DNA from: Dehalococcoidia bacterium
GTDB lineage: Bacteria > Chloroflexota > Dehalococcoidia > Lucifugimonadales > Australimonadaceae
Assembly (NCBI GenBank): GCA_965242755.1
Contig: OZ251500.1
Span: 3,055,415 to 3,119,414 of the forward strand
DNA: 64,000 nt
Direction of reading: 5' to 3'
Shown here: piece after piece, positions 1 through 64,000 of the stretch
Layout of the letters: each line of letters starts with the position of its first letter
How positions within the stretch are numbered: position 1 is the stretch's first letter
Notes under the pieces: generated by a model
Databases searched by the model: none
The model's input: only the letters and a program-made list of their open reading frames with translations
Told to the model about the DNA's origin: nothing
Made by a program: the position numbers and the translations under genes

Positions 1-276
1 CAGCCGCACCCAGGTGGACGAGGTGACCTCCGACGGCCTGAGCAGCCCCGCCTCGAGCATGAGGATCGACTCGTAGGCGAGGCCCAACTCGTCGGAGAGT
101 TCGCGGATGCTGTAGCCGCGGCGGTAGCGCATCTCGCGGAGATACGTTCCGAACTGCTGCATCTCGGCGGTGATGTGGCCCGCCGACGCGAGCCACCGCT
201 CGCCGGCGCCCATTGCGAAGCGCACCCACGGGCCGCGCCCCGAACGGAACGTGTTGGAAGAACGCTGCTGCGTCAC
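1..276 (-). CDS. XRE-family helix-turn-helix protein (partial, runs off window start)
   Basis: Manual translation from GTG at 276 (overlapping the upstream TGA) gives ...MQQFGTYLREMRYRRGYSIRELSDELGLAYESILMLEAG..., an XRE/HTH_3 pattern. Not in the ORF track. Confidence 0.75.
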   Translation of the reverse strand, partial: MTQQRSSNTFRSGRGPWVRFAMGAGERWLASAGHITAEMQQFGTYLREMRYRRGYSIRELSDELGLAYESILMLEAGLLRPSEVTSSTWVRL

Positions 277-959
277 GAAGCCTGCTCCTCGACAAAGTGG
301 GCGAGTATCCCCGCCGTCTCCTTCTGGCTCAGCCCCGCCTGCTCGCAGTACATCGTGAACCGCTCGCGGGCGCGGTTGAGCCGCAGGAGTATCGCGCGCG
401 GACTCGGCGCGTCCAGCATCACCGCCATCTGATCGATGTCGCGGTTCATCTGATACCGCAGCCGCAGCGCGAAGGCGTCCCGCGGGAAATCCGCCTCGAA
501 CCGCTGCCACAACTCCGCGTTCTCCTCGAACACGGACGGCGCGCCCTCCGCGCCCTCCAGCGACTCGGCGCTCCGCCGCTCCTTCTCGTCCTCCGTCTCC
601 CGAGCCTTCGCCTCGCGCTCCGCCGTGCTCCACAACTCCTTGAACCGCGCCTCCACCGCCTCGGCGTACCACTCCGCGATGTTCCGCGGGTTGCCCATCG
701 TGGGGACGCGCTCGAGCAACTGCATCAGCGTGTCCGCCGCCGCGTCCGCCCGATAGTCGAGCGGCACGGCCGCGACGCCCCATTTTTCGGGCTCGCGGTA
801 GATGCGCTCCGCCAGTTCCGCCGCGAGGTTGCGAACCTCCCGCGTGGAGCTCTCCCGCGCGGCACCGTCTTTCGACGCCTCCGCGTGGTCGCGCAGCAGC
901 GTCTGCAGACGCTTCACGATCTCGCCTTCGGACAGGTACAGGTGGCCTGATGTCGTCAT
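273..959 (-). CDS. ECF/sigma-70-like protein (divergent region 2, region 4 HTH)
   Basis: C-terminal FPRDAFALRLRYQMNRDIDQMAVMLDAPSPRAILLRLNRARERF resembles sigma70 region 4. ADAAADTLMQLL...EWYAEAV resembles region 2. Start taken at MTTSGH; the ORF extends to 1016. Confidence 0.55.
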   Translation of the reverse strand: MTTSGHLYLSEGEIVKRLQTLLRDHAEASKDGAARESSTREVRNLAAELAERIYREPEKWGVAAVPLDYRADAAADTLMQLLERVPTMGNPRNIAEWYAEAVEARFKELWSTAEREAKARETEDEKERRSAESLEGAEGAPSVFEENAELWQRFEADFPRDAFALRLRYQMNRDIDQMAVMLDAPSPRAILLRLNRARERFTMYCEQAGLSQKETAGILAHFVEEQAS

Positions 960-1286
960 ACGCTCCCGGTTGCGCCCGGCAATGCGGCCTCGGTGTTGCC
1001 TTCCATCATAGCGCATAGCGGCGGCGGGCTCTACCCCTTGCGCGTGCGGGTTAGCGGCGGGCGGCGGGGGGAGGAGGGGGGCGTCCCCTTCCCCCTAGCG
1101 TGTTTCCCGTTGGAGTGACGCGGGCGAGGGCGGCGCACAGGCTGGCGGAGCCCACTCGGGCCCGGCGGGGGGAGAAGGCTGATATAGCAGCCAAACCACG
1201 TCTCTAGCCTATTGCATAGGGCAAGGTTGTTGTGTATAGTCTCCTGCGCTGGCGCCGTGAGACCATCCCCGATTGGATGAGGTGAC

Positions 1287-1955
1287 ATGGGAATACGCGA
1301 AATCTGCCGCCTGCTGGCCGAACAACTGATTTCGGTTTTCAGCACTGCGCCTGCGGGCCTCCCTGAGCGTGAGGACTCTCGGGCGTTTGGCGCGATGATC
1401 GAAGCGCGAATAAAGGAAACGTGGACTCATGTCTGCGAGAACGCAGGATTCCTTGCTCTGCCTCGCCCTGGGAGGCGCACCATCTACGACCTTGCGTTGA
1501 CGGACGGCTCCCAGTTGGTTGGAGTTGACATAAAAACAAAAGACCTCGACGTGGGAATCTACTCCGACGGAGGCATTTGCTCGGTTGCCAACTTGTTGAG
1601 TTTCCTTTCAACAAAGCAAGGCATATTCCTTATAGCCGAATTTGGGCATAAGGCAACTACACGCGGCAGACGTCGCATTGAGTACATACGAGTCGCTCCG
1701 TTGGCTATGCTCCCTCACGACGTTTACAGGATTGAGAATCTTGGGACAGGGCAAATCCGCTTAGACCGCACGATCCATGAAGTGTGGAATGAAATTGACT
1801 GGGACCGGACTCTCCATGAGTTCTATGAGCATTTTATCGAAAAGGCGATCGCGCACTATCAAAGGGTCACAGAGAAGGCCGACCAACGGATAGCGTACTT
1901 GAAGGAATTCCAGAGAGACGGATACACGCGATTCAATTCCATGATGATATCATGA
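1287..1955 (+). CDS. Putative type II restriction endonuclease (PD-(D/E)XK fold)
   Basis: YDLALTDGSQLVGVDIKTK catalytic-like motif, lower GC than the flanks, ATGA overlap with the downstream methyltransferase. Confidence 0.65.
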   Translation: MGIREICRLLAEQLISVFSTAPAGLPEREDSRAFGAMIEARIKETWTHVCENAGFLALPRPGRRTIYDLALTDGSQLVGVDIKTKDLDVGIYSDGGICSVANLLSFLSTKQGIFLIAEFGHKATTRGRRRIEYIRVAPLAMLPHDVYRIENLGTGQIRLDRTIHEVWNEIDWDRTLHEFYEHFIEKAIAHYQRVTEKADQRIAYLKEFQRDGYTRFNSMMIS

Positions 1956-3499
1956 TCGGGCAAATTTTCACACCCATAGCATGGGCAAAATGGCTCATAG
2001 AGAGATGGCATGTGTTCGACGCATGGCTGGCAGGCGCGCGGATATGCGACCCGACAGCAGGACAAGGGGCTTTCGCCCTCGCGATGTTCGAAATCGCCAG
2101 GGAGCGTGGGGTGGCCTTAACCTCCTCTCTGTTGTCACGCCTGAAATTGATCGATATCGATGCCGCTAGCCTGGCCGCTTTCAGAGAAACTGCTCGTGTG
2201 AATTTTGGGGTGAATTTTCCAGTAGCAAATCTCCTAAACCACGACGTACTGACCACCCAATTCATTGAACGCTTTGATATTCTCGTAGGTAATCCTCCTT
2301 GGATGAACTACGCTAAACTTCCGCTAGTGTACAAAAGGCAAATTGCCTCCTTGTTCATTAATGAAGGGCTCGTGCTCGACAAGCGCCGTCTCTTGCTTGG
2401 AAGTTCACGAATCGACTTGTCCGCACTGATACTTAACCGGACGCTGGGGAGGTTGCTTGAACAGGATGGATCCGGGTATTTTTATATCCCCTTGTCGCTG
2501 TTTTTCGGGGACGATGCACATTCAGGCTTTCGGAATTACATTTCGAACGGGCGTGATTTCAAAGTCGAAGAAGTATACGAGTTCTCCAAGAATAAAGTGT
2601 TCAAGGGCGTAACCACTGCGTATGGAGCCGCGCATTTTCACATTGACAGCCGCCAGGAATTCCCTGTCAAGTACTTCAAGCAAATTGATAACGAATGGAT
2701 ACCATACAGCTCTATTCCGTTGCATGGGCATGGAAGCCAATGGAGAATTACAACAGGCGAAGAGCGGCTCCCTGCGTTCAATGTGTCCTTGTCAGCAGAG
2801 CAAAAGCCACGGCAAGGCGTCAACACATGCGGGGCAAATGAGGTCTTGCTGTTCGGAGAGAAACCTGCTTATCTCCCTTCTGAATTTCTCTTCCCCGTGG
2901 CGACCAAGGAATCCTGGCGAGGATCGAAGCACGCTCCGACGAAATGGATACTTCTTCCCTACGATACAGTGACGGCTAAGCCTCTGTCGTGGAGCCAAAT
3001 TGCCAAAAGCGAAAACTTGGCTGAGTACCTTATGCAGAAGAAGAGCATCCTTGAGGCGCGTAAGGGTACACTGATCCAGTCCGCTATTCAAAATGACAAA
3101 TGGTGGTCATTGCTGGGCGTTGGGACATACTCTTTTGCTCCGTACAAAGTGATTTGGGAAGCCTACGGAAGAGATCAGTTCACTCCAATCATTTTGGACA
3201 ATTTTGATGGCCATCCGTGGCAAGGAAATCAGGCTTTGCATGCATATATTCCGTGCTGGAGCAAGGGGGAAGCCCAGCGAATACAAGCCGAGCTTTCGCA
3301 ACCTGCAATCCCTGTGCTCCTCAGGGAACTGAATGGAGGAGGCAAGTGCAACTGGGCGCAACCTGGCAAGATTATGAAGATAATCGTTGCCGCGTCCGTT
3401 GCTGATAAGTCCGTTCCACTATTTGGCCTCCCGGCCTCTGCCGCTTCTGGCGAGGCGCCTGGCGGCAGACTCGGCGTGGGCTCCTTTACTCCTCTGTGA
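1952..3499 (+). CDS. N6-adenine DNA methyltransferase (gamma class, TaqI/Eco57I-like)
   Basis: GQIFTP, SAM-binding motif I DPTAGQGAF, then catalytic motif IV GNPPW. Confidence 0.88.
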   Translation: MIGQIFTPIAWAKWLIERWHVFDAWLAGARICDPTAGQGAFALAMFEIARERGVALTSSLLSRLKLIDIDAASLAAFRETARVNFGVNFPVANLLNHDVLTTQFIERFDILVGNPPWMNYAKLPLVYKRQIASLFINEGLVLDKRRLLLGSSRIDLSALILNRTLGRLLEQDGSGYFYIPLSLFFGDDAHSGFRNYISNGRDFKVEEVYEFSKNKVFKGVTTAYGAAHFHIDSRQEFPVKYFKQIDNEWIPYSSIPLHGHGSQWRITTGEERLPAFNVSLSAEQKPRQGVNTCGANEVLLFGEKPAYLPSEFLFPVATKESWRGSKHAPTKWILLPYDTVTAKPLSWSQIAKSENLAEYLMQKKSILEARKGTLIQSAIQNDKWWSLLGVGTYSFAPYKVIWEAYGRDQFTPIILDNFDGHPWQGNQALHAYIPCWSKGEAQRIQAELSQPAIPVLLRELNGGGKCNWAQPGKIMKIIVAASVADKSVPLFGLPASAASGEAPGGRLGVGSFTPL

Positions 3500-3623
3500 C
3501 CCTCCCGCTCGTACCCACCCTCCGCAATGAATGACATCCTATCAACCGTCGCCAAGGGGCTAGATGAGGCTTGGCTGGGGTTGTGAGGAGCACCGTTGGG
3601 TGACCGCTACGGTGCTAGAGCAG

Positions 3624-4361
3624 CTACTGAACCAGCTCAGGGTGCTCCAAAATCGCGTGGGTAATCTCGTTGGTTACCCAGTTCATTTCACCATTGATGT
3701 ACCACCGGCGCATTCCCATCTGCTCTAGCCTGCGGTACAGCGCATCGGTTCTCTTCGCGTCATTAACCACGTCCTTCGGCCGGGTGGATTGACGCAGCCT
3801 TTCCATCCAGTGATGCGCGTAACTCATCGCCTGCGAAGCCGTGACAGGGCCGAATCCACACCTAGAGCAGAAACGGAGGTCGTTGAGGTCCGAGCAAACC
3901 GAACAGGTGTCCCATAGCACATAGTCCCCCGATCGGTTATAGCCTCCAGCGACATCGTGGTAGATAGAGCCACAAACCGACCCGAGCTCGTAGTGAACTT
4001 GAAAGAACCGATGCCGCACAAACCACGTACTCACAAGGGGTATTGATCCTTCCGCGTGGATACGTGCGTCGTTCGGATCTATCGTATCTACCTCGACGTG
4101 GTTACACGTTGCTCTGAGCACAGCAATTCCTTGTGCTCTCGTGTATGTCGTGGGCACCAAAATCATCTGGCGATGGGCGGGCTTCTTCCTGCGGAAGGCG
4201 CAAATGCGGACTACAGCCGAGATAACCAGCGCAGTCGTGGTACTGCGAGCGCGACGCAACCAGTGGCAAATTGCCTCGTACTTCTTCGTGATGATATTCG
4301 AGGCAACACCGGCCACCGTGGTGGCGACCAAGAGGATCACTGCGTCTATTATCACGTCCAC
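3624..4361 (-). CDS. Hypothetical protein with N-terminal membrane anchor and CxxC-x8-CxxC zinc ribbon
   Basis: 245-aa lower-GC ORF with hydrophobic N-terminus and CSVC...CSRCG. Confidence 0.55.
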   Translation of the reverse strand: MDVIIDAVILLVATTVAGVASNIITKKYEAICHWLRRARSTTTALVISAVVRICAFRRKKPAHRQMILVPTTYTRAQGIAVLRATCNHVEVDTIDPNDARIHAEGSIPLVSTWFVRHRFFQVHYELGSVCGSIYHDVAGGYNRSGDYVLWDTCSVCSDLNDLRFCSRCGFGPVTASQAMSYAHHWMERLRQSTRPKDVVNDAKRTDALYRRLEQMGMRRWYINGEMNWVTNEITHAILEHPELVQ

Positions 4362-4364
4362 GAT

Positions 4365-4484
4365 CTACCGCCGGAACCACCCGACGAGCGCACCCACAAC
4401 GACCGCGATCACGAACATCGGGATGAACACGACGGGCTCTAGGAGCCCACCTCCTGCTACGAATTCGTTGAACCTGTCAATCAT
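4365..4484 (-). CDS. Small single-pass membrane peptide (39 aa)
   Basis: MIDRFNEFVAGGGLLEPVVFIPMFVIAVVVGALVGWFRR*, with GGAGAAGAGA before the ATG. The stop lies 3 nt before the next GTG. Below the ORF-track cutoff. Confidence 0.5.
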   Translation of the reverse strand: MIDRFNEFVAGGGLLEPVVFIPMFVIAVVVGALVGWFRR

Positions 4485-4575
4485 TCTCTTCTCCATTCGT
4501 CCTGTCTTGTCCTTAGAGCCCTTGCCACTGCTATCGGGAGGTCATTCGCAACAGGAGAGCAGAAGGCACGCTAGA

Positions 4576-4812
4576 TTACGCCCTTCTCGTGCTGAACTCC
4601 CAGGCCGACGCGCCCATCGGCGCCCAAGCGTTGCCCTTAGAGACATCAAGGATGCCGTCCCAGCCCGGCCCGGTCACCGAACTGCCGATCGACATGTCGA
4701 TGAGCGATGGCATCGGACAGGTCGCCAGCGCCAGCGGCCTGACCGGCAGTCGGTGGGGCGCGTCGGGGTTGCCTCGCCCAATCCTCAATTTCAGAGGCGT
4801 CAAAGCGATCAT
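4576..4812 (-). pseudogene. Remnant of the N-terminal REase-like (GWDG...WE) domain of a large NTPase-type defence protein
   Basis: LATCPMPSLIDMSIGSSVTGPGWDGILDVSKGNAWAPMGASAWEFST matches the recalled pattern of such N-terminal domains, then stops immediately. Confidence 0.5.
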
Positions 4813-4892
4813 GCAATCATCATACAGAACGCTAGTTCATTGTCAACGAGCCGCCCTCCCTCCCCCCGCCCCATGTGATACCATACCCCCCG

Positions 4893-6473
4893 ATGACGAC
4901 CACCCCCAAAACAGCCGAGCCGCAAGCCGCCAACGCCCCGTTGGACGAGTTGCGCCGCCACAAGCGCATCATTAGCGAGCCGGAGAGCGACCCGCGCGTC
5001 GAGCAGCAGCACGCGCGAGGCAAACTCACCGCCCGCGAGCGCATCGGCCACCTCCTCGACAAGGGCTCCTTCGAGGAACTCGGCGCGTTCGTGACGCACC
5101 GCTCCAGCGAGTTCGGCCTCGCCGACAAGAAGTACCCCGGCGACTCCGTGATCACCGGCTACGGGAAGATCAACGGCAAGCCCGCCTACGTCTACTCCCA
5201 GGACTTCACCGTGCTCGGCGGGTCGCTCTCGGAGGTCGCCGCCGAGAAGATCTGCAAGGTGATGGACTTGGCGATGCGGAACGGGGCGCCGATCATCGGC
5301 ATCTCCGACTCCGGGGGCGCGCGCATCCAGGAGGGCGTGGCGAGCCTCGCGGGCTACGGCGAAATCTTTATGCGGAACACGCTCGCCTCCGGCGTCGTTC
5401 CCCAAATCTCCGCCATCCTCGGCCCGTCGGCCGGCGGCGCCGTCTACTCCCCCGCCATCACCGACTTCACGCTGATGGTGCGCGGCATCTCCCAAATGTT
5501 CATCACGGGGCCCGACGTGATCAAGGCCGTCACCGGCGAGGAGATCACCCACGAGGCGCTCGGCGGCGCCGACGCCCACGCCGTCCACTCCGGCGTCTCC
5601 CACTTCACCCTCGACTCCGAGTTGGAGTGCATGGAGACGATCCGCCAACTCCTGAGCTACCTGCCGCCGAACAACCTCGACGATCCGCCGACGGGAGAGC
5701 AGGACGACCCCCATGACCGCGCCGACGACGGCCTGCGCGACATTGTGCCGCAGGAATCCAACCGCCCCTACGATATGCTCGACGTCATCGGCCGCGTTTT
5801 CGATCACGGCGACTTCCTCAACATTCAGCGCGACTTCGCCCCGAACATCATCATCGGGTTCGGCCGGCTGCACGGGCGCAGCGTCGGCGTCGTCGCGCAG
5901 CAGCCCGCGCACCTCGCGGGCGTGATCGACATTCACGCATCCGTCAAGGCGGCGCGGTTCGTCCGGTTCTGCGACGCCTTCAACATTCCCATCGTCACGT
6001 TCGCCGACGTGCCCGGCTATATGCCGGGTCAGGATCAGGAGCATCGGGGCATCATCCGGCAGGGCGCGAAACTGCTCTACGCCTACGCCGAGGCGACCGT
6101 CCCCAAGATCACGGTGGTGACGCGCAAAGCCTACGGCGGCGCCTACGTCGTGATGGGCAGCAAGCACCTCCGCACCGACATCAACCTCGCGTGGCCGTCC
6201 GCCGAAATCGCGGTGATGGGCCCGGACGCCGCCGTCAACATCATCCATCGCCGCGAACTCGCCGACTCCAAAGACCCCGACGCCGTCCGCGCCGAACTCA
6301 TCGAGGACTACCGGACGAGTTTCGCCAACCCCTACCAGGCCGCCGAGCGCGGCTTCATAGACGACGTGATCGACCCTGCGAAGACGAGGCCGCTGCTCAT
6401 CCGCGCGCTCGACGCCCTCCAAAACAAGCGCGACACGCTCCCCCCGAAAAAGCACGGCAACATCCCGCTGTAG
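4893..6473 (+). CDS. pccB: Acyl-CoA (propionyl/methylmalonyl-CoA) carboxylase, carboxyltransferase beta subunit
   Basis: GKLTARERI, QDFTVLGGSL, DSGGARIQEG, RKAYGGAY and C-terminal PPKKHGNIPL. Confidence 0.9.
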   Translation: MTTTPKTAEPQAANAPLDELRRHKRIISEPESDPRVEQQHARGKLTARERIGHLLDKGSFEELGAFVTHRSSEFGLADKKYPGDSVITGYGKINGKPAYVYSQDFTVLGGSLSEVAAEKICKVMDLAMRNGAPIIGISDSGGARIQEGVASLAGYGEIFMRNTLASGVVPQISAILGPSAGGAVYSPAITDFTLMVRGISQMFITGPDVIKAVTGEEITHEALGGADAHAVHSGVSHFTLDSELECMETIRQLLSYLPPNNLDDPPTGEQDDPHDRADDGLRDIVPQESNRPYDMLDVIGRVFDHGDFLNIQRDFAPNIIIGFGRLHGRSVGVVAQQPAHLAGVIDIHASVKAARFVRFCDAFNIPIVTFADVPGYMPGQDQEHRGIIRQGAKLLYAYAEATVPKITVVTRKAYGGAYVVMGSKHLRTDINLAWPSAEIAVMGPDAAVNIIHRRELADSKDPDAVRAELIEDYRTSFANPYQAAERGFIDDVIDPAKTRPLLIRALDALQNKRDTLPPKKHGNIPL

Positions 6474-6502
6474 TGGGGCGGCGGAGGCGGGGGGCGCCGC
6501 AA

Positions 6503-7666
6503 ATGACCGTCATCGATCCCATGCGGCGGGCGATTGAACTCGCCCGCCAGTCCGTCGGAGCGACGAGCCCCAACCCGCCCGTCGGCGCCGTCCTCGTAAA
6601 GGACGGCCGCATCGTCGGCGAGGGGCGAACGCAGCCGGCGGGCGGGCCGCACGCGGAGGCCGAGGCGCTCCGCAGCGCAGGCGCGGAGGCGCGGGGCTCC
6701 GACCTCTACGTCACGCTCGAGCCGTGCGCCCACCACGGACGCACGCCCCCATGCGCCGATGCCCTCATCGCGGCGGGCATCGCGTCCGTCCGAATCGCCG
6801 TGATGGACCCCGCGCCTCATACCGACGGACGCGGCGTCGAGCGGCTGCGGAGCGCGGGGCTTCCCGTGATCGTGGACGACGGCCCTGCGGAGGCGCGGCG
6901 CCTCGTCGAGGCGTTCGCCAAGCATGTTGCGACGGGGCTGCCGTTCGTCGTCGCCAAGTTCGCAATGAGCCTCGACGGCAAAATAGCGACCCGCTCCGGC
7001 GACTCCCGCTGGATATCCAACGAAGCCTCGCGCCGCGAAGCGCACCGGCTGCGCGCCGAGGACGACGCCGTGATGGTCGGCGTCGGAACCGCGCTCGCCG
7101 ACGATCCGCGCCTCACCATACGCGACGTTCCGTTGGGCGCCCGCGCCCAGCCGCTGCGCGTCGTTGCCGACAGCGCCGGGCGCCTCCCCGCCGGCGCGGC
7201 GATGCTCGCCGAAGAGGGGCGGACGCTCGTCGCCGTCGCATCGGATGACGCGGCGCGGCGCATGGAGGCGCTCGGCGCGGAGGCCGTCGTCGCGACGGGC
7301 GCGGACGGGCGCGTTGATCTGCCCCGCCTCCTCTCTGAACTTGGCGCCCGCGACGTCATGTCGCTGCTCGTCGAGGGCGGCGCAACGCTCCACGGGGCGC
7401 TGTTCGCGGGCGGCCTCGTCGACAAGGTCGTCGCGTTCGTCGCGCCCGTCGTCATCGGGGGCGCCGGCGCGCCCGGGCCCGTCGGCGGCGAGGGCGCGGA
7501 GCGCATCGCGGACGCGCTCCGGCTGGACGGCGCAACCTACGCCGATATGGACGGCGACCTAATGGTCGTCGGCTACCCGGCCCGCGTAGGCGGAAAAACC
7601 ATGCGGGGCGAAGAGAATCCGCCTTCTCCCGATGGCGGGAGAGGGCAGCCGCGAAGCGGCGGGTGA
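6503..7666 (+). CDS. ribD: Bifunctional riboflavin deaminase/reductase RibD
   Basis: PNPPVGAV, HAE, TLEPCAHHGRTPPC, SLDGKIA and VEGG motifs. The last ~25 codons read through repeat DNA. Confidence 0.95.
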   Translation: MTVIDPMRRAIELARQSVGATSPNPPVGAVLVKDGRIVGEGRTQPAGGPHAEAEALRSAGAEARGSDLYVTLEPCAHHGRTPPCADALIAAGIASVRIAVMDPAPHTDGRGVERLRSAGLPVIVDDGPAEARRLVEAFAKHVATGLPFVVAKFAMSLDGKIATRSGDSRWISNEASRREAHRLRAEDDAVMVGVGTALADDPRLTIRDVPLGARAQPLRVVADSAGRLPAGAAMLAEEGRTLVAVASDDAARRMEALGAEAVVATGADGRVDLPRLLSELGARDVMSLLVEGGATLHGALFAGGLVDKVVAFVAPVVIGGAGAPGPVGGEGAERIADALRLDGATYADMDGDLMVVGYPARVGGKTMRGEENPPSPDGGRGQPRSGG

Positions 7667-7716
7667 GGGTTGCCCCGCCCGCGTAGGCGGGAAAACCATG
7701 CGTCGCGTAGCCCCTC

Positions 7717-8945
7717 TGAACGACCGGAGACATGGGTGACGCTAGCCCGAATACATAGGTAACGCCCTGACGGGGGTTTTGATTATACGCATGGCTTGCC
7801 CGTCCAACAGGCCAATCTCCAAATGGCCGAACCGGATCGCCAAGCTCCGGTCGTCATGCCGAACAAGCCCGACGGGCTCGCCAACCAACGCCTCGCTGAG
7901 GAACACCCGCTCCCCCGCCCACTTGATCTCCCCGTTGCCGCCAACCCGGCGCACTTCGACGCCATCGCCGTATTCGGGGCTTGCGACTTTGTCGGGGTAG
8001 GGGCGCGGCGACGGGGCGTAGCGGGAGGCCGGCGGACGCTGGCCCAGCGCCTCGTGCGGGCGCTCCTCGTTGTAGACGCGGCGGAAGGCGTCGAAGGGGC
8101 GCTGCTGGTCGGCGAGGGTTGCGGCGGGCGGGCTCATCGCGGCCTCCTTGAGCGCGCGATGGAAGCGTTCGAGGCGCCCGTTCCGCTCGGGATGGCCTGG
8201 CGCGATGCGTTCGGGGGTTATGCCGAGTTTGACGAGGCGGACGGCGAATGCGGAGAGGCCGCCGAGGCCGGATGACGCGAACGGGGAGGACGCGGCGAGC
8301 GTTGGGCGCGGGAGCCCCTCGCAGGCGATGATGAAGCGGGAGTCGGCGTCGATGAGGGTAAGGGGGTCGAGGCGCGCGCCGTCGCCCGTCCGCGCCCAGC
8401 CCTTGAAGTCGATGGCCCAGCAGTCGTTGGGGGCTCGGACGTCTGCGAAGGGGTCTGCGAAGGGAGGGGAGCGGCGGGAGCGCTTGCGGCGCTTGACGAG
8501 GCCCTCGCGGTCGAGGATGGCGCCGGCGGTGGAGGGCGCTGGCCAGGGCAGGTCGGGATGGGCGCCGCGGAGGGTTGGGATGATCTTCTTGGGGCCGAGC
8601 AAGGGGGCGTTCCGCTTGGCGTCGACGATCATCGCGGCGAGCTTGGGGTCTGTGGCGCTGGGGTTGCGTGGAGCGCGTGGGAAGTCGTGGAGGCCGGCGT
8701 CGCCGAGCTGGTTGAAGCGGTTGATGAACTTGTGGGCGGTCTTGCGTGAGACGCGGAAGCGCCGCGCGAGTTCGGCGATGGGGGCGTCGCCTGCGGTCCA
8801 AGCGGCGATAAGGGCGCGGCGCTGGTCTACGGCAGTGGCGCTGATCCAGGGCAACATTGGTCCTCCTCTATGCGCGTCTGTGCATCATCGCCGAGGAGTT
8901 ACCCATGTATCCGGGTTTCTGTTACCTATGTTCCCGGTCTGTACC
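7717..8945 (-). mobile_element. IS481-family insertion sequence (defective)
   Basis: Imperfect terminal inverted repeats TGAACGACCGGAGACATGGGTGAC (7717) and the reverse complement GGTACAGACCGGGAACATAGGTAAC (8945). Each end has two tandem CCG-N3-ACAT-GGT-AC units. No clear target-site duplication. Confidence 0.85.
7742..8857 (-). pseudogene. IS481-family transposase with in-frame deletion of the second catalytic Asp segment
   Basis: N-terminal HTH, WAIDFKG and NGRLERFHRALK are present, but PTLAA joins directly to SSPFAS, so the usual EYGLP..IRSDNG stretch is missing. Confidence 0.75.
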
Positions 8946-8960
8946 GGGCGACCCGCCCCC

Positions 8961-9830
8961 CTACGGGAAGATAGAGGTGACGATCTCCATCACGCTCGCT
9001 TGCGTCTCGTGGTCGTCGGTCAGGCCCCAGACTACGGCGACCTCGCAGGCGCGGCGCGCCGCGATGCCCTCGCGCATCAGTTTGCCCGCGTAGATCAGCA
9101 GGCGCGTGCTCACGCCCTCCTGCAGCCCCTGTCCGACGAGGTTCCGCACTTTTTCGCCGAGCAGCGCGAGTTGCTGCGCCGACGCGCGGTCAACGCCGCT
9201 CTCGTGCTCAATGATCGGTCCCTCCAAGTCGCGCGGGGGGAAGTCGAACTCGATGGCGACGAACCGCTGCCGCGTCGAGTGCTTCAGGTCTTTCAACGCG
9301 CTCTGGTAGCCGGGGTTGTAGGAGATGACGAGCAGGAAGTTGGGGTGCGACTCCAGCACTTCGCCGATCTTCTCGATGTGGAGCAGCCGGCGGTGGTCGG
9401 AGAGGGGGTGAATGAGGACGGTGGTGTCCTTGCGCGCCTCGACGACCTCGTCGAGGTAGCAGATGCCGCCGTGCTTCACCGCCCGCGTGAGGGGCCCGTC
9501 TATCCAGCGGGTGCCTTCCGGCTCGAGCAGGTAGCGCCCCACGAGGTCGCTGGCGGTCAGGTCTTCGTGGCAGGCGACGGTCACGAGGGGGGAGATCTGC
9601 TCGGCGCGGCCGTTCCGCTTGCGGGCGTCGTTGAGGCGCCACGACATGTACTCGACGAATCGCGTCTTGCCGGAGCCTGTCGGCCCCTTGAGGAGGATGG
9701 GCACGCGCTGCGCGTAGGCGGCCTCGAAGATGTCCACCTCGTCGGCGACGGACAAGTAGAAGGGCTCGTCGCTGACGAAGTACTCCTCGATGCTGTGCTG
9801 CTGGTAGAGTTGGCCGGTCTGGTTCGCCAT
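8961..9830 (-). CDS. CbbQ/NirQ/NorQ-family MoxR AAA+ ATPase
   Basis: [50 protein letters not shown] and STRLLIYA. Confidence 0.92.
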
Positions 9831-9851
9831 TGATTGCGTTGTCCTCGCGTG

Positions 9852-10484
9852 TCAGGGTTTGGGGGACGGGGTCTCGGCGGGTCGGGTTTCGCGGGAGAGG
9901 ATTCGCTCTTCCCACGCTTGCCGGACGCTCCTCTCCAGGTCGTCCGGCGAGCCTGCGTTGTCGATGACGAGGTCGGCTCTGCGGAGCGCGTCGCCGGGGT
10001 CGCCTTGGGCGGCGGCGCGCTTGCGGGCGTCCTCTTCGCTTACGCCTCGCGCCTTCAGGCGCGCCGTCGCTAGGTCGGGCGGCGAGGAGACGACCCAGAC
10101 CTCGTCGGCGAGGTCGTCCCATTTCGCTTGGTAGAGCAGCGCGGCGTCTATGACCGCGACCGCCGTTCCCTGCGCCCGGCGCTCCGCGAGCGCCTGCGTC
10201 ACGCGGTCGCGGATGAGCGGATGGATGGCGGCGTTGAGCCATGCGAGCGCCAGCGGGTTGGCGAAAACGAGCGCGCCGAGCCGGGCTCTGTCTATCTCGT
10301 CCTCCTCGTTGAGTATGCGGCTGCTGAAGAGTTCGACGAGTCTTCTCCAGCCGATGGTTCCTTTCGCGTAGGAGCGTCGGCCTTCGGCGTCGGCGTCGAT
10401 GACGGCGGCGCCGAATCCGGCGAGGATGCGGGCGGCCTCGCTTTTGCCGGCGCCGATCGCCCCCGTCAGTCCGATGACCCGCAC
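9852..10484 (-). CDS. coaE: Dephospho-CoA kinase
   Basis: VIGLTGAIGAGKS, DAD, IDRARLGALVF and IHPLI. GTG start chosen at 10484. Confidence 0.92.
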   Translation of the reverse strand: MRVIGLTGAIGAGKSEAARILAGFGAAVIDADAEGRRSYAKGTIGWRRLVELFSSRILNEEDEIDRARLGALVFANPLALAWLNAAIHPLIRDRVTQALAERRAQGTAVAVIDAALLYQAKWDDLADEVWVVSSPPDLATARLKARGVSEEDARKRAAAQGDPGDALRRADLVIDNAGSPDDLERSVRQAWEERILSRETRPAETPSPKP

Positions 10485-10586
10485 GGCGCAGTTCGTCCTC
10501 CGTCTCCGCGAAACGCGCCGGCGGGAGCGCCCGCCGCGCGTTCGGGGTAGTATAGCGCTCATGCGCGGGGGGCGACCGCCCGCGCG

Positions 10587-10655
10587 CCATCCCTCTCCCG
10601 CTAGGCGGGAGAGGGGGCAGAACGCTGCCCGGCGGCGCTCACCAGGCTTGCTTGC
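10587..10655. repeat. Imperfect direct repeat of the menB 3' end plus hairpin (second copy 12039-12105)
   Basis: CCATCCCTCTCCCGCTA(G/A)GCGGGAGAGGGGGCA...CGCTCACCAG(G/C)CTTGCTTGC occurs on both sides of the Fic gene. Confidence 0.75.
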
Positions 10656-10694
10656 CGCCTGCCTTTTGGTCGTCGTTCCCGCGTAGGCGGGAAT

Positions 10695-11915
10695 CTACCG
10701 CCGCCGTCCCAGCAAGCGCGAGAGTTCCGCCATCGCCGGATGTTCGGCGGACGCCGCGGACGGCATACGCTCCCACCGCTCCAGCAGTTCCGCCTCCGAC
10801 TGCTGCGGCCAGTCCAAGTTGACGGCGATGCGCTCGTCGCTGAATACGATTGCGGACAGATCGAGCAACCCGACGAGGTCGCGGAGGAGCGCGCGCTCCG
10901 CGAATTTGAGATGCTTGTAGTGGACGGAAGCCTGTTCGGTTAGGGTCGGCAAGTCGAGCGGGCCGCCGTCCAGCAGCAGGTTGAGAATCCGCAGTTGCCT
11001 ATCCGCCAACAGTCTGCGGCGGGGGCTGCGGAGCCGTCCGAACAGCGACGTTGCGAATTCGCGGTAGAGAGTCCGCTTCGTGTTCGCGATGATCCGCTCG
11101 GCGAGCGCGTCGCACCGGTCGGCGACCGCCGGCAGCGCGAACGTTAGGAACGGCGTGAGGTCATGCCCGCTCCGACGGGATTCCCATAGCGCGGCGAGGT
11201 ACTCGTCCTTGCGCTCGTAGTAGTAGTTGGAGAGGCTGACCATCACCATATTGTTGACGCCGGCGGACCGCAGCATAAACGCCTCCAGCGCGCGGGCGGC
11301 GCGTCCGTTGCCGTCGTCGAAAGGATGCATCGCTCCGATGTGGTAGTGGGCGGCCATCGCCTGGACGATGCGGTCGTGCCGACGGAACTCCCCGTTGACC
11401 GCCTCGACGAGCGCGTTGAAAGCGGCGCGGCATTCGCCGCCTCCTTCGACGCCTCGGCAGCGCGGCGTTCCGAAGGTGACGTTGCCCAAGCGCGTCGCGC
11501 CCGGCTCGCAGTGGTCGTCGTCGCACCCGGTGACGATGCGCCGGTGAATGCCGAGAATCAGGTCGGACGTCACCGGCCGGCCCGCGGGGAGCGCGCCAAG
11601 CCAGCGGTAGGCGGCGTTGGCTGCCCGCAACTGCCGCTGCGAGCGCGTCAAGTCAACCCGGAATTCGGCTCCGGGGGCGAGCGCCTCTTCCTGCTCGCGC
11701 TCGGTGAACTCGGCGCCTTCGATGCGGGACGTGCCGACGGCCTCCAGGCGGAGTTGCTCCTCGTGGGCTTGCTCGATCCACTGCGGGAGGCGCGGCATCC
11801 GGTTGAGAACGCCCGCGGCGGTCTTGGCCTCAATCAGAGGTCCGGAGACGGCGGCGAGGTCATATCTCGCCCACTGCTCAGGGGGAGCGTAATGGCTTAT
11901 GCGCGGGGATGTCAT
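10695..11915 (-). CDS. Fic-family protein
   Basis: Canonical HPFDDGNGRAAR motif and N-terminal TSRIEG inhibitory-helix-like motif. Start is uncertain; the ORF extends to 12035. Confidence 0.9.
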   Translation of the reverse strand: MTSPRISHYAPPEQWARYDLAAVSGPLIEAKTAAGVLNRMPRLPQWIEQAHEEQLRLEAVGTSRIEGAEFTEREQEEALAPGAEFRVDLTRSQRQLRAANAAYRWLGALPAGRPVTSDLILGIHRRIVTGCDDDHCEPGATRLGNVTFGTPRCRGVEGGGECRAAFNALVEAVNGEFRRHDRIVQAMAAHYHIGAMHPFDDGNGRAARALEAFMLRSAGVNNMVMVSLSNYYYERKDEYLAALWESRRSGHDLTPFLTFALPAVADRCDALAERIIANTKRTLYREFATSLFGRLRSPRRRLLADRQLRILNLLLDGGPLDLPTLTEQASVHYKHLKFAERALLRDLVGLLDLSAIVFSDERIAVNLDWPQQSEAELLERWERMPSAASAEHPAMAELSRLLGRRR

Positions 11916-12089
11916 ATCCGGCTCGTTTCCGGTTTCATTTCGCAATTTCACTCCTAAATTTACCAGGATTGGCCGTTTCATTTCAAGTTCATTTCCGCGC
12001 CGTTTCGCGTTTCGCTTGCGCCCCGCCGCCGCCATCGCCCCATCCCTCTCCCGCTAAGCGGGAGAGGGGGCATGCGCCATCAGCACCGC

Positions 12090-12896
12090 TCACCAGCCTT
12101 GCTTGCGGTAGGCGGAGAAGTCCGGGGGGCGCTTCTCGTTGAAGGCGCGGGCGCCCTCCTCCGCCTCGTCCGTGTTGTAGAAGAGGTGCACCGCGCCGTG
12201 CGCCATCTGCTGCAAGCCGTAGGCGTAGTCGGTGTCCTGATTGAACGCCGCCTTGAGGAAGCGGATCGCGGTGGGGCTCATCTCCAGAATGCGCTCCGCC
12301 CACCCCCGCGCCTCGTCCATCAGCCGCTCCTGCGGAACGACTTTGTTGACGAGCCCCATCTCCAGCGCCTCTTGCGCGGAGTACTGCCGGCAGAGGTACC
12401 AGATCTCGCGCGCCTTCTTCTCGCCGACGGCGCGGGCGAGGAACACCGCGCCGAATCCGGCGTCGAAACTGCCGACGCGCGGGCCGGTCTGCCCGAACAC
12501 GGCGTTTTCCGACGCGATGGAGAGGTCGCAGATTACGTGGAGGACGTGGCCGCCGCCGATGGCGTAGCCGTTGACGGCGGCGATGACCGGCTTGGGAATC
12601 ATACGGATGGCGGCGTGGAGTTCCGTGATGCGGAGTTTGGCGCCGCCTGGGCCGTCCGGGTCGTCGCGGTAGCCGTCCTTCCCGCGCGCCTTCTGATCGC
12701 CGCCGGACGAGAACGCCTTGTCGCCCGCGCCCGTGAGGATGACGGCGCCGACCTCGTCGTCGTCCCAAGCGTCGCGGAACGCGGCGATCATCTCGTCCAC
12801 CGTGCGCGGCCTGAAGGCGTTGCGGACTTGCGGGCGGTTGATCGTAACGACGGCGATGCCGCCGCTCTTCTCGTAGAGGACGTCGGTGTAGGCCAT
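12090..12896 (-). CDS. menB: 1,4-dihydroxy-2-naphthoyl-CoA synthase (MenB/BadI crotonase subgroup)
   Basis: [34 protein letters not shown] and [14 protein letters not shown] BadI-like ring hydrolase cannot be excluded. Confidence 0.78.
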
Positions 12897-12996
12897 AGGC
12901 GATAGTCTACGCGACGGTGGCGCGCTCCGCGAAGCGGCGGCTTGATTCCCGCTTGCGCGGGAACGATGTCCGGTAGGCCGCTCTCCCGACTCCGCG

Positions 12997-14064
<1,068 letters not shown>

Positions 14065-14187
14065 AACGGGGTTCGCAACGCCCGGCGCGCGCCGGGGGCT
14101 TCGTCACAGGGTAGCACATGGGAGGGCGCGTCGCCGCGCCGACCCATCGGCGGCGAGTAGTCGGCGCCGCCCGCCCTGACGCTCCCC

Positions 14188-15519
14188 CTATCCCCGCGCG
14201 TCCTCCAGCATCATCGCGGCGACGCGCCGGCCCATTCGGACCGAGTAGTTCGTGCCGCGGTCTTCCGGGTAGATCTGCGTCGTGTTGGCGAGGTAGAGGC
14301 CGGGGACGGGCGTGCGGTGGTCGGGAATGCTCGCGGAGTAGCCGCGCGTGACGATGGGTTGGGCGGCGTCCACTTTGTGATGGTGGTAGTTCTCGACCCA
14401 CGACTCGTCGAACGCCGGGTTGATCTTCCGCAAGTGCGGCAGGTACTCGCGGTAGAGTTCCTCGCCCGACATTTCGTAGAAGCGGTCGCCGCGCTCCAGG
14501 TAGTTCGTGAGGTAGACAAGATGCGCGCCGCCGTAATGCTCGGCGGGGATGAAGTTCGTGTGCTCGATGATGCCGAGGAACGGCAGCGAGCGGTCGCCGA
14601 CGTACGTCCAGTAGTGGGGGCTGAGTTGGCGCGTGAGTTGCAGGATGACGAGCACGGCGGAGAGGTAGACCTTGTCGGTCAGTTTCGCCAGGTAGGAGTC
14701 GGGGAGATGGGAGACGAGGCGCGGCAGGACGAAGGACGGCGTGGTGGCGAGAACCTGATCGTAGTCGCGGCGCTCCGGCTCTCCGCCGTCCACCGCGACC
14801 TCCAGTCCGCGGACGCGCCCGTCCTCCACGACGATTTGGCGGACGGGTGAGGAGATGCGGACGTCGCTCCCGAGGGAGCGGACTCTGTCGGCGAGGACGT
14901 CGAAGATTTCGCCGAAGGAGCCCATGGGGTAGGCGAGGCGCTCGCGGAACTGGCCGATGATGCCGTCTCCGCGCGACGCGGTTCGCAGGGCGAACTTGTT
15001 CCATATCCAGGCCATCGTGATCTGGTCGTGGTGGCGCCCGAACTTGCCGCGGAGCATCGGCTCGAAGATCGTTTCGCAGGCGTTGCGTCCGGCGTGCTCG
15101 CGCAGCCACTCGACGGCGGTCGAGTCTTCGAGGGACAGCCACTCCTTGCGGCGCTGCAGGCGCAGCGTGAAGAGCCCGATCCGGATGCGGTCGGCGAACG
15201 GCAGCGGGCGGAAGCGCAGGAGGTCGGCGGGGGAGGTGAACGGCCAAAGGCGCCCGTTCGCGTAGTAGCCGACGTTGGAGTTGAGCCACTTGAGGCGGTG
15301 GCCGAGCCCGAGTTCCCCGATGAGGTCGATCATCGCGTAGTCGCTGCGGAAGAGGTGGTGGTAGCCGCGTTCGAGGGGGACGCCGTTGACGGGGAAGGTG
15401 GAGGCTTGGCCTCCGAGGAAGGGGGCGCTTTCGAAGACGTCGACCTTGTGGCCTTGCCCCGCGAGGTCGAGGGCGGCGGGGAGCCCTGCGGCGCCCGCCC
15501 CGATGATGCCGATGTTCAC
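14188..15519 (-). CDS. NAD(P)/FAD-dependent oxidoreductase (amine oxidase/HemY-like fold)
   Basis: GTG start, IGIIGAGAAG dinucleotide motif, YHHLF and C-terminal QIYPEDRGTNYSV. GTGA overlap with the upstream gene. Confidence 0.85.
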   Translation of the reverse strand: MNIGIIGAGAAGLPAALDLAGQGHKVDVFESAPFLGGQASTFPVNGVPLERGYHHLFRSDYAMIDLIGELGLGHRLKWLNSNVGYYANGRLWPFTSPADLLRFRPLPFADRIRIGLFTLRLQRRKEWLSLEDSTAVEWLREHAGRNACETIFEPMLRGKFGRHHDQITMAWIWNKFALRTASRGDGIIGQFRERLAYPMGSFGEIFDVLADRVRSLGSDVRISSPVRQIVVEDGRVRGLEVAVDGGEPERRDYDQVLATTPSFVLPRLVSHLPDSYLAKLTDKVYLSAVLVILQLTRQLSPHYWTYVGDRSLPFLGIIEHTNFIPAEHYGGAHLVYLTNYLERGDRFYEMSGEELYREYLPHLRKINPAFDESWVENYHHHKVDAAQPIVTRGYSASIPDHRTPVPGLYLANTTQIYPEDRGTNYSVRMGRRVAAMMLEDARG

Positions 15520-16580
15520 GATGTTTCCTCCTCTGTCGTTTGCGCGCGCCCGCGCAGCAGTTCGCCGAACGGGATGCCCCGAAGGGCGAGGTAGGCCAGC
15601 CCGACGACAATGACGGGCAGGATCTGCACGGCGTGCAGCACCACCGCGTAGGCGGACGCCGAGCCGTTGTCCACGCCGACGAGCGCGAGCGTGAGCGCGG
15701 TGAAGAGTTCGAAGGGGCCGACGCCGCCCTGCGACGTTGGGATGGAGAGCGCGAGGTTGGAGAGGGCGACGACGAGGATTATAGCGCCCGCGAGCAGCCA
15801 CAGGCTGCCGAGTTGCGCGTGCAGATCGAAGGCGGCGGCGATGATGAAGTAGACGATGCCCTCGGCGATCCACACGGGGAAGGAGAGCGCGAAGAGCGCC
15901 GCGAGGCGTCCGGGGCGGTGCAGCCCCTCGAAGCCTCTGATGAATCGGGCGGCGAACACGCGGACGAAGGCGCGGTAGCGGCCGGGGAGCGGGCGAGCCG
16001 CGAACGCGGCGAGCCGGAGAAACGGGCGCGGCCGGAGCGCCGCCATGACGATGAGGCCGAACACGATGACGAACGGCGTGACGACGATGGGCGCGACGGC
16101 CCAAACCGGGATGTTCACGGCGTCGCTCACCCGGTCGGGGAGGCCGGAGAGCGGAATGAAAAGCGCGCCCAAGAGAAGCAGGAAGAGCATCACCAAGCCG
16201 TCCGTGACGCGCTCGACGACGATTGTGGCGAGCCCGGTCGCGCTTCGCACGGGCTCGCGCGTCGAGAGGTAGTAACTGCGGACGAGTTCCCCGGCGCGGA
16301 GCGGCAGCAGGTTGTTGGCCGTGTAGCCCAACAGCACCACCGGATAGAGGCGGACGGCGCGCGTCGCCGCGAACGGGCGCAGCAGGAATCGCCAGCGGAC
16401 GGCGCGGACGTAGAGGGAGAAGAAGTAGACGGCGGCGGCGGGCGCGGCCCAGAGGTAGTTGGCCCCGGCGAGCGCGTCCACCCACGCGGCGAAGTCCGAT
16501 CTGACGAAGAGGAGCGCGAGAAGCGCGAGGAAGCCGGCGGTCGTCGCCAGGCCGAACCAGAATCGGGGGTTCCGCGTCAT
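15516..16580 (-). CDS. Lysylphosphatidylglycerol-synthase TM / AglD2-like flippase (UPF0104)
   Basis: RAVRWRFLL, NNLLPLRAGELVR, ERVTD and GGVGPFE motifs; multi-pass membrane protein. Confidence 0.88.
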   Translation of the reverse strand: MTRNPRFWFGLATTAGFLALLALLFVRSDFAAWVDALAGANYLWAAPAAAVYFFSLYVRAVRWRFLLRPFAATRAVRLYPVVLLGYTANNLLPLRAGELVRSYYLSTREPVRSATGLATIVVERVTDGLVMLFLLLLGALFIPLSGLPDRVSDAVNIPVWAVAPIVVTPFVIVFGLIVMAALRPRPFLRLAAFAARPLPGRYRAFVRVFAARFIRGFEGLHRPGRLAALFALSFPVWIAEGIVYFIIAAAFDLHAQLGSLWLLAGAIILVVALSNLALSIPTSQGGVGPFELFTALTLALVGVDNGSASAYAVVLHAVQILPVIVVGLAYLALRGIPFGELLRGRAQTTEEETS

Positions 16581-16625
16581 CGCGCGCCTGCGCCGGACGG
16601 ACGGACGAGGGCGGAGCGCGGCGGC

Positions 16626-19034
16626 CTACGCATCGCTCTCCTGCGCGTAGCGAAGCGCCGTGCAGCCTTCCGCGTGGGGCGCGAGGTCGCTCCGAACGTA
16701 AATCGCGCTGCGGGCGTACTGCATATCCGTTCCGACGCGCCGGCTCAGCAGATAGTCCATCGCCGTCCGCCAGCCCTCGCGGGAGGCCGCGCCGGAGAGC
16801 ATTTTGCCCGGAGTGAGGCCGGCGTAGGTCGCGTTGTTGAACCACCACAGCGTATGCAACTCGCCCGCCCGAACGTAGTTCTCCATCTGCGGGGCGTTGG
16901 CCTCTTCCGACCACTGGCTCATCAGGACGAATTCGGCGGCGACCGGCGACTCCAACGGCGAGCCGTTGAGGTTGCGCGTCGAGAAGCCCCCGGGGCGGCC
17001 CCGCAGATACCAGCGCCACTGCCACTGCAGGTTGTCGTGCTCGTCAACGAGGACGTGCGCGCCTCCGCGCCCGATTCCGGCGGCCTCGCCGGCGCGCTCG
17101 ATGCATTGCAGCGCGTACCGCGCCTCCTGCCCGCTCTGCGAATAGACGAGCAGTTCCCGCGGGCGCTCGTAGGATGCGTGCGAATACGATGCGCGGATGG
17201 AGAAATAGACGGTCATGCCCGCCGCCGCCGTGAGGACGCCGAGCGCGAGGAGCGCGGCGGCGGGCGATGCGCGCGGAACGCGCCGAGCGGCGGCGCGGAA
17301 CGGCGACGCCGCGAGCGCGAGCCCTCGCCCGGCGCGGCGGAGCGGCGCGCCGGAGCGGAGCGAGCGATTCGACGCCGGCTGCCGCTCTCCCGTCGCGGGG
17401 CGGGAGCGGCGCCCCGCCCTTCCCCCAACCGTCGCGGCGGATGCGGCGGGCTGGAGCGCGGCCTCTCGACTCGCTCTCCGTCGGGCGCGGAAGGCGCGCA
17501 CCCGCATCTCCGCGAACGCGGCCAACACGACGGCGATTAGGGCGCACGCGCCCCAAAAGCCCGGCTCGCCCGCAGGGTCGTCGGCGATCATCCAGCGAAT
17601 CGCGGCGTAGGGAACGAGCGCGCCGAGCGTGATCCCGGCGGCGTAGGCGAGGACGGGGCGCGCCGACTCCGCCGCGCGCTCGGCCATTAGCCCCGCGGCG
17701 CGTCCGGCGACGAACGCGATGGGAAGCGCGACGCCCGTCAGCAGCCACGGCATCCGCTCCCCGGCCAGGGAGTAGATGGCGAACGACAAGACCGCCCACG
17801 CGACGATGACGACGTCGAAGAGGCTGCGCCCGCGCCTCGCCAGCAGGCAAACGCCTCCGACGACGGCGGGCGCGGCGATGAGGAATTCGTAGACGGAGAG
17901 GCCGACGACGTAGTAGTACCACGGCTGGTTGGCGCGCTCCACGCCCTGCTGCGCGATCCAGTAGCCGAGCGATCCCCACATTCCCGTCAGGAAGCCCTGC
18001 CAGTTGGTGAAGACGCTGGTGAAGAGGAAAAGCCATATCGCGGCGAACGTCGCGAAGAGGAGAGGCCACCGACGTCGGTCCCACGCCATGCCGATCAGGA
18101 CGGAGACGGCCAGCAGGAAGATGACGAGGAAGCCCGCGATGTAGATGGCGCCGCCGATGGGCTGCCCGGTCACGCCGTCGGCGCGGAAGAGTTCGCCGCT
18201 TTGCACCCGTGGGTCGTTCAGATCGGGGTTGACGAGGATCATTCCCGTGAACCGCTGAAAGAGCCCGGCGGCGGGCGCCCACATCGGCAGGATGAGCGTC
18301 CCCATAACGATGAGGAGGTCGCTCGCGGGGCCCGTCCGCGAGAGCGGGCGGCGGTTCCGAACCCATTCCCAGATCGCGGGCGCGGCGAGCAGGAACAGCA
18401 GCAGGCCGAACATGCCTGCGAGGAAGAACGCGCTCTCTTTCGTTGCGAACGCAAGCGCCCAAATCGCCGCCCAAGCGAACAGCATCCAGCCGCGGGGCCG
18501 CTCAATATAGCGGAGCGCAAGCGCGAGGAGGAGGACGGCCCAAACCGCCATATAGACGTCGTTTCGCATAAATCGAGAGAAGTAGAGGATGGTGGGGGAG
18601 ATGAGCAGGAAGACGGAGACGGCGAGCGCGCCGAAGCGCCCCAGTTCGCGCCGGAAGATCCACGGCGTCGCGACGAGCGCTGCGCCGAACAGGGCGGGAA
18701 GCAGCCTCGCGGCGAAATCGCTCGCCCCGATGATCTTGTAGGTGGCCGCGCCCGCGTGAAACAGGAACGGCCCGTGCGTCAGCGGGTTGTGCTGATAGCC
18801 CCCGCCCGTCGAGAACGTCCACGAGTAGAGGGCGTGCAAGACCTCGTCGTAGTGCAGAACGCGCCCGCCGAGGTCCCAAAGGCGCGAGCCCAGAGCCAGC
18901 GCGACCAGGACGATCACAGCCCAGCCTTCCCACGTCCGCGGCGGGCGGACGGCGGCTATGCGGGCGGGCGCGAGCCGGAGGGTCGAAGCCGCGCTCCGCC
19001 AAGCCCCGGCGAGGGCAGTCCGCAGCGCCCCCAC
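16626..19034 (-). CDS. TIGR03663/Agl23-like GT-C (PMT-like) membrane glycosyltransferase
   Basis: RLWDLGGRVLHYDEVLHA, HGPFLF, YFSRFMRND, TKE and QPWYYY. GTG start follows the upstream stop. Confidence 0.82.
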   Translation of the reverse strand: MGALRTALAGAWRSAASTLRLAPARIAAVRPPRTWEGWAVIVLVALALGSRLWDLGGRVLHYDEVLHALYSWTFSTGGGYQHNPLTHGPFLFHAGAATYKIIGASDFAARLLPALFGAALVATPWIFRRELGRFGALAVSVFLLISPTILYFSRFMRNDVYMAVWAVLLLALALRYIERPRGWMLFAWAAIWALAFATKESAFFLAGMFGLLLFLLAAPAIWEWVRNRRPLSRTGPASDLLIVMGTLILPMWAPAAGLFQRFTGMILVNPDLNDPRVQSGELFRADGVTGQPIGGAIYIAGFLVIFLLAVSVLIGMAWDRRRWPLLFATFAAIWLFLFTSVFTNWQGFLTGMWGSLGYWIAQQGVERANQPWYYYVVGLSVYEFLIAAPAVVGGVCLLARRGRSLFDVVIVAWAVLSFAIYSLAGERMPWLLTGVALPIAFVAGRAAGLMAERAAESARPVLAYAAGITLGALVPYAAIRWMIADDPAGEPGFWGACALIAVVLAAFAEMRVRAFRARRRASREAALQPAASAATVGGRAGRRSRPATGERQPASNRSLRSGAPLRRAGRGLALAASPFRAAARRVPRASPAAALLALGVLTAAAGMTVYFSIRASYSHASYERPRELLVYSQSGQEARYALQCIERAGEAAGIGRGGAHVLVDEHDNLQWQWRWYLRGRPGGFSTRNLNGSPLESPVAAEFVLMSQWSEEANAPQMENYVRAGELHTLWWFNNATYAGLTPGKMLSGAASREGWRTAMDYLLSRRVGTDMQYARSAIYVRSDLAPHAEGCTALRYAQESDA

Positions 19035-19035
19035 G

Positions 19036-22000
19036 CTAGGAAGCCCCCTCTGCGTTGACGCGGTAGATCGTAACCTCTCCCTCTTGGAAAACGGCGCCGC
19101 CGAGCGCGGCGAACTTGGCCTCGCCCGCGCTCCCGTACACGGCGCGCTCGCGCGGGCCGACGACAACGTAGTCTACGCCCCGCGCGCCCAGCAACGCGGC
19201 TGCGTCTGCGGCGTCTTGCGTCTCGTAGATGCGGCTCACGTCGCTCTGCAGCCCGGCGAAGTCAACGCTCCCCGCGCTCCGCCATTGCCGCTCGTGCCCC
19301 TCCCAGCCCAGGAGCGTCGGGCGTCCGGTGGCGGAGGCGATCCGCGCGAGTTCGGGGCGCCAGTCGTTGCAAACGCTGTCCCCGCAAGGGACGCGCGCCG
19401 CCTCGAGGATCACCGCGTCGCGCGCCGTGTTCTCCCGCGCCCAGCGGACGGCGGCGTAGTCGTCGGGCGACTGCTCCTGAAGGTAGGCGAGGCCGTCGAG
19501 CGTGAAGCGCGGCTGCTCCCCGACGCGCGTCGCGATCCCCGCCGCCGGATAGTAGAGGGCGGCCCCGAAAAGCGCCGCCAGCGCGACTCCCCACGCGGTC
19601 AATCCGATGCGCCCAGGCCCCGCGCTCCTGTCCCACCGGACGGTGACGAACCAGAGCGCGAATCCGCCCACGACGGCCAGCAGCAGCCAAGCCTGGTAGG
19701 AGAGTTTAAAGACGGTGTTCATCCGGCGCAGCGCTCCGCCGAAGATGTCCACGACGTGGAACAGTTCGGCGCCCATCACGAGCCCGGCGGCGGCGGCGAG
19801 CAGCAGCAGCGCGGGCGCCGCGCCGTTCCATTGCGGCGCGCGCTCCCGATCCACGGCGACCCGCATCGCCTCGCTGTCGCGGTGCGCGAGCGTCCACGCT
19901 CCGTAGAGCGCAAGCCCGACGACGAACGCCAGCGGAATGACGGGAAGCAATCGGTCGACGGCGAGCAACTCGCCGGTGTCCCCACGCTCCGCGCTCACGA
20001 TGCCGTGCCACACGGCTCCGCCGACGATGAAGACGCTGCCGGCGATCAATGTGAGGCGCGGATTGAACGTGAAGAGAGCCTCGTCGGCGCGGGGCTGATA
20101 GAACCCCATTTGGTGAAAGGCGAACAGCGCCGCCGCCGCCGTGATGAGCGGAACGCCGTAGACCGGCTGCAGCCACAGCAAAACCGGCGTGAACGCCGCG
20201 AGCAGCGCGATGCTAAATCGCAGAAGGCTCCAGTTGCCGCGCCGGAGCGTTTGCCGCATCGCCGCCGCGAAGAACGGCGCCGCCAGGCAACCCAGAACGC
20301 CCCAAACGAGCACGAGGTGAACGGGGCGCGTCCGCTCCTCCTGCAGCGGCTGAATGCCCTGCGCCAGGCTGTCGAATCCCAGCAGGAACGGCGCGGCGGC
20401 GAGCACGCATCCGGCCGTCAGCAGCGCGGCGGTCGCGGCGGCGCGGCTCAAGCGCCGCCGACCCGTGATCTTGGCCTCCCGCGTCCACGTCTCCAGCGCG
20501 CGGCTGAAGGAGTAGACGCCCCCCTGCCCCCCGCCCGGCGCGCCGAGCGCCACCGTGTCCCCCTGGATGGCGACCGCTCCGCCGAGCGCGGTGTCGATGC
20601 TCGTGTCCTCCGCCGTGAGTTCCGCCTGAAACTCCCAGCCGCGCGGCGTCTCCGCGAACACGAACGCCGCCCCCGCGTTCGGCGCCGGCCCGTTGCTCCC
20701 CGGCGCCCCGGCGACCAAGTAGTACCCGTCGAAGTCCAACGCCGAGCCGAAAGAGGGGAACGCCGACGGGTTCGGGCTCTCCAGCCGCGCGCGCTGCGTC
20801 CAACCCGACGCCCGCTCGTGGAAGATCGTGACGGCGCCGTCGCCGCTCATCGCCAGCCGCCCGCTGTCGAGCGCGACGCTCCGCCCGTAGGCGTGCGGGT
20901 CCGGGGACGGCGGACGCAGCGTGGCCGCGCGCTCCCACTCCCCGCCGGCGCGCCGGTACACGTCCACCGCCCAGCCGTCCGCGCTCAGCACCCCCGCCGC
21001 CAGCGTGTTGCCCTCTATCGCCACCTGCGTGACGAGCCCGTCGTCCGTCGAGGGGTAGAGCGTCGCGCGCCGCGTCCAGTCCTTTCCGTCGATCCGGAAG
21101 ACGTGCACGGCCTCGAGCGACGCGACCGCGACCGCCTCCCCGCTCATCGCGACGGAGTGCCCGAATCCGGAGACGGGGTGATCGTCCGGCGGCCTGATCG
21201 TCGTGAGCAGCCCCCACGTCTCGCCCGCCGGGCCGTAGAGCAGCGCCGCGCCGGAGCCGCTCGCCCGCGGCGCGCCGATGACGGCCATCTCGCCCTGCGC
21301 CGCGATGGACGCGCCGAAGTCGGACTCCGCGCCGAGCCCCCCGGCTTCGATCTTGCGCTCGCGCCGCCACTTCCCATCCTCCCTCGCGTAGAGCCACGCC
21401 GCCGGCGCCTCGTTCTCCGTGTGCTCCCCAACGGATTCGCCCGCGATGAGGAACCGCGCGTTGAAAGCGAGCGCGCGCCCGAACTGCATCCGCCGCTCGT
21501 TCCGCGCCGCGTTGAGCAGCGTCGCGCCCCCGACGAGCGCGAGCCCCAGCGGCAAGTCCCACAGATTCACCGCCGCCGACCCACCGACCGCGATGAGCGT
21601 CACGAGAATGAGCGCGGCGTGCCGGCGCGCCGCGTTCGGCTGAACGAGCCGCGGCTGCAGGTACAACTGCACGGCGATCCCGACGATGAGCAGGACGAAG
21701 CCGATGGACATCACGTGCGGGTGCATATCCCCCAGCAGGAAACTGAAGGCGGGGAACTCCGTGATGGCGTTCGGAATGGCGCGGGACGCCCGCCACCACC
21801 ACCAGACGTCGTCGGGGCGCCACAGAGCGGACGCGCCCGCCTCCGCATACCACTCCTCGTTCGGCGTGACCCACGCCCAGAACCCGGGCGAGCCCGCGTT
21901 GGACGCCCACGCCAACTCCAATACGCCGAGCGCGTTGCCCGCGAGCAGCAGAAGGAACGCGGAGCCCATTCCCGCAAGCGCCCCCGCCGCCGCCGTCCCC

Positions 22001-22620
22001 CGCGACAGCCGGACGAGATTGAACGTCACGCCGAACGCCGCGATTGCCGCGACCGCCGCGTAGGAGGCGAGGCCCAGGTTGTAGGCGACCGACGACGCGA
22101 CGCCCGTGAGCATCGTCAGCGCGCCGATCAGGAGATAGCCGAGGTAGTAGTAGGAAACGCTCTCGCCCGCGAGCCATGGATCGTTCGGCGGATACGACGG
22201 GCTTGCGATGACGGAGTTGAGAAACATCAAGTCCATAGATTGTTCGGTGTGCACAATATCGGGCGTCGTTGCGCGGAGCAGCGCAGCGCCGACGAACACG
22301 CCGGCGAACACGGCCTCTACGATGAGCGCCAGGCGGAGATTGCCGCGAATGAACTGCGTTATCTCCTCCCTGCGGCGGCGGACGGCCAGCAGCGAAACGG
22401 CGGCCACGACCGCCAGCGCGAGCAGCGCGGAGAATCGGGAGTTGGGAATGATCTGCGTGAGGCCGATCAGCCAAACGAAAAAGCCGACCGACAGCAGCCC
22501 GAGCGGCTTGGCGAAGGCGTAGCCCCGGTCGGGCATTCGGGAGAACGCGCGCCAAGAGAGCGGGAACGCCGCGAAAGCGAAAACCTGCAGCGCGAGATAC
22601 CAAAGCAGCGCGTCAAGCAT
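19036..22620 (-). CDS. DUF2298 (Chlor_Arch_YYY) membrane protein with inserted FG-GAP beta-propeller
   Basis: EQSMD, PPNDPWLAG..SYYYLG, ITEFPAFSFLLGDMHPH, RMNTVFK and GWEGHERQWR, plus seven FG-GAP-like repeats in the middle. Confidence 0.85.
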   Translation of the reverse strand: MLDALLWYLALQVFAFAAFPLSWRAFSRMPDRGYAFAKPLGLLSVGFFVWLIGLTQIIPNSRFSALLALAVVAAVSLLAVRRRREEITQFIRGNLRLALIVEAVFAGVFVGAALLRATTPDIVHTEQSMDLMFLNSVIASPSYPPNDPWLAGESVSYYYLGYLLIGALTMLTGVASSVAYNLGLASYAAVAAIAAFGVTFNLVRLSRGTAAAGALAGMGSAFLLLLAGNALGVLELAWASNAGSPGFWAWVTPNEEWYAEAGASALWRPDDVWWWWRASRAIPNAITEFPAFSFLLGDMHPHVMSIGFVLLIVGIAVQLYLQPRLVQPNAARRHAALILVTLIAVGGSAAVNLWDLPLGLALVGGATLLNAARNERRMQFGRALAFNARFLIAGESVGEHTENEAPAAWLYAREDGKWRRERKIEAGGLGAESDFGASIAAQGEMAVIGAPRASGSGAALLYGPAGETWGLLTTIRPPDDHPVSGFGHSVAMSGEAVAVASLEAVHVFRIDGKDWTRRATLYPSTDDGLVTQVAIEGNTLAAGVLSADGWAVDVYRRAGGEWERAATLRPPSPDPHAYGRSVALDSGRLAMSGDGAVTIFHERASGWTQRARLESPNPSAFPSFGSALDFDGYYLVAGAPGSNGPAPNAGAAFVFAETPRGWEFQAELTAEDTSIDTALGGAVAIQGDTVALGAPGGGQGGVYSFSRALETWTREAKITGRRRLSRAAATAALLTAGCVLAAAPFLLGFDSLAQGIQPLQEERTRPVHLVLVWGVLGCLAAPFFAAAMRQTLRRGNWSLLRFSIALLAAFTPVLLWLQPVYGVPLITAAAALFAFHQMGFYQPRADEALFTFNPRLTLIAGSVFIVGGAVWHGIVSAERGDTGELLAVDRLLPVIPLAFVVGLALYGAWTLAHRDSEAMRVAVDRERAPQWNGAAPALLLLAAAAGLVMGAELFHVVDIFGGALRRMNTVFKLSYQAWLLLAVVGGFALWFVTVRWDRSAGPGRIGLTAWGVALAALFGAALYYPAAGIATRVGEQPRFTLDGLAYLQEQSPDDYAAVRWARENTARDAVILEAARVPCGDSVCNDWRPELARIASATGRPTLLGWEGHERQWRSAGSVDFAGLQSDVSRIYETQDAADAAALLGARGVDYVVVGPRERAVYGSAGEAKFAALGGAVFQEGEVTIYRVNAEGAS

Positions 22621-23627
22621 CAGCGTCCGCCGGCCCGTTGCGGTTCGCGCGCCGTCCGGGGCTCAGGCGCCCCTCGGGGGTCAGGAGAAAACAGCGCGTC
22701 AACGAAATCGTCCGCGTCGAACAGCGCGAGGTCGTCCACGCCCTCGCCCGTCCCAATAAAGACGACGGGAGTCCGCAATTCCTGCGCGACCGCGACGGTC
22801 ACGCCGCCCTTCGCCGTTCCGTCCAGTTTAGCGAGAAACACGCCGTTGACGCCGACCGCCTCCTTGAATACTCGCGCCTGCTCCAGCCCGTTGCGCCCCG
22901 TGCAGGCGTCGATCACCAGGAGGGTTTGCTGCGGCGCGCCCGGAGCGCGGCTCTCGAAAACGCGCCGCACCTTCCGCAATTCGTCCATCAGCGGCGTTTT
23001 GGTGTGGAGCCTGCCCGCGGTGTCGAAAATGAGAACGTCGGCGCCGCGGGCGGACGCGGCCTCGTAGGCGTCGAACGCGACCGCGCCGGGATCCGCGCCG
23101 TGCTGATGCGCGACGACGTCCGCGCCGATCCGCTCGCCCCAAACCTTGATCTGCTCTATCGCGGCGGCCCGGAAGGTGTCGCCCGCCCCGATCAGCGCGG
23201 ACTTGCCCATTCGCCGATAGTGCGCGGCGAGTTTGGCGATGCTCGTGGTCTTCCCCGCCCCGTTCACGCCCACCACCATCAGAACGAACGGCTTGGCCGG
23301 CAAGTCGGGCTGGTCGTACCAATCCCAGAAGGACTTGTCTTCCGGATCGAGGAGAAAGGCCAACTCCTCCTTGAAGAGTTCGACGACCTCGTCCGGGGAG
23401 TCCGCGCCCTCCTCGCGGACGCGGCGGCGGACGGCGTTCACCGTCGCCAGCGACGTCTCGACGCCCACGTCGGCGGAGATGAGCGCCTCCTCCAAGCCTT
23501 CCCAGAGGCGCTCGTCGGAGAGGGATGCGTTCTGAAAGAGCGCGGCGAGGCCGCCCCCCCAGCCGGCGCGCGAGCGGGCTAGGGCGTTGGCGGTCTTGTC
23601 TTTGCGGCGGAGGAAGTTGAAAACCAT
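22620..23627 (-). CDS. ftsY: Signal recognition particle receptor FtsY
   Basis: GVNGAGKTT, DTFRAAA, DTAGRLH and KLDGTAKGG. Confidence 0.96.
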   Translation of the reverse strand: MVFNFLRRKDKTANALARSRAGWGGGLAALFQNASLSDERLWEGLEEALISADVGVETSLATVNAVRRRVREEGADSPDEVVELFKEELAFLLDPEDKSFWDWYDQPDLPAKPFVLMVVGVNGAGKTTSIAKLAAHYRRMGKSALIGAGDTFRAAAIEQIKVWGERIGADVVAHQHGADPGAVAFDAYEAASARGADVLIFDTAGRLHTKTPLMDELRKVRRVFESRAPGAPQQTLLVIDACTGRNGLEQARVFKEAVGVNGVFLAKLDGTAKGGVTVAVAQELRTPVVFIGTGEGVDDLALFDADDFVDALFSPDPRGAPEPRTAREPQRAGGR

Positions 23628-23878
23628 CGGCGCGGCGCGCTCCGCTCAAGCCTGCCGTTCCTGGGTCGGCGGCTGCGCCGAGCGCGTTCCGCATAGTATC
23701 AATGCGGCGCGCCGCATACAAGGGGCTGTACTCGTTCCATACCTATGAGACAGCGTGGGATTAGGCGGCCATCCTCAAGCGATGCTCCGCAAGATGCTCC
23801 ATCGGACTCAACAGCGAAAGCGGAACCTACCGCTCCCGCGCGCGGAACCGCCCTCATCCCCCGGGCCCTCTCCCAGAG

Positions 23879-24135
23879 GAGACCTTTGCCTAACCTACCG
23901 CCTTGACCGCGTAGGCGGGAATCCATGCGGCGCGCAAGCGCCAAGACGGGACAACGCGCCCCGTCCCCAAACCAACCCACCGCCTAACCGTGCTCACCCG
24001 CACACCCTCGGCGTTTGGAGACGGGCGCGCTGCGCCCGCTCAGGGCGCTATCGCGCCGACTGGATTCCCGCCTACGCGGGAATGACGGTCATGGGGTAGG
24101 AATGACGGCGCAGGGCGGTCGGTTATGCAAGGCTC
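23879..24135. mobile_element. MITE-like element with IS5-like ends and internal REP hairpins
   Basis: Left end GAGACCTTTGCCTAACC, right end GGTTATGCAAGGCTC, with internal ATTCCCGCCTACGCGGGAAT-type hairpins. Non-coding. Confidence 0.55.
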
Positions 24136-24183
24136 CCAACAGCATGGCCGGCTCTCCTGCGAACGCCGGCCAACCCGCGACGC

Positions 24184-25443
24184 TCAGGCCTGACTGAGGC
24201 GCGCCGCGTCTTCCGCCTGCGCGAGGGGGATTTCCCTCTGCTCGCCGGCGGCCATATCGCGGTAGGCGACGACTCCGCGCTCGAGTTCGGCGCCGCCGAG
24301 GATGAATACTCCCCTGGCGCCGACGGCGGAGGCGTAGCGCAGTTGCCCCTTGAGGCTGCGCTCCGGCGCGACGATGACGGGGGCGCCGCCGGCGGCGCGG
24401 AGGCGCGCGGCCAGGCGCGCGGCCTCGATCTTCGCCTTCGCGCCCCGATAAGCGGCGACGAGCGGCGCGGGCGCGGCGTCCGGCGGGTCGGCTCCCCGCT
24501 CGCGCATATTGAGAATGAGGCGCTCGATCCCGGCGGCGAAGCCGATGCCGGGCGTGGGGCGTCCGCCGAGTTGCGCGATGAGGCCGTCGTAGCGCCCGCC
24601 GGCGCAGACGGCGCTCTGCGCGCCCTCCCGCGCGGGATGGACTTCAAAGACGGTGCGCGCGTAGTAGTCGAGCCCGCGCGCGAGCGTGGGATCGATCCGG
24701 TAGGGGACGCCGAGCGCGTCGAGGGAGCCGAGCAGTTCGTCCCAGTGGGCGCGGGCGGCGTCGCCGAGGAAGTCCACGCTGCGGGGCGCGTCCGCCATGA
24801 ACGCCTCGCCGGCGAGTTCTTTGGAATCGAGCAGACGCAGCGGGTTCGTCTCGAAGCGGCGGCGGTCGTCCTCGCCGAGATGCGCGAGGTGGGGACGGAA
24901 ATGCTCGCGGAGGGCGTCGGCGTACTTCGGACGGTCTTCCGCGTCGCCGATGCTGTTGAGCGCGAGCGTCATTCCGCCGAGTCCGAGCCGCTCCATGCTC
25001 GCCGCCGCTAGTTGCAGGATCTCCAGGTCGACCGCCGCGTCGGGGTCGCCGATCGCCTCGACGCCGAACTGATGGAATTGGCGGAATCGCCCCGCCTGCG
25101 GGCGGTCGTAGCGGAACATCGGGCAGAGGTAGTAGAGGCGGACGGGGAGCGGGCGGTTTTGCATGCCGTGCTCGAGGTAGGCGCGGCAGACCGCCGCCGT
25201 TCCCTCCGGGCGGAGCGTGACCTCCTGCCCGCCTCTGTCGAGGAACGAGTACATCTCCTTTTGGACGACGTCGGTTTCCTCGCCGACGGCGCGGACGAAG
25301 AGGGCGGCGTCCTCGAAGATGGGCGTGTCGATGCGGGCGTAGCCGAACGATTGGGCGGCTTCGGCGAGGGCGTTGCGGGCGAACTCCCAGAATGGCTGCT
25401 GCTCCGGCAGAATGTCCGCCGTTCCGCGGGGCGCTCGATGCAT
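24184..25443 (-). CDS. hisS: Histidine--tRNA ligase
   Basis: PRGTAD, LRPEGTA, FRYDRPQAGR, RGLDYY and GGRYDGL. Confidence 0.97.
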   Translation of the reverse strand: MHRAPRGTADILPEQQPFWEFARNALAEAAQSFGYARIDTPIFEDAALFVRAVGEETDVVQKEMYSFLDRGGQEVTLRPEGTAAVCRAYLEHGMQNRPLPVRLYYLCPMFRYDRPQAGRFRQFHQFGVEAIGDPDAAVDLEILQLAAASMERLGLGGMTLALNSIGDAEDRPKYADALREHFRPHLAHLGEDDRRRFETNPLRLLDSKELAGEAFMADAPRSVDFLGDAARAHWDELLGSLDALGVPYRIDPTLARGLDYYARTVFEVHPAREGAQSAVCAGGRYDGLIAQLGGRPTPGIGFAAGIERLILNMRERGADPPDAAPAPLVAAYRGAKAKIEAARLAARLRAAGGAPVIVAPERSLKGQLRYASAVGARGVFILGGAELERGVVAYRDMAAGEQREIPLAQAEDAARLSQA

Positions 25444-25538
25444 AACTCTCCTCTAGCGGCGCCGCCGCGTTCCCGGCGAACGGGGGCTTGCGCGCCTACC
25501 TCATGGATCCCCGGATCCCCGGATCCCCAGCCCCGCCG

Positions 25539-27236
25539 TCACCCCGCGGCGACGGCCGGGCGGCTGCGGAGCGCGCGACCGGGGTACGCCCCCGTGTGCT
25601 CGCCGTCCTCCAGCAGAACCTCGCCGTTGACGATGGTGTAGTCCACGCCGACCGCGCGCTGCCGCAGGCGCGTCAGCCCGCCGGGGAGGTCGTCCACCTC
25701 GTCCGGCTCCTCCGCCCCCACCGTCGCCGGATCGAAAACGACGACGTCGGCGGCGTAGCCGGGGCGCAGCAGCCCCCGGTCATGCAGCCCAAAGAGCGAC
25801 GCCTGCATAAAGGAGAGTTTGCGGACGGCCTCCTCGAGCGACAGAGCCCCCTCGTCCCGCGCCCAGCGCCCCAAAACGAGCGTGCTGTAGCCGTAGCCCG
25901 CCTCGAACACGACGTGCGCGCCCGCGTCCGACAGCCCGATGACGGTGTGCGGGCTCGCGATGAGCCGCCCCATCACCCCGCCGTCCGCTCCCGACTGGCT
26001 GTTCTGCAGGCCGGTGCCGAGGTCTTCGTCCAGCACGAGATCGAGGAAGCCGTCGAGCGTCTCCTTGCTCTGCGACTCGGCCATCTGGGCGACGCTCATT
26101 CCTTTGTAGGCGGCGTTGCGCTCCTTGAGCGTGCGCGTGATGAAGATGCGCTCCCAGTTGATCGGCAGCGCGCCGGTGGGCAGATTGCGCCCCTCGACAG
26201 CCTCCTCGCGCAGCCGGACGCGGACGGCGGGGTCGCGGAACGCCGCCGCCTTCTCCTCGACGGAGCCCAGCATCACCTCGCGCCACGTCGGAAGGCGGTC
26301 GAACACCTGCGCGTTCCGCATCGTGAAGCGCTGCGCCGACGGGCGCGGATTGACGACCGGGTACACCTGCCGCCCCTCCGCGACGCCGCGCTCCACGATC
26401 TCCATATGCGTCCGCCAGCGGTCGGGCTCGCTCGCGTTGTGGACGATCTGGTTGTAGACGACCGGACGCTGCGAGCGCTCCCCCAGTTTCGTGGCGAAGC
26501 CGTCGCGGATTTCGAGCGGGTAGGCCGCGCCGCACTGCACCACACCCGCCCCGACCTCGCGCAGCGCCCCCGCCAATTCGTAGAGTTCGTCAACCGGCGG
26601 CACGATCCCCGGTATCGGGCGCCCCAGCAAGTCCATGTGCCCGCTGTTGCGGTTGAACGACACCCCAAGCGCGCCCTCGCGCACGGAGTCGCGGACGAGC
26701 CGCTTCATCTCGTCCATCTCCTCGGGCGTCGCCTCGGCGCGCTGATGAGCGTCGTCCCCCATCGCCCAGCGGCGGACCGCGGAGTGCCCGACGAGCGCGC
26801 CCGCGTTCACGCCGAGCCGCTGGTCGAGGCGGTCGAGATACTCGCCGAACGTCGTCCACCCCCACGGAATGCCCGCCTGCAGGCTCTCCATCGGGATCGC
26901 CTCGACGCGGGAGAGCATCATCGCCAGCGCGTCGTGGTCGTCCGGCTTCACCGGCGCGAGCGTGAGGGAGCAGTTGCCGAAGATGACGGACGTCACACCG
27001 TGCTGCGGCGAGAACGTGCAGAGGGGGTCCCACGTCGCCTGGGCGTCGAAGTGGCAGTGGTTGTCGATGAAGCCCGGGGCGACGACGCGCTCCTCGGCGT
27101 TGATCTCGCGTCGCGCCGGGCCGGAGAGGCGCCCGACGTCCGCCACGCGCCCGTCCACCACGCCGACGTCGGCGTTGAACGACGGCATCCCCGATCCGTC
27201 GGCCACTCGTCCGTTTTTGATCAGCAGGTCGTACAT
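25539..27236 (-). CDS. N-acyl-D-amino-acid deacylase-like amidohydrolase
   Basis: MYDLLIKNG, PGFIDNHCHFD, GNCS, SDAGAH and DRGLLRPGYAADVVVFDP. Confidence 0.88.
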   Translation of the reverse strand: MYDLLIKNGRVADGSGMPSFNADVGVVDGRVADVGRLSGPARREINAEERVVAPGFIDNHCHFDAQATWDPLCTFSPQHGVTSVIFGNCSLTLAPVKPDDHDALAMMLSRVEAIPMESLQAGIPWGWTTFGEYLDRLDQRLGVNAGALVGHSAVRRWAMGDDAHQRAEATPEEMDEMKRLVRDSVREGALGVSFNRNSGHMDLLGRPIPGIVPPVDELYELAGALREVGAGVVQCGAAYPLEIRDGFATKLGERSQRPVVYNQIVHNASEPDRWRTHMEIVERGVAEGRQVYPVVNPRPSAQRFTMRNAQVFDRLPTWREVMLGSVEEKAAAFRDPAVRVRLREEAVEGRNLPTGALPINWERIFITRTLKERNAAYKGMSVAQMAESQSKETLDGFLDLVLDEDLGTGLQNSQSGADGGVMGRLIASPHTVIGLSDAGAHVVFEAGYGYSTLVLGRWARDEGALSLEEAVRKLSFMQASLFGLHDRGLLRPGYAADVVVFDPATVGAEEPDEVDDLPGGLTRLRQRAVGVDYTIVNGEVLLEDGEHTGAYPGRALRSRPAVAAG

Positions 27237-27384
27237 CGCGCGCTCCTTCCCTAAAACGTCCCTGACGCCGTCCGCCGATAGTCCGCGACCGTCCGGCCGC
27301 AAGCCTACGCCGATAGGGGCGTGGGCGCAACCGCTTGGCGGCTTCGCGCCTACCGAGATTCCCAGCCTACCGCTCTGCCAGCGT

Positions 27385-27620
27385 AGGCGGGAACCTACCC
27401 CACGACCGTCATTCCCGCGTAGGCGGGAATCCAGTCGGCGCGATAGCGCCACGACGGGGCGCAACGCGCCCCGTCCCCAAGCCATCCCGGGGCCCCGTCA
27501 TTCCCGCGAAAGCGGGAACCTACTGGGGCTGCCGCCCTGCCCGCGCAAGCGCGAATCCACCCGGCGCGAAGCGCCGCCCCCGCCCTCTCCCAGAAGGAGA
27601 GGGCAGCCGCGTAGCGGTGC
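27385..27620. repeat. REP-like hairpin mosaic
   Basis: GTCATTCCCGCGTAGGCGGGAATCCAGTCGGCGCGATAGCGCCA module plus CCCTCTCCC..GAGAGGGCAGCCGCG. Confidence 0.8.
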
Positions 27621-27636
27621 GCGCGGGTCGCCCCAA

Positions 27637-27690
27637 TGTCGCAACTGCGACACATGCCCCTTGCGCGCCCCCCAACCACGCCCCTACGAT
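27637..27690 (+). promoter_or_regulatory. Palindromic operator plus sigma70-like promoter of the HTH gene
   Basis: Perfect inverted repeat TGTCGCA-AC-TGCGACA (27637-27652), followed by TTGCGC-N18-TACGAT. Confidence 0.5.
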
Positions 27691-27759
27691 GGACCCATCA
27701 CGCCCCAAATCCCAACGAGGGCGCGCAACCGACGCGAACGGAGAGGAACGCAAGGCCAA

Positions 27760-27838
27760 TGTCTCAAATTGTCTCAAATTGTCTCATTTTGTCTCATTCC
27801 TGTCTCAAAACGTCTCATTAGCGTCTCAAACCGTCTCG
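27760..27838 (+). repeat. Eight helically phased GTCTC(A) direct repeats
   Basis: GTCTC starts at 27761, 27771, 27781, 27791, 27802, 27812, 27823 and 27833. Confidence 0.9.
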
Positions 27839-27886
27839 CGCCGAAACGCCCAAAAACAAGGCCAACACGGAAAAAGGAGGCAGCCA

Positions 27887-28324
27887 ATGACCCAAAATGA
27901 GACATCCCCCGGGGTCGACGACGACCGCGCCCCCCTCGCCCGCGGCGAGGCGCGCGAACTCACCGACCGCCAACTCCTCGCCCTCCCCTTCATCGCCGCA
28001 TCCTCCACCCAAACCGAAGCCGCCGAAGCCGCCGAGATCAGCCGCGCCACCCTCGCCCGCTGGCGCCACAACCCCAGATTCAAAGACGAACTCCGCCGCA
28101 CCCGCGAAGACGCCGCCAAACTCGCCCACGCCGAACTCGACGGCCTCGCCCTCAAAAGCGTCTCCGCCCTCGCCAACCTCATGGACGACCCCAACCCCCG
28201 CGTCAGAGCCCAAGCCATCCGAACCGCCCTCGACATATCCCTCAAAGTCCAAGAGCAAACCCGCATCCGCCGCAACCTCCGCCAACTCGAAAACGCCTTC
28301 AACCACCTCAAAAACCAAAAGTAG
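27887..28324 (+). CDS. HTH protein, phBC6A51/terminase-small-subunit-like homeodomain family
   Basis: AAGGAGG RBS; LTDRQLLAL...TQTEAAEAAEISRATLARWRHNPRF HTH; then KSVSALANLMD..PRVRAQA helical segment and a coiled-coil tail. Confidence 0.75.
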   Translation: MTQNETSPGVDDDRAPLARGEARELTDRQLLALPFIAASSTQTEAAEAAEISRATLARWRHNPRFKDELRRTREDAAKLAHAELDGLALKSVSALANLMDDPNPRVRAQAIRTALDISLKVQEQTRIRRNLRQLENAFNHLKNQK

Positions 28325-28352
28325 CCCCAGCAAGGAGCCCAACCCCATGAAC

Positions 28353-28612
28353 CGTCATTCCCGCGTAGGCGGGAATCCAGTCGGCGCGATAGCGCCAAGA
28401 CGGGGCGCCCCGCGCCCCGTCCCCAGCCCTCAAGCGCCCTCGGCCTCACCGCGTAGGCGGAACCCAACCCGGCCCCCCCGGACCCCCGGACCGTCATTCC
28501 CGCGCAAGCGGGAATCCAGTCGGCGCGATAGCGCCAAGACGGGGCGCCCCGCGCCCCGTCCCCATGACCCCTAAACGCCCACGTCATTCCCGCGAAAGCG
28601 GGAACCTACTGG
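28353..28612. repeat. Tandem REP modules (~70-bp three-hairpin unit)
   Basis: Near-identical units at about 28353-28423 and 28492-28564, with related copies at 27408 and 28963. Confidence 0.85.
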
Positions 28613-28664
28613 GAATCTACCGGGAACACCCCACAGCAACCGAAGAACAGGAGGCCCCACGACA

Positions 28665-28940
28665 ATGCAAACCCAAATCCGCTCCCTCGAACGCCAACTC
28701 GCCTGCCAACTCGCCCAAGTCAAACTCGAACCCCTCGTCGAAGACTTCGTCGACCGCTGGATGGACGCCAACGAACTCGGCCAACCCCGCCCAGACATGC
28801 TCGAACTCGTCCAAGCCTCATCGAAGCCATCGTCCACGGCTTCGCCCAAGTCCGCGGCGGCGACGACTGCAAAACCTGCAAGTGCCCCGCCCGCAAACTC
28901 CTCGGCGGCTACTCCGACTACATGCGCGACTTCCTCTAAG
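28665..28940 (+). pseudogene. Frameshifted duplicate of the 29313-29684 gene
   Basis: Near-identical DNA lacking 97 bp (equivalent to 29466-29562) deleted between GCC microhomologies. Confidence 0.85.
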
Positions 28941-29192
28941 GAAACCTTGGCGCGCCCCTCCTTCCCCGCGCAAGCGGGAACCCAGTCGGCGCGATAGCGC
29001 CAAGACGGGGCGCCCCGCGCCCCGTCCCCATCAATCCCCGCCGCCACGTCATTCCCGCGAAAGCGGGAACCTACTGGAAACCAACCCCATAGGAGACCTA
29101 TGCATAACCTACCGCCCTCCCCGCGCAAACGGGAACCCAACCCGGCGCGCAGCGCCAACCCCGCCCTCTCCTTCTGGGAGAGGGCGGGGTTG

Positions 29193-29280
29193 GCCCCCAC
29201 GTAGCGGCGGGTGAGCGTAGCCCCCCACGTAGCGGCGGGTGAGCGTAGCCCCCCACGTAGCGGCGGGTGAGCGTAGCCCC
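29193..29280. repeat. 28-bp tandem repeat x3
   Basis: GCCCCCCACGTAGCGGCGGGTGAGCGTA repeated head to tail with no spacers. Confidence 0.9.
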
Positions 29281-29312
29281 ACAGCAACCGAAGAACAGGA
29301 GGCCCCACGACA

Positions 29313-29684
29313 ATGCAAACCCAAATCCGCTCCCTCGAACGCCAACTCGCCTGCCAACTCGCCCAAGTCAAACTCGAACCCCTCGTCGAAGACTTCGTCG
29401 ACCGCTGGATGGACGCCAACGAATTCGGCCAGCCCCGCCCCGACATGCTCGAACTCGTCCAAGCCGCCGCCGAACAGGAAATCCCCCTCCTCACCATCAA
29501 CGTCCTCGACCAGTACCTCCGACGCTGCGAACGCAAAAACGAAATCCCCGACGAAACCCGCCTCATCGAAGCCATCGTCCACGGCTTCGCCCAAGTCCGC
29601 GGCGGCGACGACTGCAAAACCTGCAAGTGCCCCGCCCGCAAACTCCTCGGCGGCTACTCCGACTACATGCGCGACTTCCGCTAA
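29313..29684 (+). CDS. Hypothetical protein (123 aa) with CxxCxC motif
   Basis: AGGAGG RBS, same C/A-ending codon bias as the HTH gene, CKTCKCP motif. Confidence 0.7.
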   Translation: MQTQIRSLERQLACQLAQVKLEPLVEDFVDRWMDANEFGQPRPDMLELVQAAAEQEIPLLTINVLDQYLRRCERKNEIPDETRLIEAIVHGFAQVRGGDDCKTCKCPARKLLGGYSDYMRDFR

Positions 29685-29697
29685 CCCGCCCCCGAAG

Positions 29698-29839
29698 GAG
29701 ACCTCCGCATAACCTACCGTCCTGACCGCGTAGGCGGGAATCCAGGCGGCGCGCAGCGCCGCTCCTCTCCTACGTAAGCGCCACGTCATTCCCGCGAAAG
29801 CGGGAACCTACTGGGGCAGAGGAGTTATGCAAAGGTCTC
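29698..29839. mobile_element. MITE-like element with IS5-like inverted ends
   Basis: GAGACCTCCGCATAAC ... GTTATGCAAAGGTCTC enclosing REP hairpins. Confidence 0.55.
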
Positions 29840-30023
29840 TTCCGGGAGAGGGCAGCCGCGAAGCGGCGGGTGAGGGTCGCCGCCCGGCGCGATAGCGCCA
29901 ACCTTGCCCTCTCCCGATGGCGGGAGAGGGCAGCCGCGTAGCGGCGGGTGAGGGTTGCCCCAGCGCGGCAAGTATAATGAAGCCCATGCCCGCTAAAGCG
30001 GTCGGCGGGCGTAGGGAGATCGA

Positions 30024-31349
30024 ATGGCGGACGGCGAAGTTAGGCTAGCGCTTCCGGCGAGGGCGGCGGCCGGCGCCGCCTTGTCGCTTGCGCTGCTGCT
30101 GGCCGCCGCTTGCGGAGACAGCGGCTTCGAGCCGGGGCCGCTCGGCGCGGTCGAAATCCTTCCGCGCGAGCCGATCCAGATACGGACGATGCAGTCGCTG
30201 TGGGACGACGAGCCGGAGACGACGCCCGTCCTGCGCGGCGTAAGGCTCGCCATTGAGCAGTACGGCCCGATCCACGGGCGCGATGTGTCGCTGGGCGAGC
30301 CGATAGACGCGGGCTGCACGGAAACGGGCGGGCTCGCCGCCGCGCAGTCGGTCGCGGCGGAGCCGCAAGTGCTCGGCGTCGTCGGCACCACCTGCTCGGT
30401 CGCGGCCATCGCCGCAATGCCGATCCTCAGCGAGGCGGGGCTTGCGATGGTCTCGCCGGGCAACACCGCGCCGTCGCTCACCTCCGACCTGAAGGGCAAC
30501 CAGGGCGCCAATTGGCGGCCGGGCTACTACCGCGTGCCGAACAACGACCTCTACGAGGCGCTGGCCGTCGCGCAGTTCGCCTACAACCAACTCAACCTGC
30601 GCTCAATAGCCGTGATTCACGACGACGATCCGTACACCACGGGGCTGGGCGAGGCGTTCGTCGCCTCGTTCACGGATCTCGGCGGGAGCGCGCAGGTCGT
30701 CGATGTCATCCCGACCGGGGGAACGCAACTCGCTCCCTCGCTCGCGAAGGCCGCCGCTATAGAGCCGGACGGCCTCTATTTCCCGCTGTTCGGCGCGGAG
30801 GCCATCGCGCTCGTTCAGCAGTTTGAGCAAATTCCGGGGCTGGCCGGAGTGGCGCGGATCGGGGGCGCGGGCTTGCTGAGCGCGGACTTTCTCGGAACGC
30901 CGGAGTCGGAGGGGATCTACGCCGGCGCGCCGGAGTCGAGCGTCATTGACTACACGAACGAGTCCACCGGCGAGAGCCGGACGCAGTTTTTCGCCGACTA
31001 CCAGGAGCGGTACGGCGGGGCGCATCCGTCCGCCTACACGCCGCACGCCTACGACGCGACGACGCTGCTGCTGCGCGCCATTGAGGAGGTCGCCGTGGTC
31101 GACGCGAGACGGCCTTACGTCGACCATATCGCCGAGCAACTCGATGAGAGCGGCAGAGTCATGCATGTCGACCGCGCCGCCCTCCGCGAGGCGCTGAGCG
31201 CCGTGGACGGCTACGAGGGCATCACCGGCGAACTTTCTTGCGACGAATTCGGCGACTGCGGCTCGGGGCACGTCGACGTCGTCCATCACCTGGACTCGTC
31301 CGTCACCGACGTCGCGGAGTTGCCGGTGGTCTACAGATTCGCGCCGTAA
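30024..31349 (+). CDS. Branched-chain amino acid ABC transporter substrate-binding lipoprotein
   Basis: Lipobox LAAAC, VVGTTCS, MVSPGNTAPSLT and AYDAT. No permease genes adjacent. Confidence 0.88.
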   Translation: MADGEVRLALPARAAAGAALSLALLLAAACGDSGFEPGPLGAVEILPREPIQIRTMQSLWDDEPETTPVLRGVRLAIEQYGPIHGRDVSLGEPIDAGCTETGGLAAAQSVAAEPQVLGVVGTTCSVAAIAAMPILSEAGLAMVSPGNTAPSLTSDLKGNQGANWRPGYYRVPNNDLYEALAVAQFAYNQLNLRSIAVIHDDDPYTTGLGEAFVASFTDLGGSAQVVDVIPTGGTQLAPSLAKAAAIEPDGLYFPLFGAEAIALVQQFEQIPGLAGVARIGGAGLLSADFLGTPESEGIYAGAPESSVIDYTNESTGESRTQFFADYQERYGGAHPSAYTPHAYDATTLLLRAIEEVAVVDARRPYVDHIAEQLDESGRVMHVDRAALREALSAVDGYEGITGELSCDEFGDCGSGHVDVVHHLDSSVTDVAELPVVYRFAP

Positions 31350-31525
31350 GCGCCGGGGGGGCGCGCCAGCGCCATCCCCGCCCTCTCCTTCTGGGAGAGG
31401 GCAGCCGCGAAGCGGCGGGTGAGGGTTGCACCAATCGGACACCCGCCCCTTGCGCCGCGCGCCCCCGCTATCCTACGATTCCCCCGCGTCCCCAACCCCA
31501 ACCCCGCCCCCGCGACGGAGAAGCA

Positions 31526-33103
31526 ATGCCCGCAACCATCAACGTCCCCGACGGCGTCGACTTCGACGGCCCCCTCTACGTCACGGACGCTGGGCCTGTG
31601 ATGAACCGCACCCTCGTCATCAGCGACAACCTCCCGGCGCTCCGCGCGATGCCCGACGACTGCGTAGACCTCATCTACCTCGACCCGCCGTTCAACTCCG
31701 GCGCCGACTACCTCAACCCCATCGGCATCCCCGAAGCCGAGGCGCGCGGCCTGCAGTACGACCTCAAAATGCCCGTCCCAGGCGTCAACGAGCCCTACCA
31801 GGCCGGCTTCCGCGACCAATTCCATATGAACGAATTCAACAAAGACGGCACCCCCAACGACAACTGGAAGCCCGAGTGGGTGCGCGAAATCAGCCGCGTC
31901 ATCCCCTCTCTTCCTCCCCTCATCGCCGCCGCCGGCCACTCCCATTCCCCCTCGATGCAGGGCTACGTCACGTTTATGGCCATCCGCCTCGTCGAAATGC
32001 GCCGCGTCCTCAAGCCCAACGGCTCCATCTACCTCCACTGCGATCCGACGGCGAGCCACTACCTCAAGAGCATTATGGACTCCGTGTTCCATAAGGCGAA
32101 TTTCCGCAACGAAATCGTGTGGGGCTACCCGCCGGGAGGCAGAGCGCCGAAGTACGGATTCCATCAGAAGCACGACGTGCTGTTCTACTACAGCAAGGGC
32201 GGCGCTCCGACCTTCCATCACCAGCACAAGCCGCTGTCCGATTACCAAATCAGCAAGTTCACGAAAGAAGACGCCGATGGCCGCCGCTACAAGGAATACC
32301 GCAAGCGAACGCGCACCTACCTAGACGAGGTTCCGGGCAGCCCCGTCCCCTCGTGGTGGACGGACATCCCATCGCTAGGGCAAACGATCTCCAAAGAGCG
32401 CACGGGCTACCCCACGCAGAAGCCGCTCGCCCTGCTGGAGCGCATTATTCGCGCATCCTCCAACCCCGGCGACGTCGTGCTCGACCCCTTCTGCGGATGC
32501 GCCACGACCCCCATCGCCGCCGAGAGCCTCAAGCGCCGATGGATCGGCATGGACAGAGGCGTCGAATCTTACCGCCAAGTCGTCAACCGCATCCGCAAAA
32601 CCTTCCCCGACATGGCCACCGAAGGCGAGTCCGCCCTCATCGAAAACCGCCGCTTCTACCGCGTGGAAGCCCTTCCCGGCCAGGACAACGACGCTCCCTA
32701 TGTTTCCCCAATGGACCAGCGGGAGCCGCCGGAGCCCAAGTTGGAGTTGACCAAAGCCCAGCGGCGCGAACTGCTCGGCAAGCAGGACGGCTTCTGCCTC
32801 GGCTGCGGCACCAAACCCGACATAGAACTGATGGAGGGCGACCACGTCGTCCCGAAGGGCATAGGCCCCGAGGATATGGTGAACTTCCAACTCCTCTGCG
32901 GCTTCTGCAACAACCGAAAACGCACCCGGCCGATGCGCGAACTCTGGAACGACAACGAGCGCGACGGCAAACTCGTCTACCGCCGCCGCATGGAGAATCT
33001 CTACAACGAGCGCGAAGACGAGCGCCTAGCCGACCCTAGAATGGCCGCCCTCCACGACTTCTGGCAAGCCGCTCCGCCCAACGGCAATGGCCGGCGCAAG
33101 TGA
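31526..33103 (+). CDS. Beta-class N4/N6 DNA methyltransferase fused to a C-terminal HNH nuclease
   Basis: YLDPPFNS, YPTQKPLALLERII and LDPFCGCATT; tail CLGC...DHVVP...NFQLLCGFCNNRK. Confidence 0.88.
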   Translation: MPATINVPDGVDFDGPLYVTDAGPVMNRTLVISDNLPALRAMPDDCVDLIYLDPPFNSGADYLNPIGIPEAEARGLQYDLKMPVPGVNEPYQAGFRDQFHMNEFNKDGTPNDNWKPEWVREISRVIPSLPPLIAAAGHSHSPSMQGYVTFMAIRLVEMRRVLKPNGSIYLHCDPTASHYLKSIMDSVFHKANFRNEIVWGYPPGGRAPKYGFHQKHDVLFYYSKGGAPTFHHQHKPLSDYQISKFTKEDADGRRYKEYRKRTRTYLDEVPGSPVPSWWTDIPSLGQTISKERTGYPTQKPLALLERIIRASSNPGDVVLDPFCGCATTPIAAESLKRRWIGMDRGVESYRQVVNRIRKTFPDMATEGESALIENRRFYRVEALPGQDNDAPYVSPMDQREPPEPKLELTKAQRRELLGKQDGFCLGCGTKPDIELMEGDHVVPKGIGPEDMVNFQLLCGFCNNRKRTRPMRELWNDNERDGKLVYRRRMENLYNEREDERLADPRMAALHDFWQAAPPNGNGRRK

Positions 33104-33336
33104 GGGTCGCCGAGTTGCCCATGACCGTCATTCCCGCGTAGGCGGGAATCCAGGAACCTGCGTAGGCTGCAGTTGGCGTTCCCTCTATCCGCAACGGCGC
33201 TTGCGGGGCCGGGCTCCTCTTCGCAGAAGAGGAGGGGGCGCTTGCGCGCCGACTGGATTCCCGCCTACGCGGGAATGACGGCAGGTTATGCAACAGTTTC
33301 CCAGTCTCCCGCTCCCAAGCCCCTCCCCCCTCGCGC

Positions 33337-33365
33337 TTGCCGCTTGACGCGGCGATTCGTATAAT
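33337..33365 (+). promoter_or_regulatory. Sigma70-type promoter upstream of the icd-like gene
   Basis: TTGCCG-N17-TATAAT. Confidence 0.65.
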
Positions 33366-33412
33366 CCCCCCAACCTCGTCATACGCTGCGCCCAGCGGAA
33401 GGAGCCCCTCGC

Positions 33413-34615
33413 GTGCCTGAAGCCAATGTCATCGAAACCGCGAAAACCCACTTCGGCGGCCTCGTCGAGCAGCAACTCGAGCGCGTCGAGCGCCTGAAGA
33501 CCGCGCCGCCTCCCGTTGACTACGCCGGCATCAGCCCCATCGTCATCGGCATGCTCGGCGGCGACGGCATCGGCCCCACCATCACCTACGAGTCCCAGCG
33601 CGTCCTCGAGCAACTGCTCGCCGACGAGGTCGCCAAGGGCAAGGTCGAGTTCCGCAACATCGAAGGGCTCACCATCGAGAACCGCGCGGCCAAACTCCAG
33701 TCCATCCCCGACGACGTCCTCGCCGAGATCAAGCGGTGCCACGTGACGCTCAAGGGGCCGACGCACACGCCGGAGAAGGGCGACGGCTGGCCGAACATCG
33801 AGAGCGCCAACGTCTCCATGCGGAAGGCGCTCGACCTCTTCGCCAACGTCCGCCCCGTCCGCATCCCCGCCGAAAACATCGACTGGACGTTCTTCCGCGA
33901 GAACACGGAGGATATGTACGCGCTCGGCTCCGACGGCATCAACGTGACGGACGACCTCGCCATCGACTTCCGCGTCATCACGACGCAGGGCTCCCGCCGC
34001 ATCATCAACGCCGCCTTCGCCCACGCCCAAAAGACGGGCAAGGAGCGCGTCACCATCGTCACGAAGGCCAACATCGTCAAGACGACGGACGGCAAGTTCC
34101 TCGACGTCGCCCGCGAGATCGCGGCGCAGTACCCGGGCATCTCGTGGGACGCCTGGTACATCGACATTATGACGGCGAAGCTGATCGACACGGCGCGCCG
34201 CAACGAGTTCCAGGTGCTCGCGCTGCCCAATATGTACGGCGACATCCTCACGGACGAGGCGGCGCAGATTCAGGGCGGCGTCGGCACCGCGGGCTCCGCG
34301 AACATCGGAACCGCCTACGCCATGTTCGAGGCGATCCACGGCAGCGCGCCGCGAATGGTCGTCGAAGGGCGCGCCCAGTACGCCGACCCCTCCTCGATGG
34401 TGCGCGCGGGCGCCATGCTGCTCGACCACATCGGCTTCGCCGACCTCGCCCAGAAGGTCAACATGGCGCTCGACGTCTGCGGCCAGTACGAGCGCAAGGC
34501 CGTGACCACCGGACGCGACACGGGCGCGACGACCGCCGAGTTCGGCGACTACATCGTCGACACGGTCAGCGACGCCAACCTCAAGGACACGTGGGAAGGC
34601 TACGTCTACGCCTAG
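33413..34615 (+). CDS. icd: Isocitrate/isopropylmalate-family dehydrogenase, probably isocitrate dehydrogenase
   Basis: GDGIGP, LKGP, FRENTED, KANI, PNMYGDILTD and FEAIHGSAP; lies near mdh. Confidence 0.75.
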   Translation: MPEANVIETAKTHFGGLVEQQLERVERLKTAPPPVDYAGISPIVIGMLGGDGIGPTITYESQRVLEQLLADEVAKGKVEFRNIEGLTIENRAAKLQSIPDDVLAEIKRCHVTLKGPTHTPEKGDGWPNIESANVSMRKALDLFANVRPVRIPAENIDWTFFRENTEDMYALGSDGINVTDDLAIDFRVITTQGSRRIINAAFAHAQKTGKERVTIVTKANIVKTTDGKFLDVAREIAAQYPGISWDAWYIDIMTAKLIDTARRNEFQVLALPNMYGDILTDEAAQIQGGVGTAGSANIGTAYAMFEAIHGSAPRMVVEGRAQYADPSSMVRAGAMLLDHIGFADLAQKVNMALDVCGQYERKAVTTGRDTGATTAEFGDYIVDTVSDANLKDTWEGYVYA

Positions 34616-34639
34616 CCGGGGAGGGCAAGAGGCAGGGCG

Positions 34640-35044
34640 ATGGACATCTGGGACGATTTCTTCGGGGGCGGGCGCAAGCGCGCCTCGCTGAAAGACTTGA
34701 AGCCTCCCCTGCACCAACTGCAGAAGGGCAAGTGCATGTACTGCGGCGTGAAACTCCGCGAAGGGGACGGGCACGTGGACCACAAGCGCCCTTTCTCCCG
34801 GGACGGAGGGGAGAACCCGAAGAACATGCAACTGCTGTGCGGGCCTTGCAACACGCGCAAGGGGGCGCTTACCGACGCGGAGTTCCGCCGCCGGTTCAAG
34901 TCCGTCCTCTCGGCCAACAAGGATGCGCCCCCGGCTAGGGAGATACCGCTTTCCAAGTTCGAGGCGGTGGCGAAAGAGGTTGCGGTCAAAAAGGCGAAGA
35001 CCGCGAAGAAGCGCAGGGAGAGCGACCCCTTCGGCTTCTTCTAG
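34640..35044 (+). CDS. Stand-alone HNH endonuclease
   Basis: CMYCG...VDHKRP...NMQLLCGPCNTRKG. Confidence 0.88.
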   Translation: MDIWDDFFGGGRKRASLKDLKPPLHQLQKGKCMYCGVKLREGDGHVDHKRPFSRDGGENPKNMQLLCGPCNTRKGALTDAEFRRRFKSVLSANKDAPPAREIPLSKFEAVAKEVAVKKAKTAKKRRESDPFGFF

Positions 35045-35152
35045 CCCGCGATCCGTCGCCGTCGCCGCAACCACCGCCCAGCGCGCTGATTGCCTCCTGG
35101 CGTAAAGCGTATAATGTTCGCGCGCCCCGCATGGGGCAAGGGAGCGACCGAT

Positions 35153-35662
35153 ATGGCGAAACCAGGAGGGACGGCCAGTCCGCGTCCGTCCGCCCCAAGG
35201 ACGACGCGGCAGCCGAAGATGGTGGAAGGGCATAGCGTCCACCGCGACCGGTTCCTGCTCCACGCTGAAGAAATGCTGGGCAGGCGAGACCGGCTGCAGG
35301 CGTCGGAGAAGATATGGGGAGCCGCCGCTCATGCGGTCAAGCAGGTTGCGCGCCGGCGCCGGTGGCCGTGCACATCTCATGAGGACTTGCGCGACATCGC
35401 CCGCTACCTGAGCGACAAGGGCTCTTACCTGAGCAACGAGATCAATGCGCTCTTCGCGGCGGCGGAGTCGTACCACGAGAACTTCTACGCGGACACGCGG
35501 TCTGTGCCCGGCATCCGCGCAGGGTTGCAGGACGTCAAACGGCTGGTGGCTCTCCTGACGCAGTTGGACGAGACGCTGCCGCTCTCTCTCGCGCCGCCGC
35601 GCGGGCGAGACTACAAGGGCTACGAGAAGCGGCATCAGCGGGCGTTGGCGCGCGCGCCGTAA
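35153..35662 (+). CDS. PaREP1-like HEPN-fold protein
   Basis: QASEKIWGAAAHAVK...SH...YHENFY pattern; TATAAT at 35110. Confidence 0.75.
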   Translation: MAKPGGTASPRPSAPRTTRQPKMVEGHSVHRDRFLLHAEEMLGRRDRLQASEKIWGAAAHAVKQVARRRRWPCTSHEDLRDIARYLSDKGSYLSNEINALFAAAESYHENFYADTRSVPGIRAGLQDVKRLVALLTQLDETLPLSLAPPRGRDYKGYEKRHQRALARAP

Positions 35663-35734
35663 GCGAACGCGGAAGCGCAGGGAGCGCGAGCTCCTTTGGC
35701 TTCCGACCCACGATAAGGAGCAAGACGGACAACT

Positions 35735-36676
35735 ATGGGACGCAAGAAAGCCACCGTCGTCGGCGCGGGAAACGTCGGCGCAACCACCGCCCAGCGCCTC
35801 TACGAGCGCGGCTACATTGACGTCGTTCTCGTGGACGTCGTTGAGGATATGCCGCAGGGCAAAGCCCTCGACATCGCCGAGTCCGGCCCCGTCTTAGGGA
35901 TCGACGCCTCCATCGTCGGATCGAACGGCTACGACGAGACGGCGGGCTCCGACGTCGTGGTCGTCACCGCCGGCATCGCGCGCAAGCCCGGGATGAGCCG
36001 CGACGACCTCCTCTTCACCAATATGAAGATCGTCGGCTCCGTGGTCGGCGAGGTCGTCGGGCGCTCTCCGGACGCGGCGCTCATCGTCGTCTCCAATCCG
36101 CTTGACGCGATGGTGCAGCACGCCTACTCGCTCGCGGGATTGCCGAAGAGCCGCGTCGTGGGGATGGCGGGCGTGCTCGACACGGCGCGCTTCCGAACGT
36201 TCCTCGCGCAGGAGTTGGGCGTCTCCGTGAAGGACGTTCAGGCGTACGTGCTTGGCGGGCACGGCGATCAGATGGTGCCCCTCGCGAAGTACACGACGGT
36301 CGGGGGCGTTCCGATCAGCGACTTGCTGAGCGCGGAGGCGCTGGAGCGCATCGTCAAGCGGACGCAGGGCGGCGGCGGCGAGATCGTCGCGCTGCTCAAG
36401 ACGGGCAGCGCCTTCTACGCGCCCTCCGCCGCAGTCGCCGAAATGGTGGACGCCATACTCTTGGATCAGAAGCGCCTGCTGCCCTGCGCCGCGCTGTTGG
36501 AGGGCGAGTACGGCATCAGCGGCGTCTATATGGGCGTTCCGGTGATCCTCGGCGCGGGCGGCGTCGAGCGCGTCGTCGAACTCGACCTCACGGCGGACGA
36601 GAAGGCCGCGCTCGACAAGTCGGCGGACGCCGTCCGCGAACTCGTCGAGGTGATGGCGACCGCCCCCGCGAACTGA
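35735..36676 (+). CDS. mdh: Malate dehydrogenase (LDH-like)
   Basis: [32 protein letters not shown] and GSAFYAP. Confidence 0.96.
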
Positions 36677-36690
36677 CGCGAGGCGGAGCG

Positions 36691-37365
36691 TTGCCCAACC
36701 GCGTCATTCCGCTCGAGCCCGTCCCTCCGGGCGGCGGGGACAACGGCGGCGACGGCCCGCTCGCGTTCACCGACGTCGTCGTCCTGCTGCATCTCGAAAA
36801 CGCGCCGTCGCATACGCGCCAGGGGGACTCGTTCTTTGAGAGCGAGGCGCTCGCTGAAGCGGCGGTCGCCGCGTTCGGGCTCGGCTGCGCCGTCGGCGTG
36901 GACTTCCCCGCCCGCATCCTGCCGATCCTGGAGCAGACGCACCCGGGCGAGGTCGAGCGCATCGTCGCGGAGTGCGCGGAGCCGCTGGAGCGGCAAGTCG
37001 CCGCCGCGCGCCAAGCGACGGAGGCGCTCGCGCCCGAGGACTTCCTGCACGACCTGCTCGAGACGTTGGATGAGTCCGAGCATGCCGACGCGGAAACCGC
37101 GCAGAACGCCGTCAGCATGAGTTTCGAGTACGGCCTTCTGCTCGCCAACGCCAGCCGCTCCGCCGCGCTCGTGCTCCGCAACGCGCTCAACCGCGCGACG
37201 GCGGACGCGCTGCGCGCCGCGTCGAGCGAGGACGAGGGGGAGGGCGCGGAGGACGATCCGTCCGCCTCGTCCGACCTGGAAGACGAGCCGCCGTTCGAGT
37301 CGTTGCAGGAACTCGCCGCGGAGATGGTGAGCGCTTACGAAGCCGACATCGGCTTTGGGGAGTAG
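36691..37365 (+). CDS. Acidic hypothetical protein (copy 1)
   Basis: Host-like codon usage, directly follows mdh, duplicated at 41427-42069. Confidence 0.75.
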   Translation: MPNRVIPLEPVPPGGGDNGGDGPLAFTDVVVLLHLENAPSHTRQGDSFFESEALAEAAVAAFGLGCAVGVDFPARILPILEQTHPGEVERIVAECAEPLERQVAAARQATEALAPEDFLHDLLETLDESEHADAETAQNAVSMSFEYGLLLANASRSAALVLRNALNRATADALRAASSEDEGEGAEDDPSASSDLEDEPPFESLQELAAEMVSAYEADIGFGE

Positions 37366-37679
37366 CGCGCGGGGGGCGCCGCAGGGCGAGGCGAGCCGGA
37401 GCTCTAGGCGGGCCGGTCGGTTCGTGGTCGTTTCATTGCGCCGTCTCCTTGCGCCGCCGTGCTCCGCGAGCGCTGCGGCCGGGGGTAGGATAGCGCAACG
37501 CCCTCGTCATCGAACTAGGACTGGGCTTGGCGTTGCACCATCGGAGTCGGTGGCGGTGGCGCCACCACCGCTGAGACATCGATTGAGCGGCGGAGTAGGG
37601 TATTGACAAGACGCGGGGAAATGGGGAATCCTTTGGAACACGGGCGACATGATGCATGGATTGCAAGGGTACGTGACTG

Positions 37680-40106
37680 TTATCTCACGGCCAAGTGTAG
37701 CCATTCACTCTGGTACCGCTGCAACTCAGCGTGAATCTTAGGATTCGAAAATGTCAATTGCGCCCACCTAAACCATTGAGTCCAGTCATTCCGAAGTGAT
37801 GAAGGAATAGACACTATCCCCCAACTGATTCCGAAGCGGTTCATTGTGCTGAAAAAGGTCTGGTAAGGATGCTCAGAAGCCTCCCAATTGGGAAAACTTC
37901 GCGCGGAAAGCAAGTTTCTCACAGCATCGCGGAGAATGTTGCTGTCGCCTGTAGCGATAGCAATTCTTCCCAGTATAGTTCCAAGGGTGTTGAATGCAAA
38001 AGGATGCCTGTGAATCACAAGGGAATGCTCTGCGTATGAGCGTGCTTGCTCATTGTTTCCCACTTTAGATTCGAACAACGCACGCTGTTCCCAGTAACGC
38101 CCATTCCAATCGAAAAGAGGCTGTATGTTGGCGTAGAAATTCCTACCTGGTTCGGCCCCTATCAAACGATGCACTGTTTCTTGGTCCATTAATCTCCTGA
38201 CCAACCGATATGGCCTAGACTGGTTCGTAATCGCGGGAACATCAATATGAGGAGCCAAGCCATGCGCGAGCCGGTAGAGGGCGTCTTCTTTGTCTCCTCG
38301 TGGGATAGCCCATTCAACTGAAGTTGAAGCCGTGATCCGATGTGGAGGATGAACCCCGCTGGTGTCTACAGTGAATATGCTCTGCTCTTGGGCAAGACCC
38401 ACCAGCCTATTCACAGGCAACCCTGCAATTGTCGTAGCGATTCCCAAAGGCAATGAGTAGCCTAGTTCATAAGCAATGCTTGCCGCTGCATAAGTTCTCT
38501 TCGTACGCTCATCCAACTGGTTATAGGTATCCTGTATCTTTTGCCTGAAACCTGCTCCGCCTTCGAGGTTTGCCATGCCCTCAAACAACCGGCGCGAGGC
38601 TGTCTTTCTGAAGTAATCTTGTTGCCGCGCACGGCTTTCGCGTGTAATTTTCCCGAGCCTCCGGCGTGAACTCAATTTGTCAAGAAGAGACTCTATATCC
38701 CGATCGGAGAGGTACTTGTATTCGTAGATGTGCAAGATTTCAGGCTTGATCTCACGCTCAAGGACTTGGCGACGGTTTAACCTTTCGGCTCCGATAGCAA
38801 GCAAGTTAGTATTGCTGGATTCGCACTGAGATACCAGGTCTCTTAGCGAATGCGCAAAGTCTGCGCAATTGTCAAATAGCAAAACCGTCATTGGCGAATG
38901 CATCAACCAATCAATCGCGGCATCCACGTCTAGTGCTTCATCCCCGCGAAATGAAAAAACATGATGCCCTTCGGCGATAAAATACTGAGCAATCCTAAGC
39001 AATCCAGTTGACTTCCCTGATCCAGCATAGCCCGTTAGCATGTGGACTTTCTGTGCGCTATCGTTTGTTCCATGCATTTCTGACCTAATGCTGTTTAGCG
39101 CATTAGCTGTCGCTTCAATACGAGCGTCATCATCCGAGAGTATATCCCCCCAACTAGGCTCATAGCCTGAGTAGAATTTGTCTGAATTAGAAGGGTTGTA
39201 TGTTCTGAGGTCGACGAATTGTTGCAAAAATTTCACTCCCGACAGAGAAAAGGCTCGCGCATACTGTCCTGTGAAATACGCAGGAAACTTTGCGACTTCG
39301 GTTTTCAACGTTTGCATGAACTCATCCGCGTCTGCCTCTATGACAGCTAAACCTAAACGTGTTAGCTCGTCACGCTCGAATGGAGACACGCTTTTCAATA
39401 CTATGACGGAAGGAAATCCCCTGGTCTTATCAGCGGCTGATTGTCGCAGGGCAGGCTCGAGATCAAATTCTGTTTGCAGCGTTGCCCCTATGACAATAAA
39501 CGGCTGTTCTGTGAATTCATCCACGAAAACCGCATGCCAGGCCCGAGGGTCGCGAACATTTGACATATATTCCTGGATAGAGAAGACCAGATCGGATATG
39601 GTATCCTTTCGAGCATAGCCATGCAGGTGTATAATTTGATTGTCGCGACGCCTGTCATCTCGGAATTTGGAAGTGTGGTCGAAACGGTCAATATGGATTC
39701 CGCGGTTATTGTACACGGTTTCAATAACGTCATCGATATTCAGCGTCCACATTCTGCGCCATTGGAAATCGGCCACGATGTCCTGCCAAGCAGGTTTGCA
39801 GCCAGTGAACCAGCGCCCCATGAAACTGGCGATATCCCCAGGGGTGCGCTGAGCGACGTAGCTGTAGGCACGTGGCAAGGTGACCTCCACACGCTCCCCG
39901 CCCACACCCACAGGAACGCCGAACTCAGACACTATTCTGTCCCTGAGTTCGGGCCCGGACGGCAGAGGAACGCCATTTCCCCCCATCGCGCCGACCGAGG
40001 CACCTGCACCAAGGAGCAAGGAGTACTCGCCCCTGGCAACGCCCTCGGCGACTCTCGCCAGCAATTGTCCGCCGATTTGCATACGCTCCACTCCCGTGTC
40101 CTCCAC
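37680..40106 (-). CDS. SIR2-like domain + STAND P-loop NTPase + TPR-like protein (Avs5/Dsr-like defence candidate)
   Basis: LLLGAGAS, TLNID and HLHG (SIR2_2); Walker A GYAGSGKST; Walker B VLLFDN; helical C-terminus; lower GC. Confidence 0.82.
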   Translation of the reverse strand: MEDTGVERMQIGGQLLARVAEGVARGEYSLLLGAGASVGAMGGNGVPLPSGPELRDRIVSEFGVPVGVGGERVEVTLPRAYSYVAQRTPGDIASFMGRWFTGCKPAWQDIVADFQWRRMWTLNIDDVIETVYNNRGIHIDRFDHTSKFRDDRRRDNQIIHLHGYARKDTISDLVFSIQEYMSNVRDPRAWHAVFVDEFTEQPFIVIGATLQTEFDLEPALRQSAADKTRGFPSVIVLKSVSPFERDELTRLGLAVIEADADEFMQTLKTEVAKFPAYFTGQYARAFSLSGVKFLQQFVDLRTYNPSNSDKFYSGYEPSWGDILSDDDARIEATANALNSIRSEMHGTNDSAQKVHMLTGYAGSGKSTGLLRIAQYFIAEGHHVFSFRGDEALDVDAAIDWLMHSPMTVLLFDNCADFAHSLRDLVSQCESSNTNLLAIGAERLNRRQVLEREIKPEILHIYEYKYLSDRDIESLLDKLSSRRRLGKITRESRARQQDYFRKTASRRLFEGMANLEGGAGFRQKIQDTYNQLDERTKRTYAAASIAYELGYSLPLGIATTIAGLPVNRLVGLAQEQSIFTVDTSGVHPPHRITASTSVEWAIPRGDKEDALYRLAHGLAPHIDVPAITNQSRPYRLVRRLMDQETVHRLIGAEPGRNFYANIQPLFDWNGRYWEQRALFESKVGNNEQARSYAEHSLVIHRHPFAFNTLGTILGRIAIATGDSNILRDAVRNLLSARSFPNWEASEHPYQTFFSTMNRFGISWGIVSIPSSLRNDWTQWFRWAQLTFSNPKIHAELQRYQSEWLHLAVR

Positions 40107-40224
40107 TTATAGCACACCATCCCCACCCCGTCAACCCCTCAGATCCCCGCGCCCTACCGCAAACCGCTCGCCTACAGGCCCGGCGCTCTTTCCCCGTCGT
40201 TGTAGCAGCGCGCCGCCCCGGCCC

Positions 40225-41253
40225 TCACGCGCCGCCGCAGCCCTCGTCGGGAGAGTCGGGGCCGTTGGCGCGGTGGCTTTCCACGAAGGATCGCATGGCG
40301 TCGACGTCGCCGGGGGCGGCGGTCGACGTCCAGCCCCACGCGGCGAGGGTGACGACCCCATCGGGGACGGCGGAGTGCGGCTGCATTAGGTAGCAGTCGG
40401 GGTAGCCGTCGAGCCCCTCGACGAAGGCGCGCAGGTCGGCGACGGCGGACTCGTCGGCGAGGGCGTAATTGAAAATGATTGCGCCGTTGCGGAGGTTGCG
40501 GACGACGGCCTCGTTGGGCTGCTGCTCCGTTTGGACGCCCCACGGCGCGCCCTCCGCCCAACTGGGGCCGGAGGTCGGCGGGTTTGTGTCGTATTCGGCG
40601 GTCGCGCCGGGCTCGAGCGCATCGCCGTCCTGAATGGCGAGTTGGGTTCCGGCGCGGAGCGGCGCCGTTCCGGCGCGGGGCTGCGCCTGCTGCATGTCGG
40701 TTGCAGTTGCGCAGCGTTTTCTGTGAAGATCGGTGTAAGCGTCCCGCGTGGCGCCGACGACCACCTGTATGGTCAGCTCAGGCACGCCGATCTCCCGCAA
40801 GAGGCCGGCCATTAGGGTGTAGAATGTCTCGCTCTCCGCGCCCGCAAGGACGGCGCAAGCGATTTCCCGACGAAAGGGATCGTCCGAATTCGCGAGATCC
40901 CCGATCTCCGCCACCAACCTGTTTATTTCCGGTAGCGCCAATTCCATCACAAGAAACGGGTTGTCCCACATCGCCTCGTCTATCGCCGCTATCTCAAGTA
41001 GCACTGCTCGCAGATCAAGGGTCAATATCGTAGGGGTAGCAGTCGGCGCTGCGGTCGGAGTAGCCGTCGGCGTGGGCGTAGGGGTCGCGGTCGGCGTTGG
41101 GCTGGGCGTTGGTATCGGGGTAGACGTGGGCGTAGGAATTGGCGTAGGCGTAGCCGTTGGCGCAGGAGTTGGCGTAGCCCCGGGCCCGCACGCCGCGGCG
41201 AGCGCGACTGCGAACGTAGCGGCGGCGACAACCGCGAGCGCCTTGCAAGCCAT
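40225..41253 (-). CDS. Lipoprotein with Pro/Thr linker and C-terminal DUF3105 domain
   Basis: GGAGG RBS, lipobox LAAAC, (PT)n linker, YDTNPPTSGP...VVRNLRNGAIIFNY...LAAWG. Confidence 0.75.
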   Translation of the reverse strand: MACKALAVVAAATFAVALAAACGPGATPTPAPTATPTPIPTPTSTPIPTPSPTPTATPTPTPTATPTAAPTATPTILTLDLRAVLLEIAAIDEAMWDNPFLVMELALPEINRLVAEIGDLANSDDPFRREIACAVLAGAESETFYTLMAGLLREIGVPELTIQVVVGATRDAYTDLHRKRCATATDMQQAQPRAGTAPLRAGTQLAIQDGDALEPGATAEYDTNPPTSGPSWAEGAPWGVQTEQQPNEAVVRNLRNGAIIFNYALADESAVADLRAFVEGLDGYPDCYLMQPHSAVPDGVVTLAAWGWTSTAAPGDVDAMRSFVESHRANGPDSPDEGCGGA

Positions 41254-41384
41254 TGAACCCTCCTGTGACACGGAGCGAAGGTGCTTGCAACAGGTCTTCT
41301 GCCCGACGTGGACCGACAGGAGGGCGCGCGGCCCTCCGTCCGTGATAAGCGGTCCGTAAGCGTGAGCGGCTAGCAGCCGACCTG

Positions 41385-42053
41385 TTGCGACGACGACTCT
41401 ACCGCAAAGCGGCGTTGGAGGCAAGGGGCGGCGACGGCCCTCCCACGTTCACTGACGTCGTCGTTCTGCTGCATCTCGAAAACGCGCCGTCGCATACGCG
41501 CGGGGGCGACTCGTTCTTTGAGAGCGATGCGCTCGCGGAGGCGGCGGTCGCCGCGTTCGGGCTCGGCTGCGCCGTCGGCGTGGACTTCCCCGCCCGCATC
41601 CTGCCGATCCTGGAGCAGACGCACCCGGGCGAGGTCGAGCGCATCGTCGCGGAGTGCGCGGAGCCGCTGGAGCGGCAGGTCGCCGCGGCGCGCCAAGCGA
41701 CGGAGGCGCTCGCGCCCGAGGACTTCCTCCACGATCTGCTCGAGACGCTGGAGGAGTCCGAGCATGCCGACGCGGAAACCGCGCAGAACGCCGTCAGCAT
41801 GAGTTTCGAGTACGGCCTTCTGCTCGCCAACGCCAGCCGCTCCGCCGCGCTCGTGCTCCGCAACGCGCTCAACCGCGCGACGGCGGACGCGCAGCGCGCC
41901 GCGTCAGGCGACGGCGATAGCGATGATGAGCGCGAGGCGGACTCGATATCCACGCCGTCCGACATGGAAGATGAGCCGCCGTTCGAGTCGCTGCAGGAGC
42001 TCGCCGCGGAGATGGTGAGCGCCTACGAAGCCGACATCGGCTTCGGGGAGTAG
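41385..42053 (+). CDS. Acidic hypothetical protein (copy 2, original 5' end replaced)
   Basis: Near-identical to 36691-37365 from GGDGP onward. Start is uncertain (TTG at 41385 or 41415). Confidence 0.6.
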   Translation: MRRRLYRKAALEARGGDGPPTFTDVVVLLHLENAPSHTRGGDSFFESDALAEAAVAAFGLGCAVGVDFPARILPILEQTHPGEVERIVAECAEPLERQVAAARQATEALAPEDFLHDLLETLEESEHADAETAQNAVSMSFEYGLLLANASRSAALVLRNALNRATADAQRAASGDGDSDDEREADSISTPSDMEDEPPFESLQELAAEMVSAYEADIGFGE

Positions 42054-42245
42054 CGCGCGGGGGCGCCGCTTTGCGCCGACTGGCTTCCCGCGCTACGCGG
42101 GCAGGGCGTGGCAACCCTCACCCGCCGCTACGCGGCTGCCCTCTCCCAGAGGAGAGAGGGCGGGGGCGGCGCTATCGCGCCGCATGGATTCCCGCCTACG
42201 GGGGCAGGGCGGCAGGTTATGCAAAGGTCTCCGCCGGGGAGCGCC

Positions 42246-43799
42246 CTACCCGCCGAACCGCGAGCGCAGGTCGCTCTTCAGAACTTTGCCGAGCGCGTTG
42301 CGCGGCAGTTCCTCTACGAAGAAGACGCGCTCCGGGCGCTTGAATCGCGCGAGCGATTCGCACGCCGCAAGCAGCGATTCCTCATCCGGGGCGCCGTCCG
42401 GCGACGGGACGACGACCGCCGCGACGGTCTCGCCCCATGTCTCGTCGGGGAGGCCGATGACGGCGCACTCCTCGACGCCCGGGCAAGCGTGGAGCAGCTG
42501 CTCAACCTCCTCCGGCGCGACCATTTCGCCGCCGCGCTTGATGAAGTCCTTGGCGCGCCCCGAGAGGTAGATGTAGCCGTCCTCGTCCTTATAGCCGAGG
42601 TCGCCGGTGTAGAGCCATCCGCCGCGCGCGGCCTCCGCCGTCGCCTCGGGCTGCCCCCAGTAGCCGCGCATCACCCGCGCGCCGCGCGCCGCGATCTCGC
42701 CCTGCTCGCCGACGTCCGCCTCGCTCCCGTCCTCGCGGACGACGCGCACCTCGACGTCGGGCAGCGGCTTGCCGATGCTCGTCAAGCGTCGGCGGCGCTT
42801 CGCCGAAAGTTCCGGCGGGCCGCTCAGGTCGTGGTCCTCCGGCGGAACCATCGCGATCGTGGAGCCCGTTTCCGTCTGCCCGAAGGCGTTGATGAACTGG
42901 ACGCCGGGCAGCCGCGCGACAGCCCGCTCAATCAGCGGAGGCGGCATCGGGGCGCCGCCGTAGGTGAGCACGCGCAACGCCGAGAGGTCGGCGCCGGGGA
43001 ACGCCGGATGATCGAGCAATTGCTTGAGCATCGTAGGCACGAGGAGCGCCCGCGCGATCCGGTGGCGCTCCGCCAGCGCAAGCCATTCGCCCGGCTCGAA
43101 CTGCCGCTGCAGAACGATGATGCGCCCGCCGTAGACGCCCGCGAGCGCGGCCTGCAGCCCCGCGACGTGGTAGAGCGGCAGCGTCAGCAGCGTCCGCTCC
43201 TCGACGTCCGGGTCGGGCGGCTCGACGTTGGCGAGCATAAACGAGGTGAAACTCTCGTGCGAGAGCATCACGGCTTTCGGCTGCCCGGTCGTGCCCGCGG
43301 TGAAGAGGAGCGCGGCGACGTCCTCCGGCGCTCCTTGCGGAAAGATCGCTTCCTCCGCGCCGCCCTCGGCGATCAGCGATTCGTAGGCGCGCCAGCCGTC
43401 GGGCGGCTCGCCGCCGTCAACGGCGAACACGGAGGCGGACGCCGCGTCGCCGCGCAAGCCCTCGATGATGGGCGCGTAGCGCTCGCCGGCGATGACGGCT
43501 TTCGGCGCGGCGCTCCGCAGCGGATAGCCGATCTCCTCGCCGCGTCCGCGAAAGTTCAGCGGCGCGTAGACGGCGTCCAGCCTCGCGGCGGCGAAGTACG
43601 CCTCGAAGTGCAACGGCGCGTTCACGTCCATCACGGCCACGCGGTCGCCGGGGCCGACGCCGCAGTCTGCGAGCGCGTTGGCGAGGCGGTTGGCGCGGTC
43701 GGCGAGTTGCGCGTAGGTCAGCGCGGCGCCGTCCGCGACGACGGCGGGGCGGTCGGGCGCGATGGCGGCGGCGATGGCGAGCAGGTCATGCGTATGCAG
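42246..43799 (-). CDS. Long-chain acyl-CoA synthetase (AMP-binding), probable CTG start
   Basis: FTAGTTGQPK, FGQTE, YTGDLG and PRNALGK. The frame stays open upstream of the ORF-track start up to CTG-CAT-ACG, which has GGAGG 6 nt upstream. Confidence 0.88.
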   Translation of the reverse strand: MHTHDLLAIAAAIAPDRPAVVADGAALTYAQLADRANRLANALADCGVGPGDRVAVMDVNAPLHFEAYFAAARLDAVYAPLNFRGRGEEIGYPLRSAAPKAVIAGERYAPIIEGLRGDAASASVFAVDGGEPPDGWRAYESLIAEGGAEEAIFPQGAPEDVAALLFTAGTTGQPKAVMLSHESFTSFMLANVEPPDPDVEERTLLTLPLYHVAGLQAALAGVYGGRIIVLQRQFEPGEWLALAERHRIARALLVPTMLKQLLDHPAFPGADLSALRVLTYGGAPMPPPLIERAVARLPGVQFINAFGQTETGSTIAMVPPEDHDLSGPPELSAKRRRRLTSIGKPLPDVEVRVVREDGSEADVGEQGEIAARGARVMRGYWGQPEATAEAARGGWLYTGDLGYKDEDGYIYLSGRAKDFIKRGGEMVAPEEVEQLLHACPGVEECAVIGLPDETWGETVAAVVVPSPDGAPDEESLLAACESLARFKRPERVFFVEELPRNALGKVLKSDLRSRFGG

Positions 43800-43834
43800 G
43801 GGCGGCCTCCGGAGAGCGGCGTTCGCCTGGAATT

Positions 43835-44551
43835 CTAGCCTAGCCGAGCGGCGAGCCGCCGTTCAAGCCGCAGCCCATTGGCGAGCGCCATTTCCGCGCC
43901 CTCGTTGACGGCGCGCTTGACGAGCGCGAGCGCCTCCGGCGGCGCCGACGCGATGGCGCGGAGACATGCCTCGGCCTCTTGCTGCAGACGCTCGAGGGGC
44001 GCGATCCAGCCGACGAATCCGATCCGGTGCGCCTCCTGCGCGGAGACGCGCCTGCCGGTGAGCGCCGCCTCCATCGCGCGGGGCAAGCCGATGATGCGGG
44101 AGAGCGTTTGCGTTCCGCCCGCCGCCGGAATGAGGCCAAGCGACGCCTCCGGCAAGGCGAAGGCCGCGTCGGGCGATGCGATGCGGAAGTCGCAGAGCGC
44201 CGCGATCTCGACCCCGGAGCCGAAGCAGACTCCATGCGCCGCCGCCATCGTCGGCTTCGGCAAGTCCAGCAACGCGCCCCAGAGGTCGCGCGCCCACCTC
44301 GCGCGGCGGGCGGCGGCCTGCGACGGCGCGGCGCCGAACTCCGCGAGGTCGGCCCCGGCGCAGAAGCCGCGCTCCCCCGCGCCTGCGACGAGCAGCCCGC
44401 GAACGTCCGGGTCGTCCCGCGCCGCCGTCAGCGCCTCCCAGAACTCGTCGCGCATCCGCAAGTTAAAGGCGTTGACCGCCTCAGGGCGGTTCAGCGTGAC
44501 CGCGGCCACGCCGTCCCGTTTCTCATAGCGCAGCGCGAGGAAGCCGCTCAT
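43835..44551 (-). CDS. Enoyl-CoA hydratase/isomerase family protein
   Basis: LNRPEAVNA, FCAGADL and PEASLGLIPAAGGTQ. Confidence 0.9.
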   Translation of the reverse strand: MSGFLALRYEKRDGVAAVTLNRPEAVNAFNLRMRDEFWEALTAARDDPDVRGLLVAGAGERGFCAGADLAEFGAAPSQAAARRARWARDLWGALLDLPKPTMAAAHGVCFGSGVEIAALCDFRIASPDAAFALPEASLGLIPAAGGTQTLSRIIGLPRAMEAALTGRRVSAQEAHRIGFVGWIAPLERLQQEAEACLRAIASAPPEALALVKRAVNEGAEMALANGLRLERRLAARLG

Positions 44552-45237
44552 CGCCCCTCGAATCGCGGCGCGCGCCGCTCGAGGAAACTGCGGACGCCCT
44601 CGGCGCGGTCGGCGGTCGAGTGCAGCAGCACGCTCAGGTCGGCCTCGAGGCGGAGGCCGTCGCGCAGCGGAATGTCGGCGGACGCGGCGACGGCCTCTTT
44701 CACGCACTGCGCCGCGATGGGGCCCGTGCGGGCGACGGCCTCCGCGGCGCGCTCCGCGTCAGCCTCGCTTTCGCCGGGATGCGCGAGGCCGATGCGGACG
44801 GCTTCGGCGGCGTCCGGCGCGTCGCCCGCGAGCAGCATCCGCATCGCGCGGCCGCGTCCGACGGCGCGGGGAAGCCGCTGCGTTCCGCCATGCCGGGGCG
44901 TCCGCCCGCCGCGCGCCTGCGCCATCCGAAACGCCGCCGCGGGCCCCGCGAAGCGAATATCGGCGGCGAGCGCCAACTCCAGCGCCTCGTCGAAGCACGG
45001 GCCGCCGACCCACGCGACGACGGGAACGCGGAGCGCGGCGAGAGCCTCGACGAGCCCCGCATCCGGATCCGCCCGCAGCGCCGCCCCCGCCGCCTCCCAA
45101 TCGCCGGCGACGAAGAGGACGCGCGCGCCCGGATCGGCGTCGAGTTCGCGGAGGGCGTCCGCAAGCGCGCCGGCGCTCCGCCCGTCGGCAAGCGCAAGCC
45201 TCGCGATTGCGTCTCCTGAGTCGATGAGCATTGGCAT
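44548..45237 (-). CDS. Divergent enoyl-CoA hydratase/isomerase family protein
   Basis: LELALAADIR, GGTQRLPRAVG and EGVRSFLERRAPRF. Confidence 0.82.
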   Translation of the reverse strand: MPMLIDSGDAIARLALADGRSAGALADALRELDADPGARVLFVAGDWEAAGAALRADPDAGLVEALAALRVPVVAWVGGPCFDEALELALAADIRFAGPAAAFRMAQARGGRTPRHGGTQRLPRAVGRGRAMRMLLAGDAPDAAEAVRIGLAHPGESEADAERAAEAVARTGPIAAQCVKEAVAASADIPLRDGLRLEADLSVLLHSTADRAEGVRSFLERRAPRFEGR

Positions 45238-45326
45238 GTCCTTCGGCGGGATTCTAATATGATGGACGCGCCGTTTGCGCCCGATGCGGGCGCTGTGATA
45301 GGATTCACGGAGTTCCCCTACGTCGT

Positions 45327-45569
45327 ATGAGCAACCGTCCATGGTGGGTTTCGGCGGCGCAGTTCACTGGCCTCGGCTGGTACGCGGCGGCGGCGATCCT
45401 TCTGCCGACGCTCGGGGGAGCGTGGCTCGACGGCAGGCTTGGCGCGTCGCCGCTGTTCCTGCTGACGGGTCTCCTGCTGGGGTTGGCCGCCGCGTTCTAC
45501 GGAGCGTACCGTATGGCGGCGGAGTTCCTCGCCGGCGGGAGAAAGGACGGCGAGGACGGCGAAAAATGA
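45327..45569 (+). CDS. atpI: AtpZ/AtpI-family protein
   Basis: Two TM helices, GAWLDGRLG, first gene of the atp operon. Confidence 0.8.
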   Translation: MSNRPWWVSAAQFTGLGWYAAAAILLPTLGGAWLDGRLGASPLFLLTGLLLGLAAAFYGAYRMAAEFLAGGRKDGEDGEK

Positions 45570-45590
45570 GCGGGAGCGACTGAGCGGGAA

Positions 45591-46463
45591 GTGAAAAAGC
45601 GTTTGATACTGCTGGCCGCCGTTGCGATGGCGGTCGCCGGGTTGGGGCTTGGCGCCATCGGCCGGGGCATTCTGCCGACGCCCGAGGTGCATCTCGCGCC
45701 GCAGAAGGTGTTCAGCGTCGGCGGGTTCGCCGTGACGAACACGCTGCTCTCCGCGTGGCTGACGTCGCTCGTGATCGTTCTGCTGTTCGGCTTGGGGACG
45801 CGGCGCATGGCGCTTGTGCCGGGGCGGATGCAGGGCTTCCTGGAGTTTTTCATCGAGGCGCTCTACGGGTTCATTCGCGGCATCGCGGGCGAGCGGTACG
45901 CCAAGCCGTTCTTTCCCATCCTGGCCACGATCTTCATTTTCGTGGCGTTCAACGCATGGATGGCGCTGCTGCCGATCTACCCGAACGTCGGGTTTATGGG
46001 GGAGACGGAGGAGGGGCGCAGGTACGTGGCCACGCACATCTTCCGCAGCGCGGGGACGGACATCAATATGCCGCTCGCGCTGGCGGTCATCTCGTTCCTG
46101 TTCTTCGAGGTCTGGGGGTTCCGGGCGCACAAGGCGGGCTACCTGCGCGAGTTCTTCCGGTTCGGCAACCCGATTCAGACGTTCATCGGCCTGCTGGAGT
46201 TGATCAGCCACTTTATCCGGGTGATCAGTTTCACGTTCCGTCTCTTCGGCAATATGCTGGCCGGGGAGATCGTGCTGTTTATGATGACGTTCCTGACGAT
46301 CTTCATCACGCCCATCGTCTTCTACGGGCTGGAGATCCTGGTGGGCGGCGTGCAGGCGCTGGTCTTTATGGGATTGACGCTCGTGTTCGCGGTGATGGCG
46401 GTCGCCTCGCACGGCGGCCACGAGCAGGAACAAGAGCGCGGAGAGGCGAAAGCGGCGGCGTAG
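45591..46463 (+). CDS. atpB: ATP synthase F0 subunit a
   Basis: SFTFRLFGNMLAGE and VQALVF. Confidence 0.96.
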   Translation: MKKRLILLAAVAMAVAGLGLGAIGRGILPTPEVHLAPQKVFSVGGFAVTNTLLSAWLTSLVIVLLFGLGTRRMALVPGRMQGFLEFFIEALYGFIRGIAGERYAKPFFPILATIFIFVAFNAWMALLPIYPNVGFMGETEEGRRYVATHIFRSAGTDINMPLALAVISFLFFEVWGFRAHKAGYLREFFRFGNPIQTFIGLLELISHFIRVISFTFRLFGNMLAGEIVLFMMTFLTIFITPIVFYGLEILVGGVQALVFMGLTLVFAVMAVASHGGHEQEQERGEAKAAA

Positions 46464-46528
46464 CCGCGTCCGCGCGGCGGGCGCATGCGGCGCATACAAG
46501 AGGAAGGCGCAACCAAGGAGGTTGGACA

Positions 46529-46777
46529 ATGGAAGGAATTACCGCTGACGCGGCAAGGTTTCTCGCCATCGGCTTGGCCGGACTGGGCTTGGCCGGGGTG
46601 GGCATCGGGTTGGGCATCCTGGGCAGCGGCGCGATGAACGCGCTCGGCCGGAACCCGGAGGCCCGCGACGCCATCGCGCCGAATATGATCCTGGCCCTCG
46701 CGTTCACGGAGGCGATCGGCATCTACGCGCTGGTCGTCGCGATCCTGCTCATCTTCGTCGCGTCGCCGTTCGCGTAG
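46529..46777 (+). CDS. atpE: ATP synthase F0 subunit c
   Basis: AGGAGG RBS, GRNPE loop and FTEAIGIY (proton-type; no ES/T sodium signature). Confidence 0.96.
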   Translation: MEGITADAARFLAIGLAGLGLAGVGIGLGILGSGAMNALGRNPEARDAIAPNMILALAFTEAIGIYALVVAILLIFVASPFA

Positions 46778-46823
46778 GCGCGCCGGTCGTGCAGGACATA
46801 CCCAATTCGAGGAGGCGTCCGAC

Positions 46824-47372
46824 GTGCGCGCAGCCCTCTCGCTAGCGGAAGAAGCGCCGACCGGCATCGCCGCGCTGGGCATCGACTGGACGAGTTTGCT
46901 CGTCTACGTCGTGAACTTCGCCATCCTCGGCGTCGTTCTCTACTTCTTCGCCTACAAGCGGATCCTAGGCATGCTCGACGCGCGGTCGAGCCGCATCAGG
47001 GAGAGCCTTGAGGAGGCGGAGCGCGCGCGGAGCGAGTCGCAGGAGCAGCGAGAGGCGATGGAGCGCTCGCTGCAGGAAGGCCGCGAGGCCGGGCAGCAAG
47101 CGCTCGCCGAGGCCCGCGAGGCCGCGGAGCGCTACCGCGAGCAGCAGGCGGAGCAGGCGCGCGCCGAGGCCGCCCAACTGATCGAGCGCGCCCGCGAGGA
47201 GATTCGACAGGAGCGCGAAGCCGCCGTGGAGCAGGTGCGCGCCGAATTCGGCGCGCTCGCGGTGACCGCGGCGGAGCGCATCATCAGGCGGTCGCTCGAT
47301 CCGGACGCGCACCGCGACCTGATAGACGAGGCGCTCGCGGAGCGCGACGCCGCCGCGGGGCGGCGCAACTAG
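46824..47372 (+). CDS. atpF: ATP synthase F0 subunit b
   Basis: TM segment VNFAIL followed by a coiled coil; operon position. Confidence 0.94.
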   Translation: MRAALSLAEEAPTGIAALGIDWTSLLVYVVNFAILGVVLYFFAYKRILGMLDARSSRIRESLEEAERARSESQEQREAMERSLQEGREAGQQALAEAREAAERYREQQAEQARAEAAQLIERAREEIRQEREAAVEQVRAEFGALAVTAAERIIRRSLDPDAHRDLIDEALAERDAAAGRRN

Positions 47373-47381
47373 GAGCGGGCG

Positions 47382-47954
47382 ATGGCCAAAGCGCCGATGG
47401 CGAAACGCTACGCCCAAGCCCTCTTCGCGCTCGCTGAGGCGGAGAATGGCCGGGAGGCGTGGCTCGACGACCTCGCGGGCATGCAGGAGCAAATGGCGGA
47501 GCCGTCCGTCGCGCTCTTCTTCCGCGAGCCCCGCGTTCCGGCGGAGCGCAAGCAGGAGGCCGCCGCGCAAATCGCGGAGGGCGCCCATCCGCTCGCGCGC
47601 AACTTCCTGGGGCTGCTCGTCCGGCGGCAGGCGACCGGGCTGCTGGCGGCCATCGTCGGCGAGTACCGACGTCTGCTGAACGAGCGGCTGGGCCGGGCGC
47701 AGGCCGTCGCGACGACCGCCGCGCCGATGTCGGCGGAGCAGCGCGCGAGGCTCGCCGCCTCGCTCGGGGCGATGCTCGGCAAAGAGGTCGTTCTCGACGC
47801 GCGCGTGGATCCTGAAATCATCGCCGGCGTCGTCGTCCGGGTCGGCGATCAAATCATTGACGGCAGCGCGCGCGCGCGCCTGAACGGCCTGCGTCAGAGT
47901 CTGGGGCGGCAAGCGCCGGCCCCGGCGTCAAACGAAACGGAGGAGCGGGCATGA
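47382..47954 (+). CDS. atpH: ATP synthase F1 subunit delta
   Basis: AKRYAQALF and [21 protein letters not shown]. Confidence 0.95.
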
Positions 47955-49459
47955 CGACTCGCGGACAGGACATCGCAGCCGTCCTCAAGCGGCAAATTGA
48001 GGAGTTCGGCGGCGAAACGACGCTCACGGAGGTGGGCACGGTCGTGGAGGTCGGGGACGGCATCGCGACGATTCACGGCCTGAGCAAGGTGGGATTCGGC
48101 GAGTTGCTGGATTTCCCCAGCGGCGTGTCGGGGCTTGCGCTCAACCTTGAGGAAGACCTCGTCGGCGCCGCCGTGATGGGCCCCGACACGGGCGTCAAAG
48201 AGGGCGACCTGGTCAAAGCGACCGGCGAGGTCGCCCGCATGCCCGTCGGCGACGCCTTGCTTGGGCGCGTCGTCAATCCGCTCGGCGAGCCGCTCGACGG
48301 CAAGGGCGCCGTGGCGACGGAGGGCTCGCGCCCCATCGAAATCGTCGCGCCCAACGTCGTCGTCCGCCAAGCCGTGAGTTCTCCGGTTCAGACCGGCGTC
48401 AAGTCCATAGACGGGATGATTCCCATCGGCCGCGGGCAGCGCGAGTTGATCATCGGCGACCGCTTTACCGGCAAGACGGCCATCGCCGTGGACACGATCA
48501 TCAATCAGAAGGGGCAAGACCTCGTCTGCATCTACGTGGCCGTCGGCCAAAAGCGGAGCAAGGTGGCCCAGTTGCAGGCGACGCTCGAGGAGCATGGCGC
48601 GATGGAGCACACCGTCATCGTCGCGGCCAACGCCTCCGACCCCGCGCCGCTGCAGTATCTCGCTCCCTACTCCGGCTGCGCCATAGGCGAGGAGTTTATG
48701 GCGAGCGGCCGCGAGGCGCTCATCATCTACGACGACCTCACGAAGCACGCCTGGGCCTACCGCCAGATGTCGCTGCTGCTGCGCCGCCCGCCGGGCCGCG
48801 AGGCGTACCCCGGTGACGTGTTCTACCTCCACAGCCGCCTGCTGGAGCGCGCCGCTCGCCTCAACGAGGCGCAAGGCGGCGGATCGCTCACCGCCCTCCC
48901 CATCATCGAAACGCAGGCCGGCGACGTCTCCGCCTACATTCCCACCAATGTGATCTCCATCACCGACGGCCAGATCTACCTGGAGGCCGACCTCTTCAAC
49001 AGCGGGATCCGTCCGGCGGTGAACGCGGGGCTGTCGGTGAGCCGGGTCGGCAGCGCGGCGCAGACGCGCGCGATGCGGAAGGTCGCGGGGCGCATGCGGC
49101 TGGAGTTGGCGCAGTACCGCGCCCTCGCGAGTTTCGCCCAATTCGGCGCATCCGACCTGGACGCCGCCACCCGAGCGCAGTTGGAGCGCGGCCAGCGCCT
49201 GACCGAGTTGCTGAAGCAGCCCCAGTACAAGCCGCAAAGCCTCCCCCACCAGGTCTGCGCGATGTACGCCGCCGTCAACGGCCATATGGACGACGTGCCC
49301 GTGGACCGGGTCCGAGAGTTCGAGGAGCGCTTCCTCGGCTACGTCGAAACCTCCCGCCCTGAGTTGCTGAGCGCGATCCAGGAAAAGAAGGACATAGACG
49401 AGGCGGCGGAGGACGCGCTCAAGGAAGCCATCGCCGCCTTCAAGGCCGCGTTCCAATAG
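47951..49459 (+). CDS. atpA: ATP synthase F1 subunit alpha
   Basis: [12 protein letters not shown] and [21 protein letters not shown]. Confidence 0.98.
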
Positions 49460-49472
49460 GAGAGAGCCCCTC

Positions 49473-50336
49473 GTGCCGAGCGTCAGGCAAATTCGCGGGC
49501 GGATACGCAGCGTCCGCAACACCTCGCGGGTCACTCACGCGATGCAGATGGTCGCCGCGTCCAAGATGCGCCGCGCCCAGGAAGCCGTCGTCGCGTCGCG
49601 CCCCTACGCCCGCAAGTTGCGCGAGGCGATAGGCGGCATCGTCGGGCGCGGCGCCGGCGATTCCGATTGGACGCACCCCCTGCTGGAGCGCCGGCCCGTC
49701 GGCGGCGTCCTCCTCCTCGCCGTGTCCCCCGACCGCGGCCTCGCAGGCGGCATGCCGGGCAACCTCACCCGCGCCGCGGGGCGGTTCGCCCAAACGCAGG
49801 AGCGCCCGGTGTCGGCGGTGACGGTCGGCAAGAAAGCGCGCGACTTTATGGTCCGCGCCGGGATTCCCCTCCGCGCGTCGTTCACCGACGTCGGCGACAG
49901 GCCGACGATGGCCGACACGCTCGCCGTCACCCGCCTCGTGGAGCGGCTGTACACGGAGGGCGAGGTTGACGAGGCGCACATCGCCTATACCCGATACGTC
50001 AACACCGTCGTACAGCAGCCCGTCGTCGAGCGCTTGCTGCCCGTCGCCGCGGAGGGAATGGACGACGCGCCCGCGCCCGACGTCCTCTACGAGCCCGACG
50101 CGCAGACCGTGCTGGGCGCGCTGCTGCCGCGCTTTATGGAGATGCAGGTCTACCAGGCGTTCCTCGAGAACAACGCGAGCGAGCAGTCCGCGCGAATGGT
50201 GGCGATGAAGAACGCCACTGAAGCCGCCGAGGATATGGTCGCCGGCCTGACGTTGGAGTTGAACAAGGCGCGCCAGAACATGATCACCGCCGAACTGCTC
50301 GACCTCGTAGGAGGCGCGGCGGCGTTGGAAGGCTAG
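49473..50336 (+). CDS. atpG: ATP synthase F1 subunit gamma
   Basis: AMQMVAASK, DRGLAG, SEQSARMVAM and NKARQNMITAEL. Confidence 0.97.
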   Translation: MPSVRQIRGRIRSVRNTSRVTHAMQMVAASKMRRAQEAVVASRPYARKLREAIGGIVGRGAGDSDWTHPLLERRPVGGVLLLAVSPDRGLAGGMPGNLTRAAGRFAQTQERPVSAVTVGKKARDFMVRAGIPLRASFTDVGDRPTMADTLAVTRLVERLYTEGEVDEAHIAYTRYVNTVVQQPVVERLLPVAAEGMDDAPAPDVLYEPDAQTVLGALLPRFMEMQVYQAFLENNASEQSARMVAMKNATEAAEDMVAGLTLELNKARQNMITAELLDLVGGAAALEG

Positions 50337-50342
50337 AGAGCC

Positions 50343-51488
50343 TTGCTCAAGCAAGTCCACATAAAGAACTTCAAGAGCATCGCCGCCGCAGTCGTTGACC
50401 TCAGCGGATTCACCGCGCTTGTTGGCCCGAACGGCGCGGGCAAAAGCAACTTCGTGGACGCGCTCCGATTCGTGACGGACAGCCTCACGGTCTCGCCGGA
50501 TTACGCGATTCGGAACCGCGGAGGCATAGACCTCGTTCGCATGAAGTCGACCGGCCACCCGGCGAACTTCGGATTCAGGATCCGTATGGAATTGGAGCCG
50601 GGCCCGGCGGACTATTCGTTCGAAATCAAGGCGGAGCAGCGCGGGCGCTTCTCCGTCAAGCGCGAGCGGTTCATCAGCAATTCGGCGCGCTTCGAAGTCA
50701 AAGACGGCGACTTGATCAGCGAAACCATCAGCGGCTCCATAGAGAAAGACAGGCTTGCGTTGCCCGCGCTTTCGGGATTTCCCGAGTTCCGCCCCGCTTA
50801 CGACGCGATGGCGAACTTCAGGTTCTACGCGCCCGTGTCCGACAAGATCCGTCAGGCGCAGGAACCCGATCAGGGAGAAACGCTCCAGCCCGACGGCGGC
50901 AACTCCGCCGCGATTCTCCGCGAAATACGCCGTTGGGATGAGACGAAATACGACCGGGTGCGTAAGTACCTCGCGCAGATCGCGCCGAGCGTCAAGGATG
51001 TCGGCTACGCCAAAGCGGGTACGAAAGAAACGATTGCGTTCTATCAGGACGTGGGAGCGGCTAGTCCGTGGGAGTTCGGAGCCATCAGCATGTCCGACGG
51101 AACGCTCAGGACGCTAGGCGTGCTGCTCGCGGTGTTCCAAATGAACACGCCAACGCTGACGGTCATAGAAGAGCCGGACGCCGCCGTCCACCCGGCCGTC
51201 CTCGAAACATTGCTCGACCTGCTGCTGGAAGGCAGCGAACGCTCCCAAATGATCGTGACGACCCATAGCCCCGAATTGCTCGACCACAAGAGCGTGGACG
51301 ACGACGCGATCCGCATCGTTGATTCGGAGAGGGGAAAGACGAGGATCGGCCGGATGTCGCCCGGCGCGAGGCGCGTATTGGCCGCCCGTCTCGCGTCGCC
51401 CGGCGAAATGCTGCTACAGAACGAATTGGGGATAGACCGCGAGCAATTGCGCGAGGCCAGATTGTTCGGACCGGCGAGAGCGGCATGA
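50343..51488 (+). CDS. AAA_21/ABC-type ATPase (defence-associated)
   Basis: NFKSI, GPNGAGKSN, MSDGTLR, IEEPD and TTHSP. Confidence 0.88.
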   Translation: MLKQVHIKNFKSIAAAVVDLSGFTALVGPNGAGKSNFVDALRFVTDSLTVSPDYAIRNRGGIDLVRMKSTGHPANFGFRIRMELEPGPADYSFEIKAEQRGRFSVKRERFISNSARFEVKDGDLISETISGSIEKDRLALPALSGFPEFRPAYDAMANFRFYAPVSDKIRQAQEPDQGETLQPDGGNSAAILREIRRWDETKYDRVRKYLAQIAPSVKDVGYAKAGTKETIAFYQDVGAASPWEFGAISMSDGTLRTLGVLLAVFQMNTPTLTVIEEPDAAVHPAVLETLLDLLLEGSERSQMIVTTHSPELLDHKSVDDDAIRIVDSERGKTRIGRMSPGARRVLAARLASPGEMLLQNELGIDREQLREARLFGPARAA

Positions 51489-52075
51489 TCGTTCCTATCG
51501 TCGAGGGACAAGGGGAAGAGCAATCCGTCCGCATCGTGCTGGAGCGAATGATGGGGGACTTGGAGACCTACGCCGCCATAGACAAACCCTTTCGAGTGAA
51601 AAGGAACAAGATCGTTCAGCCCAACGAACTGGAGAGGTGCATCGACAGAATCTTCAACGCTCGCGAGAACGTCGGCGCCGTGCTGCTCCTCTTGGACGCC
51701 GACGACGACTGCCCCCAGGATTGCGGAGCGGAACTCAAGGCTCGGGGGCAAACCCATATCGGCGACAGGGGCTACTTCGGCGTCGCGCTGGCCAACCGCG
51801 AATTCGAGGCATGGTTCCTCGCCGACATGGAGGGGCTATCCGCTGGGATTGACGGCGCGCCCTTCATCGCCTTGCCGGATGACGTGGAGAGCGTTCGGGG
51901 CGCCAAAGAGCGGTTGCGCGAAGCGTTGGGGCAGCCTTATCGGCCCACGGTCGACCAAGCCGGGCTCGCTAGCCGCTTCGACCTCCGCCGCGCCGCCGAG
52001 CGTTGCCGCTCGTTCCGAAAACTCCAATCGGAGTTGGCCCATATCCTGCAGTTCGCAGGCGCCGCCCGCGCCTGA
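51485..52075 (+). CDS. DUF4276-family TOPRIM-like protein
   Basis: IVEGQGE, LLDADDDCP, EFEAWFLAD, YRPTVDQ and SFRKL; ATGA overlap with the ATPase. Confidence 0.82.
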   Translation: MIVPIVEGQGEEQSVRIVLERMMGDLETYAAIDKPFRVKRNKIVQPNELERCIDRIFNARENVGAVLLLLDADDDCPQDCGAELKARGQTHIGDRGYFGVALANREFEAWFLADMEGLSAGIDGAPFIALPDDVESVRGAKERLREALGQPYRPTVDQAGLASRFDLRRAAERCRSFRKLQSELAHILQFAGAARA

Positions 52076-53518
<1,443 letters not shown>

Positions 53519-53593
53519 CGCGCGCGGCGCGTGCGCGCTAGTGTGACATCTGCCTATTGACCGCTTGCGTGCTCGCCTAGCAGACTAGGCGGT

Positions 53594-54400
53594 ATGCCTA
53601 TCTGCGCTTGCTTCCACGAGTTCGAGTTGACGCCCGACGGCGCCGGCAGGTTCCTGCTGGTCCTGGATGCGGAAGGGTATGTGCCGTTGCTCGCCGACAT
53701 ACTGGGGCCGTCCGGGTTAGCCGCCCAATCCCGGTTCGGATTGGGGGCATCCTACAATCTGACGGGCATCCAAGACGAGCAGCAAGTCAATGACTCTCTG
53801 TCCCCCTTCCGCCGAAGGATCGTCATCGGCTTGGATCAGGTTGACCAGTGCTATGCGCTGGGGCCGTACTCCGTCCGTGCGGGCGATGGCGTTTGGGACC
53901 ACCCTGAGTTCGGGGAAGCCGTCCGCCGCGCAAAGTACGCCAAAGACCAGAGCGCGAGGGTGATGCTATCCCACGAACTGGCGAATTTCGCCAAAAGCCA
54001 TCCTGGGATGAGGTCGGTCGCCGCCGTAGCCGCGCCCCCGAAGTTCGACCCTGAAGAGCTGAACCTCCCGCTCACTTAGGCGCGGTCTGTCGCTGAATCG
54101 CTGGATGCGAGCATCGCAAGCGCGCGAAAGATCCGTCCCACAGGCCCACAGAAAGATCTGGAAGGGCTTGACGACGAACGGGACGTGGCGGACCGAGTAA
54201 ACAACAGCGTGCAAGTGGACGACAGGATTCAGGGGAATGCCCTTGTTATTGACGATACGATCCGATCAGGCGGCATGGTCAGGGAGATGGGGAGGGCGTT
54301 GAAAGCGGCGGGCGCTGATAAGGTGTATGCTCTCTGCGTCGCTAAGGACGCGAAGTTCACCAACGGAGGCCTCAACTTGTCCCGTGAGCGGTGGCTATGA
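53594..54400 (+). pseudogene. ComF-like phosphoribosyltransferase interrupted by an in-frame TAG (54077-54079)
   Basis: ORFs 53594-54079 and 54185-54400 share one frame with no other stop between them. PRPP-binding motif LVIDDTIRSGG. Confidence 0.78.
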
Positions 54401-55098
54401 GCGACATCGTCACAATCCACCCTGCGGACGCGGCCTATCCCGAGAGCGTGCGCTCCGCGATGAAGCCGCTGACTCTGTACGCCGTCGGCTCCATCGACTT
54501 GCTGGAGCGCGACGCCATCGGAATATGCGGCTCCCGCGATGCCTCGCCGGAAGCGTTGCGCTACGCCTCCGACTTCGGGCGCGAGGCGGCGCGGCGCGGT
54601 TTCGTCGTCGTCAGCGGCTACGCGAAGGGGGTTGACCGGCAAGCGCACAAGGGCGCGCTTGAGGCCGGGGGGAGCACGATAGCCGTGCTGCCCGAAGGGA
54701 TCGATGGGTTCCGCGTCGCGCGGGAGTTGCGCCCGCTCGTGGATATGGAGGGCAACTTCCTCGCCGTGTCCATGTTCGAGCCCGCCGCCTCGTGGCAAGC
54801 CTGGCGGGCGATGGAGCGCAACAAACTGATCGTCGGCCTCTCGCAAGGGCTTTTCGTCGTTGAGGCGGACGAGCGCGGGGGCACGATCAACGCCGCGATG
54901 GAGTGCGCCCGGCAACGCAAACCGCTTTGGGCTGTGGCATACTCGGCAAGCGGGCTCGGAAGAGAAGGCAACAACCTGCTCCTCAGGCAAGAGATGGCCG
55001 TGCCGCTGAAGCGGCTGAGCGATGTCCGCGATGCCCTGGAGCAGGCCGCGTCGGGCGCGGCGCAAAGCGCAGGACAGATGGCGATGGCGCTAGGCTAG
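54397..55098 (+). CDS. DprA/Smf-like Rossmann-fold protein
   Basis: ICGSR, VSGYAKGVD, ERNKLIVGLS and GGT; ATGA overlap with the PRTase; lacks the extra domains of competence DprA. Confidence 0.88.
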   Translation: MSDIVTIHPADAAYPESVRSAMKPLTLYAVGSIDLLERDAIGICGSRDASPEALRYASDFGREAARRGFVVVSGYAKGVDRQAHKGALEAGGSTIAVLPEGIDGFRVARELRPLVDMEGNFLAVSMFEPAASWQAWRAMERNKLIVGLSQGLFVVEADERGGTINAAMECARQRKPLWAVAYSASGLGREGNNLLLRQEMAVPLKRLSDVRDALEQAASGAAQSAGQMAMALG

Positions 55099-55122
55099 GA
55101 GAACCGATGACCATCCGACTCG
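55093..55122 (+). repeat. 30-bp perfect direct repeat (second copy 56254-56283) containing a stop codon, RBS and the first 5 codons of atpC
   Basis: GGCTAGGAGAACCGATGACCATCCGACTCG at both sites. Confidence 0.95.
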
Positions 55123-55266
55123 CCCTGCCCGCCTAGGCGGGAATCCAGTCGGCGCGACAGCGCCAATGCCCCCTCTCCCGATGGCGGGAGAGGGGACGAG
55201 GGCGAGGGGCGGCGCGCAGCGGCGTAAGTGGAAATCCGGTATAATGGAGCGCACAGGGAGAACCGC

Positions 55267-56259
55267 ATGCTCAACGACCTCGTGCAGACCATCAAAACGC
55301 TCAAAGAGCGCATTACGGCGCACGCGCCCGAACTGCGACGGAACGAAATCCGTACTCGCGCAGTGCTCATAGACCCGATGCTTGCCGCATTAGGGTGGCC
55401 GGTCAGCGACCCCTCCGCCGTGGTCGTGGAGTACGAAGTCGGAGGTGGGCGCGCAGATTACGCTTTGCTGAGACGCGTGGACGACAGGCCTACTCTTGTC
55501 ATAGAAGCCAAGAAGTACGACGAGCCGTTAGATGCCCATCGTATGCAACTCCTAACCTACGCGTTGGGTCAGGGCATTCCTTATGGCTGCTTGACGGACG
55601 GCAACCGATGGCAAGTCTACGACATCTTCGCCGCCGTAAGGAGTGGTGAGCCGCAGCCGTTAGACCAAAGGTGCAGGTTAGACATCACGATTGCCGCCGA
55701 CCCTCCGGCGAGGTCGGCGTTGGCCCTCTTGGGCATATGGAGGCCCAACCTGCAGACCGACGGCCAGCTGGTGGAAGCCTCCTACCCTTTCCTGATGGAT
55801 GCCCTTAGTCAGTCCCCGTTAGAACCCGCGCCACCCATAGAGCCGCCCACTCCGACGATGGAGGTTGCCTCCGCGCCTGGTTGGACCTCTCTGACAGACA
55901 ATTTTGAGGTGAAGCACAGACCTGCGCCTAGCGAGATGCAGTTCCCTGGCAGCCCTGCGATAGCCGTGAGGAGTTGGCGGGGTATGGTTGTGGAAATTGC
56001 CCTATGGCTGCACGAGCAAGGACTGCTGTCTCGCCAAAACTGTCAAATCCCCAGAGGCGAGCGCAGTAATCGCGTGATCTTCAGCCTGAACGGGATGCAT
56101 CCTAACGGCGAGCCATTTAGGAACCCCGTGCCGATCGAGCGCGTCGGCATGGTGCTGGAAGGTAACATGGATGGCGCAGCCTGTGTTCGTCTCGCGAAGA
56201 GGCTTCTCGCGCACTTCCGCCAAGATCCCTCGCAAGTCCGCATGAGGCTTCCCGGCTAG
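55267..56259 (+). CDS. HsdR-N-like PD-(D/E)XK nuclease-domain protein
   Basis: NEIRTRAVLIDPMLAALGW, VEY, RADYAL, IEAK, QLLTY and LTDG; own TATAAT at 55240. Confidence 0.82.
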   Translation: MLNDLVQTIKTLKERITAHAPELRRNEIRTRAVLIDPMLAALGWPVSDPSAVVVEYEVGGGRADYALLRRVDDRPTLVIEAKKYDEPLDAHRMQLLTYALGQGIPYGCLTDGNRWQVYDIFAAVRSGEPQPLDQRCRLDITIAADPPARSALALLGIWRPNLQTDGQLVEASYPFLMDALSQSPLEPAPPIEPPTPTMEVASAPGWTSLTDNFEVKHRPAPSEMQFPGSPAIAVRSWRGMVVEIALWLHEQGLLSRQNCQIPRGERSNRVIFSLNGMHPNGEPFRNPVPIERVGMVLEGNMDGAACVRLAKRLLAHFRQDPSQVRMRLPG

Positions 56260-56267
56260 GAGAACCG

Positions 56268-56708
56268 ATGACCATCCGACTCGAAATCGTAACCGCCGAG
56301 CGAACGCTCTTCGAAGGCGATGTCGACGCGCTCGCCGCGCCGGGCGTCGAGGGCGAAATCGGCGTGTTGCCCAAGCACGCCGCGCTGATGACCGTCCTGC
56401 AGCCGGGCGACCTCCGCTACCGCGTCAACGACGTCGAAGAGGAATTCTCCGTCACCGGCGGCTTCATCGACGTGCGCGGCGACCATGTGTCCGTCCTCGC
56501 CGACGCCGCGGAGCGCTCCGACGAGATCGACGTCGCGCGCGCCGAGGAGGCCGTCGCCCGCGCGCGCCGCCGCATCGAGGAGCACACCGGCGACGTCGAT
56601 CTCGAGCGCGCCCTCCGCTCTCTCCGGCGAGGCCAAGCGCGGCTCGACGTCACTCGCCGCCGTCGCCGCCGCGGAACGGGCGTCCCCTCCCGCGAAGCCA
56701 GCGCCTAG
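56268..56708 (+). CDS. atpC: ATP synthase F1 subunit epsilon
   Basis: EIVTAER, GEIGVLPKHA, GGF and IDVARA. Confidence 0.96.
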   Translation: MTIRLEIVTAERTLFEGDVDALAAPGVEGEIGVLPKHAALMTVLQPGDLRYRVNDVEEEFSVTGGFIDVRGDHVSVLADAAERSDEIDVARAEEAVARARRRIEEHTGDVDLERALRSLRRGQARLDVTRRRRRRGTGVPSREASA

Positions 56709-56734
56709 CCCGGGCTGCCTCGCGCTCGCATGGT

Positions 56735-59188
56735 ATGGATCGCGAGGCGATGCTCTCCGCGCTCATCAAGCCCCCGGCGCCTAGCGAGGACGCTTCTGAT
56801 TCGCGTCGCGCGCCGCCGCCGGACGCGCCGCTGGCAAGGTTTCTGGCCTGGTCGCCGCTGCTCCTTCTGGCGCTGGCGCTGGCGACGCTGTTCGTGTTCA
56901 ACAGCGACCGCGAGCGCTTCTACGCTCCTCTCAAGCACGACACCGCCAAAAGTTTGGCCATCGCGGAGAACCTTTCTCCGGATCATCGGTTTCGCATGTT
57001 CACCCGGCTGACCTTCGACGAAGACGGCGAGCCGGTCTACATTCCCTACAACCGCTTTCCCGTCGGCGGTTTCGCGCTGATCAAGGTCGTTATCCTTCCT
57101 TTTGGAGACAATTTGGCGATGAAAGTGTTCGTCACACGAATGCTGATGCTGGCGCTCCTCAGCGCGGCCGCTTTCTTGGCCTACCACGCTATCGCTCGAA
57201 TCGCGTCCAATAGATGGATCGCTTTGACGGCTGTCATGATCGCTTTTTCGTCATATTACATACTCCGCTACAGCAACTGGGTTTCCAACGAGTTTATGAT
57301 CGACTTATTCGCAGTGATGCTCGTGTTCCATGGAATGGTTCTATTCGCTCAAGAGGGGCGGTTTCGTCAGTTGGCGGTGAAAACGTGCGTCGCGTTGCTG
57401 CTCGGTTGGCACGTCTACGCCTTCCTCGTTCCTTTTGTCGCGCTGGGCTTGGGCGGCGAACTCGTTCATGCGATCAAGGCGCGGCGCGGCGATGAGACTG
57501 CAAAGGATCGCAGCGCGAAAGACCGCTATTCCTGGATGCTCCGCGGGATCAGGAGCAGCCCCTATATCAAACTTGGCGCCTTGGCTCTGCTGTTGGGCGT
57601 TGCGGTCTTGGCCTTCAATTTCCTCAGCGAATACGACGCGCTGAATGGAGAAGTTCCGCTGGCTGAGTTGCCGTCCGTTAAATCTTTTGTCGGGCGCGCC
57701 TGGGATGGGACCGGGCTCAGTTTCGTCGACGGCCGGGCCTGGGGCGGTTTCTTTCGCCAACAGTTCTATCGGATAACAGGGGCATCGGTCCCTCACGCGC
57801 TTGTGACGAGGCACTGGGGCGCTGCGGAATTTCCGCCAAACGAGCCGCCTCTTCCGCTCGCAATAATGGGGCTTCTGCTCGTAGGCGCTTGTTTCGCAGG
57901 GTTGCCGTTTGTCCGCCGCCGAAATCCGCTGGCTGTATTAGCCTTGTCGGGTCCTTGCTGGGCGCTGCTGGCTCGCGGGAATGTGGTTATCCCGGATCAT
58001 CAGTTCGAGGCTATCTACTACGTTGGAGTTCCTCTCACACTTGTCACCCTGCTCCTGATCGGCGCAAGAAGGCTCGGCGGCTCCCGAGTTCTTCCCATCG
58101 CCGCAGGCGTTGCGGCGATGGTTTTCGCGCTCTCCGCCTCTCAATTGGTTGCGCGGGGTCCGGAATTGGAAAGAGAGTCCGAACGCCGACAAGCGATATT
58201 CTCCGACGCGGCGGCCATCCGAAAAGTCACGCAAGGAAAGAACGTCTATGTCGCGCAGACCGATGGATCGAGGATAGCCCTCTACGGCGACCGAAACCCG
58301 TTGGATTTCCACCTCGCAGGAAGTCGAATCGCATACAGCCCGAAAGATTCAGCGTCAGGGCGCGACTTCGTTGTCATACCTTACCGCGACGAGCAATTCC
58401 CGTTGCTTACTCCTCATAACGAGATCGTGTTTCTCTACGGTCAGGCCGATCCGGCGGACCTCGAACGCGCAAGGTTCGATGCCCTTGCTTCCGGCGCTTC
58501 CGGGGAGCCGTCCGCCCGCGCGGACTACGATATACACATAAGCGAGGACGCTCTCGTCTACGTTAAAGAGCCGTGCGGCGACATCGGCCATAAATTCTTT
58601 CTCAGAATCTATCCCGAAGACGCGGACGACCTGCCGGAATGGCGCACGCGGCATGGTAACGACGCCCTTGATTTCTTCTTTCCGTTATGGGGCGTCGAGT
58701 TTGACGGCAAATGCGTCATTTCCGTTCCGTTGCCCAATTACGCGATTTCGGGCATTCGAACAGGGTAGTTCATACCGGATGAGCGCAAACTATGGGAGGC
58801 GGCGTTTCCGTTCGATCCCGGCGCGATCAGGACGGCTTACGAGACCGTCGCCGCCCGCGAGCCAACCGTCCGCGCCAAGTTCGCTCTCTACTTCGACGAG
58901 AATGAGCGGACGCTGACCTATGTCCGGGATGAGTGCGCGGCGTCCGACGCGGACGCGCCGTTCTTTTTGCACGTCACGCCGCAGCGCGCGGATGACCTCC
59001 CCGATGACCGACGGGAGTTCGGTTTCGACAACCATGATTTCGATTTCCGTCTACGAGGAATCGTGTTCGACGGCAAGTGCGTCGCGCAGGTTCCGCTGCC
59101 GGAGCGCCCCGTCGAGAGCATTCGAACGGGGCAGTGGGAGCGCGGGAGGGGCGAGATATGGGAGGCGGCGATTCCGTTCGAAGAATAA
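56735..59188 (+). pseudogene. GT-C-like multi-TM membrane protein with tandem C-terminal soluble domains, in-frame TAG at 58766-58768
   Basis: YNRFP motif and many TM helices. The frame continues past the TAG to TAA at 59188. Repeat 1 ends IRTG*F and repeat 2 ends IRTGQW. Confidence 0.7.
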
Positions 59189-59236
59189 GCGATGCGGAGT
59201 ATGGCGACGCGCAGCGCAGGATCTGCCTGCAAGCCC

Positions 59237-61486
59237 TTACGATCCGCGGAGCGCCTGGTAGACCTTCTCGGCGGTCACCGGGAGGTCGCGGACGCGGACG
59301 CCTACGGCGTCGGCGACGGCGTTCGCTATCGCCGGGGCCGTCTGCGAGTTGGACTGCTCGCCGATGCCCTTGATCCGGTACGGGCCCCATCCGCCGCCCT
59401 CCTCCTCGGGCAGGATCGCCGTCCGCAACTCCGGCAGGTCGGCCATCGTCGGAATCTTGTAGTCGGCGAAGGATGCAGTGGTCACGCGCCCGTCCTCGAC
59501 GGTCAGTTCCTCCTGCAGGCCGAAGCCGAGCCCCTGGACGAGGCCGCCGTTGATCTGCCCCTGGTGGCCGATGGGGTTGAGGATTTTGCCGGTGTCGTGA
59601 GCGGTGGTCATCGTCAGGAGTTTCACCTGGCCGGTCTCGCGGTCGACGGCGACCTCGGCGATTTGCGCGGTGAACGCGGTGTAGGGATTGCTGGCGGTGT
59701 CCTGCACGTCGCCCTTTCCGGTGATGGGCGCGCCGACGCGCTCCGCGAGCGACGCCCAAGCGACGGCCTCGCCGGAGTCCGTCCGTCGGAGCGTCTCGCC
59801 GTCAACCTCCAGCCCGTCCTCCGGCCATCCGAGGATGTCGGCGGCGAGTTTGAAGAGTTCGGCTTTCGCTGCCTGCGCCGCGTCCCAGACCGCCGCGCTC
59901 GCCATGCGGGTTACGCGCGCGCCCCCAATGCCGGAGTCGAACGCCGCGCTCGCGGTGTCCCAGACGGCGACGCTGACCTTCTCGATGGGCAGGCGGAGTT
60001 CGTCGGCGACGATCTGCTGCATCACGGTGTAGGAGCCGGTGCCCTGCTCGAAGACGGACGTGTTGACGATGACGGAGCCGCCGGCGTTGAGCGTTACGGC
60101 GGCGTGAGTCTCGCCGCCGGCCTGCACGCGCTCGCCGATGGCGACGCCTCTGCCGTAGGCGAGGCGCCCGTCGGAGGGCAGGGGGTCGGCGTAGCGGGCG
60201 GCCTCGAGCGCGGCGTCGAGCGTTTCGACGGAGCGCACCTGCCGGAACACCGTGCCCAGCGAGTCTGCCTCCCCTTCGATCACGAGGTTCTTGCGGCGCA
60301 GTTCCACGGGGCTCATCCCCAGTTCGGCGGCGAGGCAGTCCATTTGGGACTCGACGGCGAACATCGCCTGCGGCTCGCCGGGGCCGCGCATATAGCCGCA
60401 GGGGACATTGTTGGTGTAGACCTGGTGCTCGACGATGCGCGTGTTGGGGGCGCGGTAGGGGCCGGCCGCCGCGCTCGCGCCGCCGAGGTGCCCGCCGGGC
60501 TTGAATCCGGCGTAGGCGCCGCTGTCGTACTCGACGAGCGCCTCGTGGGCGACGATCGTTCCGTCGCGCTTCGCGCCCGTCCGCATCGTGACGCGCGATG
60601 CGTGGCGCGGGTTGGCGGACGCTAGGTCCTCCGCGTAGTCGAAGACGATTTTGACGGGCCTGCCCGCGCGTCGCGAGAGCATCCACGCGGCGGGAATCGC
60701 CATCGCGGAGCCCTTGCCGCCGAAGTCGCCGCCGATGGTGACGGGGTTGAACACCACGTCGGCGGCGTCCGCGCCGATGGCCGCCGCGACCATCCGCTTG
60801 CCCGGGTGCGGCGACTTGTTGCCCGCCCACACGTCCACTTTGCCGGAGGGATGCGCGACCACGAGGCAGGTGTGGGGCTCGAGGTACGCCTGATGCTGGC
60901 GCGGCGTGGTGAAGACGTTCTCGACGACGACATCGGCCTCCTCCATGCCCGCGTCCGCGTCCCCTTTCGCCCACTCCCAGACGGTGTAGACGTTGCTCGG
61001 CTCCGTCACCTCTTTCGGATAGCCCTTGATCTCCAGCATATCCTCGTGGACGAGGGGCGCGCCCTCCGCCTTCGCCTCGTCCATTGAGAGGACGGCGGGA
61101 ATCTCCTCGTAGTCCACGGCGATGAGTTCGAGGGCGCGCTGGGCGGTCTCCTCGTCGTCGGCGGCGACGGCGGCGACCTGCTCGCCGATGAATCGGGCGA
61201 CGCCTTGCGCGAGGACGGGGATGTCGAGGACGGCGCGTCCGTGCCTCGCGCCGGGGCGGATGTCGTCGCCGGTGACGACGGCGCGGACGCCGGGCAGCCG
61301 CAAGGCGGCGGATGCGTCGATGGAGCGGATTCGGGCGTGGGGATAGGGGGAGCGGAGCGTTTTGCCGAAGAGGGCGCCGTCGAGTTGGACGTCGGCGGTG
61401 TAGGCGGCGCGTCCGGTGGTTTTGTCCACGCCGTCGACGCGGGGCGTGGGCGCGCCGACGGCGCGTTCAGGGGGCTGGACGGTCAT
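59237..61486 (-). CDS. Xanthine dehydrogenase-family molybdopterin-binding subunit
   Basis: RSPYPHARI, QAYLEP, IGGDFGGK, MRGPG, GQINGG and KGIGE. Confidence 0.92.
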   Translation of the reverse strand: MTVQPPERAVGAPTPRVDGVDKTTGRAAYTADVQLDGALFGKTLRSPYPHARIRSIDASAALRLPGVRAVVTGDDIRPGARHGRAVLDIPVLAQGVARFIGEQVAAVAADDEETAQRALELIAVDYEEIPAVLSMDEAKAEGAPLVHEDMLEIKGYPKEVTEPSNVYTVWEWAKGDADAGMEEADVVVENVFTTPRQHQAYLEPHTCLVVAHPSGKVDVWAGNKSPHPGKRMVAAAIGADAADVVFNPVTIGGDFGGKGSAMAIPAAWMLSRRAGRPVKIVFDYAEDLASANPRHASRVTMRTGAKRDGTIVAHEALVEYDSGAYAGFKPGGHLGGASAAAGPYRAPNTRIVEHQVYTNNVPCGYMRGPGEPQAMFAVESQMDCLAAELGMSPVELRRKNLVIEGEADSLGTVFRQVRSVETLDAALEAARYADPLPSDGRLAYGRGVAIGERVQAGGETHAAVTLNAGGSVIVNTSVFEQGTGSYTVMQQIVADELRLPIEKVSVAVWDTASAAFDSGIGGARVTRMASAAVWDAAQAAKAELFKLAADILGWPEDGLEVDGETLRRTDSGEAVAWASLAERVGAPITGKGDVQDTASNPYTAFTAQIAEVAVDRETGQVKLLTMTTAHDTGKILNPIGHQGQINGGLVQGLGFGLQEELTVEDGRVTTASFADYKIPTMADLPELRTAILPEEEGGGWGPYRIKGIGEQSNSQTAPAIANAVADAVGVRVRDLPVTAEKVYQALRGS

Positions 61487-61560
61487 TCAGCGAACTCCAA
61501 GCGTGGGCGAGGTTGGGGAGAGAGGATAGCACGGGGTCCTCCTCCCCCGCCATCCCCCTA

Positions 61561-61590
61561 TTGACAACCGCCCCCCGACCCCCTTACTAT
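61561..61590 (+). promoter_or_regulatory. Sigma70 promoter of groESL
   Basis: TTGACA-N18-TACTAT. Confidence 0.8.
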
Positions 61591-61600
61591 GCGCGTTGGA

Positions 61601-61627
61601 TTAGCAGTCGCCCCCTTTGACTGCTAA
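61601..61627 (+). promoter_or_regulatory. CIRCE element (HrcA operator)
   Basis: TTAGCAGTC-N9-GACTGCTAA, a symmetric one-base variant of TTAGCACTC-N9-GAGTGCTAA, upstream of groES. Confidence 0.92.
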
Positions 61628-61684
61628 CAGACCAACGGAGCGAGCGCCAGCGATTGCGCTCGCCATCGCCGTAAGGAGGTAATC

Positions 61685-63660
<1,976 letters not shown>

Positions 63661-63696
63661 TCCGCCGGGCGTCGCCTCCCTATCTGGTAGACAACG

Positions 63697-63730
63697 AAGA
63701 GCCCCCCGCCGTATGGCGGGGGGCTCTTTT
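63697..63730 (+). terminator. Rho-independent terminator after groEL
   Basis: AAGAGCCCCCCGCC-GTAT-GGCGGGGGGCTCTTTT. Confidence 0.85.
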
Positions 63731-63773
63731 GCTTGGGGGCCTAGTAAAGCGCCGCCGGAGCGAAAGCGCGACC

Positions 63774-64000
63774 CTACCCCGCCGCCGGCTCTTGCAGCGC
63801 TTGAATGAGTTGCAGGAGCGCGGCGGTTACGGCGCGGTTGCGGACGAGCGGTCTGCGCGAGGGGAACTCGTGACGCGACACCGTCGCCGCGTCCGGCGTC
63901 GCGACGCCGATGAACACCGTGCCCGCCTTCACGCCGCCCTGATCGCCCGGCCCCGCGACTCCGGTGACGCTGACTCCGCAGTCGGCGCCGAACGTTCGGC
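63774..64000 (-). CDS. cinA: CinA/PncC (NMN deamidase) C-terminal part, partial
   Basis: Manual translation RTFGADCGVSVTGVAGPG...GTVFIGV...VRNRAVTAAL. Confidence 0.8.
   Translation of the reverse strand, partial: RTFGADCGVSVTGVAGPGDQGGVKAGTVFIGVATPDAATVSRHEFPSRRPLVRNRAVTAALLQLIQALQEPAAG

Follow-up and report, generated by a model that had tools for sequence, protein, structure and literature searches.

Insertion of restriction-modification (R-M) genes with a long target duplication is said to have been described by Nobusato, Uchiyama, Ohashi and Kobayashi (Gene 2000). Transposons and insertion sequences likewise leave inserted DNA bordered by a directly duplicated target, and IS1630, an IS30-type element, reportedly duplicates hairpin targets of variable length. 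Integron cassettes are single-gene, and islands that target tRNAs or gene ends restore the end of the gene that they enter. According to Furuta, Abe and Kobayashi (NAR 2010, PMC2853133), R-M genes were inserted with long, variable target duplications in the absence of mobility genes, and mainly in competent species; the authors suggested double-strand breakage. NTS/SRM repeats, which include neisserial dRS3, have been tied to Ssn GIY-YIG nucleases: in Neisseria, SsnA cleaves single-stranded DNA (ssDNA) a few nucleotides 5' of the NTS and influences the integration of transforming DNA, and dRS3 is described as a phage recombinase target (Nat Commun 2025, PMC11893778).

We analysed a 64,000-nt stretch (the window) of the genome of a marine Chloroflexota (G000), finding repeats by self-blastn and a repeat search, domains by Pfam and defence genes by PADLOC; G002 is its closest relative, and G004 is more distant than G002. 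Self-blastn of the window bore out the central observation of a first-pass annotation, namely that three cargo inserts (SoFic, SIR2-STAND with DUF3105, and an HsdR_N-like nuclease) are bracketed by direct repeats derived from host genes. As it had also stated, the repeats varied in length (25-645 bp) and each of the three host genes retained an intact copy. The pattern is of an already published kind, 'insertion with long target duplication', and not a new class. As described in PMC2853133, the cargo comprises one to a few defence genes, often with GC off the genome value; direct repeats overlap gene ends, vary in length from tens to hundreds of base pairs and correspond to one copy in a genome without the cargo; integrase, transposase and inverted ends are absent; and the host has DNA-uptake genes. 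Unlike the inserts described there, the three window cargoes are not R-M systems (the HsdR-N-like nuclease stands alone), the host belongs to the Chloroflexota, the atp operon contains an insertion that duplicates a translation start, a repeat of exactly 30 bp falls at that study's >30 bp cut-off, and the density is far higher, the 3.16 Mb containing dozens of repeat-flanked intervals. We assign a probability of roughly 0.55 to the reading that the window inserts and their repeats are such insertions, made by host break repair without an element-encoded or hairpin-specific recombinase.

Inserts and repeats in the window

The first cargo, a SoFic-like Fic-domain gene (10695-12035, minus strand; Pfam Fic 7.6e-11; PADLOC SoFic 1.6e-38), lies between repeat copy A (10576-10655), which separates it from coaE, and copy B (12029-12106), the two being 81% identical over 80 bp by self-blastn. 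Each copy consists of a CCCTCTCCC..GGGAGAGGG hairpin, a spacer and the final ~19 nt plus stop of a menB-like enoyl-CoA hydratase gene (12090-12896, minus strand), the host gene, whose true 3' end is in copy B. The repeat reported earlier as ~68 bp is therefore real, although it measures ~80 bp and is made up in part of a multi-copy hairpin element. An NTS-type hairpin with the dRS3 core (10671-10698, plus strand) sits ~15 nt inward of copy A, between it and the Fic stop codon. Fic is missing from the menB-like site in G004, and in G002 an orthologous Fic (89%) occupies the same site, where the repeat and the hairpin are both lacking; the repeat may postdate arrival of the cargo, or it may have been lost in G002.

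The second insert is flanked by copies of nearly a whole gene encoding 224 aa (36745-37382 and 41427-42069; 92.7% over 645 bp by self-blastn). Copy 1 lies inside the intact gene (36691-37365, plus strand), the ortholog of a single copy in G002 and G004, and keeps the upstream flank; copy 2 is missing ~18 codons at its 5' end and keeps the original downstream flank. Between them are a SIR2 + nSTAND5 NTPase gene (37680-40106, minus strand; Pfam; ~50% GC), which had no match in the relatives searched, and a gene for a DUF3105-domain protein (40225-41424, minus strand; Pfam) of native GC with paralogues elsewhere in G000. Over the central 400 bp, identity is 95-100% between the two copies and 88-94% between either copy and G002, so the duplication arose in the G000 lineage. 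This identity pattern is that of an in-place duplication, not of the element-borne copy of integrons and islands; nor was an integrase, attC-like site or tRNA present at the G000 inserts. The SIR2 site also lies at the edge of a ~28-kb block located elsewhere in G002 and G004, which makes the event more complicated than a clean, simple insertion.

The third cargo, an HsdR_N-like gene of the PD-(D/E)XK type (55228-56259, plus strand; Pfam HSDR_N 3.9e-06), encodes a protein with 50% identity to its best homologue in the genus. Its insert (55123-56253) lies between two identical 30-bp copies (55093-55122 and 56254-56283; 30/30 by self-blastn), the left comprising the upstream-gene stop, ribosome-binding site (RBS) and first 16 nt of atpC and the right running into intact atpC (56268-56708); the TAG stop of the HsdR_N-like gene is within the duplicated 30 bp. 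G004 and G002 have the exact empty site, with a DprA-like gene, RBS and atpC sharing one 30-bp copy. Cargo-free single-copy sites, the empty alleles that the first-pass annotation had suggested seeking, were present in relatives for all three inserts. An NTS-type hairpin (55121-55148, plus strand) adjoins the left repeat, its 5' end falling at the insert's left end (-2 nt), and a CCCTCTCCC..GGGAGAGGG hairpin (~55170-55195) follows downstream. The hairpins at one junction of the Fic and atpC cases were thus where they had been placed. Upstream, between atpD and atpC, PADLOC identified PsyrT/ShosT-like phosphoribosyltransferase and PsyrA/ShosA-like genes (53594-55098, plus strand), the latter a DprA-domain gene (54391-55098, plus strand) and the former carrying an in-frame TAG at 54077-54079. 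HEC-01A (AAA_21 ATPase) and HEC-01B (DUF4276) occupy 50343-52075 (plus strand; Pfam, PADLOC) between atpG and atpD, which directly adjoin each other in 18/18 genus relatives. No repeat was found flanking HEC-01, indicating that it entered the atp operon without duplication and that duplication is therefore not obligatory.

Two further repeats lie in the window. A PaREP1-family gene (35090-35662, plus strand; Pfam) is flanked by a ~50-bp degenerate repeat, the left copy (34999-35052) being the 3' end of an HNH gene (34640-35044) and the second, degenerate copy (35665-35714) lying directly upstream of mdh; the repeat had a local score of 27 against a maximum of 18 in 300 shuffles. Both HNH and PaREP1 are missing from the icd-mdh interval of G002 and present in G000 and G004. 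The local duplication noted earlier at 28.6/29.3 kb (28629-29684) is present, with direct repeats 28629-28817/29277-29465 (98%) and 28815-28939/29560-29684 (99%), but is a two-form module of a ~310-bp unit that recurs at G000:539537-540404; a hairpin cluster separates the short form (28629-28939) from the long one (29277-29684, 94 bp extra).

Repeat-flanked intervals across the genome

Direct repeats are in genome-wide excess: low-copy repeat segments 200-15000 bp apart comprised 711 direct and 41 inverted cases in G000. Cleaner repeat-flanked intervals numbered 65, a set that includes repeats within large repetitive genes and uses crude, GC3-based gene calls. Among 22 annotated intervals (21 loci, one with two), about half carried, in our judgement, methylase, nuclease, toxin-antitoxin, TIR, SLATT or ABC-ATPase cargo, and one carried an IS. 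A sequence-level check outside the window showed that the start region of dcd is present in two ~47-60-bp copies, with an N6_N4 methylase cassette (G000:2434.7-2436.9 kb) between them. G002 has one repeat copy and no cassette at dcd, G004 has the cassette and both copies, and in G005, G014 and G017 the coordinates place dcd directly next to the gene downstream. An empty-site search at eight extra loci met gene order too scrambled at six (L039, L040, L042, L043, L047 and L048), and another, L046, lies within a complex 5.3-kb insert.

The sequence-bearing runs hold more than one strain (X8), and the duplications could in principle be chimeric joins of strain variants, a danger that the first-pass annotation had itself raised. 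We give this almost no credence: G000 is a single 3.16-Mb contig; contigs of run X5, which may be the source sample, cross the HEC-01 and HsdR-N insert positions (50340, 52112, 55122 and 56253) without differences; and the Fic arrangement is common to G002, as is the methylase cassette with both repeats to G004.

Hairpins and recombinases

The hairpin matched Neisseria dRS3, as proposed, with six copies of the palindromic core ATTCCC-N8-GGGAAT in the window versus 0.01 expected. It also fitted the longer 28-nt NTS consensus with its asymmetric flanks (PMC11893778); with the two degenerate pattern positions M and V opened to N, G000 held 385 copies without substitution and 1427 with up to six substitutions. 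Hairpins were borne by 569/1924 intergenic spacers (~30%). Three GIY-YIG ORFs (103-125 aa, Ssn-like) each had an NTS on both sides, as reported for ssnA, so that G000 resembles the described systems in its hundreds of copies and its small, single-domain, NTS-flanked nuclease genes. In contrast to those systems, that of G000 is predicted from sequence, and the main text of PMC11893778 neither mentions Chloroflexota nor links NTS to cassette insertion with target duplication.

In a possible route linked to these features, Ssn-like nucleases would cut incoming or displaced ssDNA just 5' of the NTS and host repair would join the modules; transferable modules would therefore begin at the hairpin. 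In its favour, the HsdR-N insert starts 2 nt away from the 5' end of a correctly oriented NTS, the Fic case has its NTS ~15 nt inside the repeat, and by manual tally NTS stood at 6/16 window gene-order junctions versus 1/~12 colinear spacers, although the numbers are low and spacer length is a confounder. Genome-wide, however, an orientation-consistent NTS 5' end lay ≤10 nt from the inner repeat boundary in 5/65 intervals, against a rough expectation of 1.5-3, and hairpins marked 10 left and 9 right inner junctions (14-15%) versus 17% of random intergenic points, so the junction enrichment that the first-pass annotation had proposed to look for did not appear. No NTS lies at an end of the SIR2, HEC-01 or methylase cassette, and cleavage by the G000 GIY-YIG proteins is a prediction. 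We consider this route quite improbable.

Integrase-free insertion, another early proposal, stood: Pfam detected neither integrase nor transposase domains in the inserts, no tRNA lies in the window, and the ends of the HsdR-N, Fic, SIR2 and HEC-01 inserts scored no better than shuffles for terminal inverted repeats. The cargo thus differs from transposons in its lack of transposase and inverted ends, and 645 bp is far above transposase staggers. The dRS3 precedent in Neisseria (PMC11893778) would suit a hairpin-recognising recombinase or transposase (Piv/IS110, RAYT or tyrosine recombinase) inserting cassettes in trans, and G000 has one IS110-type and two tyrosine recombinase genes. Yet the lone IS110-type gene is 1.5 Mb away, the tyrosine recombinase genes are far from the window, and no Y1/RAYT gene was found in G000. 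Moreover, the repeats consist of host-gene sequence of variable length rather than hairpin, insertions lie outside the hairpins, which are intact at the junctions without being enriched there, and a conserved crossover sequence is missing in the three cases. With Fic at the same G002 site without a hairpin, and HEC-01 without a repeat, a recombinase of this kind is very hard to credit. The hairpins next to the inserts are probably bystanders, copies of a common genome-wide repeat. Of the earlier interpretation, the integrase-free insertion, variable repeats, empty sites and dRS3 match survive, and the role of the hairpin and a recombinase acting in trans does not.

Proposed break repair and possible cassette spread

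For insertion by host break repair, we infer a break, a source of cargo DNA, an acting repair pathway and a selection filter. DNA of one or two defence genes would be incorporated where a chromosomal gene begins or ends, leaving a target stretch of 25-645 bp on both sides. A broken or stalled chromosome end might copy or capture the cargo, with replication re-entering the chromosome by template switching upstream of its exit point; alternatively, sister-chromatid ends broken at different points might be joined around the cargo, Ku being present in G000 and in 21/22 genus genomes, G000 counted. By either route the overlap would turn into a direct repeat. Selection would retain only events in which the duplicated piece restores an intact host gene or its RBS, which would explain why an intact host copy is always preserved. 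Afterwards the repeats would decay or recombine, and recombination would remove the cargo cleanly. No diagnostic microhomology was found at any junction. A tandem GSDH gene duplicate (G000:1948191-1953439) contains a 230-bp junction filler copied from the DprA-like/atpC junction, 1.16 Mb distant, which fits copy-type repair.

We also considered a Campbell-type event, in which a cargo circle carrying a host-gene segment would undergo a single RecA-dependent homologous crossover, leaving the cargo between two copies; such a circle could come from a repeat-flanked cassette that excised in a sibling cell, and could then reach the recipient by transformation. Repeats of 25-645 bp reach or exceed the length that homologous recombination needs, and ComEC is present, in 22/22 genus genomes. 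The distribution is patchy relative to relatedness, the methylase cassette with its repeats and the HNH and PaREP1 genes being shared by G000 and G004 and not by the closer G002, but repeat-mediated deletion accounts for this equally well. For R-M units flanked by repeats, a cycle of invasion, amplification and release has been proposed by Furuta et al. (PMC2853133). We nevertheless judge a Campbell-type origin unlikely: it leaves the first repeat-flanked unit unexplained, and both 224-aa gene copies carry the lineage's own substitutions, which requires any donor to have been an almost identical strain. Weakly against it, no circular-junction contig was among the matches listed. If true, the Campbell-type route would spread existing cassettes among strains rather than create them.

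Repeat-flanked inserts and their empty sites

This genome is a single contig of 3.16 Mb and 67.5% GC, in which genes were called crudely from third-position GC and annotated with Pfam and PADLOC. The repeats named by the first-pass annotation were all found, and they are real and beyond chance: the Fic repeat (10576–10655 versus 12029–12106) matches at 81% of 80 bp, the SIR2 repeat (36745–37382 versus 41427–42069) at 92.7% of 645 bp and the HsdR-N repeat (55093–55122 and 56254–56283) at 30 of 30 positions, and a two-part duplication at 28.6/29.3 kb is 98–99% identical. That they were created during assembly is extremely improbable, as contigs of sequencing run X5, possibly the source sample itself, cross four junctions with zero differences. 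No joint skipping 55123–56283 occurred among the joints listed for contigs of the sequencing runs. In run X8, contig depth, which cannot prove absence, was 34.8 over HsdR-N versus 124–185 beside it. The duplicated unit at 28629–29684 comprises a short and a long form differing by 94 bp, the long form containing a 123-aa ORF that belongs to no recognised family; the same short-plus-long pair recurs at genome position 539537–540404, 2.5 Mb away, with 99% identity.

The three inserts measure 1.13 kb (HsdR-N), 1.37 kb (Fic) and 4.05 kb (SIR2). One carries Fic, another a DUF3105 protein next to a SIR2 plus nSTAND5 NTPase, and the remaining one an HsdR_N-like protein (Pfam, PADLOC). The proposal that they were inserted without an integrase stands: Pfam revealed no integrase or transposase in any of the three, and a transposon model was rejected because four inserts lacked terminal inverted repeats. 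An insert carrying PaREP1 had an inverted-end score of 16, reached by 2 of 300 shuffles. There was no tRNA in the window.

At the first site, the cargo protein matched the SoFic model (1.6e-38, PADLOC). The flanking repeat is made up of a CCCTCTCCC..GGGAGAGGG hairpin, a spacer, and the last ~19 nt and stop of a menB-like enoyl-CoA hydratase gene; the hairpin is strong (DNA fold z = −4.7), and about half of the repeat is a multi-copy hairpin element, the gene-end part not being multi-copy. A same-genus relative, G004, has no Fic here and a single menB-like end, with only hairpins in the 280 bp between coaE and the menB-like gene; it holds a Fic paralogue (80%) at another locus. The closest relative, G002, has the orthologous Fic (89%) in the same place, without the repeat and without its hairpin.

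In all 18 same-genus relatives drawn, mdh is followed by a single 224-aa gene, and the SIR2-STAND gene is absent. In G002 and G004 this gene is single-copy, SIR2/DUF3105 are absent and the next gene corresponds to ~65.2 kb in window coordinates, so that our genome has at this point a ~28-kb block (AMP-ligase, atp operon, groESL and others) whose counterpart in these relatives is at a different place. Copy 1 of the 224-aa gene retains the upstream flank and copy 2, which lacks ~18 codons at its 5' end, the downstream flank; the copies are 95–100% identical over the central 400 bp, compared with 88–94% for either against G002. The retained flanks and higher mutual identity indicate that the duplication arose in place in this lineage. 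Import of the second copy with cargo from another species was rejected, because both copies carry this lineage's substitutions. A search for related loci with the 224-aa protein returned one distant match (40%) in a Dehalococcoidia MAG. The SIR2-STAND gene (37600–40106) has ~50% GC apart from the ~330 bp at its 5' end (60–67%), and is possibly chimeric, part foreign and part native.

The 30-bp HsdR-N repeat comprises the stop of the upstream gene, a ribosome-binding site and the first 16 nt of atpC, and its duplicated TAG ends the HsdR_N-like ORF. G004 and G002 each have one copy, with a DprA-like gene, ribosome-binding site and atpC; the event in our genome was therefore an insertion of 55123–56253 that duplicated 30 bp of the target. 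Three defence-type cassettes, all in operon orientation, lie in the F1Fo ATP synthase operon (45591–56708): the atpG–atpD gap holds HEC-01A/B, and the atpD–atpC gap a PsyrTA/Shosta-like pair together with the HsdR_N-like nuclease. HEC-01A/B (PADLOC, 2.5e-119 and 7.8e-54) separates genes that abut in 18 of 18 genus relatives, and no flanking repeat was found at its insertion. In the atpD–atpC gap, a PsyrT/ShosT-like phosphoribosyltransferase gene precedes a PsyrA/ShosA-like gene. The former, toxin-type gene (53594–54400) has one in-frame TAG (54077–54079), across which the PsyrT match continues when the stop is taken as X (2.8e-12); its DprA-like partner is intact. Among 18 relatives, atpD abuts atpC in 12, a DprA-like gene intervenes in 3, a contig end cuts 1, and the DprA-like/atpC pair is at a locus other than atpD in 2 (G002 and G004).

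Roughly ten accessory segments were counted in the window, three with clear repeats, one with a degenerate repeat and at least one without any. The degenerate case is PaREP1 (35090–35662), on both sides of which lies a ~50-bp repeat of the HNH gene 3' end (score 27, shuffle maximum 18); HNH and PaREP1 are missing in G002. Segment 1060–4916 (GC 51–59%) contains an Eco57I/type IIG-like methylase–nuclease fragment and two unknown ORFs; it had no match in G002 or G004, and no flanking repeat was seen. A family of N6_N4 methylase–HNH fusions has at least five copies in this genome (window 31238–33103 and loci L041, L046, L051 and L028), several of them inside repeat-flanked intervals, and G002 and G004 homologues match the window copy at both ends and not in the middle. 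Two IS families were present (window 7742–8857; L046, positions 372–1578): the window rve_3/HTH element is not in G002 and has several copies in G004, and the HTH_38 (IS30-like) element has 12 further copies in this genome at 95–100% identity.

Gene order relative to G002 and G004 is broken at least 16 times in 64 kb, though matched blocks are 83–93% identical, a degree of scrambling that is unusual for such identity. Window blocks of 1–9.5 kb are scattered over the genomes of these relatives, and hairpin clusters lie at 6 of 16 gene-order junctions.

Repeat-flanked intervals across the genome

A k-mer screen for low-copy repeats 200–15,000 bp apart (words of ≤4 copies), which the 30-bp and 645-bp repeats pass, yielded 711 direct and 41 inverted repeat segments genome-wide. 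Clustering and filtering left 65 cleaner repeat-flanked intervals, some within large repetitive genes. Defence-type cargo was frequent among the 21 loci (22 intervals) annotated with Pfam, and included a C5 methylase between two PaREP1 copies, an N6_N4 methylase cassette, SLATT with ThsB-TIR, BrnT with methylase–HNH, AAA_21 and AAA_15 ATPases, a D12 methylase at the leuB hotspot, and Metallophos with AAA_27 behind a 184-bp copy of the start of an SbcC-like gene.

The N6_N4 methylase cassette, verified at sequence level, is flanked by a ~47–60-bp piece comprising the dcd start and its upstream region. In G002 the piece is single-copy and the cassette is missing; G004 carries both copies along with the cassette. 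As G002 is generally closer than G004 to our genome, this distribution implies that the cassette was lost when its repeats recombined, or that it spread laterally. A Campbell-type model, in which excised circles reintegrate, is unlikely as the overall explanation and would spread such units, not create them; no circular cassette junction was present among the joints listed for the sequencing-run contigs.

At L028 (genome position 1948191–1953439), an 831-aa GSDH/cytochrome c gene is tandemly duplicated with 230 bp of filler at the junction; the filler was copied from the window's DprA-like/atpC junction (87% and 82%), apparently in its state before the HsdR-N insertion. L046 lies within a complex 5.3-kb insert whose two bounding genes are adjacent in ~19 relatives; the 48-bp repeat of L046 falls inside this insert and does not represent a target duplication of the flanks. 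No empty site is definable for L039, L040, L042, L043, L047 and L048, because their flanks map apart in relatives.

Hairpins, NTS repeats and GIY-YIG genes

The earlier reading of the hairpin as dRS3-like was correct and can be sharpened to a match with NTS, the 28-nt Neisseria repeat that encompasses the dRS3 hairpin. Our genome contains 385 exact copies of the NTS motif CGTCATTCCCGCGMAVGCGGGAATCYRG (any base being allowed at M and V), 780 with ≤2 substitutions and 1,427 with ≤6. Three ORFs of 103–125 aa (genome positions 1434065–1434418, 1435143–1435454 and 772951–773328; loci L067 and L068), two of them forming a tandem duplicate, lie in NTS hairpin clusters, match Pfam GIY-YIG at 5e-16 to 1e-15 and have an NTS on both sides within ~100 bp. 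An NCBIfam search of the proteins found no match and a PDB search only weak GIY-YIG matches. According to excerpts of one report, Neisseria SsnA is a 94-aa GIY-YIG nuclease whose cut in single-stranded DNA falls a few nt to the 5' side of the NTS and which modulates integration of transforming DNA (PMC11893778). The NTS/Ssn system has a small, single-domain, repeat-flanked GIY-YIG gene (cd10448), which our three ORFs resemble, as judged by their Pfam match; we regard them as candidate Ssn nucleases of a Chloroflexota.

The hairpin is present in 569 of 1,924 intergenic spacers. Across the 65 intervals it occurred at 10 left and 9 right inner junctions and at neither junction in 49, against a background of 17% at random intergenic points and 6.7% at gene boundaries. 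The nearest hairpin lay anywhere from 0 to thousands of nt from the inner boundary of the repeat, and an orientation-consistent NTS 5' end lay ≤10 nt from the boundary in 5 of 65 intervals (rough expectation 1.5–3). Neither junction counts nor orientation-aware distances thus gave a clear hairpin excess over these 65 intervals, and the idea that the hairpin drives insertion found no support, the junction rate showing no clear excess over the intergenic background. In one case, which is suggestive, the HsdR-N insert starts 2 nt from an NTS 5' end. An Ssn/NTS-linked route is distinctly unlikely as the explanation of the inserts. Its fuller form, for which we see a slim chance, is that NTS hairpins and Ssn-like nucleases set the ends of modules, which host end-joining or template switching pastes with target duplication.

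A hairpin-specific recombinase is very improbable. Piv/IS110 on dRS3 and RAYT on REP are systems in which a cognate recombinase is tied to the repeats, unlike the situation here: a Y1_Tnp (Y1/RAYT) search of the genome gave no match, and the one DEDD_Tnp_IS110 match (genome position 1598594–1599019) is 1.46 Mb from the window. With a hairpin-targeting recombinase, insertions should fall at a constant position relative to the hairpin, inside it or next to it, whereas the distances in our genome vary. The suggested trans-acting recombinase was abandoned on these grounds. Two tyrosine recombinase genes are present outside the window.

Insertion with long target duplication

Nobusato et al. reportedly gave the first account of insertion with long target duplication in 2000, and we know of no mechanism established for it since then. 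The three window cases fit its structural criteria, save for cargo that is not R-M and one repeat of exactly 30 bp. In excerpts of Furuta et al. 2010, these criteria are a repeat that aligns with a single copy in a cargo-free related genome and is not multi-copy, a duplication >30 bp, and an insert <20 kb that lacks mobility genes and holds both R and M homologues (PMC2853133). At all three of our sites the repeat aligns with such a single copy, but G002 has Fic without the repeat; the ~80-bp and 645-bp repeats exceed the length threshold, which the atpC repeat only equals; and all three inserts are within the size limit and free of mobility genes. The cargo differs, being SoFic, SIR2-STAND with DUF3105, and an HsdR_N-like protein. 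The R plus M criterion is a screening filter and not a defining feature, because the same paper also lists a lone mcrA and orphan methylases (PMC2853133). Among the papers searched by the phrase 'long target duplication', the contexts were confined to R-M, methylation, IS or rearrangements; going by the titles and abstracts listed, none dealt with SoFic, SIR2-STAND or toxin–antitoxin cargo, or with defence systems other than R-M. The phenomenon belongs to a type already described, though still without an explanation, and this genome shows it with unusual frequency.

We favour, at slightly better than even odds (about 0.55), host break repair with overlap duplication, followed by selection for regeneration of the host gene. 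Break repair would capture or copy cargo DNA and duplicate an overlap of the target, through template switching or unequal end joining, and selection would then retain those events that regenerate the host gene. The excerpts of Furuta et al. describe such insertions as lacking mobility genes and found mostly in naturally competent bacteria, and offer double-strand breakage and an invade–amplify–release cycle as a suggestion, with the mechanism not shown (PMC2853133). Ku is encoded in 21 of 22 genus genomes, including ours, and ComEC in all 22.

If NTS and Ssn did define modules, defence cassettes and housekeeping operons would be shuffled without a recombinase, which would account for gene-order breaks every few kb and for hairpin clusters at many of them. 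The candidate genes and repeats would also place a Neisseria-type NTS/Ssn repeat system in a Chloroflexota. This genome extends the target-duplication signature to several non-R-M defence genes, even within the ATP synthase operon. With dozens of events, several complete same-genus genomes by which to date them, Ku and uptake genes, it offers a good natural data set, suited to asking which repair pathway is at work and how defence genes reach their sites without the hallmarks of mobile elements.
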